In this document: positions 1 to 32,000 of the stretch, one piece after another | Layout: the number at the start of each line of letters is the position of its first letter | How positions within the stretch are numbered: the stretch's first letter is position 1 | Origin: Candidatus Saccharimonadota bacterium | GTDB taxonomy: Bacteria; Patescibacteriota; Gracilibacteria; Absconditabacterales; Absconditicoccaceae | Reading direction: 5' to 3' | Assembly (NCBI GenBank): GCA_000503875.1 | Contig: CP006913.1 | Coordinates: 930,001 to 962,000 of the forward strand | DNA: 32,000 nt | Made by a program: the position numbers and the translations under genes | Notes under the pieces: generated by a model | Database searches by the model: none | Seen by the model: only the letters and a program-made list of their open reading frames with translations | What the model was told of the DNA's origin: nothing

Positions 1-1598
1 GTCATACAAAAAATATCTATTCGCAAAATCCTAAAATATCTACTACAGCTTATTTGTTTTTTTTGTTTAACTTTATTTTCATTATAGGTGTCATAATCAC
101 CGGCAGCCGCCATAATATTATATCCTCTATTTGCCTCTACTTGTGTAGCAAAAAGACTATTACTAGCTCCTAATGTTTTTCCATTAGAAGAACCATATCC
201 TGTATTCAAAAGAGCAACTCCAGAAAAAGAATCTAAATTTCTAAAAGTTCATCTATACGCACTAAATTCTTGTGCTGAAACTATATCTTGAGCAAATGTA
301 CCAAAATAATAATTTTTATAGAGATCATTTGTTGTTCTTTCACACCAACGTTTAGGAAATATTCAGATTCGTTTCTTTTTGTTAGTTCGATCTTGATGAA
401 GAGATTCTGCTATAACAGGGATCGTCATATACCAATTATTGCTCTCAATCTTTTTATCCAATGCTTCTTCCATAGCATCATTAAATGAAATCATAATAGG
501 CGATATTCATTTTCATGCATCTCAAAGAGTTAGAGAATCTTTCAATGCTACTTTATGGATATGAGAATCTACTCCATCAACCCGTTCTCCACTTCCTGTC
601 TTTTTATACCATCTTGCTGCGGCCTGCGTGTTGTCTTTGATTGTTGACAAAAAGACACCAGGATAAAGATTTTCATATCTCGTGATTAATTCTTTTATAA
701 CAGACAACAACATAGTTGTTGGAACACTTGATTCACCCAGAGCATCAAAAGTACCAGCTCATGATAACATAATTTGGGTTAATTCTGGGTTGTTTTGAGA
801 GACACTTGCCAATCAATCAATCAAATCAGACATATCATCATTTTGAACTTGTTTGAAATAATCAAGCATCAAATTGGTAAATCTATGATATCATATATCC
901 TCTGTAAACAAGAAATTATTGATATAGAAAGGGAGTGTATCTTCAGCAAATGTTGTTTTCATTGCAACAAAATCATCATACCATAGAAGTGGTGCGACGA
1001 AATCAGCTGGGGCAGCTGCATATTTTCTTAATTTTTGGAAAAAATCATGATATTTAGAATCTTCTGATCAAAAATTAAGTATTCAATGCCAGATTTCCGC
1101 CTGCCCCCTTGGATTATTGTTATACACAAAAAACTGTTGATTTGCATCATAGACAAATTGTTGCTCTTCAAAATCTACATACGGAAAAATCGTAGGATAG
1201 ATAAATCCATTATTTTGAACAACTGGCAACGGAATATCTCAGATAAAAACAGCTCATAACAAATCAGATGTTTCTCATTTTATACCATCAAAATACATAT
1301 TTTCCAACATTCTCACCACATCAATTGCTTTGAAATTTTGAGTATTAATAGGTAAAACCAATGCTTTAGAATTGGAAATACGTTGTTGAATATAATCAGT
1401 AGCATACCATTCAATATCACTTTTTGCATTTTGATAAATATCTTTATCTACAAAAACAGCCACCAAATGAGTCCTATCCAAGGGGTTTTCTGCAAAAACA
1501 GATCAAAAATCAACAAAAAACCAACTCTGTAAAAAGTAGGACAAAGAATATATAAGCAACAAAAGTCAAATCAAATGCCTTTTATGCAAAAAATACAT
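1..1598 (-). CDS. large secreted/surface protein; the C-terminal part runs off the window edge (possible peptidase C25/gingipain-like region, weak)
   Basis: One minus-strand frame is open from ATG 1598-1596 to position 1 when TGA is sense; I scanned for in-frame TAA/TAG and found none. It joins track ORFs 1275..1481 and 522..713. The N-terminus MYFLHKRHLIGLLLLIYSLSYFLQ is signal/TM-like. Family assignment rests only on loose motif resemblance (AVFIGDIPLP, EIWHGI). Confidence 0.6.
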
Positions 1599-1851
1599 GC
1601 TTGTTTTTCAAGATAAAACTTTCAAACAAAAACATAACAAACAATACATCGCAACTATACAAAAACAAAATCAAAAATAAACAAAAAATCAGATTTTATA
1701 TGCTTTTTCAAATTGACAATTAACGTTAAATGTATACCATCTCTTATGTTTGATCCACTATGGCAAATTTAGGGTTTTAAATATGAAAAAATTCATTATT
1801 ATAAAAAAGATGACAACAATATATTTAGTCACTAATTAAAAAATCTAATAT

Positions 1852-3045
1852 ATGAACGAACCACTTTCATCACTCCTCAGACCACAAACATTAGACGAAT
1901 GTATAGGACAACAACATCTCATTGGAGAAGGTAAACCTATACGTGGTTTTTTGGAACAAAAAAAAATTCCTTCAATGTTATTCCGATGACCTCCAGGCTG
2001 CGGTAAAACCACAATCGCGAAAGTTATTGCCAATACTATCGAAGCAGAAACATTTTTTTTATCAGGAGTTACTAGCAAAAAAGAAGACCTTAAACAGATA
2101 TTAACACAAGCAAAAACAAATAAACAATACGGCAAAACAACGATAATCTTTTTGGATGAAATTCATCGTCGAAACAAGGCACAACAAGATACTTTGCTTC
2201 CTCACGTAGAAAAATGAGATATTATTTTGATTTGAGCAACTACAGAAAATCCTAGTTTTTCAATTAATAGTGCTCTATTATCAAGGACTAGAACTTTTGT
2301 TTTCGAAAGATTATGAGAAAAAGATATTAGTGATTTTATCAAAAACAATCGACAAAAAATTCTGATATCTCATCCGGATATTATTGTTTCAGATGAAATA
2401 CTTTCTTTTATAGCAAGGCTTGGAAACGGCGATTTAAGAAATAGTCTAAATATACTAGAATCGGCAATTTTTCTCAAAAAAAGCTGATCACTTACCGAAG
2501 AAGATATTATAATAGCTGGCCAAAAAAATATATATTATGACAAAAATGGTGACGAACATTATAATATCATTTCAGCTATTCACAAATCATTGCGTGACAG
2601 CAATGGAGATGCTGCCTGTTATCGGATTCAAAGGATGCTAGCTGGCGGGGAGGACCCGCTATATATAGCGAGGAGATTACTCCGCTTCGCTTCCGAAGAC
2701 ATAGGCCCCGCCGACAACAACGCTCTTTTATTAGCAAATCAAGTTTATGACGCAGTTTCCAAAGTTGGTATGCCAGAATGTGATATTTTTCTAATCCAAC
2801 TCGCGCTCTATCTTGCTAAGGCACCAAAAAATAACATTACCTATAAAATTTCTTTGGAAACGAAAGCCGATATACAAAAATATGGAAATCTTCCCGTACC
2901 AATGGATATTAGAAATGCACCAACTAAATTTATGGAAGGATTATGATACGGAAAAAATTATCAATATACCCATGATCAACCAGACAAGAAGACAAATAAT
3001 CAGCATTTTCCTACTGAATTAAAAGACAGAATTTACGGAAAATAA
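1852..3045 (+). CDS. rarA: recombination factor / replication-associated AAA+ ATPase RarA (MgsA)
   Basis: ATG 1852, TAA 3043-3045. Code-25 translation gives Walker A FRGPPGCGKTT (Gly = TGA 1987-1989), DEIHRRNKAQQD, LIGATTENPSF (Gly = TGA 2233-2235) and a C-terminal GYGKNYQYTHD. It fuses track ORF 2590..2946 with upstream fragments. Confidence 0.9.
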
Positions 3046-3108
3046 CAACTCTTGAAATACCCATACGGTTCTATAAAATATACATACTTTATATTCTTAT
3101 TTTTTCTC

Positions 3109-3630
3109 ATGAAAAAATTTATTGTATGAGTAGTTATGATTGGAAGCATTTTATTAGTATGATGTTCCAAGGCACCTAGTTCAGAAACTACTAATCCAGA
3201 AGAAACAGTAACAGAAAATCAAAATGTTTTTAAATGAACAGCTAAAGATCTTTTCAAAAAAGGAGACAATGTATCTTGTTCATTTACCTTTGAAAACGAA
3301 GATACAAAAGAAGAATGAACTGTTTATGTTGACAAAGGAATGATGAAGACAGTCGCAAAAGTTCTTCTCAAAAAAGAAAATATGAGTATGGAAGCGTTTA
3401 GTGTAACAAAAGATGGTTACACCTATACTCGAAGTAATATTCAAAAAAGCCAATGAGCTAAATTCAGAAATATAGATGATAAAGGAAATGAAGAAATCTA
3501 TACAGAAGACCCTCTAGACGATAAAGAAGTAAACTTTATTTGTAAAGAAACAAAGATAGACGAAAGCACATTTGCTATTCCTGCTGATATAAGCTTTATG
3601 GACATCACAGAGTATTTGAAAGACAAATAA
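3109..3630 (+). CDS. small lipoprotein, function unknown
   Basis: ATG 3109, TAA 3628-3630. The N-terminus MKKFIVGVVMIGSILLVGCS is a signal peptide plus lipobox L-V-G-C, with the lipobox Gly encoded by TGA 3160-3162. Confidence 0.7.
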
Positions 3631-3640
3631 TACACAACAA

Positions 3641-3673
3641 AAAAAAGCCAACCTTTTCGGTTGGCTTTTTTTT
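3641..3673. terminator. bidirectional rho-independent terminator between the convergent lipoprotein gene and secA
   Basis: Stem gccaacc (3647-3653) / ggttggc (3659-3665) with a 5-nt loop, an A-run on the 5' side and a T-run on the 3' side. It overlaps the secA stop codon. Confidence 0.7.
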
Positions 3674-6600
3674 ATACTGATCAACAACATTTTTTATATT
3701 TTTTACCGCTACCACAAGGGCAAAGATCATTTGGTTTTGGTTTTTTAGATCAAGTATCAAATATATCTTTATAAGGAGATGCTGGTTGTGAAGAAACTTC
3801 AAACACCTCTATCTCATCATTTTTACTAGAATTGGTAACAGATTTTTTAACAGGTGTCACTTTTGTACTCGCTTGCTGCAAAATATCAAGATATGAAGAA
3901 TCTACAGGAATTTCAATAACAGGTTCTGGAGACGCTTTTCCATTAAAATCAAAATTCATTAAATACATGGTTACATCTTGTTTAAGCCTGAGCAATAATG
4001 TTTGGAATTTTTCAAATGCTTCTTTTTTATAAACAACCAAGGGATCTATTTGTGCATATCCCATCAATCCAACTTTATCTCTCAAATATTCCATCTCATC
4101 GATATGTTTAACCCAAAGAATATCAAGATGGTAAAGGTATACGTCTTTCAAAAGCATATATGCCATCATTTGGTCGGCAGATGAAAGTGGTGATATTATT
4201 TTTTTAATAAGATATTCTGATAAAGTATTTTGAAGATCTCAAAAAGAGAGTCCAGTAAATTGATTGACATCATCCTTATTTACACCAAATTCTTTAATAG
4301 CAGTTTCCAAAAAAGAATTTTCTGTTTGTCCCATATTTTGAGCAGTTTCGATTTGATAAGATACAACATCACGAATATTTTGTGGGATTTCTAATAACAT
4401 AGATTCAACCAAAGATTTTCTACGATTTTCATCCTTTTCAGAGAACAAAATATCATCTCTTTTTTTGTAAATAGCTTGTCTCTGTTTATTAATTACACTG
4501 TCATATTCAAAGACATGTTTTCTAGAACCAAAATGCCAAGCTTCCATTTGTTTTTGTGCTCTTACAATAGAGCTACTAAATTGCTTTTGAGTAAGTTCAA
4601 GATTTTCTAATTCTGCTTTTGGAAGTATCATAGCTGCCATAGATTGAATTCTTTCTCCTCCCATTTTTCTCATAATCAAGTCATCCAACGCCACAAAAAA
4701 CACAGAAATACCTGGATCTCATTGTCTTCCTGCACGTCCACGAAGTTGATTATCTATACGTCTTGACTCGTGTTTTTCTGTTCCAAGGATAAATAATCCA
4801 TAATGGAAATCTTTTTGTATCAGATCAGAAGCGTTTTTATGTTCAACCAAAAGTTTTGCATAAGCGTCTTCGTTATTTTTTTTACGAGAATTGAAAATAA
4901 CTTTTAAAATAACACCATCCAATTCCAATCCACCAGATTCTATAGTGCGAATTTGTTCTTCAGTTAAATTCCATATACGCATCAATCCATCCATTGTCAT
5001 TTCGTATTCTATTTGAGAATACACAACAGCTGAAATAGAAGATGGCGTTTTTGCAAGAACTTGTTTTTTAATCCATTGTGCATAATTATCAGCTAATTTA
5101 TCATTAAGTCATTTATCTAATTTGATATCAGTTCCACGTCAAGCCATATTTGTGGCTACTACGACACTTTTAAATTTTCCTGCTTGAGAAACTATATGCG
5201 CTTCTTGTTCATGAAATTTAGCATTAAGCACATAATGAGTTATTCCTTCTTTCTCTAATACTTTAGAAACATGTTCAGATGTATCAATAGAAGACGTTCA
5301 AATCAAAATAGGCTGACCAATTTCATAAGCAAATTTAATATACTCTTTTACAAATTTCCATTTTGCTGCTTGATTAAAATATACTTTATCATGTTTATCA
5401 ACTCTAATTGTTGGTTTATTGGTAGGTATTTCCAATACAGAAAGTTCATATATTTTTTCAAATTCTTCTCCTTCGGTAGTAGCAGTACCTGTCATACCAG
5501 CCAATTTTTTGTATTGTTTGAAAAAATTTTGATAGGTAATAGTTGCCATTGTTTTTGATTCTTTTTGTATATTTACTCATTCTTTAGCTTCAATTGCTTG
5601 ATGAAGTCATTCAGAAAATCTTCTTCCTGGCATAGTACGACCAGTATGTTCATCAACAATAAGCACTTCTCAGTTAACAACTATATATTCTCTATCTTTA
5701 AAATACACAGCCTGAGATCTTAATGCATTTTCAATATGATGGATTTCTTCATATCCAATATCTTTGTAGAGATTTTCAACTTTCAAAATTTCTTCCAACT
5801 TTTTGATACCTCTTCCACTCAATGAAACAGTTTTTGTTTTTTCATCAATATAATAATCTCCATCTTCTTCTTGTTGAAGTTCTTCAGCATGAACCAATTC
5901 ATTTAACAATCATTTTGATACTTTCTTTTTACTAGAACAAGGATTTAATAAACGAACAATTTGTGAATAATATGCATATTTATCTGTAGCTTCACCACTT
6001 GCTTCTGAAATAATCAATGGTGTTCTAGCTTCATCAATCAAAATACTATCAATTTCATCTACAATAGAATAATGAAGTGGTCTCCATGTAAGACTTCTTT
6101 CTTTTATTGATTTTACCAAATTATCTCTCAAAAAATCAAATCATAATTCTGAATTTTCAACATAAGTAATATCACTTTCATACATTTCACGTCTTTTTTG
6201 TAACGATACTTTTTTTGTTACACAACCAACTGTCAATCCAAGAAAACGATATACTGATCACATCCAATCAGAATCACGAGATGCTAAGTAATCATTGACA
6301 GTAACAACATGAACACCTTTTCCTTCCAATGCATTAAGATACACAGGGGCTACCGCAACCAATGTTTTTCCTTCTCCTGTTTTCATTTCAGTAATAATTC
6401 CTTTATGCAAAATAATTCATCACAAAAGCTGAACATCATAAGGAACCATATCCCAAATCATTTTTTGTCATCTAACTTCTATTTCTTTACCAACAAGTCT
6501 TTTACATGCTTGTTTTACAAGACCAAACGCTTCTGGTAAAAGTTCATCTACCGTAGCTCATGCAGCAATTCTATCTTTAAATTCTTGTGTTTTTTTGGGA

Positions 6601-6728
6601 AAATCTTCTTCTTTAAAAGAAGCGTATTGTTCACACCAATCATTTGCCTGACGAACCAAAGGCATCATTTTATCTATCTGTTTTTGGTTATAATTTCCAG
6701 ACATCCAATTCAAAATCCATTGAAACAT
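3672..6728 (-). CDS. secA: preprotein translocase ATPase SecA
   Basis: ATG 6728-6726, TAA 3674-3672. Six track fragments share one frame, and the gaps I scanned have no in-frame TAA/TAG. Motifs: [26 protein letters not shown] (GG = TGA TGA 6417-6422), NSELGFDFLRDN, GRAGRQGDPG, and the C-terminal zinc motif [14 protein letters not shown]. Confidence 0.95.
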
Positions 6729-6880
6729 TCAAAAAAAATAAGTAATAAAATTTTAGACAGCTAAGTATAGAAAAACAACATAAGAAAACAAGATGAAAAA
6801 ACATTTTAGCAAGTATAGTAATATTAATTTTGACCATTATCTAATACATGCAAATTTTTTGTATAAAACAATGATTTATA

Positions 6881-7075
6881 TTAATAGCTATCTTTTACCA
6901 TGTTAGTATATTTCCCAAAGAATCTCTCTTCCAAACCATCTTCATTGTCATCATCATCCTCATCTTCATCTTCTTCATTCTCATGGTCTTCATTTTCATC
7001 ATAATCAGGCTTATCTTCCAAAGAAACAGAAGAAAAGCAAGGAAAGTTAGTTTTCATTTCTTTCATGCTATCCAT
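6881..7075 (-). CDS. small highly acidic protein (64 aa), unknown function
   Basis: Intact ORF with ATG and TAA. It carries a D/E run, DENEDHENEEDEDEDDDDNEDGLEE. It starts 15 nt downstream of the MurI-like gene stop, suggesting an operon. Coding status rests on ORF and context only. Confidence 0.45.
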   Translation of the reverse strand: MDSMKEMKTNFPCFSSVSLEDKPDYDENEDHENEEDEDEDDDDNEDGLEERFFGKYTNMVKDSY

Positions 7076-7089
7076 AAATAATAATTATA

Positions 7090-7902
7090 TTATAAAGCAT
7101 TATAAGCAACATTAATAGTATTTCACCTAGAGAGCATTCGTTGAAGTTTTTTTTCTCTAGATAAAAATTTTCCATGTCCAGTATGATAAACATTTACAGA
7201 GTATATTCAATTTTGTTTGGTTTCAACAATTTTTGTAAATATATTTTCCAAAATAGACAATCCATAGAATCTCATATTTGTATACCTCGCTTTCTCTATA
7301 GCTTTTTGTACCAAAAAATATGAATAATTACAAGGTATAATGGTATCAACTTTTGCATCTTTAAAATAACGAAGATCTTGCTTAACCATATGGTGCAGTA
7401 ATGGCATAGACCAAGAACAAGTATCCAATAAGTATTTCCAATTTCTTACTTCCCTTCCTCGCCATGCAAATGGAACATGAAATTTTTTAATTTCACGTTG
7501 ATGGTCAGATAAAACATAGTCTTTAGCCAGAATTGTTAATTGTTTTTGTCATTCTTCGAGATCAAACAAATCTCCAAAAAAGCCAAGTTTCCCTACTAAT
7601 GAATAGGTGAAACAATTTTCTTTAACGTAAGATTCAAATAAAGGCAAAAAAGTAACTCCTGGAAAAAGTTTTTCATTGCGAATTTTCAATTCAATAATAG
7701 GGGGAACCAATATGGTATCAACACCTTTTTCTTGTAAGAAACGAATTCCTTGTGTCACGCGCTCCATAACAAGTTCAACTGGTTTATCTCACCAAAATAA
7801 AAATGTATCATCGTACCAAACATGATATTCATGATCATAACGTTGCAAAAACGAAAACAATGCCAACATATCATTTCCTGAAGTCAAAATGCCTATTTTC
7901 AT
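7090..7902 (-). CDS. glutamate racemase-like (MurI/Asp-Glu racemase family) protein with a degenerate first active-site motif
   Basis: ATG 7902-7900, TAA 7092-7090. It joins track ORFs 7549..7767 and 7207..7428. MKIGILTSG...WYDD...GVDTILVPPIIE...VDTIIPCNYSYF parallels MurI IGVxDSG...YxGD...ACNTA...GCTHYP by eye. The second Cys motif is retained and the first Cys is absent. Confidence 0.5.
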
Positions 7903-8474
7903 GGAATAAGTTGTTTAAGATAAACATAACGTTCAATATTAATATTCAATCCCTCAAAGGTTGTCGATTTTGCTATATTATTTATAACAGATAATTGTTG
8001 CTCAACCAATGAAACATATTTTTTTCATAAAGGAGTTTGCAATTCACTAAATTCGGTTAATAATTCATTCAATTCTTTTTTATAAACAGTAATACTATCC
8101 AAAAAGTATCTTTTCGAGGTTTCCAAAAGATTATTTTCAAAAGTTTTTGTGTGAGCAATAATATTTAATCTCATATTCTGAAGAAGATTCAAGAGAACAA
8201 CCTTTTCGGATTTCAAAGGATTCCAATATCCCAAATCTTGCTTTTTATCAACATATTTTTGAATAAGAAGAATATCTTTATATACTTTTTTCATTTGTAA
8301 TTCAATATATCTGATATATACTTTACAGGTATAAAATTTTTTATTGTCCAATGAAATAACAATTCTATCCTTAGTAATATCACAATACAATTTTTCTTCA
8401 AAACGTGAAAATGAAGTTTGAACAGTTCAAAAGGTAAGAAACAAAACAACTAAAAGATATTTTACGTATTTCAT
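7893..8474 (-). CDS. secreted hypothetical protein
   Basis: ATG 8474-8472. The track stop at 8025-8027 is TGA; the first true stop is TAG 7895-7893, overlapping the next gene's start by 10 nt. Signal peptide: MKYVKYLLVVLFLTFGTVQTSFS. Confidence 0.55.
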
Positions 8475-8484
8475 ATAAGTTGAT

Positions 8485-9489
8485 CTAAAATAAATAATGT
8501 ATCATTTTTTTCACATCTAACCAAAAATTTAAATCTGACTTTTTTCCTGTTTTAATATCGTTATCCAATTCAATCAATCATCTATAAAACGAAATAATTC
8601 CTTTTTTGTTACGAGATATCATATCTATGTTTTTAGTAATTTTGGATACAACAAAAGGATGTGCCTTAAGTATAGACGTAATAATTTTAGAATCTTTTAT
8701 ATTTTGTTCAAAACAATCCAACACAAAAAGCCAATTTTTAATTCCTCGATATAATGTTCAAACAAAGGCATTCCAACTTTCTCCCTCTTCTTGTAAACGA
8801 GCTACCAATTCAAGTGCTTTTTGTTTGTTTGAAAAAAGCATATCAAATAATGCTAAATTATTTCCTTCTGTCATTCCAAAAGTAAGAAGATCTATGTCTT
8901 TTTCAGAGATTTCAGAAGAACTACTGACCTCAGACCACAATAATAATTTATTAAGTTCATTCTGAATATGAAGCAATGAAGGCCCTGTTTTAGCCAAAAA
9001 TGAATCCAAAACAGATTCTGATCGCTTAATTGTAGGCGATTTCTGACGAATAATTTGTTTAAGTTCTATTGGTTTCAGTGGTCAAAATTCTTTTATACCA
9101 GTTTTAGGATCCAATTCCTTTTTCAAGAAAGTATAGAATTTTGTCCTTTTATCAGGTTTGTACGAAACAAAAATCAAGATTGTTTCTGCTACAATTACAC
9201 CATTTCTCTGCATAAATTCGTCAGAAAATTGTTGAATAATTGAGGCAGAAAGTTTATTCGAAGTATCTCCATCCAAAGGAAGCCCGTACACAACTATCAT
9301 TCTTTTTTGGGCAAAAAGTCACCCGCTGTACAGAACCTGCCTCAATGATTCCAAAGAAAGATCATCTGTTTTATATATCAAAAGGGCGTCCGTTCAATAT
9401 TTTTGAACAAATCAATCAGTTCGTCTCTTCAATTCTTGATGAAGGAGATATTTCTCTTCTCAAGTAAATAGAAAAATATTTGAAAGCAT
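8485..9489 (-). CDS. holA: DNA polymerase III delta subunit (HolA)-like
   Basis: ATG 9489-9487, TAG 8487-8485. It joins track ORFs 9082..9300 and 8758..9009. The N-terminal FLFTGEEKYLLHQEL...SGGLFAQKRMIVVYGLP pattern and a length of about 334 aa are typical of HolA. Identification is by motif resemblance only. Confidence 0.65.
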
Positions 9490-9562
9490 AAAATAAACAA
9501 AAATAAAAAACCATCAAAATGATAGTTTTTTCCTTTACAAAATCAAAACAAAAGTAAAAATT

Positions 9563-9598
9563 ATCAGCTATGAGCTATTAGCCATCAGCTATGAGCTA
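9563..9598. repeat. two exact 15-bp direct repeats, atcagctatgagcta, with a 21-bp period
   Basis: Copies lie at 9563-9577 and 9584-9598. They sit just 3' of and overlapping the hsp20 stop, about 75-110 bp upstream of the holA start. Confidence 0.8.
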
Positions 9599-9958
9599 AC
9601 CCGCATCATATTCCACTTCTAAAGCTATTTTCTCTGGGATAAGTGCTTTTGGAACAATAACTTGTAACGTATTATCCGGTGAAAGTTTACTATGGATCTT
9701 ATCAAAATATACTTGGGGTGGTAAATCTATTTCTTGGTGAATTGGTCATCGATAACAAGATTCTTTGATTGGAATAAGGTTGTCTTTCAGTATTGGTTGC
9801 GCCCTTTCACCACGAATTACCAATTTATAATCTTTAATTGAAAGTGTTAAACTTTCTTTTTTCACTCCTCCCAACGGCAAAAAAAGGACCAATTCTTGTG
9901 GTGATTCATAAATATCATAAGGTATAATTGGCATTTCTTGTTGCTGAGGAGTTGTCAT
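9596..9958 (-). CDS. small heat-shock protein, Hsp20/alpha-crystallin family
   Basis: ATG 9958-9956. The track stop 9746-9748 is TGA; the true TAG is 9598-9596. SLTLSIKDYKLVIRGER...CYRGPIHQEIDLPPQV...LQVIVPK follows the ACD pattern (xxFxRxxxLP...GVLxIxxPK). Confidence 0.75.
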
Positions 9959-9982
9959 AGATGAGGATGTATACAGTATAAA

Positions 9983-10537
9983 TTATATTTGTTTGTTCAT
10001 AATTTTGGCAATTTGATCTCTTCTTTTTTCTGGCTTAGGAATCCATTTAAGTTTTACATCTCCATGTTCAGTCACATCTCATTCTGCAAGGAAAATAATG
10101 TCTCAATTATTGAAAATACTATATAGAAAACCCTTTCTCTCTATAGATATTGTTTTAATGCTTTTTTCATTGAGAGTGATAACTTTTTTGTTGAAAATAC
10201 CAGCCTGATCATACATAATAAGAAAATCAGGTGTAATAACGATGAAATCTAATTTATAATCAATCCATTTTCCAATAATAGGAATCAAAAAAAACAACGA
10301 AAGTACAAATGTTGCAATAGAAAAGAAGGGTAAATAGTCTCCATCAAAAATATAATAGAATAGGATAACTATTCAGACACAAAGAGCTATCAAAGAAATG
10401 AAAGGAAAAAATATTTTTATAAATCGATAGAGTTTACTTCTTCAAAAACACAAAACATTTTCTCTACCATATTTAGCGGCATTTTCATCAAAACATTTAG
10501 TTCTAACTTGGGTATCAAAATTAGAGAAGATTCTCAT
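9983..10537 (-). CDS. membrane protein with a C-terminal bacterial PH (bPH_2/YdbT-like) domain
   Basis: ATG 10537-10535, TAA 9985-9983. Two hydrophobic helices are followed by ITLNEKSIKTISIERKGFLYSIFNNGDIIF. Confidence 0.55.
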
Positions 10538-10554
10538 AAGAAGAAGAGTTGAGA

Positions 10555-11142
10555 CTAAAAGAAGCTAAAATGAGGTAAAAATCTAAGATATACTTTTCAA
10601 ATTACATGATCCAAAGGTACTTCATAACTAGCGCCATTATAACAATCTAATCAAAAACAACAACGAGAATCGGTAGAAAAACTTCTATTATCTCCCATAA
10701 CAAAATAACCATTTAACACTTTAAATTCATTCAATCCACATCTTGTGTCGGTCCACACTGTTTCAGAAAGATATGGTTGTTCAAGTTGAGAACAATCTTC
10801 TTTATTTTCTTGTATAGAACAAATCGAAACTTTATTGTTATAAATTTTAACTGTTTCACCTGGAAGTCAAACGACCCTTTTGATGTAAGGAACTGTTTTT
10901 CCTGGAGGAACAAAAACAATAATATCTCCTCTTGCAAGTTCCCCAAATCTTGGAGTAATTTTATCTACAATAATAAAATCATTTTCTTGAAAAGTAGGTG
11001 CCATACTTGCACCAACAACTGTATATGGATTTGCTATAAAAAATCTGACAAACAAAACAATCCCTCAAACAAATACCAAAAAAGAGAGCATATCAAACAA
11101 ATCAAATACAACTTCTAAGAATTTTCTATTTTTCAACAGCAT
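10555..11142 (-). CDS. lepB: signal peptidase I
   Basis: ATG 11142-11140, TAG 10557-10555. N-terminal TM helix, catalytic VVGASMAPT, RGDIIVF, KRVVGLPGE (Gly = TGA), GDNRSFSTDSR, C-terminal VIGKVYLRFLP. Confidence 0.9.
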
Positions 11143-11229
11143 GCTTCAACATATATAACCCAAGTAAAAACAAAGAATGGAGCAAAAATCTTGTCCATTC
11201 TTTCCTATGTACATTATGTAGACAACAAA

Positions 11230-11631
11230 TTAGAATGGAACTTCTTCGTCTTCTGGATGTTCAACTAAGTCAACTTCTTCTCCTCCTTCTTCTCTAACTC
11301 CTTTAGGATCCAAGAAGATAAAATTATCAACAATAATTTCTGTAGAGAATCTTTCTACTCCTTCACTATCTTGCCATTTTCTTGTTCTAAGTCTTCATTC
11401 TATATATATTCTTTTCCCTTTATTTAAATATTTTCCCAATACATCAGCACCCTTTCCATAAGCAACACATCTATGATATTCCGCGTCTTCCAAAACATTA
11501 CCATCTTTATTTTTAAATTTCCTGTTGGTTGCTACAGTAAAATTCACAACAGGTGTTCAGCTACTCTCTATGGTTTTAACCTGCAAGTTATTGGTAGCTC
11601 TTCAAATAATCATCACCTTGTTCAAATCCAT
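11230..11631 (-). CDS. ssb: single-stranded DNA-binding protein
   Basis: ATG 11631-11629, TAA 11232-11230. OB-fold N-terminus NKVMIIGRATNNLQ...EYHRCVAYGK...IEGRLRTRKW and an acidic tail ending EDEEVPF, the SSB C-terminal tip. Confidence 0.9.
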
Positions 11632-11751
11632 GTGTACATAAATTTATTCAGATAAAAGAGTGAATGGAACTTCCATCATCCTCTATGTAACAAATTTTAC
11701 CCAAAAATCAATTGATTTTTATCACTTTTTCCGTAAACACTCTGACACAAT

Positions 11752-11837
11752 GCCCAGATGATGGAATGGTAGACATGCTAGACTCAAAATCTGGTGGCTT
11801 TACGGCTGTGAGGGTTCGAGTCCCTCTCTGGGTACCA
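11752..11837 (+). tRNA. tRNA-Leu(CAA), type II with a long variable arm and an encoded CCA
   Basis: Manual fold. Acceptor GCCCAGA/TCTGGGT. Anticodon stem CTAGA/TCTGG with loop CTCAAAA (U33, anticodon CAA, A37). A 15-nt variable arm. T-arm GAGGG-TTCGAGT-CCCTC, discriminator A, then CCA. Confidence 0.9.
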
Positions 11838-11908
11838 TAACTGGACTTTGTTAGTCCTAATTAAAGATAAATCGCTTTTAAGCTGGGGTAACTCGGTTCG
11901 AAATTGGT

Positions 11909-13603
11909 TTATTTTTTGTTTTTGCTTTGGTCTAAAAAATCGGTACCATGGACAGCCGATAACACCGCATCGTATAAAGTCTTTCAGGCGGTTCGAAATC
12001 CATTTTCTTTGGTATATAGTAACTTCTCCCCAAAGAGAAGGCTAACCAAAGTCGATTTCAACTCAGTATTCGATAATTCCCAAACCGTTTTGGGTCACAT
12101 ATAAATCTTTTTTGCTTGAACCAATAAATTTTCTAGCTCCTCTTCAGACAGTTTTGAGTCTTTTTCGATCTCATTTTGGAGCTTTTCTTTTTCCAAACGA
12201 ACCAATTCCCATTCTCCTTCAAGTTCTTCTACGAGATGGATATTCTGAGTAGTAAGCATTGTCGTACGGATTTTTTTCATTCTTTCTGATACCTCATCAA
12301 GTGCTCTTTGCCTGTCTTGTTTGATCAATGCCTCATATTCATTTCTGTACTTCCATATTTCCTTGATAGTCTCTTCTATCAAATTTCGAACATCTTCATT
12401 AACTGCCACTTTATCCAGTAGTTGATCAAATTGTTCATTCATAAGGTCACGCTTAACTTGAAATCTGTGTGTATCTTTTTTGTTACCACATCCGTAATAA
12501 GCATATTTTTGACTGCGTCCTTTCGCTCGATATCCTGTTAGTTTCACTTCACAATGTCCGCAATATACAAAATCTTTCAATGGGAAATCAGGATTATTTT
12601 TTTGATAAATCTTCCCAATTAATGGATTCAGTTTCATTTTCTTGAGAATTTTCTCTACTGTTTCCATTGTAATCAATGGTTTATGTTTTGCAGGGATAAG
12701 TTCATTAATATCCCATTGAGGATAATAAATAAATCCTGCCATAAAAAAGAGTCTGTTTTCTGTAAACAGATTTTCTACGATAGTTTTGTATAATTCTCCT
12801 CTAGTATTATTCACACTATTGCTTTGTAATCATCTGTCTTTCATGAATCTGAAGACTGCTGATTCGCTTGCTAACATTCCATTGGCATACATTTCCAAGG
12901 CTTCTGAGATGATTGGTCATTTGATAGGATTGACAACTAGGATACTATTTTTGCCTTCTTTGACTCTTGTGTATCCAATTGGCGGTGTACCAAATGGTCG
13001 ATATCATTCTAGCATTCTTGATCTCATTCCATTTTTTGTTTTACATCTTGTGTTCCTTCTCTCAAAAGCTGAAAAAGCATAGAGAATATTCTCCTGGAGC
13101 ATTCCTGCACTGGAATTATAATCCGTAGGATAAAGAACATATACAATTTCTGATCAAGATTGTCTAATTTTACTTGTCATCATTAAAGTCTCTGCCATAT
13201 CATCATTTCTGGAGATTCTTGAATTATCTACACAGACAAAATGAGTAATAAAAGGCACTCATGTCCTTTCATCCTTAAGGGTTTCCAAAGGAAGCGGATC
13301 ACTAGCTTTCCTTTTCTTGTTTTGTTTAGCTCGCTTTTCAAATCTTTTTGTTTGTTTTCATAGGATATCGAGAACTTCATCGAATCCATCTCTTTCAAAA
13401 GATCATCAAGAAACTCATCAGTCCTTGATAATTTTGGCGATCTGAACATTGTTTTTTTCGCATCGATCTTTACACATCGATTCCTGTGTTTCAATACCGA
13501 ACTGTTCATTTTGTTGTTTTTTGGAAGATACACGGCAGTAGACTAACGCTACTTTCTTTGAATCATCCTTGCTCTTGTTTTCAAGAAGATTTTTTTTATA
13601 CAT
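11909..13603 (-). CDS. large serine recombinase (phage integrase)
   Basis: ATG 13603-13601. Resolvase domain VALVYCRVSSKKQ and DGGVSGGSFERDGF (four TGA = Gly, 13403-13420). Then a recombinase domain, zinc ribbon CGHC...YYGCG and a C-terminal coiled coil. The track stop 12095-12097 is TGA; the first real stop is TAA 11911-11909, adding 62 codons. Confidence 0.85.
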
Positions 13604-14040
13604 AGTTTGTTGTTAAAAAAGATAAAAAAGTAAAAAACACATTTGTTAGTGAAAGGTCTAGTTCTCCCAAACTATACCTTTTTTGTTATAACTAATATTA
13701 AGCCAATTTTCAAGCCAAATATAGATCAACAAATAACCTTCAAATGTGTTCGGCAAACTCCGATAACTTCTCCACTTCATCATCGGATAAATGATCTCAA
13801 GTTCTCCCTAGAAGAAATCTAGAGCTTGAGATTGGAAGTATTCTTTTTTTTTCGAAAAACTCCCCTGACTATGAGTAGTCAGTTTGTCAAAAGATGTTTC
13901 CATTGCTATAATTATGGTTAAAAAATAAAAGAAGACTAATTATATCACAAAAATAGAAAAAACACAAAAAATAGGCGGTTTGGGAGCATAATCAGCTTGA
14001 AAAAATAAAGAAACTTGATATAGTTATGCCAACGAAAAAA

Positions 14041-14092
14041 GAGTACTTGTGAATCTAGGAAGAATAATACCTTCCTGCGTTCTCAGGTACTC
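14041..14092. terminator. long imperfect hairpin flanked by an A-run and a T-run (candidate bidirectional terminator or structured RNA)
   Basis: Outer stem gagtacttgtgaat / gttctcaggtactc (one mismatch plus G:U pairs). Inner stem ggaag/cttcc with loop aataata. A6 at 14035-14040 and T5 at 14093-14097. Confidence 0.45.
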
Positions 14093-14118
14093 TTTTTAGT
14101 TATAAAAGAAATCCTGTG

Positions 14119-14550
14119 ATGAATCAAAAAAGATGAAGGAAACCAGTCACTGAGTATAAAACTCACTATAAAATGTATAAAGATGCATTTCAACATCTCC
14201 TTAGATATATCCATGAAAAGAATCTCCAATCACTGTATACCAAATGAAAGATCTCCTTTGGTATCCAAGAAAGCGATGTCGTCCTCTCCTATATTTTCCA
14301 AAACATAAAGATCGAATCAACGATCAAGATTGATATGTCTGACCGTAGACATATTGATGAGCTCAATAAAGCGATCCAAGATTTCTTTATCGATACTCGG
14401 TATATGTATGAATGGGACTGAACCCCTACCAAAAATCAGGACTTAGCTAGAATCCATTGAATTTCTCCTCAGGCGATGAAGGTCGCATTACAAAATATCA
14501 AAGACAAAATCCTCGAAGATTATGGCGAGCAACTTTCGTATCGTTCGTAA
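14119..14550 (+). CDS. putative DNA-binding protein with a C-terminal helix-turn-helix
   Basis: ATG 14119, TAA 14548-14550, with four in-frame TGA. The C-terminal QDLARIHGISPQAMKVALQNIKDKI looks like an HTH (sigma-70 region 4/LuxR-like). No family assignment was possible by eye. Confidence 0.5.
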
Positions 14551-14581
14551 TTTTTTCTTTTACTTTTTTTTCAATCTTCTC

Positions 14582-15805
14582 ATGCAATTACAAATCCAGT
14601 TATTCCCAATCGACAAGATTATCCCATATGAGTTCAACAACAAAATCCATCCTGAAGAGCAGACCAATAAAATAGCAAACTCAATCCAAGAATGTGGATT
14701 CAGAGCTCCTATTCTTATTGATGAGAATAATATCATCTTGGCAGGTCATGGTAGATTACTCTGAGCTCAGAAACTTTGATTGACTGAAGTTCCTGTGATC
14801 CAATACACCGATCTGAATGAACTCCAGAAAAAGAAATACAGAATCCTTGATAACAAATTATCTGATCTCGCTGAACGAGATATCGAAAACTTAAAGATCG
14901 AACTCGAGGCTATCGATGATCCTGATTTGAATCTCCTTTTTGATGATCTTAATCTATGATTGGATGATGAACTCGATGTCGATGAAGACAAAGAAGATGA
15001 AGCTCCTGAAGTTTCTGAGAAAATTTGGGTGGAGAAAGGAGATATTTTTCAACTCTGAGAACATAGACTTTTGTGTGGCGATGCTACCAAGCTTGATGAA
15101 GTCCAAAAACTAATGGATGGAGAGCTTTGCGATCTTGTGATAACTGACCCTCCTTACAATGTAAACTATGAAGGAAGTAATGGTCTTAAAATTCAAAATG
15201 ATAATATGGGAGATTCAGATTTCTATCAGTTCCTGTATGATGTATATACCAATCTTTGTATGGTACAAAAAGACGGTGGATCAATCTATGTGTTCCATGC
15301 TGATACTGAATGAGAGAATTTCAGAAAAGCGATGGTAAATGCTGGATACAAACTGTCTCAATGTTTGGTGCGAGTGAAAAATGCACTGGTAATGGGAAGA
15401 CAAGATTATCATCGAAAGCATGAACCTATCTTATATGGTTGGAAAAAAACATGATCTCACAATTGGTATTCAGATAGAAGTCAGACGACTGTTTGGAATT
15501 TTGATAAGCCTTTGAAAAACGATGTTCATCCTACGATGAAGCCAATTGATATTTTAGTCTATCCAATAAATAATAGTTGTAAAAAATGAGAACTGGTCGT
15601 TGATTTGTTTTGATGATCAGGAAGTACTATGATTGCTTGTGAGAAGACTTTTAGAAGATGTAATATGATGGAATTGGATGAGAGATATGTGCAAGTAATC
15701 ATTCAAAGATATTTTGAATACACAAAATGACAGAAACCTATCAAGTGCCTTTCTAGGAAATTAGATGTAAAGAAATTTTTATCAGAAACTCCAGATAAAA
15801 AATAA
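14582..15805 (+). CDS. ParB-like N-terminal domain fused to a beta-class DNA methyltransferase (DPPY, N6-adenine type likely)
   Basis: ATG 14582 (an alternative in-frame ATG lies at 14522), TAA 15803-15805. ParB-N pattern [18 protein letters not shown]...ILAGHGRL. MTase motif IV ITDPPYN lies upstream of motif I DLFGGSGST (GG = TGA TGA 15611-15616), plus VHPTMKP. Confidence 0.9.
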
Positions 15806-16284
15806 TGAGATATAATTGGTCAGAGCTTAGGAATGAATTTATGCAGGGAGATTATCTCTCAATTTTTGATTTCTACAAACAGCACCAAAACCGCACGAAA
15901 ACCGCACCTAAAAAAGATATGAATGGGCAACGAAAAAAGATGACAAAAGGTCGAGCTGAAGAAAAAGATCACATGAAAAAGCAAGTTGATAACCGAATAA
16001 CTGAACACAAAAACAGTATTGAAGATGAATTAAAAGCCAAGATGTCAGAAGAATTGCATGTTGATATCCAGGAGCTTATCAAACAAAAGAAAGCACTCTT
16101 TATTTTGATTAATAAAAAGATTGTTCATCTAGCCAAAAACAGTCCCGAAAATATCACTGCCAGGGATATTAACATTTTACTTGATATGGTAAAAAGGGAA
16201 CTTGGAGAACCGACTAATCTTAGCAAAAATCATAATATTGAAGAGAAATCCTTTATCCCTTCAGAAGATGAATTAGATGACTAA
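15805..16284 (+). CDS. terS: putative terminase small subunit
   Basis: Intact 159-aa ORF with no TGA. Its ATG overlaps the upstream TAA (TAATG) and its end overlaps the terL start by 8 nt. Its position directly upstream of terL is the main argument. Confidence 0.45.
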   Translation: MRYNWSELRNEFMQGDYLSIFDFYKQHQNRTKTAPKKDMNGQRKKMTKGRAEEKDHMKKQVDNRITEHKNSIEDELKAKMSEELHVDIQELIKQKKALFILINKKIVHLAKNSPENITARDINILLDMVKRELGEPTNLSKNHNIEEKSFIPSEDELDD

Positions 16285-17797
16285 CGAAGGGAATAAAAGA
16301 CCAACAAAACTGGCATCTAAATCCTGGAGATTATCTCATCTATACAAAATTGTTGATAAAAATTCTCAAACTATCACTTTCAAAAGAAATAATGCACAAG
16401 AAAAGCTTAATGCCTACATCAAAGAACTCAAAGAAAAAAACTGATTTGTGAGATTGATTATCTTGAAAGCAAGACAACTTTGAGTGACCACGGATAGATT
16501 GGTTGATGGTCTTGATGAATGTCTCTTAAAAAAGAATCAGAACATAGTTATCACTGCCCACAATAGAGAAAAGCAAAAAGAAATCTTCCAAAAAGTGAAA
16601 TACTCATACCAACAAACTCCTGACGGTCTTAGAACAGAAAAAGGTGTCCGATATAAGCCAAAACCAAAGTATGATAATGTGAATGAATTATATTTTCCTA
16701 CCAACCACTCTAAGATTCAAGTTTCCTTGGATAGTAGATCATGAACACCTACCAAACTTCATATCACGGAGCTTGCATTTAGAAACGATGCCAGGGAGAT
16801 GATGGCTGGTACTTTACCATCAATGCCAAAGACTGCTGACATCATTATTGAAACCACAGCCAATTGAGTAGGTAACTACTTTTATGAGATGTGGAATAAA
16901 TATTATGGAAGAGATGATGGAGAATTCAAAACGATCTTTATTGGTCGATGGTTTGCAGATGAATATGCAAGCGAGATAGAAGAAGGAGAAATGATTGTCC
17001 TTCCGATTGAACTCAAACATCTCGAACAACTCCCCATTACTGAATGACAAAAAAAATGGTATCTGCAACAATACGATCTTTTGTGAAGAGATGTTTTCCA
17101 AGAGTATCCAAGCACACCTGAGGAGGCTTTCTTGACTACTGGAGATACCGTTTTCAATATTCAGATTATCAAGAACCTAGAGAAACTAAAGTATGTCGAA
17201 GATATGAAATTTCCGAAACTCAGAATCTATGCAAAACCTGGAGAAAAATGTCTGTTTGGTATCGATACTGCTGAGGGTTGAAAGGATGGAGATAGCTCTT
17301 CTATCTCAGTCAGGGATACAGATATGAAACTCCTGGCTTTCTTTTACTGAACGATACCACCTGATGAACTGTGTGTGGTTGTTGATAGGCTTGTTGAATT
17401 ATGATACAAAGGGATCATTGGAGTTGAAAGGAATAATACCTGATTAACCACTATCACCAAAGCCAAGGAATATCCATGGTACGATATGCTCTATACAGAG
17501 AGAACTATTGATAAGATCACAAACCAACCGACAAGAAAATTCTGACGACAAACGAATACAAAAACAAGACCACTCATGATCAACGAATATGAAGAAGCGA
17601 TCAGAAGATGATTTATTGATCAGGTGGATGAGAGATTAAGAACGGAGATGTATTCGTTTATTTACAATGAGAAAAACAAACCAGAAGCACAGGAAGGAAC
17701 TCACGATGATGCGATCATCTCAGATGCTATCTGTTATCAAATGAGAAAGGAACTAGCATACGATATGAGCTGGGCATTAGAAACAACACAAAACTAA
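16277..17797 (+). CDS. terL: terminase large subunit
   Basis: ATG 16277, TAA 17795-17797. Walker A-like ILKARQLGVTT (Gly = TGA), IHITELAF. Nuclease-domain acidic motifs FGIDTAEGGKDGDSSS and THDDAIISDA. The whole frame was translated without TAA/TAG. Confidence 0.9.
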
Positions 17798-17835
17798 ATC
17801 TTGAAAAACAAAAAGGAAATCATATACATCATAGT

Positions 17836-18246
17836 ATGATGAAATATGTAAAAAACCTATTCTTAATTATAATTACAGGGATATATCTCATTCATAGCTC
17901 TTTTGCTTTAGGACTATGATTTTTGGGACATCATGAAAAAAATGTTGACCAAAATAATATAAAGACGACTCAAACTTGTTGATCTGAAAGTGAAAGTTGT
18001 TGTTCTACTACCAATAGCTGTATAAACCTTTGTGTATCAGAAGAATATCAAACTTATTCAACATCAAATTTAAAACTCCACGATCATAATGAACAATGTG
18101 ATGATAGTTCACTAAAATATCTTTCTTCATTTACATATAGATTAGAGGCACTTTATATAGTTTCTCTCAAGACTTCATTTTCACCCAAAAACATCTTTGC
18201 ATTTGATGCAACAGATCTCGTCTGAATTATTAAACTCACAATATAG
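17836..18246 (+). CDS. secreted Cys/His-rich small protein (possible metal-binding)
   Basis: ATG 17836, TAG 18244-18246. Signal/TM N-terminus MMKYVKNLFLIIITGIYLIHSSFA, then GHHEK, the cluster CGSESESCCSTTNSCINLC and HDHNEQC. Confidence 0.5.
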
Positions 18247-18268
18247 GATATAAATAACAACTTCGAAA

Positions 18269-18293
18269 AGCATATTTAGTATGCTCCTTTTTT
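18269..18293 (+). terminator. weak hairpin plus T-run after the Cys-rich gene
   Basis: Stem agcata (18269-18274) / tatgct (18280-18285), 5-nt loop, then cc + T6. The stem is short and AT-rich. Confidence 0.4.
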
Positions 18294-18313
18294 AGTTTTT
18301 ATTTTTATCTACA

Positions 18314-19246
18314 ATGAAACAAATGACACAAATGAACCCAAAACAACATATGCAACAAATTCTTATTATACTATGAGTAGCGATAATTATCGTAATAGGA
18401 TTTAGTTTCTTTCAAACAAACAGAGTTATTTCTTGGTTAGAAAATAATGAAGCTCAAAAAGTTTGATGACAAGAAAATTACGAAACTATTCAAAAAATAT
18501 ATTGAAGCGACACATTCAAGAGCCAACAAAAAGCATCATTAGGACAAGCATTAGGTCAAATGCAATGAAATACTAACGGGAATGATAATGCAAATACTAA
18601 ACAGACTCAACAAGAACAACCAAAACCTACAAACATAACTAAATCTGATAAACCAGCAGTAGATTTATTCATTATGTCATATTGTCCGTATTGACTACAA
18701 GCTCAAAAAGGAATCCTAGATGTAATGAAAAAAATGTGAAATGTTGCCGATATAAAGATTAAATTTGTGCATTATCTTATGCATGGAAAAAAAGAAGCTG
18801 AGGAAAATGTAAGACAATATTGTATACAAGATCAACAAAAAGATAAATATACAAAATATCTTGAATGTTTTTTGAAAGAAGAATGAAAATCTGAAAGCTG
18901 TTTAAGTGAAGTTTGAATTGATACATCAAAGTTGAATTCGTGTTACACTGATACATTTAAAAAATATAATATTGAAGAATTATTGGCTTCATGAGGACAA
19001 AATCCATCATTTCCTGTAAATGCTGATGAAAGTAAATCTTTTGGAGTACAATGATCTCCAACATTAGTTATCAATTGAGCTATTGTAAATGCTTGAAGAA
19101 GTGCGAATGATTACAAAGAAGCTATTTGTAATGCATTTAATGACAAGCCAGCTATTTGTAACGAAGATTTCGTAAAAGTTCCTTATGACCCTATGTTCGG
19201 TTTTACAAGTAATGGAAAATGAGTCGCATGATGATGTGGACAATAA
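18314..19246 (+). CDS. membrane-anchored DsbA-like thioredoxin-fold protein (active-site region CPY-TGA)
   Basis: ATG 18314, TAA 19244-19246. N-terminal TM helix and a Q/N-rich linker. FIMSYCPYG (18683-18694) sits at the position of a CxxC motif. The cis-Pro loop GVQGSPTLVINGAIV is typical of DsbA/Trx folds. The C-terminus is GKGVAGGCGQ. Confidence 0.7.
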
Positions 19247-19277
19247 TTTTTATTTGGTAATACCATACAGAAAATAT

Positions 19278-20441
19278 ATGAAAAAAATTATTGCCCTTTG
19301 TGGCTTACTTTTTGTGTTTTTTTATAGTTTAACATTTGCAGAAGAATATACTTTTTTCTATGGAAATTGATGTCCTCATTGTGCAAATGTTGAGAATTTT
19401 TTCAACGAAGAAAAAATTGAAAAAAAGTTTAATATAACATCTAAAGAAATCTATTTTAATAGGGACAATCTAAAAGATCTCAACTATTACTTAGAGAAGA
19501 TGAACCTTCCATCTGAAAAGATGGGTATCCCTTTTCTCGTCATTACTAGTTGATCAGATACTTCTTACCTCAATGGTGATGAACCTATTATTGATTTCTT
19601 TACGAAAAAGCTCAATCAAAATACTACTTCATGAACATGAGAAAATGTCGCCTCAACTTGTGCATTAACATCAGGTAGTGATTCTTCAACTTGTTCATGA
19701 TCTTCTACCACAAACTGAATAAATCCTCCATGAGGAGTCAAAGATTGATTCAAAAACAGACTTTCTTTCTTTGCTATTATGCTTCCTGCGGCGATCTCGG
19801 ATAGTATCAATCCCTGTGCTTTCGCAGTAATGTTTCTCTTATTGTCAGCAATATTATCAAAGCATAAAAGTAGAAAGAAGGCACTCCTTGCAGGATTTAT
19901 GTTTGCATTGGCGGTATTTATTAGTTATCTAGCAATGGGAATATGATTATTTTCTGCATTGGCATGATCTGGTAATACATTCATTCTCAAATTAGTAGTC
20001 TGAATCTTATGAATTCTTGTTTGACTTGCTAATATCAAAGATTACTTTTGGTATGGGAAATTGTTTGTGATGGAAGTTCCATTCTCACGAAGACCCAAAA
20101 TGGCAGATCTAATAGATAAGGTCTCTTCTCCACGATGAGCATTTGCTGTAGGAATTCTCGTAAGTTTATTCTTACTGCCATGTTCTTCATGACCTTACTT
20201 TACTATCTTAGGATATCTAAGTTCTGAAAGCAAAACACTAACTAATTGGTGATATCTCTACCTTGTTATATACAATCTAATTTTTGTATTACCTATGGTA
20301 ATTATTGCTATATTGGTTGGATTTGGATATAGCACAGTTGATAAATTAGCCAAAGTTAAACATCAGAATACAAAACTTATCCACTTAATCGTTGGACTGC
20401 TTATGCTTGGCTTAGGTATCTATGTACTAGTAACGATTTAA
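19278..20441 (+). CDS. fusion of an exported thioredoxin-like domain (CPHC) with a CcdA/DsbD-type transmembrane thiol-disulfide electron-transfer domain
   Basis: ATG 19278, TAA 20439-20441. Signal peptide, then FFYGNGCPHC (19368-19382). A Ser/Thr/Cys linker, then multiple TM helices with the two signature Cys motifs SINPCAF and LLPCSSGPY. Fully translated without TAA/TAG. Confidence 0.85.
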
Positions 20442-20460
20442 TTTATTTTGTGAAATTATC

Positions 20461-22410
20461 ATGGCAACATTCAAAGAATTACGATGAATACAAAAATTTC
20501 GTATGATCATAATATGACTATTGTGTATTCTGCCTTTAGAGATACTCTCTCTATATGGACAAAGGTTTTTAGGTATTTGAGAACGAATACTGTTTCTTAT
20601 TATCTGAATAATCTTTTGAAAAGAGATTTTATTAAAGGGAGTAAAGTCATTATTTCGTTTGAAATTCAGTGATATAAATCTTTTAATGATCATAGCGATT
20701 GGAGGTGCAAGTTATCTTGGTGAGCTTCCTGAAGCTATGATTATCATAGTACTTTTTGCTTTGGGAGAAATGTTGGAAGATTATTGAATTATGAAAAGCA
20801 AACAAGCACTAGAAAACCTTACAAACACTATGCCAAAGATAGGTTTTATAAAAGATATCTGAGAGGTTGCCATAGATAAGATCACGATTGGAAGTATCCT
20901 CATTGTCAAATCATGAGAGCAGATACCCGTAGATTGAAAAATTATTTTTGGTGATGCTTTGGTTGATGAAACAACTATAACCTGAGAACCTTTACCTAAA
21001 TCAAAAACAATAAGCGAAGCTGTCTTTTCGTGAACTATGAATATAAGTTGATATTTAGAAATAGAAACAACAAAGAAATGAGAAGATAGCACATTAGCAA
21101 AAATAATAAATATTACTTACAATTCTTCACAAAAGAAAGCTAACTATCAAAGATTTATACAGAAATTTGCACACTATTATACTCCATCAGTGATGGTTTT
21201 AGCTTTGCTATTAGTTGTCATACCAGTGGTCTTTCTCTGATGAGATTTTAATCACTGGTTTTGACAAGCTATTACACTTCTGATTATTGCTTGTCCTTGT
21301 GCTCTAGTTCTTTCTACTCCTGTAGCGGTTTTCTCTGCAATAGGAAATGCAACATCCCATGGCATTGTCATCAAATGAGCAAAATATCTGGAAGAAATAG
21401 GAAAAATAAAAGCAATCGCTATGGATAAAACCAGAACTCTTACAAAAGGAGAACCACAAATATCAGATATTATCTCACTTGATTGAGATGATGAGAATAC
21501 CTTCCTTGCATGTATAGGTGGTATGGAACAATACTCGGAACACCCCATCGCTCGTTGTGTTGTACAAGAGGCACAAAAAAGATGAATAGAATTACATAAA
21601 CATAAAGATTTTGTGTCAGTCTGAGGAAAAGGAATAAAATCTGAATGTTTAATTTGTAAGGACACCCATCGTTGTTTGGGAAGTGCTAAATTTGTCTGAG
21701 AAGAACATAATATACCAGAACAGATAAAGAAAAAAATCTATGCTTTAGAAGAAGAAGGGAAGACTATTATCCTTGTCAGTAGCCATCAAAAAGTCATCTG
21801 AATAATAGGAATCATAGATACTATAAGACAAGAAAGCAAAGATACTGTAAATGAACTAAGAAAGATGAGTATTGAAGTAGTTATGCTAACATGAGATCAT
21901 CAAAAAGCTGGAGAAATTATTGCCAAAGAAGTAGGAATAACGAATATCAAAGGCTGATTATTACCTGATCAAAAAGCTGAAGAAATAGAGAAATTAGTCA
22001 AAGAATATGGTAGTGTTGCTATGCTTTGAGATGGGGTAAACGATGCACCAGCTTTGGTATTGTCATCCGTAGGTATTGCTATGGGTGCAGTGTGATCTGA
22101 TATGGCTATAGAAAATGCAGATATAGCTCTTATGAATGATAAGATTTGACTGATACCTTATCTTATTCGCCTAAGTAGAAACTGTCATAATATTATTAAA
22201 TTCAATACAGCTCTCGCAATAGGAGTCAAAGCATGTGTGCTATGATTAGCAGTTTTTGGTATTAGTAATCTAAGTCTAGCGATTGTGAGTGATGTTTGAG
22301 TTACAATCTTTGTTGTTATCAATAGTCTAAGATTATTCTGAGTGAAAAATAAGTCTTTAAAGTTTGAACATAAAAGCAAAAAAGATGATTGTTGTGAGGC
22401 TTGTCATTAG
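20461..22410 (+). CDS. P1B-type heavy-metal-translocating ATPase (CPC type; Cu or Zn/Cd specificity unresolved)
   Basis: ATG 20461, TAG 22408-22410. [18 protein letters not shown] (21292-21300), the phosphorylation site as DKTRTLT (21424-21444), [24 protein letters not shown]. There is no N-terminal HMA domain. The C-terminal tail is [10 protein letters not shown]. Confidence 0.9.
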
Positions 22411-22456
22411 ATAAATATTCTGATTCAATAGATTGATAATATTTGAAATAATTTAT

Positions 22457-22488
22457 ACACAGTGGTAGTTTTATCACTGTGTTTTTTT
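22457..22488 (+). terminator. rho-independent terminator closing the cargo block, ending 1 nt before the portal ATG
   Basis: Stem acacagtg (22457-22464) / cactgtgt (22475-22482), 10-nt loop, T6 at 22483-22488. Confidence 0.65.
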
Positions 22489-22489
22489 C

Positions 22490-23968
22490 ATGCAACAACA
22501 AATATATCTTGATAATATCATCACAAAAGAAGTCAGCACCAGAGGTAAATTCAAGAAGATTTACGAAAATGATGCCAGCCATTTTGTGTTGGGAACTTTC
22601 AAAGCTAATGTCTTTAATATCAAAACCTATCTCAGTAACCACAAAAACAAAGATGAGTATTTGTATTTGAATGTGAACCTCCTTTCTTTGATGGCAAATA
22701 CTACTGCTGATTATATCATTGGTGATGGAATAGAAATCGATATTGATAACGAACAAGCCAAAGCAAAACGAGATGAGATAAGTGAAGCCAACGGATTTGA
22801 TGAGTTGCTTTACAACATCGCTTTGAATACTTGAATCTATGGCTATGCAGTTTTAAGATCAAGAAAAGATGACAAGGACAATATTGTAATTGAAGAGATA
22901 CCTTACGATTATTACTTTCCACAAATTGAATGATTATTCTTGGGAGAAGACCCCAACAAAATCTATCTCATCAGCAAGATCAACGAAACTTTATGAAGTT
23001 CTATCCAACAAAAAGCAAAAATACAATCCTACACCAAACAAGAAAACTGAAACTGGTTGATTGAATATGGTTTGTATTCAGTCGCTCTTGATGGTACTCA
23101 GTACAGTTTAGAAAAAGAACTCGCACCTGCTGAGACATTAGACTTCTTGAACATCTATCGTTTTGATAACAGGAAGGTCAGTTGAAAGTATCTAGGCAAC
23201 AATGACTACACAGATATTCTTGATCTTCTAGAGGAAGTGAACGACAGGTTTACCCAAATATCACTCCAGTTTATCAAACATCTCAATAGTAAAATTTCAC
23301 TTCCTGAATGAGTATCTGCACTCCTTCAAAACAAAGATAAATCAATCCACAACTTAGAAGTCTTTGTGCATAGACAAGGAGAGCAACCAGCTCAGTATAT
23401 CGAAAACCATAATTCATTGATCCCTGAAGCACAAACCTACATCGATAAGATACTCAAACTTATCGGAGCGATAACTCAAATCCCTATCTCTTTCTTTGGG
23501 TTTGAAGAATCCTGAGGAGCCGAGAAGGTAGAAGCACTCAGGATCAGGCTCACAAGATTTCTCAAGAAGATACAAAGAAAGCAAAGAATGATGGAACTGA
23601 CTTTGAAAAAGCTGATCAAAGAAACTCTAGCTTTTGCAGGAGTTCAAGGAGAGTTTTCAATTGATGTTAAATTCTCAGATGCGATGTTGAAAGACCTGCA
23701 ACAAAACACTCAGATGTATATTGATTTGTATAATAACAAACTTGTATCTCAAGAAACAGCAATCGCCAATATCTTTTCTTGGGAAAAAGACATGGTACAA
23801 AAAGAACTCGCTATCATCAAAACAGAACAAGAAGAGCAACAAAAAAAGCAGATAGAATTGAATAAATCTTTACCAACTAACAAACCAAATAATGGCAGTA
23901 ATTGATCCAAACAAGACAAACCAGGAACTAAGGGAAGTGCTGATTCTTCTTTTACTAACAAACAATAA
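22490..23968 (+). CDS. portal protein (SPP1 gp6-like by size, position and pattern)
   Basis: ATG 22490, TAA 23966-23968. It joins track ORFs 22490..22834 and 23588..23905. About 492 aa, upstream of scaffold and capsid. The internal stretch was fully translated without TAA/TAG. Confidence 0.8.
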
Positions 23969-24128
23969 GGAGTTCCGATTCAAGAGCCTGAGGCTCCTTG
24001 GATTTATTCTTCTTGTGATCTTCTCAATCTCCTGTGCATTTATCCTTCCATGGAAATTGTTTTTATAGATTGATTTTTTCTTTTTCTAAATAGTATGCTT
24101 CTATTTTATCCTTTTCTTATTTAGTTTT

Positions 24129-24755
24129 ATGCCTGAAGATAAAAACAATCCCAACGGAACAGGTGCCGATACTACCTGAAATCCAGCTCCAGCAAGTGAC
24201 ACCCCACCTGCATGAACTGATCCTGATAAAAAGGGTGATGACAAAGTAAACAATGATGCAGTCCCATCTCGAAGACTTAAAGAAGAAGCTGACAAAAGAA
24301 GAGAAGCTGAAAATAAAGTCAAAGAGTATGAAACCAAGGAAGCCGAAAGAGAAAAGAAGAACCTTGAAAAACAAGGGAAATTCAAAGAGCTTTTGGATAC
24401 GGCAAACCAAGAAATTGAAACTCTCAAAGGTAAAACAAAAACCATTGATGAGTATGACAAAGCGATGGAAACTTTGGTAAGTACAGAACTCGAAGCTATC
24501 AAAACAAGTCTCGGAGAAGAAAAATATAAAAAGATTGAAACACTCCTAGACCTTCCAAACAAGACAGCTTTAGAAAAACTTCAAACTCTCCCAAAGATCA
24601 AAGAACTTGTCAGCGATTTCGTAGAAAAGAAACCTGATCCAAAATGAGGACAAGGTATCCCTCCACACGATACCAGCACCTATGACAAAGCAAAATCACA
24701 AGGTGACTTCAATTGAATGCTTAGTTCGATCATCGAAACAGCAATCAAAAAATAA
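24129..24755 (+). CDS. scaffolding protein
   Basis: ATG 24129, TAA 24753-24755. Low-complexity N-terminus, then a long charged coiled-coil-like stretch (RRLKEEADKRREAENKVKEYETKEAEREKKNLEKQ). Located between portal and capsid. Confidence 0.6.
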
Positions 24756-24781
24756 TCTTTATTTCATAAATTATTTTACTC

Positions 24782-25945
24782 ATGCAACTTTCATTTGATC
24801 TTTCACAAATTACCGAAAGACAGGTCTTAGACCTCTTTACACAGTTTCTTAAAGAACAATCATCTGCTTTGGAGATTTTCTTGAGAAATGGTGCCTGATA
24901 CAATGCAGGTACAAACAATAAATACGAGTGGATGGAAAGCCAACTCACTCCTATGTCCTGGGCAGTTAATGGAACCGTAACTCCTAGCGATTCTCCTGAA
25001 TCAATAACCTTCAATTCAACTGCTGGTATGAGACCAAATATGATCTTAAGATTTGTGTATACAGCCGACAATACTGATATTGAAGACTTACAAATCAAGA
25101 TCGTTTCTGTTGATAGTCCAACCTCTGTAAAAGGTATCGTTTATGGTGGTACCACTCCTATTGATCTTGATGCTACTATGACTGCAAAACTTATGTCAGA
25201 AGCAGTACAAGAAAATGAAAAGAATATCGTTGGAGTTGATGAATGGAAACCAACTATGGAACACAACTTTTTCCAAATCTTCAGAAATGCTGTCGAACTT
25301 TCTGATACAGCATTGAACTCTGCGGTCTATGGAAATGTAAATACTCTCGCTGAACAACTCAAAGGAGCTTTCTACAAAATCAGACAGCAACTTTCTGAAC
25401 AAGCTTTGAGAGGTCGTAAAGTAGCAAGAACTGGTGGAGAAAATGGAACCTTCGGAGGTCTATTCCAATTTACTGATATCGCTGGTGGTAACATTCTCGA
25501 TGCAGGAGGTGGAGATCTAACTTCTACTACTATCAATGATCTTGTGCAGATGATTATTGAAGACGGTGGTGTCGCAAACACTCTCGTTTGTAATATCAAT
25601 CAAGCAAGAAAAATTAGTGGATTCAATGTTTCTGGAAATAATCCTGTGATCGCACAAAACTCTACACAAGCAGGAAGTTATGTCTTGAGATTTATCTCAG
25701 ATATTCCTGTGGCTGGTGGTGTTGTTTCAAATATCCTTCTTGATGAGAAGATGCCAAATAATGCAGTTGATTTGATTGATATCAATAGACTTGCATTGGT
25801 ACCATTTCAAAATAGAGGTTTGAAACTTGTGCCAGGAACCCAACCAGGACAAGACGGTCAGACTGCGATCTTGAGATGAGAATATACCATGGTTGTTAAA
25901 GATGGTAAATACTCACACGGTCGTATCAAGAACCTTAATCCCTAG
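24782..25945 (+). CDS. major capsid protein
   Basis: ATG 24782, TAG 25943-25945. It extends track ORF 24932..25879 at both ends through TGA codons. About 387 aa, following the scaffold gene. The call rests on composition and position. Confidence 0.75.
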
Positions 25946-25972
25946 TTTTTAATTCTTAATTATTAAACAGCA

Positions 25973-26299
25973 ATGTCCAAAAAAGATATTCAAGATACTA
26001 ATCAGGCAGATCAAACAACTCCTGATACAACAGCTACAACTCCTGAAGATACTCAGGAGCCTGTAGTTGAAAAAACAAAAGAGCCAAAAGAGAAAGTTGC
26101 TAAACCTACGGCAACAAAAACGGTGTATTTTAGAAACAAGAACATCTCAAGCCTTGCTTTCAATACGGCGGATAAAAGACTGCATCGTTTTAGAGATGGT
26201 GTCTTTGCTACTGATGAACCTGAGGTGATCGAATCCTTGAAAAAGACACTCGACTACAAACATGGTCACATCAAGGAGTTTACTCCAAAGAAAGACTAA
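25973..26299 (+). CDS. hypothetical head-module protein (T/P/E-rich N-terminus)
   Basis: Intact 108-aa ORF with ATG and TAA and no TGA. It lies directly after the capsid gene. Confidence 0.55.
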   Translation: MSKKDIQDTNQADQTTPDTTATTPEDTQEPVVEKTKEPKEKVAKPTATKTVYFRNKNISSLAFNTADKRLHRFRDGVFATDEPEVIESLKKTLDYKHGHIKEFTPKKD

Positions 26300-26324
26300 T
26301 TTTATCTTTTAGCAATAACCAAAT

Positions 26325-26513
26325 ATGCATGTTGTAATAACCAGAGACTGCCAAGTCAACAACATCTTCTATGGCAAAGGAAACGAAGTCCATGTTGATA
26401 AACATCTCTTCAATCCTGATTGTATGGAAGAGGTCAAGCCTTCGGATGAAGCACCCATAGAACCTGTAGATAATGCAGATTCACCACCCCAAACTTCTAA
26501 GAAAAAGAAATAG
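26325..26513 (+). CDS. hypothetical small protein
   Basis: Intact 62-aa ORF with ATG and TAG, followed by a strong terminator. Confidence 0.45.
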   Translation: MHVVITRDCQVNNIFYGKGNEVHVDKHLFNPDCMEEVKPSDEAPIEPVDNADSPPQTSKKKK

Positions 26514-26519
26514 AAGACT

Positions 26520-26551
26520 AAAAAAGATAGGATACCCTTCCTATCTTTTTT
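26520..26551 (+). terminator. rho-independent terminator after the head module
   Basis: A-run, stem gatagga (26526-26532) / tcctatc (26539-26545), 6-nt loop, T6 at 26546-26551. Confidence 0.75.
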
Positions 26552-26614
26552 AGATTTACTTTCCGTGGTTTTGAGTATAGTTTCATTTGTTTTAGCTTTC
26601 TTTTTGAAACACAA

Positions 26615-27049
26615 ATGAACCACAATATCACTCCTGAGTATGTTAAACAAATCAGCATCGTGAGTAATCTCCTGGTTGAAAATGATGAGATCATAGAAAA
26701 ATATATCACGAGAGCTTTGTCACTCGTTTTATCGTACATCAATGGTCAGATTTTTTTTGATGAATCTAGTCAGACTTATACTTTTCCAGAAGAGCTCATG
26801 CAAGCGATCGTGTATGTTTTAGAAATGATTTATATCGATCAAGGAATGTTTACTGGAAAAAACAGTATCCAATCAGAAAAGATCGGAGATTATTCCTATC
26901 AGAAAAAACAAGATAGCAGATCGTTTCCACTAGATCTCCCTGCCAATATTATGGCGATGCTTGATAAATATAGAACCCTTGCATGAAATCTTGATGTAGA
27001 TATTGGAGGCTATGACAGACTTTATCCTTCAGAAAATACAGATGATTAA
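26615..27049 (+). CDS. head-tail connector (gp6-like adaptor) protein
   Basis: ATG 26615. The track stop 26984-26986 is TGA; the true TAA is 27047-27049. Size, position and an N-terminal pattern (ITPEYVKQ...IEKYITRALSLVLSYING) are typical of phage connector proteins. Confidence 0.55.
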
Positions 27050-27374
27050 AGATTTATATACTCATACGGTAGCAATAGAAACTCCTGAGATGTTAAATAT
27101 TGATGGGATCGAAACCAAGAATTATATCCCAGTAGGAACATTCAAAGGAAGACTATCAAAAGCATGAAGCCAACAAATGGTTGATCTGACGACAGGGAAA
27201 CTCCATAGAGTTCAACCTGAGATTTTCTTTTTGTATATTTCTGATGAGACACCTATTGGAAAAAATGATAGGGTCTATATTGAAGGCAACTTTTACTTAG
27301 TCAACTCTGTGGAGGTTATCTTTGATTGAAGGGTAACTCACCACCTTCGTTGCATAATTGAAAGACGGCAATAA
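27012..27374 (+). CDS. head closure / head-tail joining protein
   Basis: ATG 27012 overlaps the previous gene; TAA 27372-27374. It is 120 aa. The assignment is positional within the conserved connector series. Confidence 0.5.
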
Positions 27375-27856
27375 TGGAAGTAAAAATCAATCAAGAAGTT
27401 TTAGAAAAAGTATTCAGAGCCGAGAGAGATGCTTTGCAAGATACAGCTCAGTATGTTTTGCAATTACTCAAAGAGAAAGTCAAAAAGGAGGCTTTTGATA
27501 CTTGAGAGTTTGAAAAAAGTCTGTTTGTGAAAGTAATTTGAAATTGAAATGTAATCCAAATCTGATCAAGAACAGCACAGGCAGTCATCATGGAATTTTG
27601 AAGAAGACCACTCCAAAAAAGACCGCCTATGGATTCGTTAGTTTGATGGGCAAGCCGTCATGGAATGATAGCAGGTTGAGTAAAAAGCTATGCAAATCTG
27701 AAATCAAAAGACAAGTGAACGGTCTATCTTCTAGCCACTTCAATTGCAAAGAAAGGTATCAAACCAAGGGAGATTTTTAGGAAACTTTACAACGAAACCA
27801 TAGATCAGATTAATGCTTATTTTATCTCAGCTCTCAAAAAAAGACTTTGATCATAA
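27374..27856 (+). CDS. HK97 gp10-like tail-component protein
   Basis: ATG 27374 (TAATG overlap), TAA 27854-27856. It contains 9 TGA codons. IGSRTAQAVIMEFGRRP...PPMDSLVGWASRHG matches the gp10-family pattern. The standard-code track instead shows a spurious alternative-frame ORF at 27538..27780. Confidence 0.65.
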
Positions 27857-27878
27857 TTTACTTCACTAAACAAGACCC

Positions 27879-28328
27879 ATGGTACCAACGCCACCGCCAC
27901 CACCAGTAGTGATAGAACCACCAGTCCCTATCAATCTCAAAAAAGCAATCTACGAATATTTATCATCACTTCCTGAGTTATCAGAAACAATCCAAGGAAG
28001 GGTTTTTAGGAAAAGATCACAATCACAAACTCAGACACCATTTATTGTTTATGATGTGAGTGGCTATGAAAATAAACTTTGAAAGTACCAATGAAAACAT
28101 GGATATCAAGGAAACAAGCTGACGATAGATATTATTTGAAACTATGAAATTGAAGAGCAACTCAGAGAAATTGGAGAACTTTTGGTATCTAAGTTATGAG
28201 GCTTTATTGGGAAGTTAAGACCATGCCGAAAATGAACAATCAATCTGATGTGAGTAGATGAATGATACGATGAAAAAACCGATTATTCCGTATTTAGACT
28301 TATGTTTTTATGCAAACATACCTTTTAG
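27879..28328 (+). CDS. tail completion/terminator-like protein (DUF3168-like), with a proline-rich N-terminus
   Basis: ATG 27879, TAG 28326-28328. It extends track ORF 27879..28082 through TGAs. It begins MVPTPPPPPVVIEPPVP. The assignment is positional. Confidence 0.5.
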
Positions 28329-28402
28329 ATTGATAAATTTTTAATCTGACTATATTCCCATTGCTGGTATTTCATTTCTTTATTTATTTCATTTTTACTC
28401 TC

Positions 28403-29173
28403 ATGACACAAACAACATGAATCATCAATGATCAGAGGTTGCTGGCTGGTGCTGGAGAATTCTACTACTGATCTTCTTTATCATCTCTAGTAAGGCTTGG
28501 TGCTTATAGAGATGCGGTTATTGAATCCAAAAGAGAAAGTTCCGAGCTTGTCTTTGATAACGACAAGATCAACAAATTCAAAAAGGGTTCTGAGTTCTCT
28601 TTCAAATTCAAACTTTGTGAAATCGATCCTGATACTTTAGCAAGTCTCAATGAAGGTTGGATCACAAAAACTTCTATCCCTGGAACACTTGTTTCTGGAG
28701 CAACTCAAGTGATCGCATCAAATACGATCCAGTTTCTATCACTCGTTGAACTCGAACATCAAAACTACGATAATGGAGCGATCAGTATTACTTCAATCGT
28801 TGGTTCTGTAGATGGGACAATCTCTGCTTCAGATTATTTTCAAGTAGTCTGACCTGCTGGTAGAAGAAACATCTACTTCAAATCAGGTGGATCAGTAACA
28901 ACTCTCAATCAAACTTTCACGATTACTTACAATTATACTCCTGCACAAAGTAGAAAATTTACCTTTGCAGACACAGGAATTGCATCTAGATTCTATGCAA
29001 GATTTATTCACGAGAGACCTGATGGTAAACAAATCACTATCGATCTTAAAGATGTCCAAAACTTGACTTGATTAACGATAGACTTTGTTGGTAATAGCGA
29101 GGACGATGTAGCTACCTGTGATATAGAACTCAATGGTAAAGTTACATCTCAAGGATTTGTTTATGAAGTATAG
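28403..29173 (+). CDS. major tail protein
   Basis: ATG 28403, TAG 29171-29173. About 256 aa, immediately upstream of the chaperone pair and tape measure. It is absent from the standard-code track because of 5 in-frame TGA codons. Confidence 0.6.
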
Positions 29174-29217
29174 TGTCAGTGACACACTCGTTTTAATATC
29201 TTCACTATTTTTCGTTG

Positions 29218-29583
29218 ATGTTTGAAATTAATCTAGAATGTTTCTTGTCCAAAGAAATAACAATCAAGCTCTGAAAAGATCTGTTTATTCTCGAACAGCC
29301 AACCGTAAAACAACTGGCTGATATCATCAAGAAGACAGAAAGTATGGGACAAGATGAAGTCAAAAACACGAAGATCATGATTGAGGTTTTACAGTCATTT
29401 TTGAAAAACAAATGATGGTTTGGATATACCAAAGCTAAACTTTGATCTATTCTCAAACATCTCACTCCTGAGAATCTAGTCCTTGTCCGAAATGAGATTT
29501 TTTTTTGATTGGGGCTGACCAAGGAGCCACTTCGTGAACTTGAAAGTGATCTAACCAAACAGCAAGCTTCATCTCCTTGATAG
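29218..29583 (+). CDS. tail assembly chaperone (gpG-like, 0-frame product)
   Basis: ATG 29218, TAG 29581-29583. Located between the major tail and tape measure genes. It contains the slippery U-run. Confidence 0.6.
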
Positions 29584-29774
29584 CCCTGTTTATCAAATAC
29601 TATAACCAGGAACTGGAAGCAGTACTCAATATGACAGCTTGCCAGTTTTTTGGGTTATTGGAAGAGATACAATATTTGGAAGACCCGAAAAAGATAAGGA
29701 AAACCAATCTTCCAAAACAGAAGATCAAGAAATTGGAAAACAAAAAAGACTTTGAAGACTTTTTCTTTGGATAA
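29218..29774 (+). CDS. gpGT-like frameshift fusion chaperone (0-frame 29218-29505, then -1 frame 29505-29774)
   Basis: The -1 frame downstream of the slippery site contains track ORF 29577..29774 and is continuous back to the T-run when TGA = Gly. The architecture matches the conserved G/GT arrangement upstream of tape measure genes. Confidence 0.5.
29499..29505 (+). promoter_or_regulatory. candidate -1 programmed ribosomal frameshift heptamer, U UUU UUU
   Basis: A T9 run at 29498-29506. The 0-frame reads ATT TTT TTT TGA. The -1 frame is open from 29505 to TAA 29772-29774. Confidence 0.55.
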
Positions 29775-29845
29775 AAAATAAACTGATAAAACTCAATTCT
29801 GATTAAAACTGGAGGTAGTAATTTACCTCTTTTTTTTTGATGTTT

Positions 29846-32000
29846 ATGGCAACAAATAAAATCTTTGAACTTCTCCGAGATCTCAAACTTGATAGAACCT
29901 GAGTAGCTCAACAACTCAACCAGGTTAGAGATGATATCAATGGTTTCAATCAAAGAATCAAAGATCAGACCGCTTTGCAACTTTCTTTGAATGTAGGAAA
30001 TCTCAAAACCAAACTTGATGAAGTTAAAGCACAAATAAAACTGGCAAAAGAACAAGGAAACCGTGACGGAGTTATCCAACTAACTGCCGATGCTTCGAGG
30101 ATTCAACAATCACTAACTCAAGCAGGTAGAGAGCTGAGGAATTATACAAGAACCTGATCGTCAGATATCTCAGTTTTATGAAAAAACTTTCAAGGAGTTA
30201 ATACGGAGATACTCAAACAATGAGGGATTATCCAAAGTACCGTTCAGAAAATGAAGGTCACTTTTTCGTGATTAAAAGAGATTATCCTGACTGCTTTTTC
30301 TGTTACTGCGATTATTGGATTTGTGAAATCTTTATTCACTCTATCGTCAGAACTCCAGCAGGCAAAAATAGCCTTCACTAATATGTTTAAGAGTGAAGAG
30401 ATAGCGATCAAACTTCTTAAACAAATTCAGGCTTTTGCAAAACAAACTCCGTTTGATCAGATGGGACTTATCGACTGAGCCAAAAGACTATCTGCCTACG
30501 GTTTCAAAGCAAATCAAATTCTTCCAATCATGAAATCGCTCGGAGATGCTGTGGCTGGTGTGGGTTGAAACCAAGATACCTTAAATGGTGTGATCGTAGC
30601 CCTTGGACAGATGCAAACCAAAGGAAAATTGGTGCAACAAGAAGTAAATCAGATCGCTGAAAGAGGTATCCCTATTTTCGAGATTTTGAGAAAAAAACTC
30701 GGTTTGACTCAAGAACAATTGGGTAACATCTGAGAACAAGGAATCTCCTCAGCCAAAGCTATCCCATTAATCTTGGAAGGTATCAATGAAAAGTTTTGAT
30801 GACTTATGGAACAGCAATCCAAGACCCTTCAAGGAAAGCTCTCAAATATGATTGATAGTTTCAAAATTAAGATGGCAGAGCTTGGATTGGTACTGGCTCC
30901 CATTTTCTGAGGTATCATCTCGAGTTTGCAAGCAATCATTACTCCTGTCTTCAATATCCTGATCTTAGGAATCAAGGGGCTATGAGTCGTATTCAAAACT
31001 GTGTTTGATGGTGCAAAACAGGTCTATCAATTTTTTGCTAATAATTTTGTCATCATTACAAAAACAATCCTGGCGACTTTTCTGTCTGCTTTGATTATCA
31101 TGAAACAACAAACGGTCATTACCTTTTTGCAAGGAATCGTGAACACTATTATCAGATGAATGGCGATAGCTTGAACTGCCGTGATTAATTTCTCAAAAGC
31201 CAGTCGATACTTCATAACCAACCTGAGAACAATAGTCGTCGAGGCTACCAGAGCTACGGTCGCCTTTATCAAAAAATGAGTAGCTCTTGCAGTAACTACC
31301 GTCAGAACATATGCACAAATTATAGCCAACAACCTCGCTTCATTATCTTTTCGTAGTCTTGGACTTTCTATTTTAGGTGCATTGAAAAATCTTTTATTGT
31401 TAGGTGCGAGGTTTTTCTTGATCGGTACAATCGTAGCAACCGTAGTGATTGCGATCTATAAAAACTGGAGTGTATTGAAAGAGAAATTGAAACCTGTCTT
31501 TGAGTTTATGGCAAAGGTCTGACAGGCAGTTCCTTGAGCGATAGCCAAAGCATGGAATTTTTGTGTTGATGTTATTTTTGGAGCTATCAAAGGGATATTG
31601 AAGTCCTGAAAGGCTGTCGCTGATTTTCTTAAAAATACTTTCAATGTGGATATTGGAAGTGCAAAGATTGATAAATATATCTCAGATATTGAGAACATGA
31701 GACAGAAACTTCAAACCAATGAAGGAGAAATCAAATCGGTATTTGATGGGATCAAAGAAGAGGCAGTCTGAGCCTTTGAATTTGTAAAAGATAATGTCCT
31801 GGGACTTGGTGATGCTACCAACCTCCTGTGAGGTGATGTTTTATCGTTGAATGGAAAATTTGATGATATGTGAAATGCTTCTGAATCGGCTGGTAAAAAA
31901 TGATCCAAAGCAACCCAAGAAGCCAAAGACCAACTTGCTGAATTAAAAAAAGAAACTGAGCAAGTAGAGAAAGCAAACGACAGACTAGAAAAAGCAATAA
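29846..32000 (+). CDS. tail tape measure protein (partial; continues beyond the window)
   Basis: ATG 29846 (in-frame ATG also at 29840). Translated to position 32000 without TAA/TAG. The core matches TP901-type TMP: AFTNMFKSEE...FAKQTPFDQMGLIDGAKRLSAYGF...SLGDAVAGVGG...ALGQMQTKGKLVQQEVNQIAERGIPIFE. It also has hydrophobic segments and coiled coils. Confidence 0.9.

Follow-up and report, generated by a model that had tools for sequence, protein, structure and literature searches.

A prophage beside tRNA-Leu in an Absconditabacteria chromosome is predicted to share its host's code, with UGA as glycine and CGA/CGG as tryptophan

The code of SR1 and Gracilibacteria is listed as NCBI table 25 (Campbell et al., 2013; Rinke et al., 2013, both as cited in PMC8629427 and the gTranslate preprint), with UGA as glycine, UAA and UAG as the only stops, and CGA and CGG as arginine. 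With Codetta, Shulgina and Eddy (2021, eLife; PMC8629427) assigned to Absconditabacteria UGA as glycine plus CGA and CGG as tryptophan, and their source data for GCA_000503875.1 give UGA as glycine, CGA as tryptophan and CGG as "?"; the reassignment was recovered anew by KACI in 2026. The same study, which did not cover phages of this lineage, predicted AGG as methionine in two free phage assemblies of AGG-recoded Bacilli. Code-25 prophages of Absconditabacteria and Gracilibacteria were described by Liu et al. (2023, mBio; PMC10746230), who separated code 11 from code 25 by coding density only and mentioned CGA 0 times.

The window analyzed here, a stretch of 32,000 nucleotides, belongs to the genome already treated with Codetta and had its low GC content (33%), AGA as main arginine codon and very rare CGG; three of the four CGG in the window behaved as tryptophan, in contrast to the "?" of the source data. 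Its prophage resembled those of Liu et al. in being integrated and TGA-dense, with portal, terminase, tail and integrase genes and the host's stop reassignment, and differed in that the host's arginine-to-tryptophan sense reassignment was also apparent. As with the AGG phages, a sense-codon reassignment of the host was followed without an own cognate tRNA, although codon, amino acid and host phylum were different, and the present case comprised an integrated prophage and a related terminase family.

The source was candidate division SR1 bacterium RAAC1_SR1_1 (Absconditabacteria, GTDB genus UBA5124; CP006913 / GCA_000503875.1), because RarA was the same at each unmasked residue as its protein P148_SR1C00001G0842, and Absconditabacteria MAGs held the nearest relatives of SecA; the original prediction had named SR1 together with Gracilibacteria, or a source sharing their code. 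Read with table 11, the window had no stop-to-stop frame longer than 327 aa, and 39% of it lay in frames of 100 aa or more. Once TGA was read as sense, the maximum rose to 1027 aa, 13 frames were 300 aa or longer, and 96% of the window lay in frames of 100 aa or more, so that standard-code frames were as misleading as had been claimed. Control readings of TAG or TAA as sense gave 50 and 70% coverage, each with at most 2 frames of at least 300 aa. Thirty genes of at least 80 aa, their families confirmed with Pfam, PHROGs and NCBIfam, made up 90% of the window, and two or three extra small ORFs brought the total to about 32 to 34, near the predicted 35. Complete genes ended in TAA (19) or TAG (9) and in no other codon, also as predicted. 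The 30 genes held 237 in-frame TGA, evenly spread (19 to 30 per gene-length decile). TGA is a sense codon in this window.

UGA is predicted to encode glycine, and not tryptophan, in chromosomal and prophage genes alike, on two grounds: the residues conserved at TGA columns of standard-code homologues, and the codons with which TGA is exchanged in orthologues. In three pooled standard-code reference sets, conserved TGA columns were glycine in 12/18 (p = 1e-9) and alanine in two, and mean glycine share was 0.54 at TGA columns vs. 0.53 at GGA and 0.59 at GGT. All ten sets of TGA coordinates in the original prediction were in frame on the strand given, and most of its motifs proved to carry glycine. 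In the RarA/MgsA AAA+ ATPase (1852..3045, plus strand; Pfam MgsA_C, AAA_assoc_2 and AAA; 6 TGA, 3 CGA, 1 CGG and 0 TGG), all four conserved TGA columns (TGA46, 122, 128 and 365) were glycine in 93 to 99% of 95 representatives at 41 to 51% identity, including the Walker A TGA46 (89/92) and the second predicted site, TGA128 (92/95). In SecA (3672..6728, minus strand; Pfam SecA domains; 17 TGA, 11 TGG and 0 CGA/CGG), glycine of B. subtilis SecA (1m6n) faced 13/14 aligned TGA, including the GG, ELG and RQG sites, and the TGA columns of 79 orthologues contained GGN 611, TGA 439 and TGG 0 times. Signal peptidase I (LepB; 10555..11214, minus; Pfam Peptidase_S26) had TGA115 opposite the glycine of KRxxGLPG in 4nv4 and 4wvh. 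In the single-strand DNA-binding protein (11230..11631, minus; Pfam SSB), TGA10 and TGA78 faced glycine, and TGG a conserved tryptophan, in 7f2n and 3tqy. Read directly from the sequence, the lipobox L-V-[TGA]-C of a lipoprotein (3109..3630, plus) has TGA at position -1, compatible with glycine but not with tryptophan, as had been proposed.

Phage genes behaved similarly. In the ParB-N / N6_N4 DNA methyltransferase (14522..15805, plus; 10 TGA and 3 CGA), 4/5 conserved TGA columns were glycine: TGA179, 264, 364 and 365 faced it in 108/108, 105/108, 104/108 and 107/108 homologues at 57% identity or less, the last two being the predicted motif I pair. In the terminase large subunit (16277..17797, plus; PHROG terminase matches; 12 TGA and 3 CGA), TGA69, 197 and 423 faced glycine in 78/78, 76/78 and 77/77 of 78 standard-code terminases, and the TGA at aa376 faced tyrosine. 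All motif TGA of the P1B heavy-metal ATPase, including the predicted TGDH and GDGVND, faced glycine in 7qbz and 4umv; over all its TGA the count was glycine 11/29 and tryptophan 0. Less of the prediction held for the large serine recombinase, the putative prophage integrase (11909..13603, minus; Pfam Resolvase and Zn_ribbon_recom; 12 TGA and 6 CGA): TGA66 faced the SG glycine in four standard-code phage recombinases, whereas the other three of the four motif TGA lay in variable columns.

CGA and CGG also appear to act as tryptophan codons in host and phage genes, because they fell on tryptophan columns of standard-code homologues and exchanged with TGG among orthologues. TGG was kept for tryptophan as predicted, but incompletely: 39 CGA and 4 CGG made up 43/105 tryptophan-type codons. 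Conserved CGA columns in pooled standard-code homologues were tryptophan in 6/7, phenylalanine in 1/7 and arginine in 0 (p = 3e-10), whereas conserved columns of AGA, CGT and AGG were arginine in 15/17, 3/3 and 3/3, respectively. Host orthologues had CGA 49, TGG 46, CGG 12 and arginine codons 0 times opposite CGA/CGG, and the related phage loci L082 and L083 had CGA 14, TGG 12 and arginine codons 0 times. RarA CGA45 (1984..1986, plus), before the Walker-A glycine, was tryptophan in 81/92 standard-code homologues (LWGPPG in E. coli, 3pvs) and CGA six times and TGG once in SR1 orthologues; the motif given earlier as FR[TGA]PPG is therefore better written FWGPPG. The TGG columns of SecA held TGG 412, CGA 146 and CGG 41 times in the 79 orthologues. 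In a conserved hypothetical gene (7090..7902, minus), orthologues had CGA 13, TGG 8 and CGG 5 times at CGA 7459-7461, and TGG 14, CGA 7 and CGG 4 times at CGA 7138-7140. Two of the three CGA columns of the DNA polymerase III delta subunit (holA; 8485..9489, minus; Pfam DNA_pol3_delta_C) had solely CGA, TGG or CGG in orthologues, and the third isoleucine or TGG. CGA70 of the Hsp20 small heat-shock protein (9596..9958, minus; Pfam HSP20) was CGA four times and TGG once.

In the methyltransferase, CGA at 14876-14878, 15371-15373 and 15413-15415 (plus) faced tryptophan in 90/108, 106/108 and 106/108 of the same homologues. The terminase CGA lie at 16649-16651, 16946-16948 and 17546-17548 (plus); among the 78 terminases, CGA224 faced tryptophan in 78/78, and CGA424 tryptophan in 51 and phenylalanine in 25. 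Recombinase CGA47 faced Y/Y/H/F in the four phage recombinases and was TGG in L082 and SR1 loci.

Positions 1-11837 carry housekeeping genes, the last being tRNA-Leu(CAA) (11752..11837, plus; ARAGORN and Rfam). Sequence from 11909 to the window end is read as an integrated tailed prophage beside this tRNA, because of its phage genes and an empty site in L033, where host genes follow the tRNA. The junction is the 3' end of the tRNA; homology to phage-free relatives ended at 11834-11840, and a Logan contig started at about 11805. Between terminase and portal, a cargo block (18314..22410, plus; Pfam E1-E2_ATPase, Hydrolase and DsbD_TM) encodes a DsbA/thioredoxin-like protein, a DsbD-type membrane protein and the P1B ATPase, with 62 TGA vs. 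58 GGN among its glycine codons; it was missing at that place in L082. Farther on are an SPP1-type portal protein (22490..23968, plus; Pfam SPP1_portal; CGA94 is TGG in L082 and TTT in L083), an SU10-type major capsid protein (24782..25945, plus; Pfam SU10_MCP) with 2 TGA among 36 glycine codons and 0 CGA/CGG, head-tail adaptor, neck, tail terminator and major tail genes (26615..29173, plus; PHROG matches), and a tape measure protein (29840..32000, plus; Pfam TMP_3) that continues past the window end (1258 aa on the Logan contig) and whose CGA13 is TGG in L082.

Very probably, the RAAC1_SR1_1 chromosome and its prophage use one code, with UGA as glycine, CGA and CGG as tryptophan, and UAA and UAG as the only stops. 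An unlikely alternative is that CGA is tryptophan and CGG is still arginine, unassigned or ambiguously decoded. Codetta made no CGG call for this genome and called CGG arginine in the sister species UBA5124 sp002414185, and CGG was 4/9673 codons in the window, one of them C-terminal and uninformative. The three informative CGG nevertheless pointed to tryptophan: RarA CGG258 (2623..2625, plus) faced tryptophan 56, tyrosine 37 and arginine 1 times in homologues (ALYW in E. coli) and CGA 3, CGG 2 and TGG 2 times in orthologues; the CGG of gene 3-1649 was opposite TGG or leucine; and that of gene 14119-14550 was CGA in L082. More distant SR1 genomes had CGG on tryptophan columns 47 times and on arginine columns 0 times, and by wobble a tRNA(UCG) would read both CGA and CGG.

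Plain table 25, the code of the original prediction, is still less probable. Its UGA and stop assignments were borne out, NCBI annotates the genome with it (protein P0002 has R at all four RarA CGA/CGG sites), and CGA 369-371 (gene 3-1649, aa427) faced AGA (three times) or AAA in orthologues. This was, however, the one site of 43 with an arginine codon opposite CGA/CGG; where comparable, arginine failed at all other sites, and table 25 would mistranslate 43 codons in 32 kb. Curated-HMM scores also rose from table 4 to table 25 to table 25 plus CGR as tryptophan (RarA NF009881: 314.8, 333.6 and 346.7 bits; methyltransferase PF01555: 74.5, 86.9 and 89.1).

The Mycoplasma-type table 4, with UGA as tryptophan, is refuted as far as such comparisons go and retains hardly any probability. 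It leaves the ORFs of table 25 unchanged, and Logan/ENA called the genes of this organism with it, giving W at every TGA in P0001, but no TGA column had a tryptophan majority in any reference set, orthologues of the host gene set had GGN 738, TGA 526 and TGG 0 times at TGA columns, and scores were 12 to 53 bits below table 25 (SecA TIGR00963, 874.1 vs. 913.8; P1B ATPase TIGR01525, 496.8 vs. 549.5). A standard code, in which TGA would either be a genuine stop, owing to pseudogenes or misassembly, or encode selenocysteine, is a formal possibility and the least credible of all; it was refuted by the even spread of TGA, its position on conserved glycines, TGA/GGN conservation over 80 genomes, an independent assembly (Logan SRR944699) 100% identical across 16 kb, and the finding of no SECIS-type structured RNA in the window with Rfam.

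For the preferred code, literature suggests that RF2 was lost and that a tRNA-Gly with a UCA anticodon would then decode UGA, and that CGA and CGG would be read by tRNA(UCG) and tRNA(CCG) with acquired tryptophan identity, tRNA(GCG) leaving CGU and CGC as arginine. Neither the window nor 1.3 Mb of related flanks contained genes for tRNA(UCA), tRNA(UCG), tRNA(CCG) or release factors. No tRNA genes were found in the phage parts covered (window plus L001) or in the parts covered of the recoded relatives L082 and L083, and the phage would therefore depend on host tRNAs and the host code. The evidence is all comparative, and some ambiguous decoding of these codons may occur.

The code itself is already known. 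The present additions are small: tryptophan-like CGG in RAAC1_SR1_1, database entries mistranslated at TGA (P0001, Logan/ENA) or at RarA CGA/CGG (P0002, NCBI), and a phage clade that would carry a sense-codon change.

Under translation table 11 no stop-to-stop frame exceeded 327 aa, and 39% of the window (GC 33%) lay in frames of 100 aa or more. Reading TGA as sense increased the longest frame to 1027 aa, gave 13 frames of at least 300 aa and raised the coverage to 96%, restoring full-length genes as the original prediction had proposed. Reading TAG or TAA as sense instead, as controls, did not restore the ORF structure (coverage 50% and 70%, respectively, with at most two frames of at least 300 aa). 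When genes were allowed to end only at TAA or TAG, the window yielded 30 genes of 80 aa or longer, tightly packed or overlapping, which took up 90% of its length; a further two to three small ORFs brought the total to approximately 32 to 34 genes, close to the 35 or so that had been anticipated. All complete genes terminated in TAA (19) or TAG (9), also as anticipated. In-frame TGA codons were evenly distributed along genes, with no excess at 3' ends. Selenocysteine, pseudogenes and assembly error were rejected as sources of the in-frame TGA.

Gene families were assigned by Pfam, PHROGs and NCBIfam. The left part of the window carried genes for RarA (1852-3045), a lipoprotein (3109-3630), SecA (3672-6728), holA (8485-9489), Hsp20 (9596-9958), signal peptidase I (LepB; 10555-11214) and SSB (11230-11631), followed by tRNA-Leu(CAA) (11752-11837). 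To its right were a large serine recombinase (11909-13603), a ParB-N6_N4 methyltransferase (MTase; 14522-15805), a terminase (16277-17797), a thiol-redox and P1B-ATPase block (18314-22410), an SPP1-type portal (22490-23968), an SU10-type capsid (24782-25945), head-tail adaptor, neck and tail genes (26615-29173) and a tape measure protein (29840 to past the window end). The order in the window was therefore host chromosome, tRNA and prophage. Relative to B. subtilis SecA, the window SecA had a 13-residue insertion near the N-terminus (aa 81-93) and another of about 100 residues (approximately aa 542-643) between aligned blocks, the alignment passing from residue 541 to 644 in the window protein and from 499 to 504 in B. 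subtilis.

All TGA codons cited in the original prediction were found to be TGA codons on the strand assigned to them, and comparisons of sequence indicate that UGA encodes glycine, not tryptophan, in the window. Glycine was opposite 13 of the 14 aligned TGA codons of SecA (against the B. subtilis SecA structure) and opposite 11 of the 29 TGA codons of the P-type ATPase (against structure 7qbz), with Trp opposite none and Gly at all of the invariant motif positions; SSB and LepB showed the same pattern against solved structures from standard-code organisms. In the RarA reference set, Gly was found at TGA46 (89/92), TGA122 (93/94), TGA128 (92/95) and TGA365 (86/92), and in the MTase reference set (108 homologues) at TGA179 (108), TGA264 (105), TGA364 (104) and TGA365 (107). 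The terminase reference set had Gly at TGA69 (78/78), TGA197 (76/78) and TGA423 (77/77). Across pooled conserved columns, TGA corresponded to Gly in 12 of 18 (p = 1e-9) and to Trp in none, two of the exceptions being Ala columns, and the mean Gly share of TGA columns (0.54) was indistinguishable from that of GGA (0.53) and GGT (0.59). At the DNA level, orthologues from 80 SR1 genomes presented GGN 738 times, TGA 526 times and TGG 0 times at TGA columns. Table 4, in which UGA is Trp, was rejected: Trp was the majority residue in no TGA column, and with curated HMMs the Trp translation scored 12 to 53 bits lower than the Gly translation. The recombinase motif, in which four TGA codons had been placed on invariant glycines, agreed for one of them only; the other three did not fall on conserved Gly.

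The reference sets differed in origin. The representative-protein search was queried with P0002, the NCBI translation of RarA. Searching a set of 5.8 billion proteins with RarA returned proteins of the same lineage only, which were therefore unusable as standard-code references and which exposed a W/G and W/R mistranslation pattern. The terminase protein search was likewise confined to the same lineage, and standard-code terminases were taken from IMG/VR by alignment query. Recombinases were compared with INPHARED phage recombinases; a PDB search with the serine recombinase gave no match. A single-protein search of IMG/VR with the major capsid protein returned one relative only.

Conserved Trp positions likewise indicate that CGA encodes tryptophan in the window, as a second reassignment beside UGA that the original prediction had not noticed. 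The window had 39 CGA and 4 CGG codons. CGA at RarA aa45 was opposite Trp in 81 of 92 standard-code homologues, and at aa107 Phe was found in 73 of the standard-code homologues. CGA at MTase aa119, aa284 and aa298 was opposite Trp in 90, 106 and 106 of 108 homologues, respectively; in the terminase, CGA at aa224 was opposite Trp in 78 of 78 and aa424 was opposite Trp in 51 and Phe in 25. Pooled conserved columns assigned CGA to Trp in 6/7, to Phe in 1/7 and to Arg in none (p = 3e-10). The Arg controls in the same data behaved as Arg (AGA 15/17, CGT 3/3, AGG 3/3); apart from TGA and CGA, every codon represented by three or more pooled columns followed table 11. Opposite the window CGA, host-gene orthologues had CGA (49), TGG (46) or CGG (12) and no Arg codons. 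Conversely, at SecA columns where the window had TGG, other SR1 genomes had CGA (146) or CGG (41), and never CGT or AGA. CGA in Lys/Arg-rich contexts also exchanged with TGG in the IMG/VR phage contig L082, with the exception of the site at 369-371. Reading CGA and CGG as Trp increased HMM scores beyond those obtained with Gly alone (RarA from 333.6 to 346.7 bits, MTase from 86.9 to 89.1), and brought the DsbD-like protein past the Pfam threshold. The RarA motif that had been read as FR[TGA]PPGCGKTT was therefore corrected to FWGPPGCGKTT, which matches LWGPPGTGKTT of E. coli. Table 25 held for UGA as Gly and for UAA and UAG as stops, and failed in its requirement that all 61 sense codons be standard. 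In Gracilibacteria CGA still stands for Arg.

CGG pointed in the same direction (3 of 4 codons Trp-like, 0 Arg-like), with n = 4 too few for a firm call; at RarA aa258, a CGG codon, homologues had Trp (56) or Tyr (37).

Two sites did not follow these patterns. Terminase TGA376 (17402-17404) was opposite Tyr in 70 of 77 standard-code terminases, and the CGA at 369-371 (gene 3-1649, aa427) was opposite AGA or AAA in SR1 orthologues. Each may reflect a genuine substitution, a local alignment error or residual ambiguity in decoding. Separately, the gene at 15805-16284, whose small phage product matched no family, had three CGA within 22 Lys-rich residues (15931-15996), of which two were kept as CGA and one was opposite CTT in L082; if CGA is Trp, their spacing (W-x6-W-x13-W) would be unusual for a charged helix.

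From the literature, UGA would be read by tRNA-Gly(UCA), with loss of RF2, and CGA and CGG would be read by tRNA(UCG) and tRNA(CCG) of Trp identity. The sole tRNA in the window was Leu(CAA), and ARAGORN detected no tRNA with a UCA, UCG or CCG anticodon in the window and 81 related loci (1.3 Mb); the flanks amount to 1-2% of each genome, too small a share for this absence to be informative. The source data of Shulgina & Eddy 2021 (PMC8629427) list tRNA(UCG), tRNA(CCG) and tRNA(GCG) as present and tRNA(ACG) as absent for GCA_000503875.1. CPR bacteria have been stated to read CGU and CGC by tRNA(GCG) and not by inosine; the SecA flanks of the SR1 relatives (L002-L081) agreed, with 17 tRNA-Arg(GCG) and 0 tRNA-Arg(ACG).

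RarA was identical to P148_SR1C00001G0842 of candidate division SR1 bacterium RAAC1_SR1_1 at all unmasked residues, and the nearest relatives of SecA were from Absconditabacteria MAGs (83-85% identity). The window belongs to the Absconditabacterales, with low GC and Arg usage dominated by AGA (212 of 317 true Arg codons), in agreement with the lineage originally proposed. Absconditabacteria were predicted by Shulgina & Eddy 2021 (PMC8629427) to read UGA as Gly and CGA and CGG as Trp. The code of the window genome was already known, because their source data list GCA_000503875.1 with UGA as Gly and CGA as Trp; the Codetta call for CGG in it was "?". A preprint from 2026 arrived at this reassignment again, and tools of 2026 still assign the order to table 25. 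Current knowledge is not overturned. The additions made here are the apparently Trp-like behavior of CGG at three of the four window sites, the sharing of the sense-codon change by phages, and the wrong public translations. The observation behind the original prediction was confirmed and its interpretation partly supported, glycine and lineage being right and table 25 incomplete.

The genes to the right of the tRNA constitute an integrated tailed prophage with a large serine recombinase, as integrase, terminase, portal, capsid and tail genes were matched by Pfam and PHROGs; its right end (attR) lies beyond the window. Homology to relatives ended at the 3' end of tRNA-Leu(CAA), which the prophage directly adjoined and which the recombinase faced. 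In the closest relative (L033), tRNA-Leu, a hairpin and host genes formed an empty site; in another relative (L006) the position after tRNA-Leu was occupied by a different serine recombinase, and in a third (L005) homology extended 65 bp beyond the tRNA, to the contig end. The 3' end of tRNA-Leu(CAA) looks like a recurrent integration site. Exact look-up of a 108-aa protein led to a Logan contig, and that of a TGA-free 159-aa protein gave no match. The contig (SRR944699_202056; 45,191 bp, assembled independently from a public run) matched window 15973-32000 at 100% identity and started at a base corresponding to window position ~11805, inside tRNA-Leu, as would be expected if the assembly had broken at the attachment site. 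Integrated and excised forms of the prophage were possibly both present in that sample. The major capsid gene (24782-25945) had TGA in 2 of 36 Gly codons and neither CGA nor CGG; in neighboring small structural genes TGA made up 50-75% of Gly codons. The most highly expressed gene, the major capsid, may avoid reassigned codons.

L082 was syntenic with the window prophage. A 4.7 kb block between terminase and portal (17798-22410) comprised a small ORF, a DsbA/thioredoxin-like protein, a DsbD-type membrane protein and a Zn/Cd-type P1B ATPase. It was lacking in L082, where the portal begins 30 bp past the terminase, and the window block is therefore an insertion. It had the highest share of TGA among Gly codons (52% vs. 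30-39% elsewhere; Fisher p = 2e-4). The block resembles a cargo (moron) module and may have come from a different lineage that reads UGA as Gly.

Opposite the window CGA, phage genes compared with L082 and a second IMG/VR contig, L083, had CGA (14) or TGG (12) and no Arg codons. The examined parts of both contigs and of the Logan contig had no tRNA genes; the phage presumably uses those of its host, which explains its need to share the host code. It is very probable that a temperate Absconditabacteria phage lineage, including the window prophage, L082 and L083, shares both UGA as Gly and CGA and CGG as Trp with its host, without tRNAs in the examined genome parts. About 115 terminase clusters with W/R-split translations at Trp columns probably belong to it as well. 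On that reading, CGG too would be Trp in RAAC1_SR1_1, for which Codetta made no call. Each of the 15 Absconditabacteria prophages described by Liu et al. 2023 (PMC10746230) was rich in in-frame TGA; that study compared only codes 11 and 25 and left CGA unmentioned. In-frame TGA is common to those prophages and the window prophage, whereas the sense-codon change is shown for the latter. No report of phages of this kind sharing CGA and CGG as Trp was found in the literature surveyed.

Translating this genome or its phages by table 11, 4 or 25 gives wrong proteins. The NCBI record (table 25) had Arg in place of Trp at 43 codons in 32 kb, often at an invariant Trp of an active-site motif, and the Logan/ENA gene calls (table 4) had Trp in place of Gly at 237 codons. 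Terminase-family database entries had only W or R at Trp columns and only G or W at Gly columns, and in both the RarA and the terminase family conserved positions appeared to mix W with R or G with W (P0001, P0002, P0003-P0120, P0246-P0360) because of mistranslation by table 25 or table 4. Such errors carry into protein databases as artificial polymorphism. Few sense-codon reassignments are known in bacteria, and the window confirms one of them in compact form without relying on Codetta. If the shared code is true, these phages would exemplify, in nature, viruses tied to a host with a recoded sense codon. The window also shows an integrated phage following the reassignment, which bears on code change as a barrier to viruses and horizontal gene transfer.

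Follow-up and report, generated by a model that had tools for sequence, protein, structure and literature searches.

In the window analysed here, a stretch of 32,000 nucleotides, the DNA to the left of a tRNA-Leu gene is, as the first-pass annotation had proposed, a minus-strand housekeeping block; SSB, LepB, HSP20, holA and SecA were found in it. The host tRNA-Leu(CAA) lies on the plus strand at 11752–11834: ARAGORN places it at 11752–11837, the Rfam match (RF00005, 54.4 bits) ends at 11834, and the sequence matches an empty-site contig up to that same base. The tRNA is intact to its discriminator base, the CCA at 11835–11837 being phage DNA in the lysogen. Positions 11835–11908 comprise the left end of a prophage (the P' arm of attL) together with the 3' untranslated stretch of its integrase gene, which encodes on the minus strand (11909–13603) a large serine integrase of 564 aa (AHB41642.1; PF00239, 1.3e-18; phrog_95, 5.8e-50) with a Zn_ribbon_recom score of 25.1 bits against a cut-off of 25.3.

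All further phage genes of the window are on the plus strand. The leftmost (14119–14550) encodes a 143-aa protein with an HTH-like C-terminus, lacking a family match yet 71–99% conserved in relatives, which is possibly a regulator of the rightward operon. It is followed by a ParB-N domain fused to an N6/N4 DNA methyltransferase (14582–15805; PF01555, 2.2e-24; ParB_N; phrog_498, 8.3e-151), a putative small terminase gene, terS (15805–16284), and the large terminase gene, terL (16277–17797; 506 aa, AHB41647.1; phrog_2, 2.7e-19), whose product is approximately 29% identical to TerL proteins of Vibrio phages. The terS label, like that of the putative scaffold (24129–24755), was given from position; neither protein has a specific family match, the former being 60–94% identical in relatives and represented by an all-helical AlphaFold model of low confidence (pLDDT 67.5) with a 74-residue helix, and the latter being of coiled-coil character and 68–99.5% identical in relatives. 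An SPP1-type portal (22490–23968; PF05133, 2.8e-17; phrog_533, 1.4e-23) precedes the putative scaffold, and a major capsid protein of SU10/DUF5309 type (24782–25945; AHB41654.1, deposited as 'phage protein'; PF17236, 1.7e-44) follows it, after which come two small genes without family match (25973–26299, 108 aa, and 26325–26513, 62 aa). The neck and tail genes comprise a head-tail adaptor (26615–27049; phrog_4931, 2.3e-10; weak Phage_connect_1), a gene at the head-closure position (27012–27374; no match, 39–95% identical in relatives), a Neck1/HK97 gp10-like tail-completion protein (27374–27856; phrog_5, 6.4e-9), a tail terminator (27879–28328; phrog_78, 3.3e-5) and a major tail protein (28403–29173) with a weak match (phrog_807, 1.5e-4) and 82–99% identity in relatives. 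The tail chaperones G (29218–29583) and GT (to 29774) are linked by a −1 shift at T_TTT_TTT (29499–29505), and the conservation of an identical slippery run and −1 frame ORF in a relative supports their earlier assignment. The tape measure gene (from 29840; phrog_9959, 1.9e-42) runs off the window at 32000; at full length it encodes 1258 aa and ends at window-equivalent position 33616 (full gene in L001, PF20155).

Reading through public assemblies, whose contigs were reached via the exact 108-aa protein, the whole element was found to be 45,161 bp, from window position 11835 to window-equivalent 56995. It was assembled without conflict from four overlapping loci, holds no broken gene over its full length, and its proteins match AHB41642–AHB41680 exactly. 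In code 11, only 24% of its length lies in ORFs of at least 100 aa, as against 94% with TGA as a sense codon, and the integrated tailed prophage recognised at first pass to the right of tRNA-Leu is confirmed as a serine integrase and a packaging, head and tail series that is readable only in this way. The extension recovered the remaining tail and lysis genes, namely Dit, hub, a 1155-aa fibre, holin-like genes and an endolysin (family matches for lysis and Dit). Next is a defence island of 11 kb, its systems called by PADLOC (SoFic, a type IIG restriction-modification enzyme with an extra methyltransferase, a PDC-S06 ATPase, a DUF2779 protein and PDC-S14), and a leftward early block encodes small proteins, a PD-(D/E)XK exonuclease (PDDEXK_1), RecT and a protein of 440 aa. 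Neither the latter nor the small early proteins gave a family match, and the element yielded no identifiable recombination directionality factor, repressor or replication initiator. The proposed layout is a single long plus-strand block rightward from the integrase, carrying the HTH protein, ParB-methyltransferase, terS, terL, a four-gene cargo cassette, portal, scaffold, capsid and neck, continuing through the tail with its −1 frameshifted G/GT, tape measure, Dit, hub, fibre, holins and endolysin, and giving way to the defence island and then to the early block at the end of the element.

The phage genes share the genetic code of the host and use TGA to the same degree. The share of TGA among glycine codons is 0.335 for host genes and 0.327 for those of the phage (Fisher p = 0.85), which bears out the earlier claim that the phage is code-matched, as does the gp10-like gene with 9 TGA in 160 codons; terS and the 108-aa and 62-aa genes contain none, as had been remarked, and the major capsid gene uses TGA in only 2 of 36 glycine codons. 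That TGA means glycine in the host is seen in SecA, where 12 of 13 aligned TGA positions are Gly in the B. subtilis protein. A reading in which the phage genes instead use TGA for tryptophan (code 4), or a mixed code, has a negligible probability: automatic gene callers did apply code 4 to these contigs, and public Logan and ENA records show W at TGA positions, but when 182 phage TGA codons were aligned to an 80%-identical relative, 52 were matched by TGA, 98 by GGN and none by TGG. Moreover, the invariant Walker A glycine of TerL is a TGA, as first noted, since KARQL[TGA]VTT corresponds to KARQLGFST in the TerLs of two Vibrio phages with the standard code, and TGA occupies 6–7 of 12 positions at which standard-code TerLs have Gly. 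No tRNA gene is present in the phage, which also speaks against a separate code. In the favoured reading, all phage genes depend on the tRNA-Gly(UCA) of the host for the decoding of UGA to glycine, at the same per-glycine frequency as the genes of the host.

The boundaries of the element were resolved by comparison with genomes that lack it. A contig from another sample (SRR6485897) matches the flanks at 100% identity for 24 kb and has an empty site, running from tRNA-Leu straight to the Mur ligase side; it is identical to window positions 1230–11834 and diverges exactly at 11835. Two genomes of related species (L034 and L086) are likewise uninterrupted between tRNA-Leu and the Mur ligase side, so that attB, for which the first reading had looked to insert-free relatives, is defined, and the synteny break seen in all three argues against a fixed host locus. 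With a slash marking the junction, attB reads CTCTGGGTA/TACCAT and attL reads CTCTGGGTA/CCATAAC, while the phage right end is GTTCGGGTA; the sole sequence common to attB, attL and the phage right end is the pentamer GGGTA (11830–11834). Assembly of the source sample is interrupted at GGGTA in the host-left, the phage and the host-right contig alike: the first of these stops at 11834 and shares a k = 127 overlap with the phage contig, the phage contig ends in CGGGTA in two different assemblies, and the host-right contig (SRR944699) begins with GGGTATACC and is identical to the empty-site contig for 13,655 nt. The contig ends are asymmetric, the phage contig having k−1 host-left bases at its left end and stopping exactly at GGGTA on the right, a pattern that simple mixtures of attL, attR and attB fail to predict.

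The junctions are known here from assembled contigs, and from these we infer attP, attR and the exact crossover dinucleotide. The predicted attP forms an imperfect palindrome, with symmetry at 11 of 15 positions about its centre, and its junction was absent from a search of IMG/VR. In the proposed mechanism, the large serine integrase joined phage attP to host attB by a crossover inside GGGTA, the pentamer that ends at the discriminator base of tRNA-Leu(CAA); the tRNA body is kept, and its 3' trailer, beginning TAC, is replaced by a phage-supplied CCA. In serine-integrase temperate siphoviruses of the phiC31, Bxb1 and TP901-1 type, a large serine recombinase adjoins attL and attB and attP are nearly devoid of shared identity, and the extreme 3' end of a tRNA gene is a target more typical of tyrosine integrases. 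The present phage resembles that type in its integrase beside attL and its minimal attB-attP identity (5 nt), but differs in targeting the extreme tRNA 3' end and in that no directionality factor was identified.

The canonical siphovirus order described at first pass is broken between terL and portal by a 4.7-kb insert of four non-phage genes (17836–22410) that had gone unmentioned. These encode a small Cys-rich protein of 136 aa with a signal peptide (17836–18246; no family match), a membrane-anchored thioredoxin/DsbA-like protein with a CPYG motif (18314–19246; weak GILT, DSBA and Thioredoxin_4), a DsbD/CcdA-type membrane protein with an N-terminal CPHC thioredoxin-like domain (19281–20441; DsbD_TM, 3.8e-6; SfLAP; NCBIfam DsbD/ArsG-like) and a P1B heavy-metal ATPase of Zn/Cd type (20461–22410; 649 aa, AHB41651.1), all on the plus strand. 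The ATPase scores 549.5 bits against TIGR01525 (cut-off 346) and 477.8 bits against TIGR01512, and matches the Cd ATPase of PDB 7qbz (2e-98) and ZntA (1e-95); TGA encodes 30 of its 60 glycines, including those of the motifs TGEP, MLTGD and GDGVNDAP. The composition of the cargo is host-like, with a GC3 of 0.16–0.25 versus 0.27–0.41 for phage genes and a TGA share of glycine codons of 0.516 versus 0.327 (p = 0.0003). No cargo was found between terL and portal in three related loci (L002, L106 and L107), including relatives 98–99% identical, whereas the same set of four genes is found in L100 next to a Rep_1 gene and a different serine recombinase, with homologues of the first gene (62%, same cassette position), the second (Thioredoxin_4) and the third (81%). 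A terminator-like hairpin detected by consensus scan directly before the portal gene (22457–22482, plus strand) was compared with the terL-portal spacer of L002; a cargo-free UViG relative has a similar hairpin at the same place, just before the portal ATG. In the favoured reading, the cassette is a mobile module of recent acquisition; it most likely serves in lysogenic conversion, providing metal efflux and thiol redox functions in the envelope, and would be expressed in the lysogen.

Two uncultivated relatives, IMGVR_UViG_3300037311_000445 and ENA ERZ4224321 NODE_1502, share the gene order of this phage from the HTH protein to the fibre, with amino-acid identities of 39–82% and 94–99.5%, respectively. 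Both use TGA for glycine and, unlike this phage, both lack the terL-portal cargo; it is the former that has the identical G/GT slippery site. NODE_1502 has a different integrase (52%) next to smpB/tRNA-Cys and carries inserts of its own, namely HD between head genes and DUF347 with PAP2 between GT and tape measure.

Taken together, the region is very probably the leftmost 20 kb of an integrated phage, a temperate siphovirus-type virus with a long tail and a length of 45,161 bp that resides in the chromosome of candidate division SR1 bacterium RAAC1_SR1_1. It is unlikely that it is instead a cryptic, fixed remnant that has lost excision and particle formation and persists because of the cargo and defence genes it carries. 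Such a reading would accommodate the failure to identify an excision factor, repressor or replication gene and the share of non-phage cargo and defence genes (approximately 16 of 45 kb), and decay does occur in the lineage, as L097, with the prophage at the same site, is a deletion remnant that has lost everything from mid-methyltransferase to the tape measure C-terminus. Against it, all packaging, head, tail and lysis genes are intact, the structural genes being full length relative to homologues in relatives rather than riddled with TAA/TAG stops; the identity of the 24-kb flanks to the empty-site genome makes insertion or loss very recent; in the source sample, the assembly graphs branch precisely at the att pentamer; and copies 98–99.5% identical, with a different integrase and site in other samples, indicate recent spread as a phage.

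Misjoining of a free phage genome to the SR1 chromosome at a tRNA-like sequence is far less probable still. The right phage arm does end in a tRNA-3'-like stretch (GGTTCGA...GGGTA), and the junction is a break point in both public assemblies, but the phage arm and the tRNA have just 5 nt in common, well short of any k-mer size used, and host-specific sequence, whole tRNA included, extends for 30 nt (k = 31) or 127 nt (k = 127) on the phage contigs. The same junction beside SSB is found for a different host species in an independent assembly made by another project, GGGTA/CCATAAC recurring in L097, another SR1 species, with a 98.6% identical integrase at the same tRNA-Leu/SSB site; furthermore, the element is present in a curated closed genome. 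The temperate phage favoured here may also be inducible today.

Among cultured phages, the Vibrio phages of the 1.284.A group and Vibrio phage douglas 12A4 (SU10-type capsid) share capsid and large terminase folds and families with this phage, but at only 29–31% identity, in the standard code and in unrelated hosts. The novelty first attached to a code-25 prophage in sparsely described viruses was overstated, as Liu et al. (mBio 2023, PMC10746230) reported prophages of Absconditabacteria (15) and Gracilibacteria (12) that all use code 25, identified them from portal, terminase, tail and integrase genes, and concluded that they are functional only with that code. Those prophages, like this one, have code-25 hosts and ORFs dense in in-frame TGA; that work was a survey by coding density, whereas the present analysis provides base-level resolution, an isogenic empty site, att arms, per-glycine TGA frequency and an analysis of the cargo. 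Two intact Absconditicoccaceae prophages with att sites, plus RSA-ATP1, have also been described (mBio 2026, PMC13059738); RSA-ATP1 encodes its own tRNA-Gly(UCA), in contrast to the tRNA-free phage studied here, and those prophages come from oral SR1 genomes (MPSQ01000001, JABCNX020000008) while this phage is from an aquifer strain. Code-25 prophages of Absconditabacteria were therefore already on record from 2023 and 2026; this copy is unusually well delimited, with ends resolved to the base, and carries a metal-export cassette and a defence island.

Contig walking into SRR944699, a sediment metagenome (PRJNA167727) whose assemblies were entered with two TGA-free phage ORFs, yielded the full sequence of the element to window-equivalent 56995 without conflict. 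The phage contigs of the Logan (45,191 bp) and ENA (45,288 bp) assemblies are both 100% identical to the window, and the element thus delimited, starting at 11835, measures 45,161 bp with a G+C content of 33.2% versus 30.5% in its flanks (the window is AT-rich overall, at approximately 33% G+C). It is a complete virion-plus-lysis genome with an integrase, and its insertion at the 3' end of a tRNA gene in the closed RAAC1_SR1_1 genome (1,177,760 bp) leaves the tRNA intact. That gene, tRNA-Leu(CAA), is the single tRNA of the window (11752-11837, the Rfam model ending at 11834), and to its left lie minus-strand housekeeping genes encoding SecA, the DNA polymerase III delta subunit, HSP20, a signal peptidase and SSB. 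A further minus-strand ORF, from window 3 to approximately 1649, is the start of a gene running past the left window edge, for which public gene calls give 4,350 aa, a giant protein in a 1.18-Mb genome. Exact-sequence matches link the phage to the NCBI records AHB41642 (integrase), AHB41647 (terL), AHB41654 (capsid, annotated as 'phage protein' and nothing more) and AHB41680 (exonuclease).

The left junction of the prophage is at 11834|11835. The same SSB is found on a 79,919-bp Logan contig of another run, SRR6485897, which agrees with the window at every base from 1230 to 11834 and departs from it exactly at 11835. This contig reads on as ..CTCTGGGTA|TACCATAAAATATT.. to a pair of small genes and a Mur ligase with 100% identity to that of RAAC1; its empty-site flanks amount to 24 kb with 0 mismatches. 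The empty site (attB) which the first-pass annotation expected in genomes without the insert was thus located in this contig as well as in two related species (L034 and L086), where SSB and tRNA-Leu are followed by approximately 2 kb and the Mur ligase, with no insert. Of the empty-site relatives, just one came from a metagenome search with the Mur ligase, and a genome-contig search with SecA returned syntenic relatives, the best at 87%.

In SRR944699, three contigs meet at the same five bases, GGGTA (11830-11834). The last base of the host-left ENA contig (122,857 bp) is 11834. The phage contig begins 127 nt (equal to k) before the GGGTA junction and ends in ..GTTCGGGTA (..CGGGTA), and the host-right contig (191,357 bp), beginning with GGGTATACC.., shows 0 mismatches to the empty-site contig over 13,655 nt. 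The right end of the phage contig stops at GGGTA, without the expected k-1 bases of host-right sequence. The attL junction reads ..CTCTGGGTA|CCATAACTGG, the attB junction ..CTCTGGGTA|TACCATAAAA, and the attR junction ..GTTCGGGTA|TACCATAAAA, the halves of the last being on separate contigs with no single contig spanning them; the predicted attP junction, ..GTTCGGGTA|CCATAACTGG, was not found in IMG/VR. As GGGTA is the sole sequence common to attB, attL and the phage right arm, we conclude from these alignments that the crossover is likely to occur within it, and the integrase would perform the attP x attB exchange inside this pentamer. The inferred attP, ..GAAGTCCTGTTCGGG TA CCATAACTGGACTTT.., is an 11/15 imperfect palindrome about TA, as expected of a serine integrase; a palindromic TA would be unusual as the crossover dinucleotide, and this dinucleotide is not fixed by the sequence. 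Contig breaks at one pentamer in two assemblers point to alternative junctions in SRR944699, from cells with and without the prophage.

The integrase itself, a 564-aa protein encoded on the minus strand 72 nt from attL, is a large serine recombinase of the phage integrase type (a class that ranges from approximately 450 to 700 aa). Its catalytic domain (PF00239) covers residues 19-83 with the motif YCRVSS, phrog_95 spans residues 127-524, and the Zn_ribbon_recom match scores 25.1 bits, slightly below the 25.3 cut-off. Integration changes the 3' trailer of tRNA-Leu from TAC.. to CCA.. (window 11835-11837), so that the lysogen encodes the CCA end, and the terminator hairpin found behind the tRNA at the empty site (AAAACCGAGATAAAAATCTCGGTTTTT; L103 1-80) is displaced by 45 kb, to attR. 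In another Absconditabacteria MAG (JBAXSM010000018.1; L007 1114-2853), a different large serine recombinase, 29% identical, adjoins the orthologous tRNA-Leu(CAA)/SSB pair. More than one family of elements seems to use this site as an integration hot spot.

Family matches for terL, portal, capsid, neck and tail bear out the plus-strand morphogenesis series which had been described from the sequence alone to the right of the serine integrase. The Caudoviricetes core genes are present (terL, phrog_2, 2.7e-19; portal, PF05133, 2.8e-17; capsid, PF17236, 1.7e-44), and the series runs from a ParB-methyltransferase through the large terminase, an SPP1-type portal, an SU10-type capsid, a head-tail adaptor, a Neck1/gp10-like protein, the tail terminator and the major tail protein to the tape measure. 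The tail and lysis genes that the first-pass annotation looked for past the window were indeed found on extension, and the tail module and lysis genes (tail terminator, major tail, G/GT, tape measure, Dit, hub, fibre, holin-like and endolysin) are uninterrupted. Past the window edge, the tape measure continues to its full 1258 aa and is followed by Dit, the hub (351 aa) and the fibre (1155 aa). Next come a protein of 133 aa, a pair of small membrane proteins, one of which has a weak holin match, and the endolysin (120 aa; phrog_465, 1e-9). A minus-strand early block encodes RecT, a PD-(D/E)XK exonuclease, a protein of 440 aa and three small proteins. No sheath gene was found in the element, and the tail would therefore be non-contractile. 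The possibility that the element represents a gene transfer agent or a phage satellite is ruled out by its 45 kb, its integrase, its full virion module, its lysis genes and RecT/exonuclease. The long rightward operon would act as the late operon; a promoter scan gave 30 sites versus 27 +/- 5 in shuffled sequence, i.e. no excess. The C-terminal stretch of the product of its first gene (14119-14550) resembles sigma-70 region 4 or an HTH (DLARIHGISPQAMKVALQNIKDKI), and this protein has no family match in Pfam, PHROGs or NCBIfam. TerL returned no sequence match in the PDB, a homologue search from the fibre N-terminus gave no matches, and the single-sequence AlphaFold model of terS was of too poor a quality for a fold search.

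The nearest GenBank phages are distant, with capsid and terminase identities of just 29-31% to the RAAC1 prophage, and closer relatives come from environmental contigs. An IMG/VR contig (27,668 bp) shares the gene order at 39-82% identity. The structural genes of ENA contig NODE_1502 (36,307 bp) are 94-99.5% identical, with extra inserted genes (HD; DUF347 and PAP2) and an integrase of just 52% identity that adjoins smpB/tRNA-Cys. Next to this integrase (L106 1400-1610 in NODE_1502), tRNA-Cys(GCA) has a partial, degenerate copy of itself in front of it, probably the att duplication of the separate integration site, beside smpB, that this phage uses. ENA contig k141_975819 (L097) carries an integrase of 98.6% identity at the same tRNA-Leu/SSB site and junction in a different SR1 species (SSB 82%). 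Its phage copy is decayed, a deletion having fused the middle of the methyltransferase to the last 110 tape measure codons (L097 5983-8026), and it keeps the integrase, Dit, hub and fibre.

The phage genes are translated in the code of the host. Under three stop codons, window ORFs of at least 100 aa total 14 kb, while long ORFs tile the entire window when TAA and TAG are the only stops, and ORF coverage of the element rises from 24% in code 11 to 94% with TGA as sense. Of the 13 SecA TGA codons in aligned columns, 12 correspond to Gly in B. subtilis SecA, and the P-type ATPase uses TGA within its TGEP, MLTGD and GDGVNDAP motifs. A codon-by-codon alignment of 18 phage proteins with the IMG/VR relative placed the 182 aligned window TGA codons opposite GGN in 98 cases, TGA in 52 and TGG in none. 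Alignment to two standard-code Vibrio phage terminases supports the first-pass statement that the terL Walker A glycine (KARQL-G-xST) is encoded by TGA, which is also found at other conserved glycines. The reported nine TGA codons of the gp10-like gene and the TGA-free state of terS and of the two small genes following the capsid gene were likewise upheld, as was the claim that the phage depends on TGA=Gly as much as its host, since TGA accounts for 102 of 312 Gly codons in the phage and 73 of 218 in the host (p = 0.85). No tRNA genes occur anywhere in the element. TGA opposite Gly, host-level usage and the lack of a phage tRNA together mean that the phage is code-matched and dependent on the host tRNA-Gly(UCA).

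The exception to host-level TGA use is the capsid gene (24782-25945), where only two of 36 Gly codons are TGA, against a phage-wide fraction of 0.33 (binomial p = 1e-4); the capsid gene of the IMG/VR relative has 0/35. The most strongly expressed of the virion genes seems to avoid TGA, which is hard to square with the view of dense TGA as an adaptation to the host tRNA pool. The G/GT region offers a -1 heptamer, T_TTT_TTT, at 29499-29505 within a T9 run, with the -1 frame open up to 29774. Both the heptamer and the -1 open frame are identical in the IMG/VR relative, and on this conservation we take the predicted G/GT frameshift pair to be real, with GT presumably made via -1 frameshifting. The 25-nt stretch at the slippery site is identical in the relative, protein G being otherwise approximately 73% identical, and the zero-frame codon right after the heptamer is TGA, read here as Gly (window 29499-29508). 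Slow UGA decoding might help this frameshift, and the capsid TGA depletion together with the TGA after this heptamer may reflect UGA-Gly decoding so slow that it shapes translation of the phage.

Wherever relatives retain both genes, the portal comes directly after terL, whereas 4.7 kb separate the two in the window; homology to NODE_1502 ends six codons before the terL end and restarts at the portal ATG. The products of the four cargo genes (17836-22410) are a secreted, Cys-rich protein of 136 aa, a Trx/DsbA-like protein, a membrane protein of the DsbD type that has a CPHC domain, and a Zn/Cd-type P1B ATPase of 649 aa (TIGR01525, 549.5 bits versus a cut-off of 346). This ATPase, which was not found in IMG/VR, has the motifs TGEP, CPC, SEHP and GDGVNDAP, and its phosphorylation motif is DKTRT (R = AGA; window 21424-21438, residues 322-326) rather than the canonical DKTGT. 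The substitution could be read as the sign of a dead ATPase, but the same R is present in every homologue examined, including CPR proteins of 52-55% identity annotated as Cd/Zn ATPases, and DKTRT was rejected as a lesion because it is common to all CPR homologues down to 52% identity. The composition of the cassette is host-like (GC3 0.16-0.25; half of the Gly codons are TGA), and its absence from phages 98-99% identical marks it, on sequence comparison, as a recent acquisition. The cassette recurs, with all four genes and 82% DNA identity over 3.2 kb, on an unrelated contig (L100), where its neighbours are another serine recombinase, an HTH gene and Rep_1, and it is therefore mobile in its own right. 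In the prophage, neither a target duplication nor inverted repeats above the chance level were found at its flanks.

An 11-kb island at window-equivalent 40570-51948 holds five recognised defence genes, namely SoFic (2.9e-94), a type IIG restriction-modification enzyme (7.7e-161) with a companion, second methyltransferase (2.2e-115), a PDC-S06 AAA ATPase (9.8e-29) and PDC-S14 (3.5e-104), along with a DUF2779 protein. The two restriction-modification genes and the ATPase have just 24% G+C, and TGA makes up 59% of Gly codons across the island. Both cargo and defence genes would be expressed in the lysogen, to its benefit.

The phage may still be excision-competent. For its possible inducibility and particle production, the assembly-graph forks at the att pentamer provide indirect support. 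We regard as tentative, and as possible rather than probable, the reading that this temperate phage is still active today in its ultra-small SR1 host and was caught in nature together with lysogenic and cured or uninfected cells of one clone. If this is true, the phage would be a main vehicle of accessory genes for a 1.18-Mb genome, bearing a very recently captured Zn/Cd-efflux and thiol-redox cassette inside its late operon in addition to an 11-kb defence island.

UGA as Gly was discussed by Kantor et al. 2013 (PMC3812714), and the prophage is absent from the text of that genome paper. A 2023 paper (PMC10746230) reported code-25 prophages of Absconditabacteria and Gracilibacteria as a class, and one of 2026 (PMC13059738) reported intact code-25 prophages with att sites and a free code-25 phage. 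The RAAC1 prophage is a well-resolved addition to a general picture that was set in 2023-2026 and is unchanged, while its late-operon cargo, defence island and mosaic integrases are ordinary in temperate phages and newly documented for an SR1 host. Viruses of code-25 CPR bacteria are few so far and mostly contigs; this one resides in a closed, published genome, and its base-level ends, attB and attL sequences, complete gene map and isogenic empty site are now in hand. As a reference, the RAAC1 prophage provides a basis for a serine-integrase tool in SR1-type hosts, for testing the idea that prophages must match the code of their host, and for assessing the phage-borne share of defence and metal tolerance in a 1.2-Mb genome.

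Follow-up and report, generated by a model that had tools for sequence, protein, structure and literature searches.

A mobile cargo cassette with predicted metal-efflux and thiol-redox genes between terL and portal of a code-25 prophage

Four intact same-strand genes, designated A, B, C and D, stand between terL and the portal gene of a temperate phage of genetic code 25 integrated in the closed, tiny genome of SR1 bacterium RAAC1_SR1_1 (Absconditabacteria). The block is cargo exchanged between mobile elements, and on balance we favour a role in shielding the lysogen from divalent thiophilic metals (Cd, Zn, Pb) by efflux combined with an envelope thiol-redox relay. The prophage lies in the 32,000-nt stretch of DNA analysed (the window); in the deposited annotation three of the four cassette genes are 'hypothetical'. 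The original prediction of four same-strand genes between terL and portal was borne out, with correct coordinates. The features are as follows.

11909..13603, (-) strand: large serine recombinase (prophage integrase), left prophage end; Pfam Resolvase and Zn_ribbon_recom
16277..17797, (+) strand: terL, large terminase subunit, last phage gene before the cargo; phrog_2, phrog_24361, phrog_5989
17801..17835, (+) strand: conserved leader 5' of gene A, left end of the mobile module; alignment of window, L003, L014 and L019
17836..18246, (+) strand: gene A (AHB41648.1), 136 aa; N-terminal hydrophobic anchor or signal, conserved Cys/His
18265..18294, (+) strand: hairpin and T-run after gene A, terminator or attenuator; fold and comparison
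18314..19246, (+) strand: gene B (AHB41649.1), membrane-anchored DsbA/GILT-fold protein with monothiol CPYG; weak GILT, DSBA and Thioredoxin_4 matches
19278..20441, (+) strand: gene C (AHB41650.1), signal peptide, exported CPHC Trx/glutaredoxin-like domain, CcdA/DsbD-type conduit
20461..22410, (+) strand: gene D (AHB41651.1), predicted P1B-2-type (Zn/Cd/Pb) P-type ATPase; E1-E2_ATPase and Hydrolase domains
22427..22437, (+) strand: junction motif AATAGATTGAT (AATAGAYTGAT), phage backbone sequence; alignment of window, L019, L001 and L017
22457..22489, (+) strand: terminator-like hairpin and T-run directly 5' of portal; terminator scan and fold
22490..23968, (+) strand: portal, first phage gene after the cargo; SPP1_portal 2.8e-17, phrog_533, phrog_64

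Open reading frames of at least 100 aa total 55 kb with TGA read as Gly, against 14 kb under table 11. Code 25 is confirmed as the correct table by the in-frame TGA codons, which occupy invariant Gly residues of the gene D P-type ATPase motifs TGE and MLTGD and of one further motif and, in gene B, the Gly of SYCP[YF]G that the whole family shares. Matches in Pfam placed the host genes RarA/MgsA, SecA, HolA and SSB to the left of the serine recombinase. This recombinase shares 61–64% identity with its counterparts in L001, L017 and L019, which are syntenic relatives; the corresponding amino-acid identities are 80–82% for terL and 74–77% for portal. The major capsid protein was recognized by its SU10_MCP match (1.7e-44).

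In the related phages L001 and L017/L018 portal directly follows terL, and L019 carries another insert at exactly the same junction, consisting of an A-like gene, a CPFC DsbA-type B and a second DsbA. The module of ~4.63 kb has sharp borders (17801–22428, blastn): backbone homology with L001 stops at 17783 within terL, and cassette homology with L003 and L004 starts at 17801 and ends at 22428. The leader contains -35/-10-like hexamers (TTGAAA, 16 nt, TATACA) that may represent a promoter; a consensus promoter scan did not call them and detected no strong promoter for the cassette, which, together with its co-orientation with the late operon, was counted against a role in metal tolerance. On the right, AATAGATTGAT occurs once in the window (0.14 matches expected by chance) and is followed by the hairpin 5' of portal (D–portal intergenic fold z = -3.1). 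The arrangement of motif and hairpin is the same in each of the four phages compared (window, L019, L001, L017), and in relatives with cargo the cargo always lies directly 5' of the motif. The hairpin is kept in cassette-less L001 and also in L019; it is an ancestral phage feature outside the cassette. Both hairpins originally assigned to the block exist, but that at 22457–22488 belongs to the phage backbone and only the one after gene A is part of the cassette. As judged from these alignments, the interval from the terL stop codon to the AATAGAYTGAT motif and hairpin appears to be a cargo hotspot at which the module was horizontally acquired. Neither transposon ends flanking the cassette nor a recombinase or regulator of its own were found.

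The same A-B-C-D order is present in an unrelated serine-recombinase/Rep_1 element (L003–L006) found in four samples, with 81% identity to the window for C and 88% for D, and L014 has A-B-C in a further setting; gene order is thus kept across at least three element types. The cassette is host-like in GC3 (0.214, against 0.323 in the phage backbone and 0.201 in the host flank) and has a higher share of TGA among Gly codons (0.52 versus 0.33 in the backbone), a composition foreign to the phage backbone. Although they contain 65 in-frame TGA codons, the four ORFs are all intact, and the genes are under purifying selection: dN/dS is 0.20–0.25 for A, 0.13 for B, 0.11 for C and 0.065–0.077 for D, an overall range (0.065–0.25) similar to that of terL and portal. 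The cassette-less relatives, the different L019 insert, the block in the Rep_1 element, the sharp borders, the GC3 and the purifying selection together identify the module as acquired cargo. The prediction of a moron cassette held in these respects (insertion relative to relatives, mobility, intact and selected genes, a plausible link to metals) and failed in its copper/Scs analogy. That the DNA is passive hitch-hiking material, useless to phage and host, was already disfavoured and is scarcely credible: the lack of a recombinase or regulator of its own and of an apparent insertion mechanism would fit it, but the intact frames, the dN/dS values and the conserved order speak against it, and neither the transposon ends nor the pseudogenes named beforehand as signs of passive insertion were found.

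Gene A is the first gene in every cassette variant. It contains the predicted dense Cys cluster and His pairs (TCGSESESCCSTTNSCINLC, HH and HDH), and its alignment retains HH, C-x6-CC-x5-C-x3-C, HxH and a further C. No match was obtained in Pfam, PHROG, NCBIfam or PADLOC; relatives amounted to only 4 clusters in 5.8 billion and 3 remote ones in 1.84 billion representatives, and the AF2 model was poor (pLDDT 46). The paucity of recognizable homologs and of a reliable model was counted against the metal-tolerance reading. Gene A may be a metal binder, a redox partner or a substrate. The stretch between A and B has a folding energy of -15.8 kcal/mol (z = -6.6), and the hairpin and T-run occur at the same place in L004 (with another stem sequence), L014 and L019.

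In gene B an N-terminal anchor and linker (18314 to ~18534) are common to the cassette variants, and L004 and L019 have a CPFC Thioredoxin_4 domain in place of the catalytic domain (~18535–19246). The catalytic domain of the window was modelled by AF2 with pLDDT ~97 and Foldseek matched it to S. aureus DsbA and mouse GILT (target TM-score 0.66), with ScsC (7rgv) also among the fold matches. The sequence SYCP[YF]G[LT]Q is kept in 120 homologs, and the motif is CPxG family-wide, without the second active-site Cys of CxxC. The DsbA-like assignment thus holds for the fold but not for the active site, and classical DsbA oxidase chemistry is excluded because the second Cys is absent. This absence was another point held against metal tolerance.

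Gene C has the CPHC thioredoxin domain and the conduit with two PC motifs that had been predicted. A Ser/Thr/Gly-rich linker joins the exported domain to a membrane part with six TM segments by hydropathy, with Cys in TM1 (INPC) and TM4 (LLPC); DsbD_TM scored 26.8 bits against a cutoff of 27.1, and SfLAP and phrog_33510 were also matched. Absconditabacteria and Gracilibacteria contain more than 1700 full-length homologs, which are named CcdA/glutaredoxin, and these features identify gene C as a Trx-CcdA fusion. Reductive pathways of the CcdA/DsbD type include CcdA with ResA or StoA and CcdA-Etrx-MsrAB, with which gene C shares the six-TM CcdA core, its pair of membrane Cys and the export of a thioredoxin-like CxxC domain. 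The copies on SR1 and Gracilibacteria chromosomes are 59–67% identical to gene C, and the host itself owns a chromosomal Trx-CcdA paralog (AHB41321.1, 62%), contrary to the idea that the phage supplies a capacity missing from a minimal-genome host; this paralog also weighs against the favoured function. Gene C is nearer to the copies on other mobile elements (81%) than to AHB41321.1 and, as a second paralog, stands in a block with A, B and D, which are missing from the chromosomal loci.

Gene D scored 549.5 bits with NCBIfam TIGR01525 and 477.8 bits with TIGR01512 (IB2_Cd; cutoff 313.5), and 359.7 with the Cu model TIGR01511, below its cutoff of 397. Its signatures are CPC, N-x7-K and D-x-G-x7-N. 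It shares these, TGE and one further motif with the P1B-2 ATPases ZntA/CadA, and its best PDB matches are ZntA (4umv) and 7qbz ('cadmium translocating P-type ATPase'), both over the full length at ~1e-102. Unlike them, it lacks an HMA domain at the N terminus, has a DDCCEACH tail at the C terminus and reads DKTRT, not DKTGT, at the phosphorylation site. DKTRT is kept in orthologs, and was itself counted against the metal-tolerance reading. Of the predicted CopA/ZntA-type exporter, the CPC-type P1B assignment stands and the pump is classed by these models as Zn/Cd/Pb-type (P1B-2); a CopA-like Cu pump was rejected on the two cutoffs and on the presence of K and DxG instead of YN and MxxSS.

In the favoured function, gene D would export metal from the cytoplasm, and the extracytoplasmic relay would guard the exposed cysteine thiols of envelope proteins, which are targets of thiophilic metals. 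Electrons would pass from cytoplasmic thioredoxin to the CcdA membrane cysteines of C, from there to its exported CPHC domain and finally to B; A, as a small anchored Cys/His-rich protein, would probably partner B by binding metal or in redox chemistry, or serve as its substrate. The system would be expressed in the lysogen. In Pseudomonas putida, Cd tolerance depends most strongly on dsbA and the CadA-type ATPase (PMC12041740); free thiols are bound by Cd, and cells deficient in dsb are sensitive to it (PMC7089426). L011 makes a link with metal tolerance plausible: two repressors flank its D ortholog (80%) and B-family gene (51%), the gene order being ArsR, B, DsbA, VKOR, D, second P1B ATPase, CsoR. 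Against it, the phage cassette and L003 contain no metal-sensing regulator. The L019 cargo has A and DsbA-type genes without the pump, which suggests that the conserved core (A, B) concerns thiol chemistry and not metals as such.

An alternative centred on gene A is possible but unlikely. A would then be a disulfide-rich or metal-binding exported effector (bacteriocin-like, or an exclusion or surface factor), with B, plus C or the second DsbA, as its dedicated folding catalysts and the ATPase optional. It would account for A standing first and being accompanied by an anchored DsbA-fold protein of the B type in the window, L003–L006, L014 and L019, for the dispensability of C and D in L019, and for the conserved hairpin and T-run, which would raise expression of A over that of the genes 3' of it, an arrangement resembling precursor-peptide operons. 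Its documented precedent is the sublancin operon of the SPbeta prophage, in which the extracytoplasmic thiol-disulfide oxidoreductases bdbA/bdbB adjoin a small exported Cys product (PMC6391423, PMC8270828). There, however, BdbA/BdbB are DsbA-/DsbB-type oxidases serving a glycocin with its own transporter and immunity genes, whereas the cassette has a CcdA-type (reductive) conduit, a monothiol B and a metal pump. An anchored A of 136 aa with no leader-peptide or transporter genes is unlike a known bacteriocin, and an immunity or export gene is absent. D is moreover tightly linked and strongly constrained in three contexts, and L011 combines B-family and D genes with metal regulators and no A.

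It is improbable that the cassette serves the lytic cycle, being expressed with the late operon and tuning envelope redox or metal homeostasis for virion yield or lysis. Its strand and tight spacing, its position 5' of the phage's own terL–portal hairpin and the lack of a detected strong independent promoter would suit such a role. Two close relatives nevertheless do without it and one has other cargo, the block also resides in the non-phage Rep_1/recombinase element, and virion assembly takes place in the cytoplasm, on the other side of the membrane from where A, B and C act; the conserved leader and internal terminator suggest autonomous regulation.

A copper-stress system like ScsABCD of Salmonella and Caulobacter with a CopA-like Cu exporter, the analogy first proposed, is very improbable. 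The parts lists agree superficially (small Cys protein, DsbA-fold protein, Trx domain, DsbD-like conduit), ScsC resembles B in fold, and the neighbours of the L011 D ortholog include a CopA-like ATPase and CsoR. The cassette has no sequence membership in the system, however: D is of the other subtype, B has no CxxC, C has no ScsB-type periplasmic N-terminal domains and A has no similarity to ScsA.

As a presumed host-benefit cassette the module resembles phage morons and lysogenic-conversion genes such as lambda lom and bor and the HK97/HK022 morons, which are likewise extra genes between conserved late genes, absent from close relatives, with a composition off the backbone and a presumed benefit to the lysogen. 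Those are single genes, whereas here a four-gene, 4.6-kb block in a code-25 CPR host reuses the pre-existing 3' terminator of the phage, at a site with alternative cargo in L019. The temperate Streptococcus suis phage phi-SsUD.1 (FN997652.1) has cadC-cadA, and the encoded P1B ATPase, of the CPC type for Cd/Zn, shares 42% identity with D. The CadA of phi-SsUD.1 contains an HMA and the canonical DKTGT, is accompanied by the repressor CadC and is located close to the prophage end, surrounded by resistance genes, with no thiol-redox partners; the cassette has no regulator, no HMA, DKTRT and three redox or Cys-rich partners. Given cadC-cadA and SPbeta bdbA/bdbB (PMC6391423), the module is a real cassette, probably of benefit to the host, with precedents, and the statement that it is not a described phage module applies only to its combination and host lineage, which are new.

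Translation of the region with table 11 gave only short, broken-up open reading frames (ORFs): 14 kb of sequence lay in ORFs of at least 100 aa with table 11 versus 55 kb with TGA read as sense, and recoding of TAG or TAA regained far less ORF length than recoding of TGA. TGA sits on the invariant glycine of the P-type ATPase motifs TGE, MLTGD and a further stretch of ten residues, and it also encodes the glycine of SYCP[YF]G, which is conserved across the gene B family including its members from standard-code organisms. The code was thus assigned as 25 (TGA = Gly). Code 4 (TGA = Trp) was ruled out by the TGA codons at invariant glycine positions, and selenocysteine at the CPY-TGA site of gene B was ruled out because standard-code homologues carry glycine there. 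Several metagenome pipelines use code 4 or 11 here, which yields tryptophan for glycine or truncated products (a 574-aa version in the case of gene D).

Genes A–D were identified by exact sequence match as AHB41648.1 to AHB41651.1 (P148_SR1C00001G0860-0863) of candidate division SR1 bacterium RAAC1_SR1_1, which has a closed chromosome of 1,177,760 bp. The products of A, B and D (AHB41648.1, AHB41649.1 and AHB41651.1) are labelled 'hypothetical protein' in the deposit; D is a complete 649-aa heavy-metal ATPase. Prophages and metal pumps are both unmentioned in the genome paper (PMC3812714), and the four-gene block is unmentioned in a survey of prophages in Saccharibacteria, Gracilibacteria and Absconditabacteria (PMC10746230). 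The window holds host genes followed by an integrated temperate phage, laid out as follows.

1–11.7 kb: host housekeeping genes RarA/MgsA, SecA, HolA and SSB
11909–13603: large serine recombinase
14522–15805, + strand: fusion of a ParB N-terminal domain with an N6/N4 DNA methyltransferase, located before the terminase genes
Next, + strand: small protein before TerL, which may be the small terminase subunit
16277–17797, + strand: TerL (terminase PHROGs)
17836–18246, + strand: gene A, small Cys/His-rich protein
18314–19246, + strand: gene B, predicted DsbA/GILT-fold protein
19278–20441, + strand: gene C, predicted thioredoxin–CcdA fusion
20461–22410, + strand: gene D, predicted P1B ATPase
22490–23968, + strand: portal (SPP1_portal)
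Following, + strand: scaffold-like protein, SU10-type major capsid protein, head–tail and tail genes, tape-measure protein

The coordinates and motifs assigned to genes A–D in the original prediction were correct. The ParB–methyltransferase fusion (14522–15805) is kept in all related phages at 70–78% identity.

Comparison of related phages shows the four-gene block to be an insertion. A TerL-based scan of IMG/VR recovered a phage (L001) whose synteny with the window runs from the recombinase through the tail region (TerL 80%, portal 76% and capsid 81% identical) and in which the portal gene follows terL after 60 nt, with the cassette absent. The cassette is likewise absent from a relative with the same synteny found in the metagenome scan (L017/L018), in which the terL–portal gap is 77 nt. 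Another prophage from that scan, on a 227-kb contig (L019), carries a different 2.7-kb insert at exactly the same junction. This insert encodes a remote homologue of A (36% identical to that in the window and identical to P0246); a protein of the B type, in which the shared anchor is joined to a CPFC Thioredoxin_4 domain; and, as a further DsbA-like protein, one carrying CEAC. In blastn comparison with L001 the backbone homology ends at 17783 and restarts at 22454. All four phages share the arrangement AATAGAYTGAT, about 25 nt, hairpin with T-run and portal ATG, and the cargo always lies immediately 5′ of AATAGAYTGAT. The presence or absence of the block among otherwise syntenic close relatives, with alternative cargo in one of them, fits a phage moron or lysogenic-conversion cassette at the terL–portal junction.

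C and D have their nearest relatives (81% and 88%, respectively) on four contigs from different samples (L003–L006); there A-B-C-D keep the same order, are flanked by a 604-aa serine recombinase and a Rep_1 gene for rolling-circle replication, and adjoin ribosomal protein genes. In L003 this element spans 1798–11239 of CAZBWN010000008.1, near rplS, L25 and rpmB, and consists of the 604-aa serine recombinase, a 400-aa unknown protein, A-B-C-D, the Rep_1 protein and an acidic 104-aa repeat protein; with its counterparts in L004–L006, it is represented in four independent samples and is a non-phage integrative element. Its nucleotide homology with the window covers 17801–18534 and 19277–22428, and the ends of this homology place either boundary of the module to within about 20 nt. 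The stretch missing from the homology encodes the catalytic domain of B, a part that has been swapped: it is of the CPYG type in the window and in L014, where A-B-C occur in a third context, and of the CPFC type in L004 and L019. By its distribution, the block is mobile cargo. A candidate second instance (L002) was discarded: it matches the window at 100% identity along 18.7 kb and represents the window's own source contig. Searches of 2.9 million IMG/VR contigs with D, with C and with profiles of A and B gave no relatives.

The composition of the cassette is unlike that of the phage backbone: GC3 is 0.214 in the cassette, 0.201 in the host flank and 0.323 in the backbone, so that the cassette is host-like, and TGA makes up 0.52 of the glycine codons in the cassette versus 0.33 in the backbone. 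The value of dS is about 1.0 for the cassette (window versus L004) and about 1.6 for terL and portal (window versus L001); the lower cassette value is consistent with gain after the phage lineages split. Values of dN/dS are 0.20–0.25 for A, 0.13 for B, 0.11 for C and 0.065–0.077 for D, with 0.10–0.11 for terL and portal, and all four genes are predicted to be functional, with no pseudogene among them. No significant terminal inverted repeats or direct repeats flank 17798–22489 and no transposase was found in the block in Pfam, PHROG and NCBIfam searches; a transposon-borne or IS-borne insertion is not supported by these results. Flanking transposon ends together with pseudogenised genes had been named beforehand as the mark of a passive insertion; such repeats were not found and the genes are intact, and passive DNA is a less likely reading.

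The claim that the block carries its own hairpin terminators holds for one of the two. The hairpin and T-run that follow gene A recur in four cassette variants (the stem sequence differs in L004) and are part of the module. The hairpin at 22457–22488 is ancestral phage sequence and no terminator of the cassette, since AATAGAYTGAT, the hairpin and the T-run are common to all four phages. The conserved leader of the cassette contains −35-like and −10-like hexamers that were not called by the promoter scan; the internal terminator after A is conserved, and the terminator at the 3′ end is that of the phage. A strong terminator-like hairpin with a T-run abuts the portal start codon in the window (22457–22489), L001 (5940–5970) and L019 (14218–14248), which suggests either that terL and portal are transcribed as separate units or that read-through is under control.

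Gene D encodes a full-length CPC-type P1B ATPase. It scored above the cutoffs of TIGR01512 (ATPase-IB2_Cd; 477.8, cutoff 313.5) and TIGR01525 (549.5, cutoff 346.25) and below that of the copper model TIGR01511 (359.7, cutoff 397). The signature of subgroup P1B-2 in the Arguello classification is CPC in TM4, N-x7-K in TM5 and D-x-G-x7-N in TM6; D has all three, and a full-length alignment pairs it with ZntA (4umv) and 7qbz at about 1e-102. It is accordingly classed, as a prediction from sequence, as a P1B-2 (Zn/Cd/Pb) heavy-metal P-type ATPase, and the suggestion of a CopA-like copper pump was dropped in view of the subfamily cutoffs. An HMA domain gave no Pfam match in D, which begins at the first TM helices; an N-terminal HMA domain is common in P1B-2 ATPases but not obligatory. 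The C-terminal tail reads DDCCEACH, and CCxxCH is kept in the orthologues. The phosphorylation motif, which is near-universally DKTGT in P-type ATPases, is DKTRT in D (window 21421–21435, residues 322–326; Arg encoded by AGA). DKTRT is kept in all three orthologues (window, L004 and L011) with the catalytic Asp present, while neighbouring ATPases of the same lineage have DKTGT, including a CopA-like ATPase adjacent to the orthologue in L011. An inactivating mutation or pseudogene mark was rejected given this conservation and a dN/dS of ∼0.07; with the catalytic Asp retained under such constraint, DKTRT is best taken as a variant motif and not the sign of a dead enzyme.

In the product of gene C a signal peptide precedes a CPHC domain, which a Ser/Thr/Gly-rich linker joins to six hydropathy-predicted TM segments. 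INPC lies in TM1 and LLPC in TM4, and the protein thus has the two membrane cysteines of CcdA/DsbD proteins together with a fused extracytoplasmic CxxC thioredoxin-fold domain. It scored 26.8 bits against Pfam DsbD_TM (PF02683; cutoff 27.1); many full-length homologues at 55–67% identity have a precomputed PF02683 match and are named CcdA. The exported CPHC domain has weak glutaredoxin similarity (7c10, E = 0.25), and JGI labels the homologues 'CcdA/glutaredoxin'. C belongs to a large family of full-length Trx–CcdA proteins in Absconditabacteria and Gracilibacteria. Chromosomal copies, found in an ackA...gatB neighbourhood, are not accompanied by A, B or D; the 198-aa and 227-aa genes upstream of them are not homologues of A or B, and no ATPase adjoins the loci examined. 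The host chromosome already has a Trx–CcdA paralogue, AHB41321.1 (L009 8001–9251), which is 62% identical to the prophage protein and lies in a conserved gatB/clpP neighbourhood. The prophage gene is thus a second, divergent copy, closer to those on other mobile elements.

The gene B protein has a single anchor at its N terminus and a thioredoxin-fold domain, with a helical linker between them. An AF2 model of the domain (pLDDT ∼97) matched S. aureus DsbA (3bci) and mouse GILT (6nwx) in Foldseek with a target TM-score of 0.66 and a probability of 1.00, and has the inserted helical domain characteristic of DsbA. The Pfam scores were 19.8 for DSBA (cutoff 25.6), 18.8 for Thioredoxin_4 (cutoff 23.2) and, marginally, 22.5 for GILT (cutoff 22.4). 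The active site is CPYG, and SYCP[YF]G[LT]Q was present in 120 of the 120 homologues examined (P0121–P0240). The earlier description of B as DsbA-like therefore stands for the DsbA/GILT fold and fails for the CxxC motif; because CPxG replaces CxxC family-wide, B is a monothiol DsbA-fold protein and not a DsbA-type oxidase. The family is large and mostly unannotated in CPR bacteria, with at least one match labelled 'archaeon', and has eight invariant cysteines, one of them in a flexible C-terminal CG(Q/A) tail.

Gene A encodes one N-terminal hydrophobic segment followed by conserved HH, C-x6-CC-x5-C-x3-C, HxH and C. Only about seven related clusters were found among 1.84 billion representatives; this number includes the three remote relatives added by exhaustive HMMER searching, which otherwise gave two repetitive false positives. 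A had no Pfam, PHROG or NCBIfam match, no defence-system match was obtained for A, B or C in PADLOC, and the AF2 model of A was too poor for a fold search. A represents a tiny Cys/His-rich family that is restricted to these cassettes.

An island in a code-25 MAG (L011, 2520–10903 of CAYOIP010000002.1) holds a D orthologue (80%) and a B-family gene (51%) together, in the order ArsR-family repressor, B-family gene, DsbA (CPAC), VKOR, D orthologue, 1025-aa HMA-containing P1B ATPase and CsoR-family repressor. By this gene linkage D and the B family are putatively tied to metal stress in this lineage. In model bacteria DsbA and CadA-type pumps are the main determinants of cadmium tolerance, the reason given being that Cd binds free envelope thiols (PMC12041740; PMC7089426). 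From the metal-regulator linkage and the cadmium genetics, the best-supported reading, which we consider somewhat probable, is a thiophilic-metal tolerance module carried as moron-type cargo. D would export metal from the cytoplasm, and this efflux would be joined with a CcdA-fed extracytoplasmic thiol relay. The main weakness of the metal model is that the core conserved across the variants is A and B, and not the pump. The same observation favours a reading that we regard as unlikely, namely that A is an exported Cys-rich effector accompanied by dedicated folding catalysts, as is SPbeta sublancin by bdbA/bdbB (PMC6391423, PMC8270828). More doubtful still is that the invariant core of the cassette, made up of A and the conserved membrane anchor and linker of B, forms a hitherto overlooked extracytoplasmic thiol-redox system in code-25 CPR bacteria, which are poor in quinones, and in the mobile elements they carry, with A as a DsbB/VKOR-like redox partner of DsbA-fold proteins; A, as a Cys/His-rich and possibly metal-binding small membrane protein, would then do the job of DsbB or VKOR. 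Every cassette with A is without VKOR and DsbB, and the one related island without A, L011, has VKOR beside DsbA. The analogy to the ScsABCD copper-stress set was abandoned: no Scs family match was found in Pfam or NCBIfam, B is without CxxC and the linked pump is not of the Cu type, so that a copper/Scs role is less likely. A role of the cassette in the lytic phase is also less likely.

Morons and lysogenic-conversion cassettes are of a known kind. A prophage-borne cadC–cadA is already known from phi-SsUD.1 and prophage-borne thiol-disulfide oxidoreductases from SPbeta, and PHROGs already hold a P-type ATPase family and a DsbD-like family. The assertion that no such phage module had been described is therefore too broad for the single components and survives for the combination. 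New are the joint occurrence of a pump, a Trx–CcdA fusion, a monothiol DsbA-fold protein and a novel Cys/His protein, their modular exchange at a defined terL–portal hotspot and with a Rep_1 element, and their presence in a phage of a code-25 CPR bacterium. The cassette provides a concrete and comparatively well-supported case of a CPR-bacterium temperate phage with proposed host-benefit cargo, in a host of 1.18 Mb with an alternative code. The terL–portal junction of this phage lineage serves as a swap site for putative envelope thiol-redox modules that are also traded with an integrative element of non-phage type. Predicted functions are given to four genes of a closed genome already published; three of these genes had been deposited as 'hypothetical', including a full-length heavy-metal ATPase. 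Unusual features are the conserved DKTRT motif, a CPxG DsbA/GILT-fold family widespread in CPR and the cassette-restricted gene A family. Should the cassette make its host tolerant of Cd/Zn/Pb, adaptation to metals would be spread by phages among ultra-small symbionts of metal-affected aquifers.

Elsewhere in the phage lineage, L017 contains at 17485–20435 an opposite-strand MFS transporter gene and a 411-aa gene with a weak HTH_23 match, the latter splitting the homologue of the tail-region gene at 28403–29173 of the window; this suggests more cargo or an IS insertion. The stop codon of terL in L019 overlaps a possible upstream ATG of the gene A homologue (TAATG, 11482–11487), which could therefore be translationally coupled to terL; the window is without an equivalent in-frame start.
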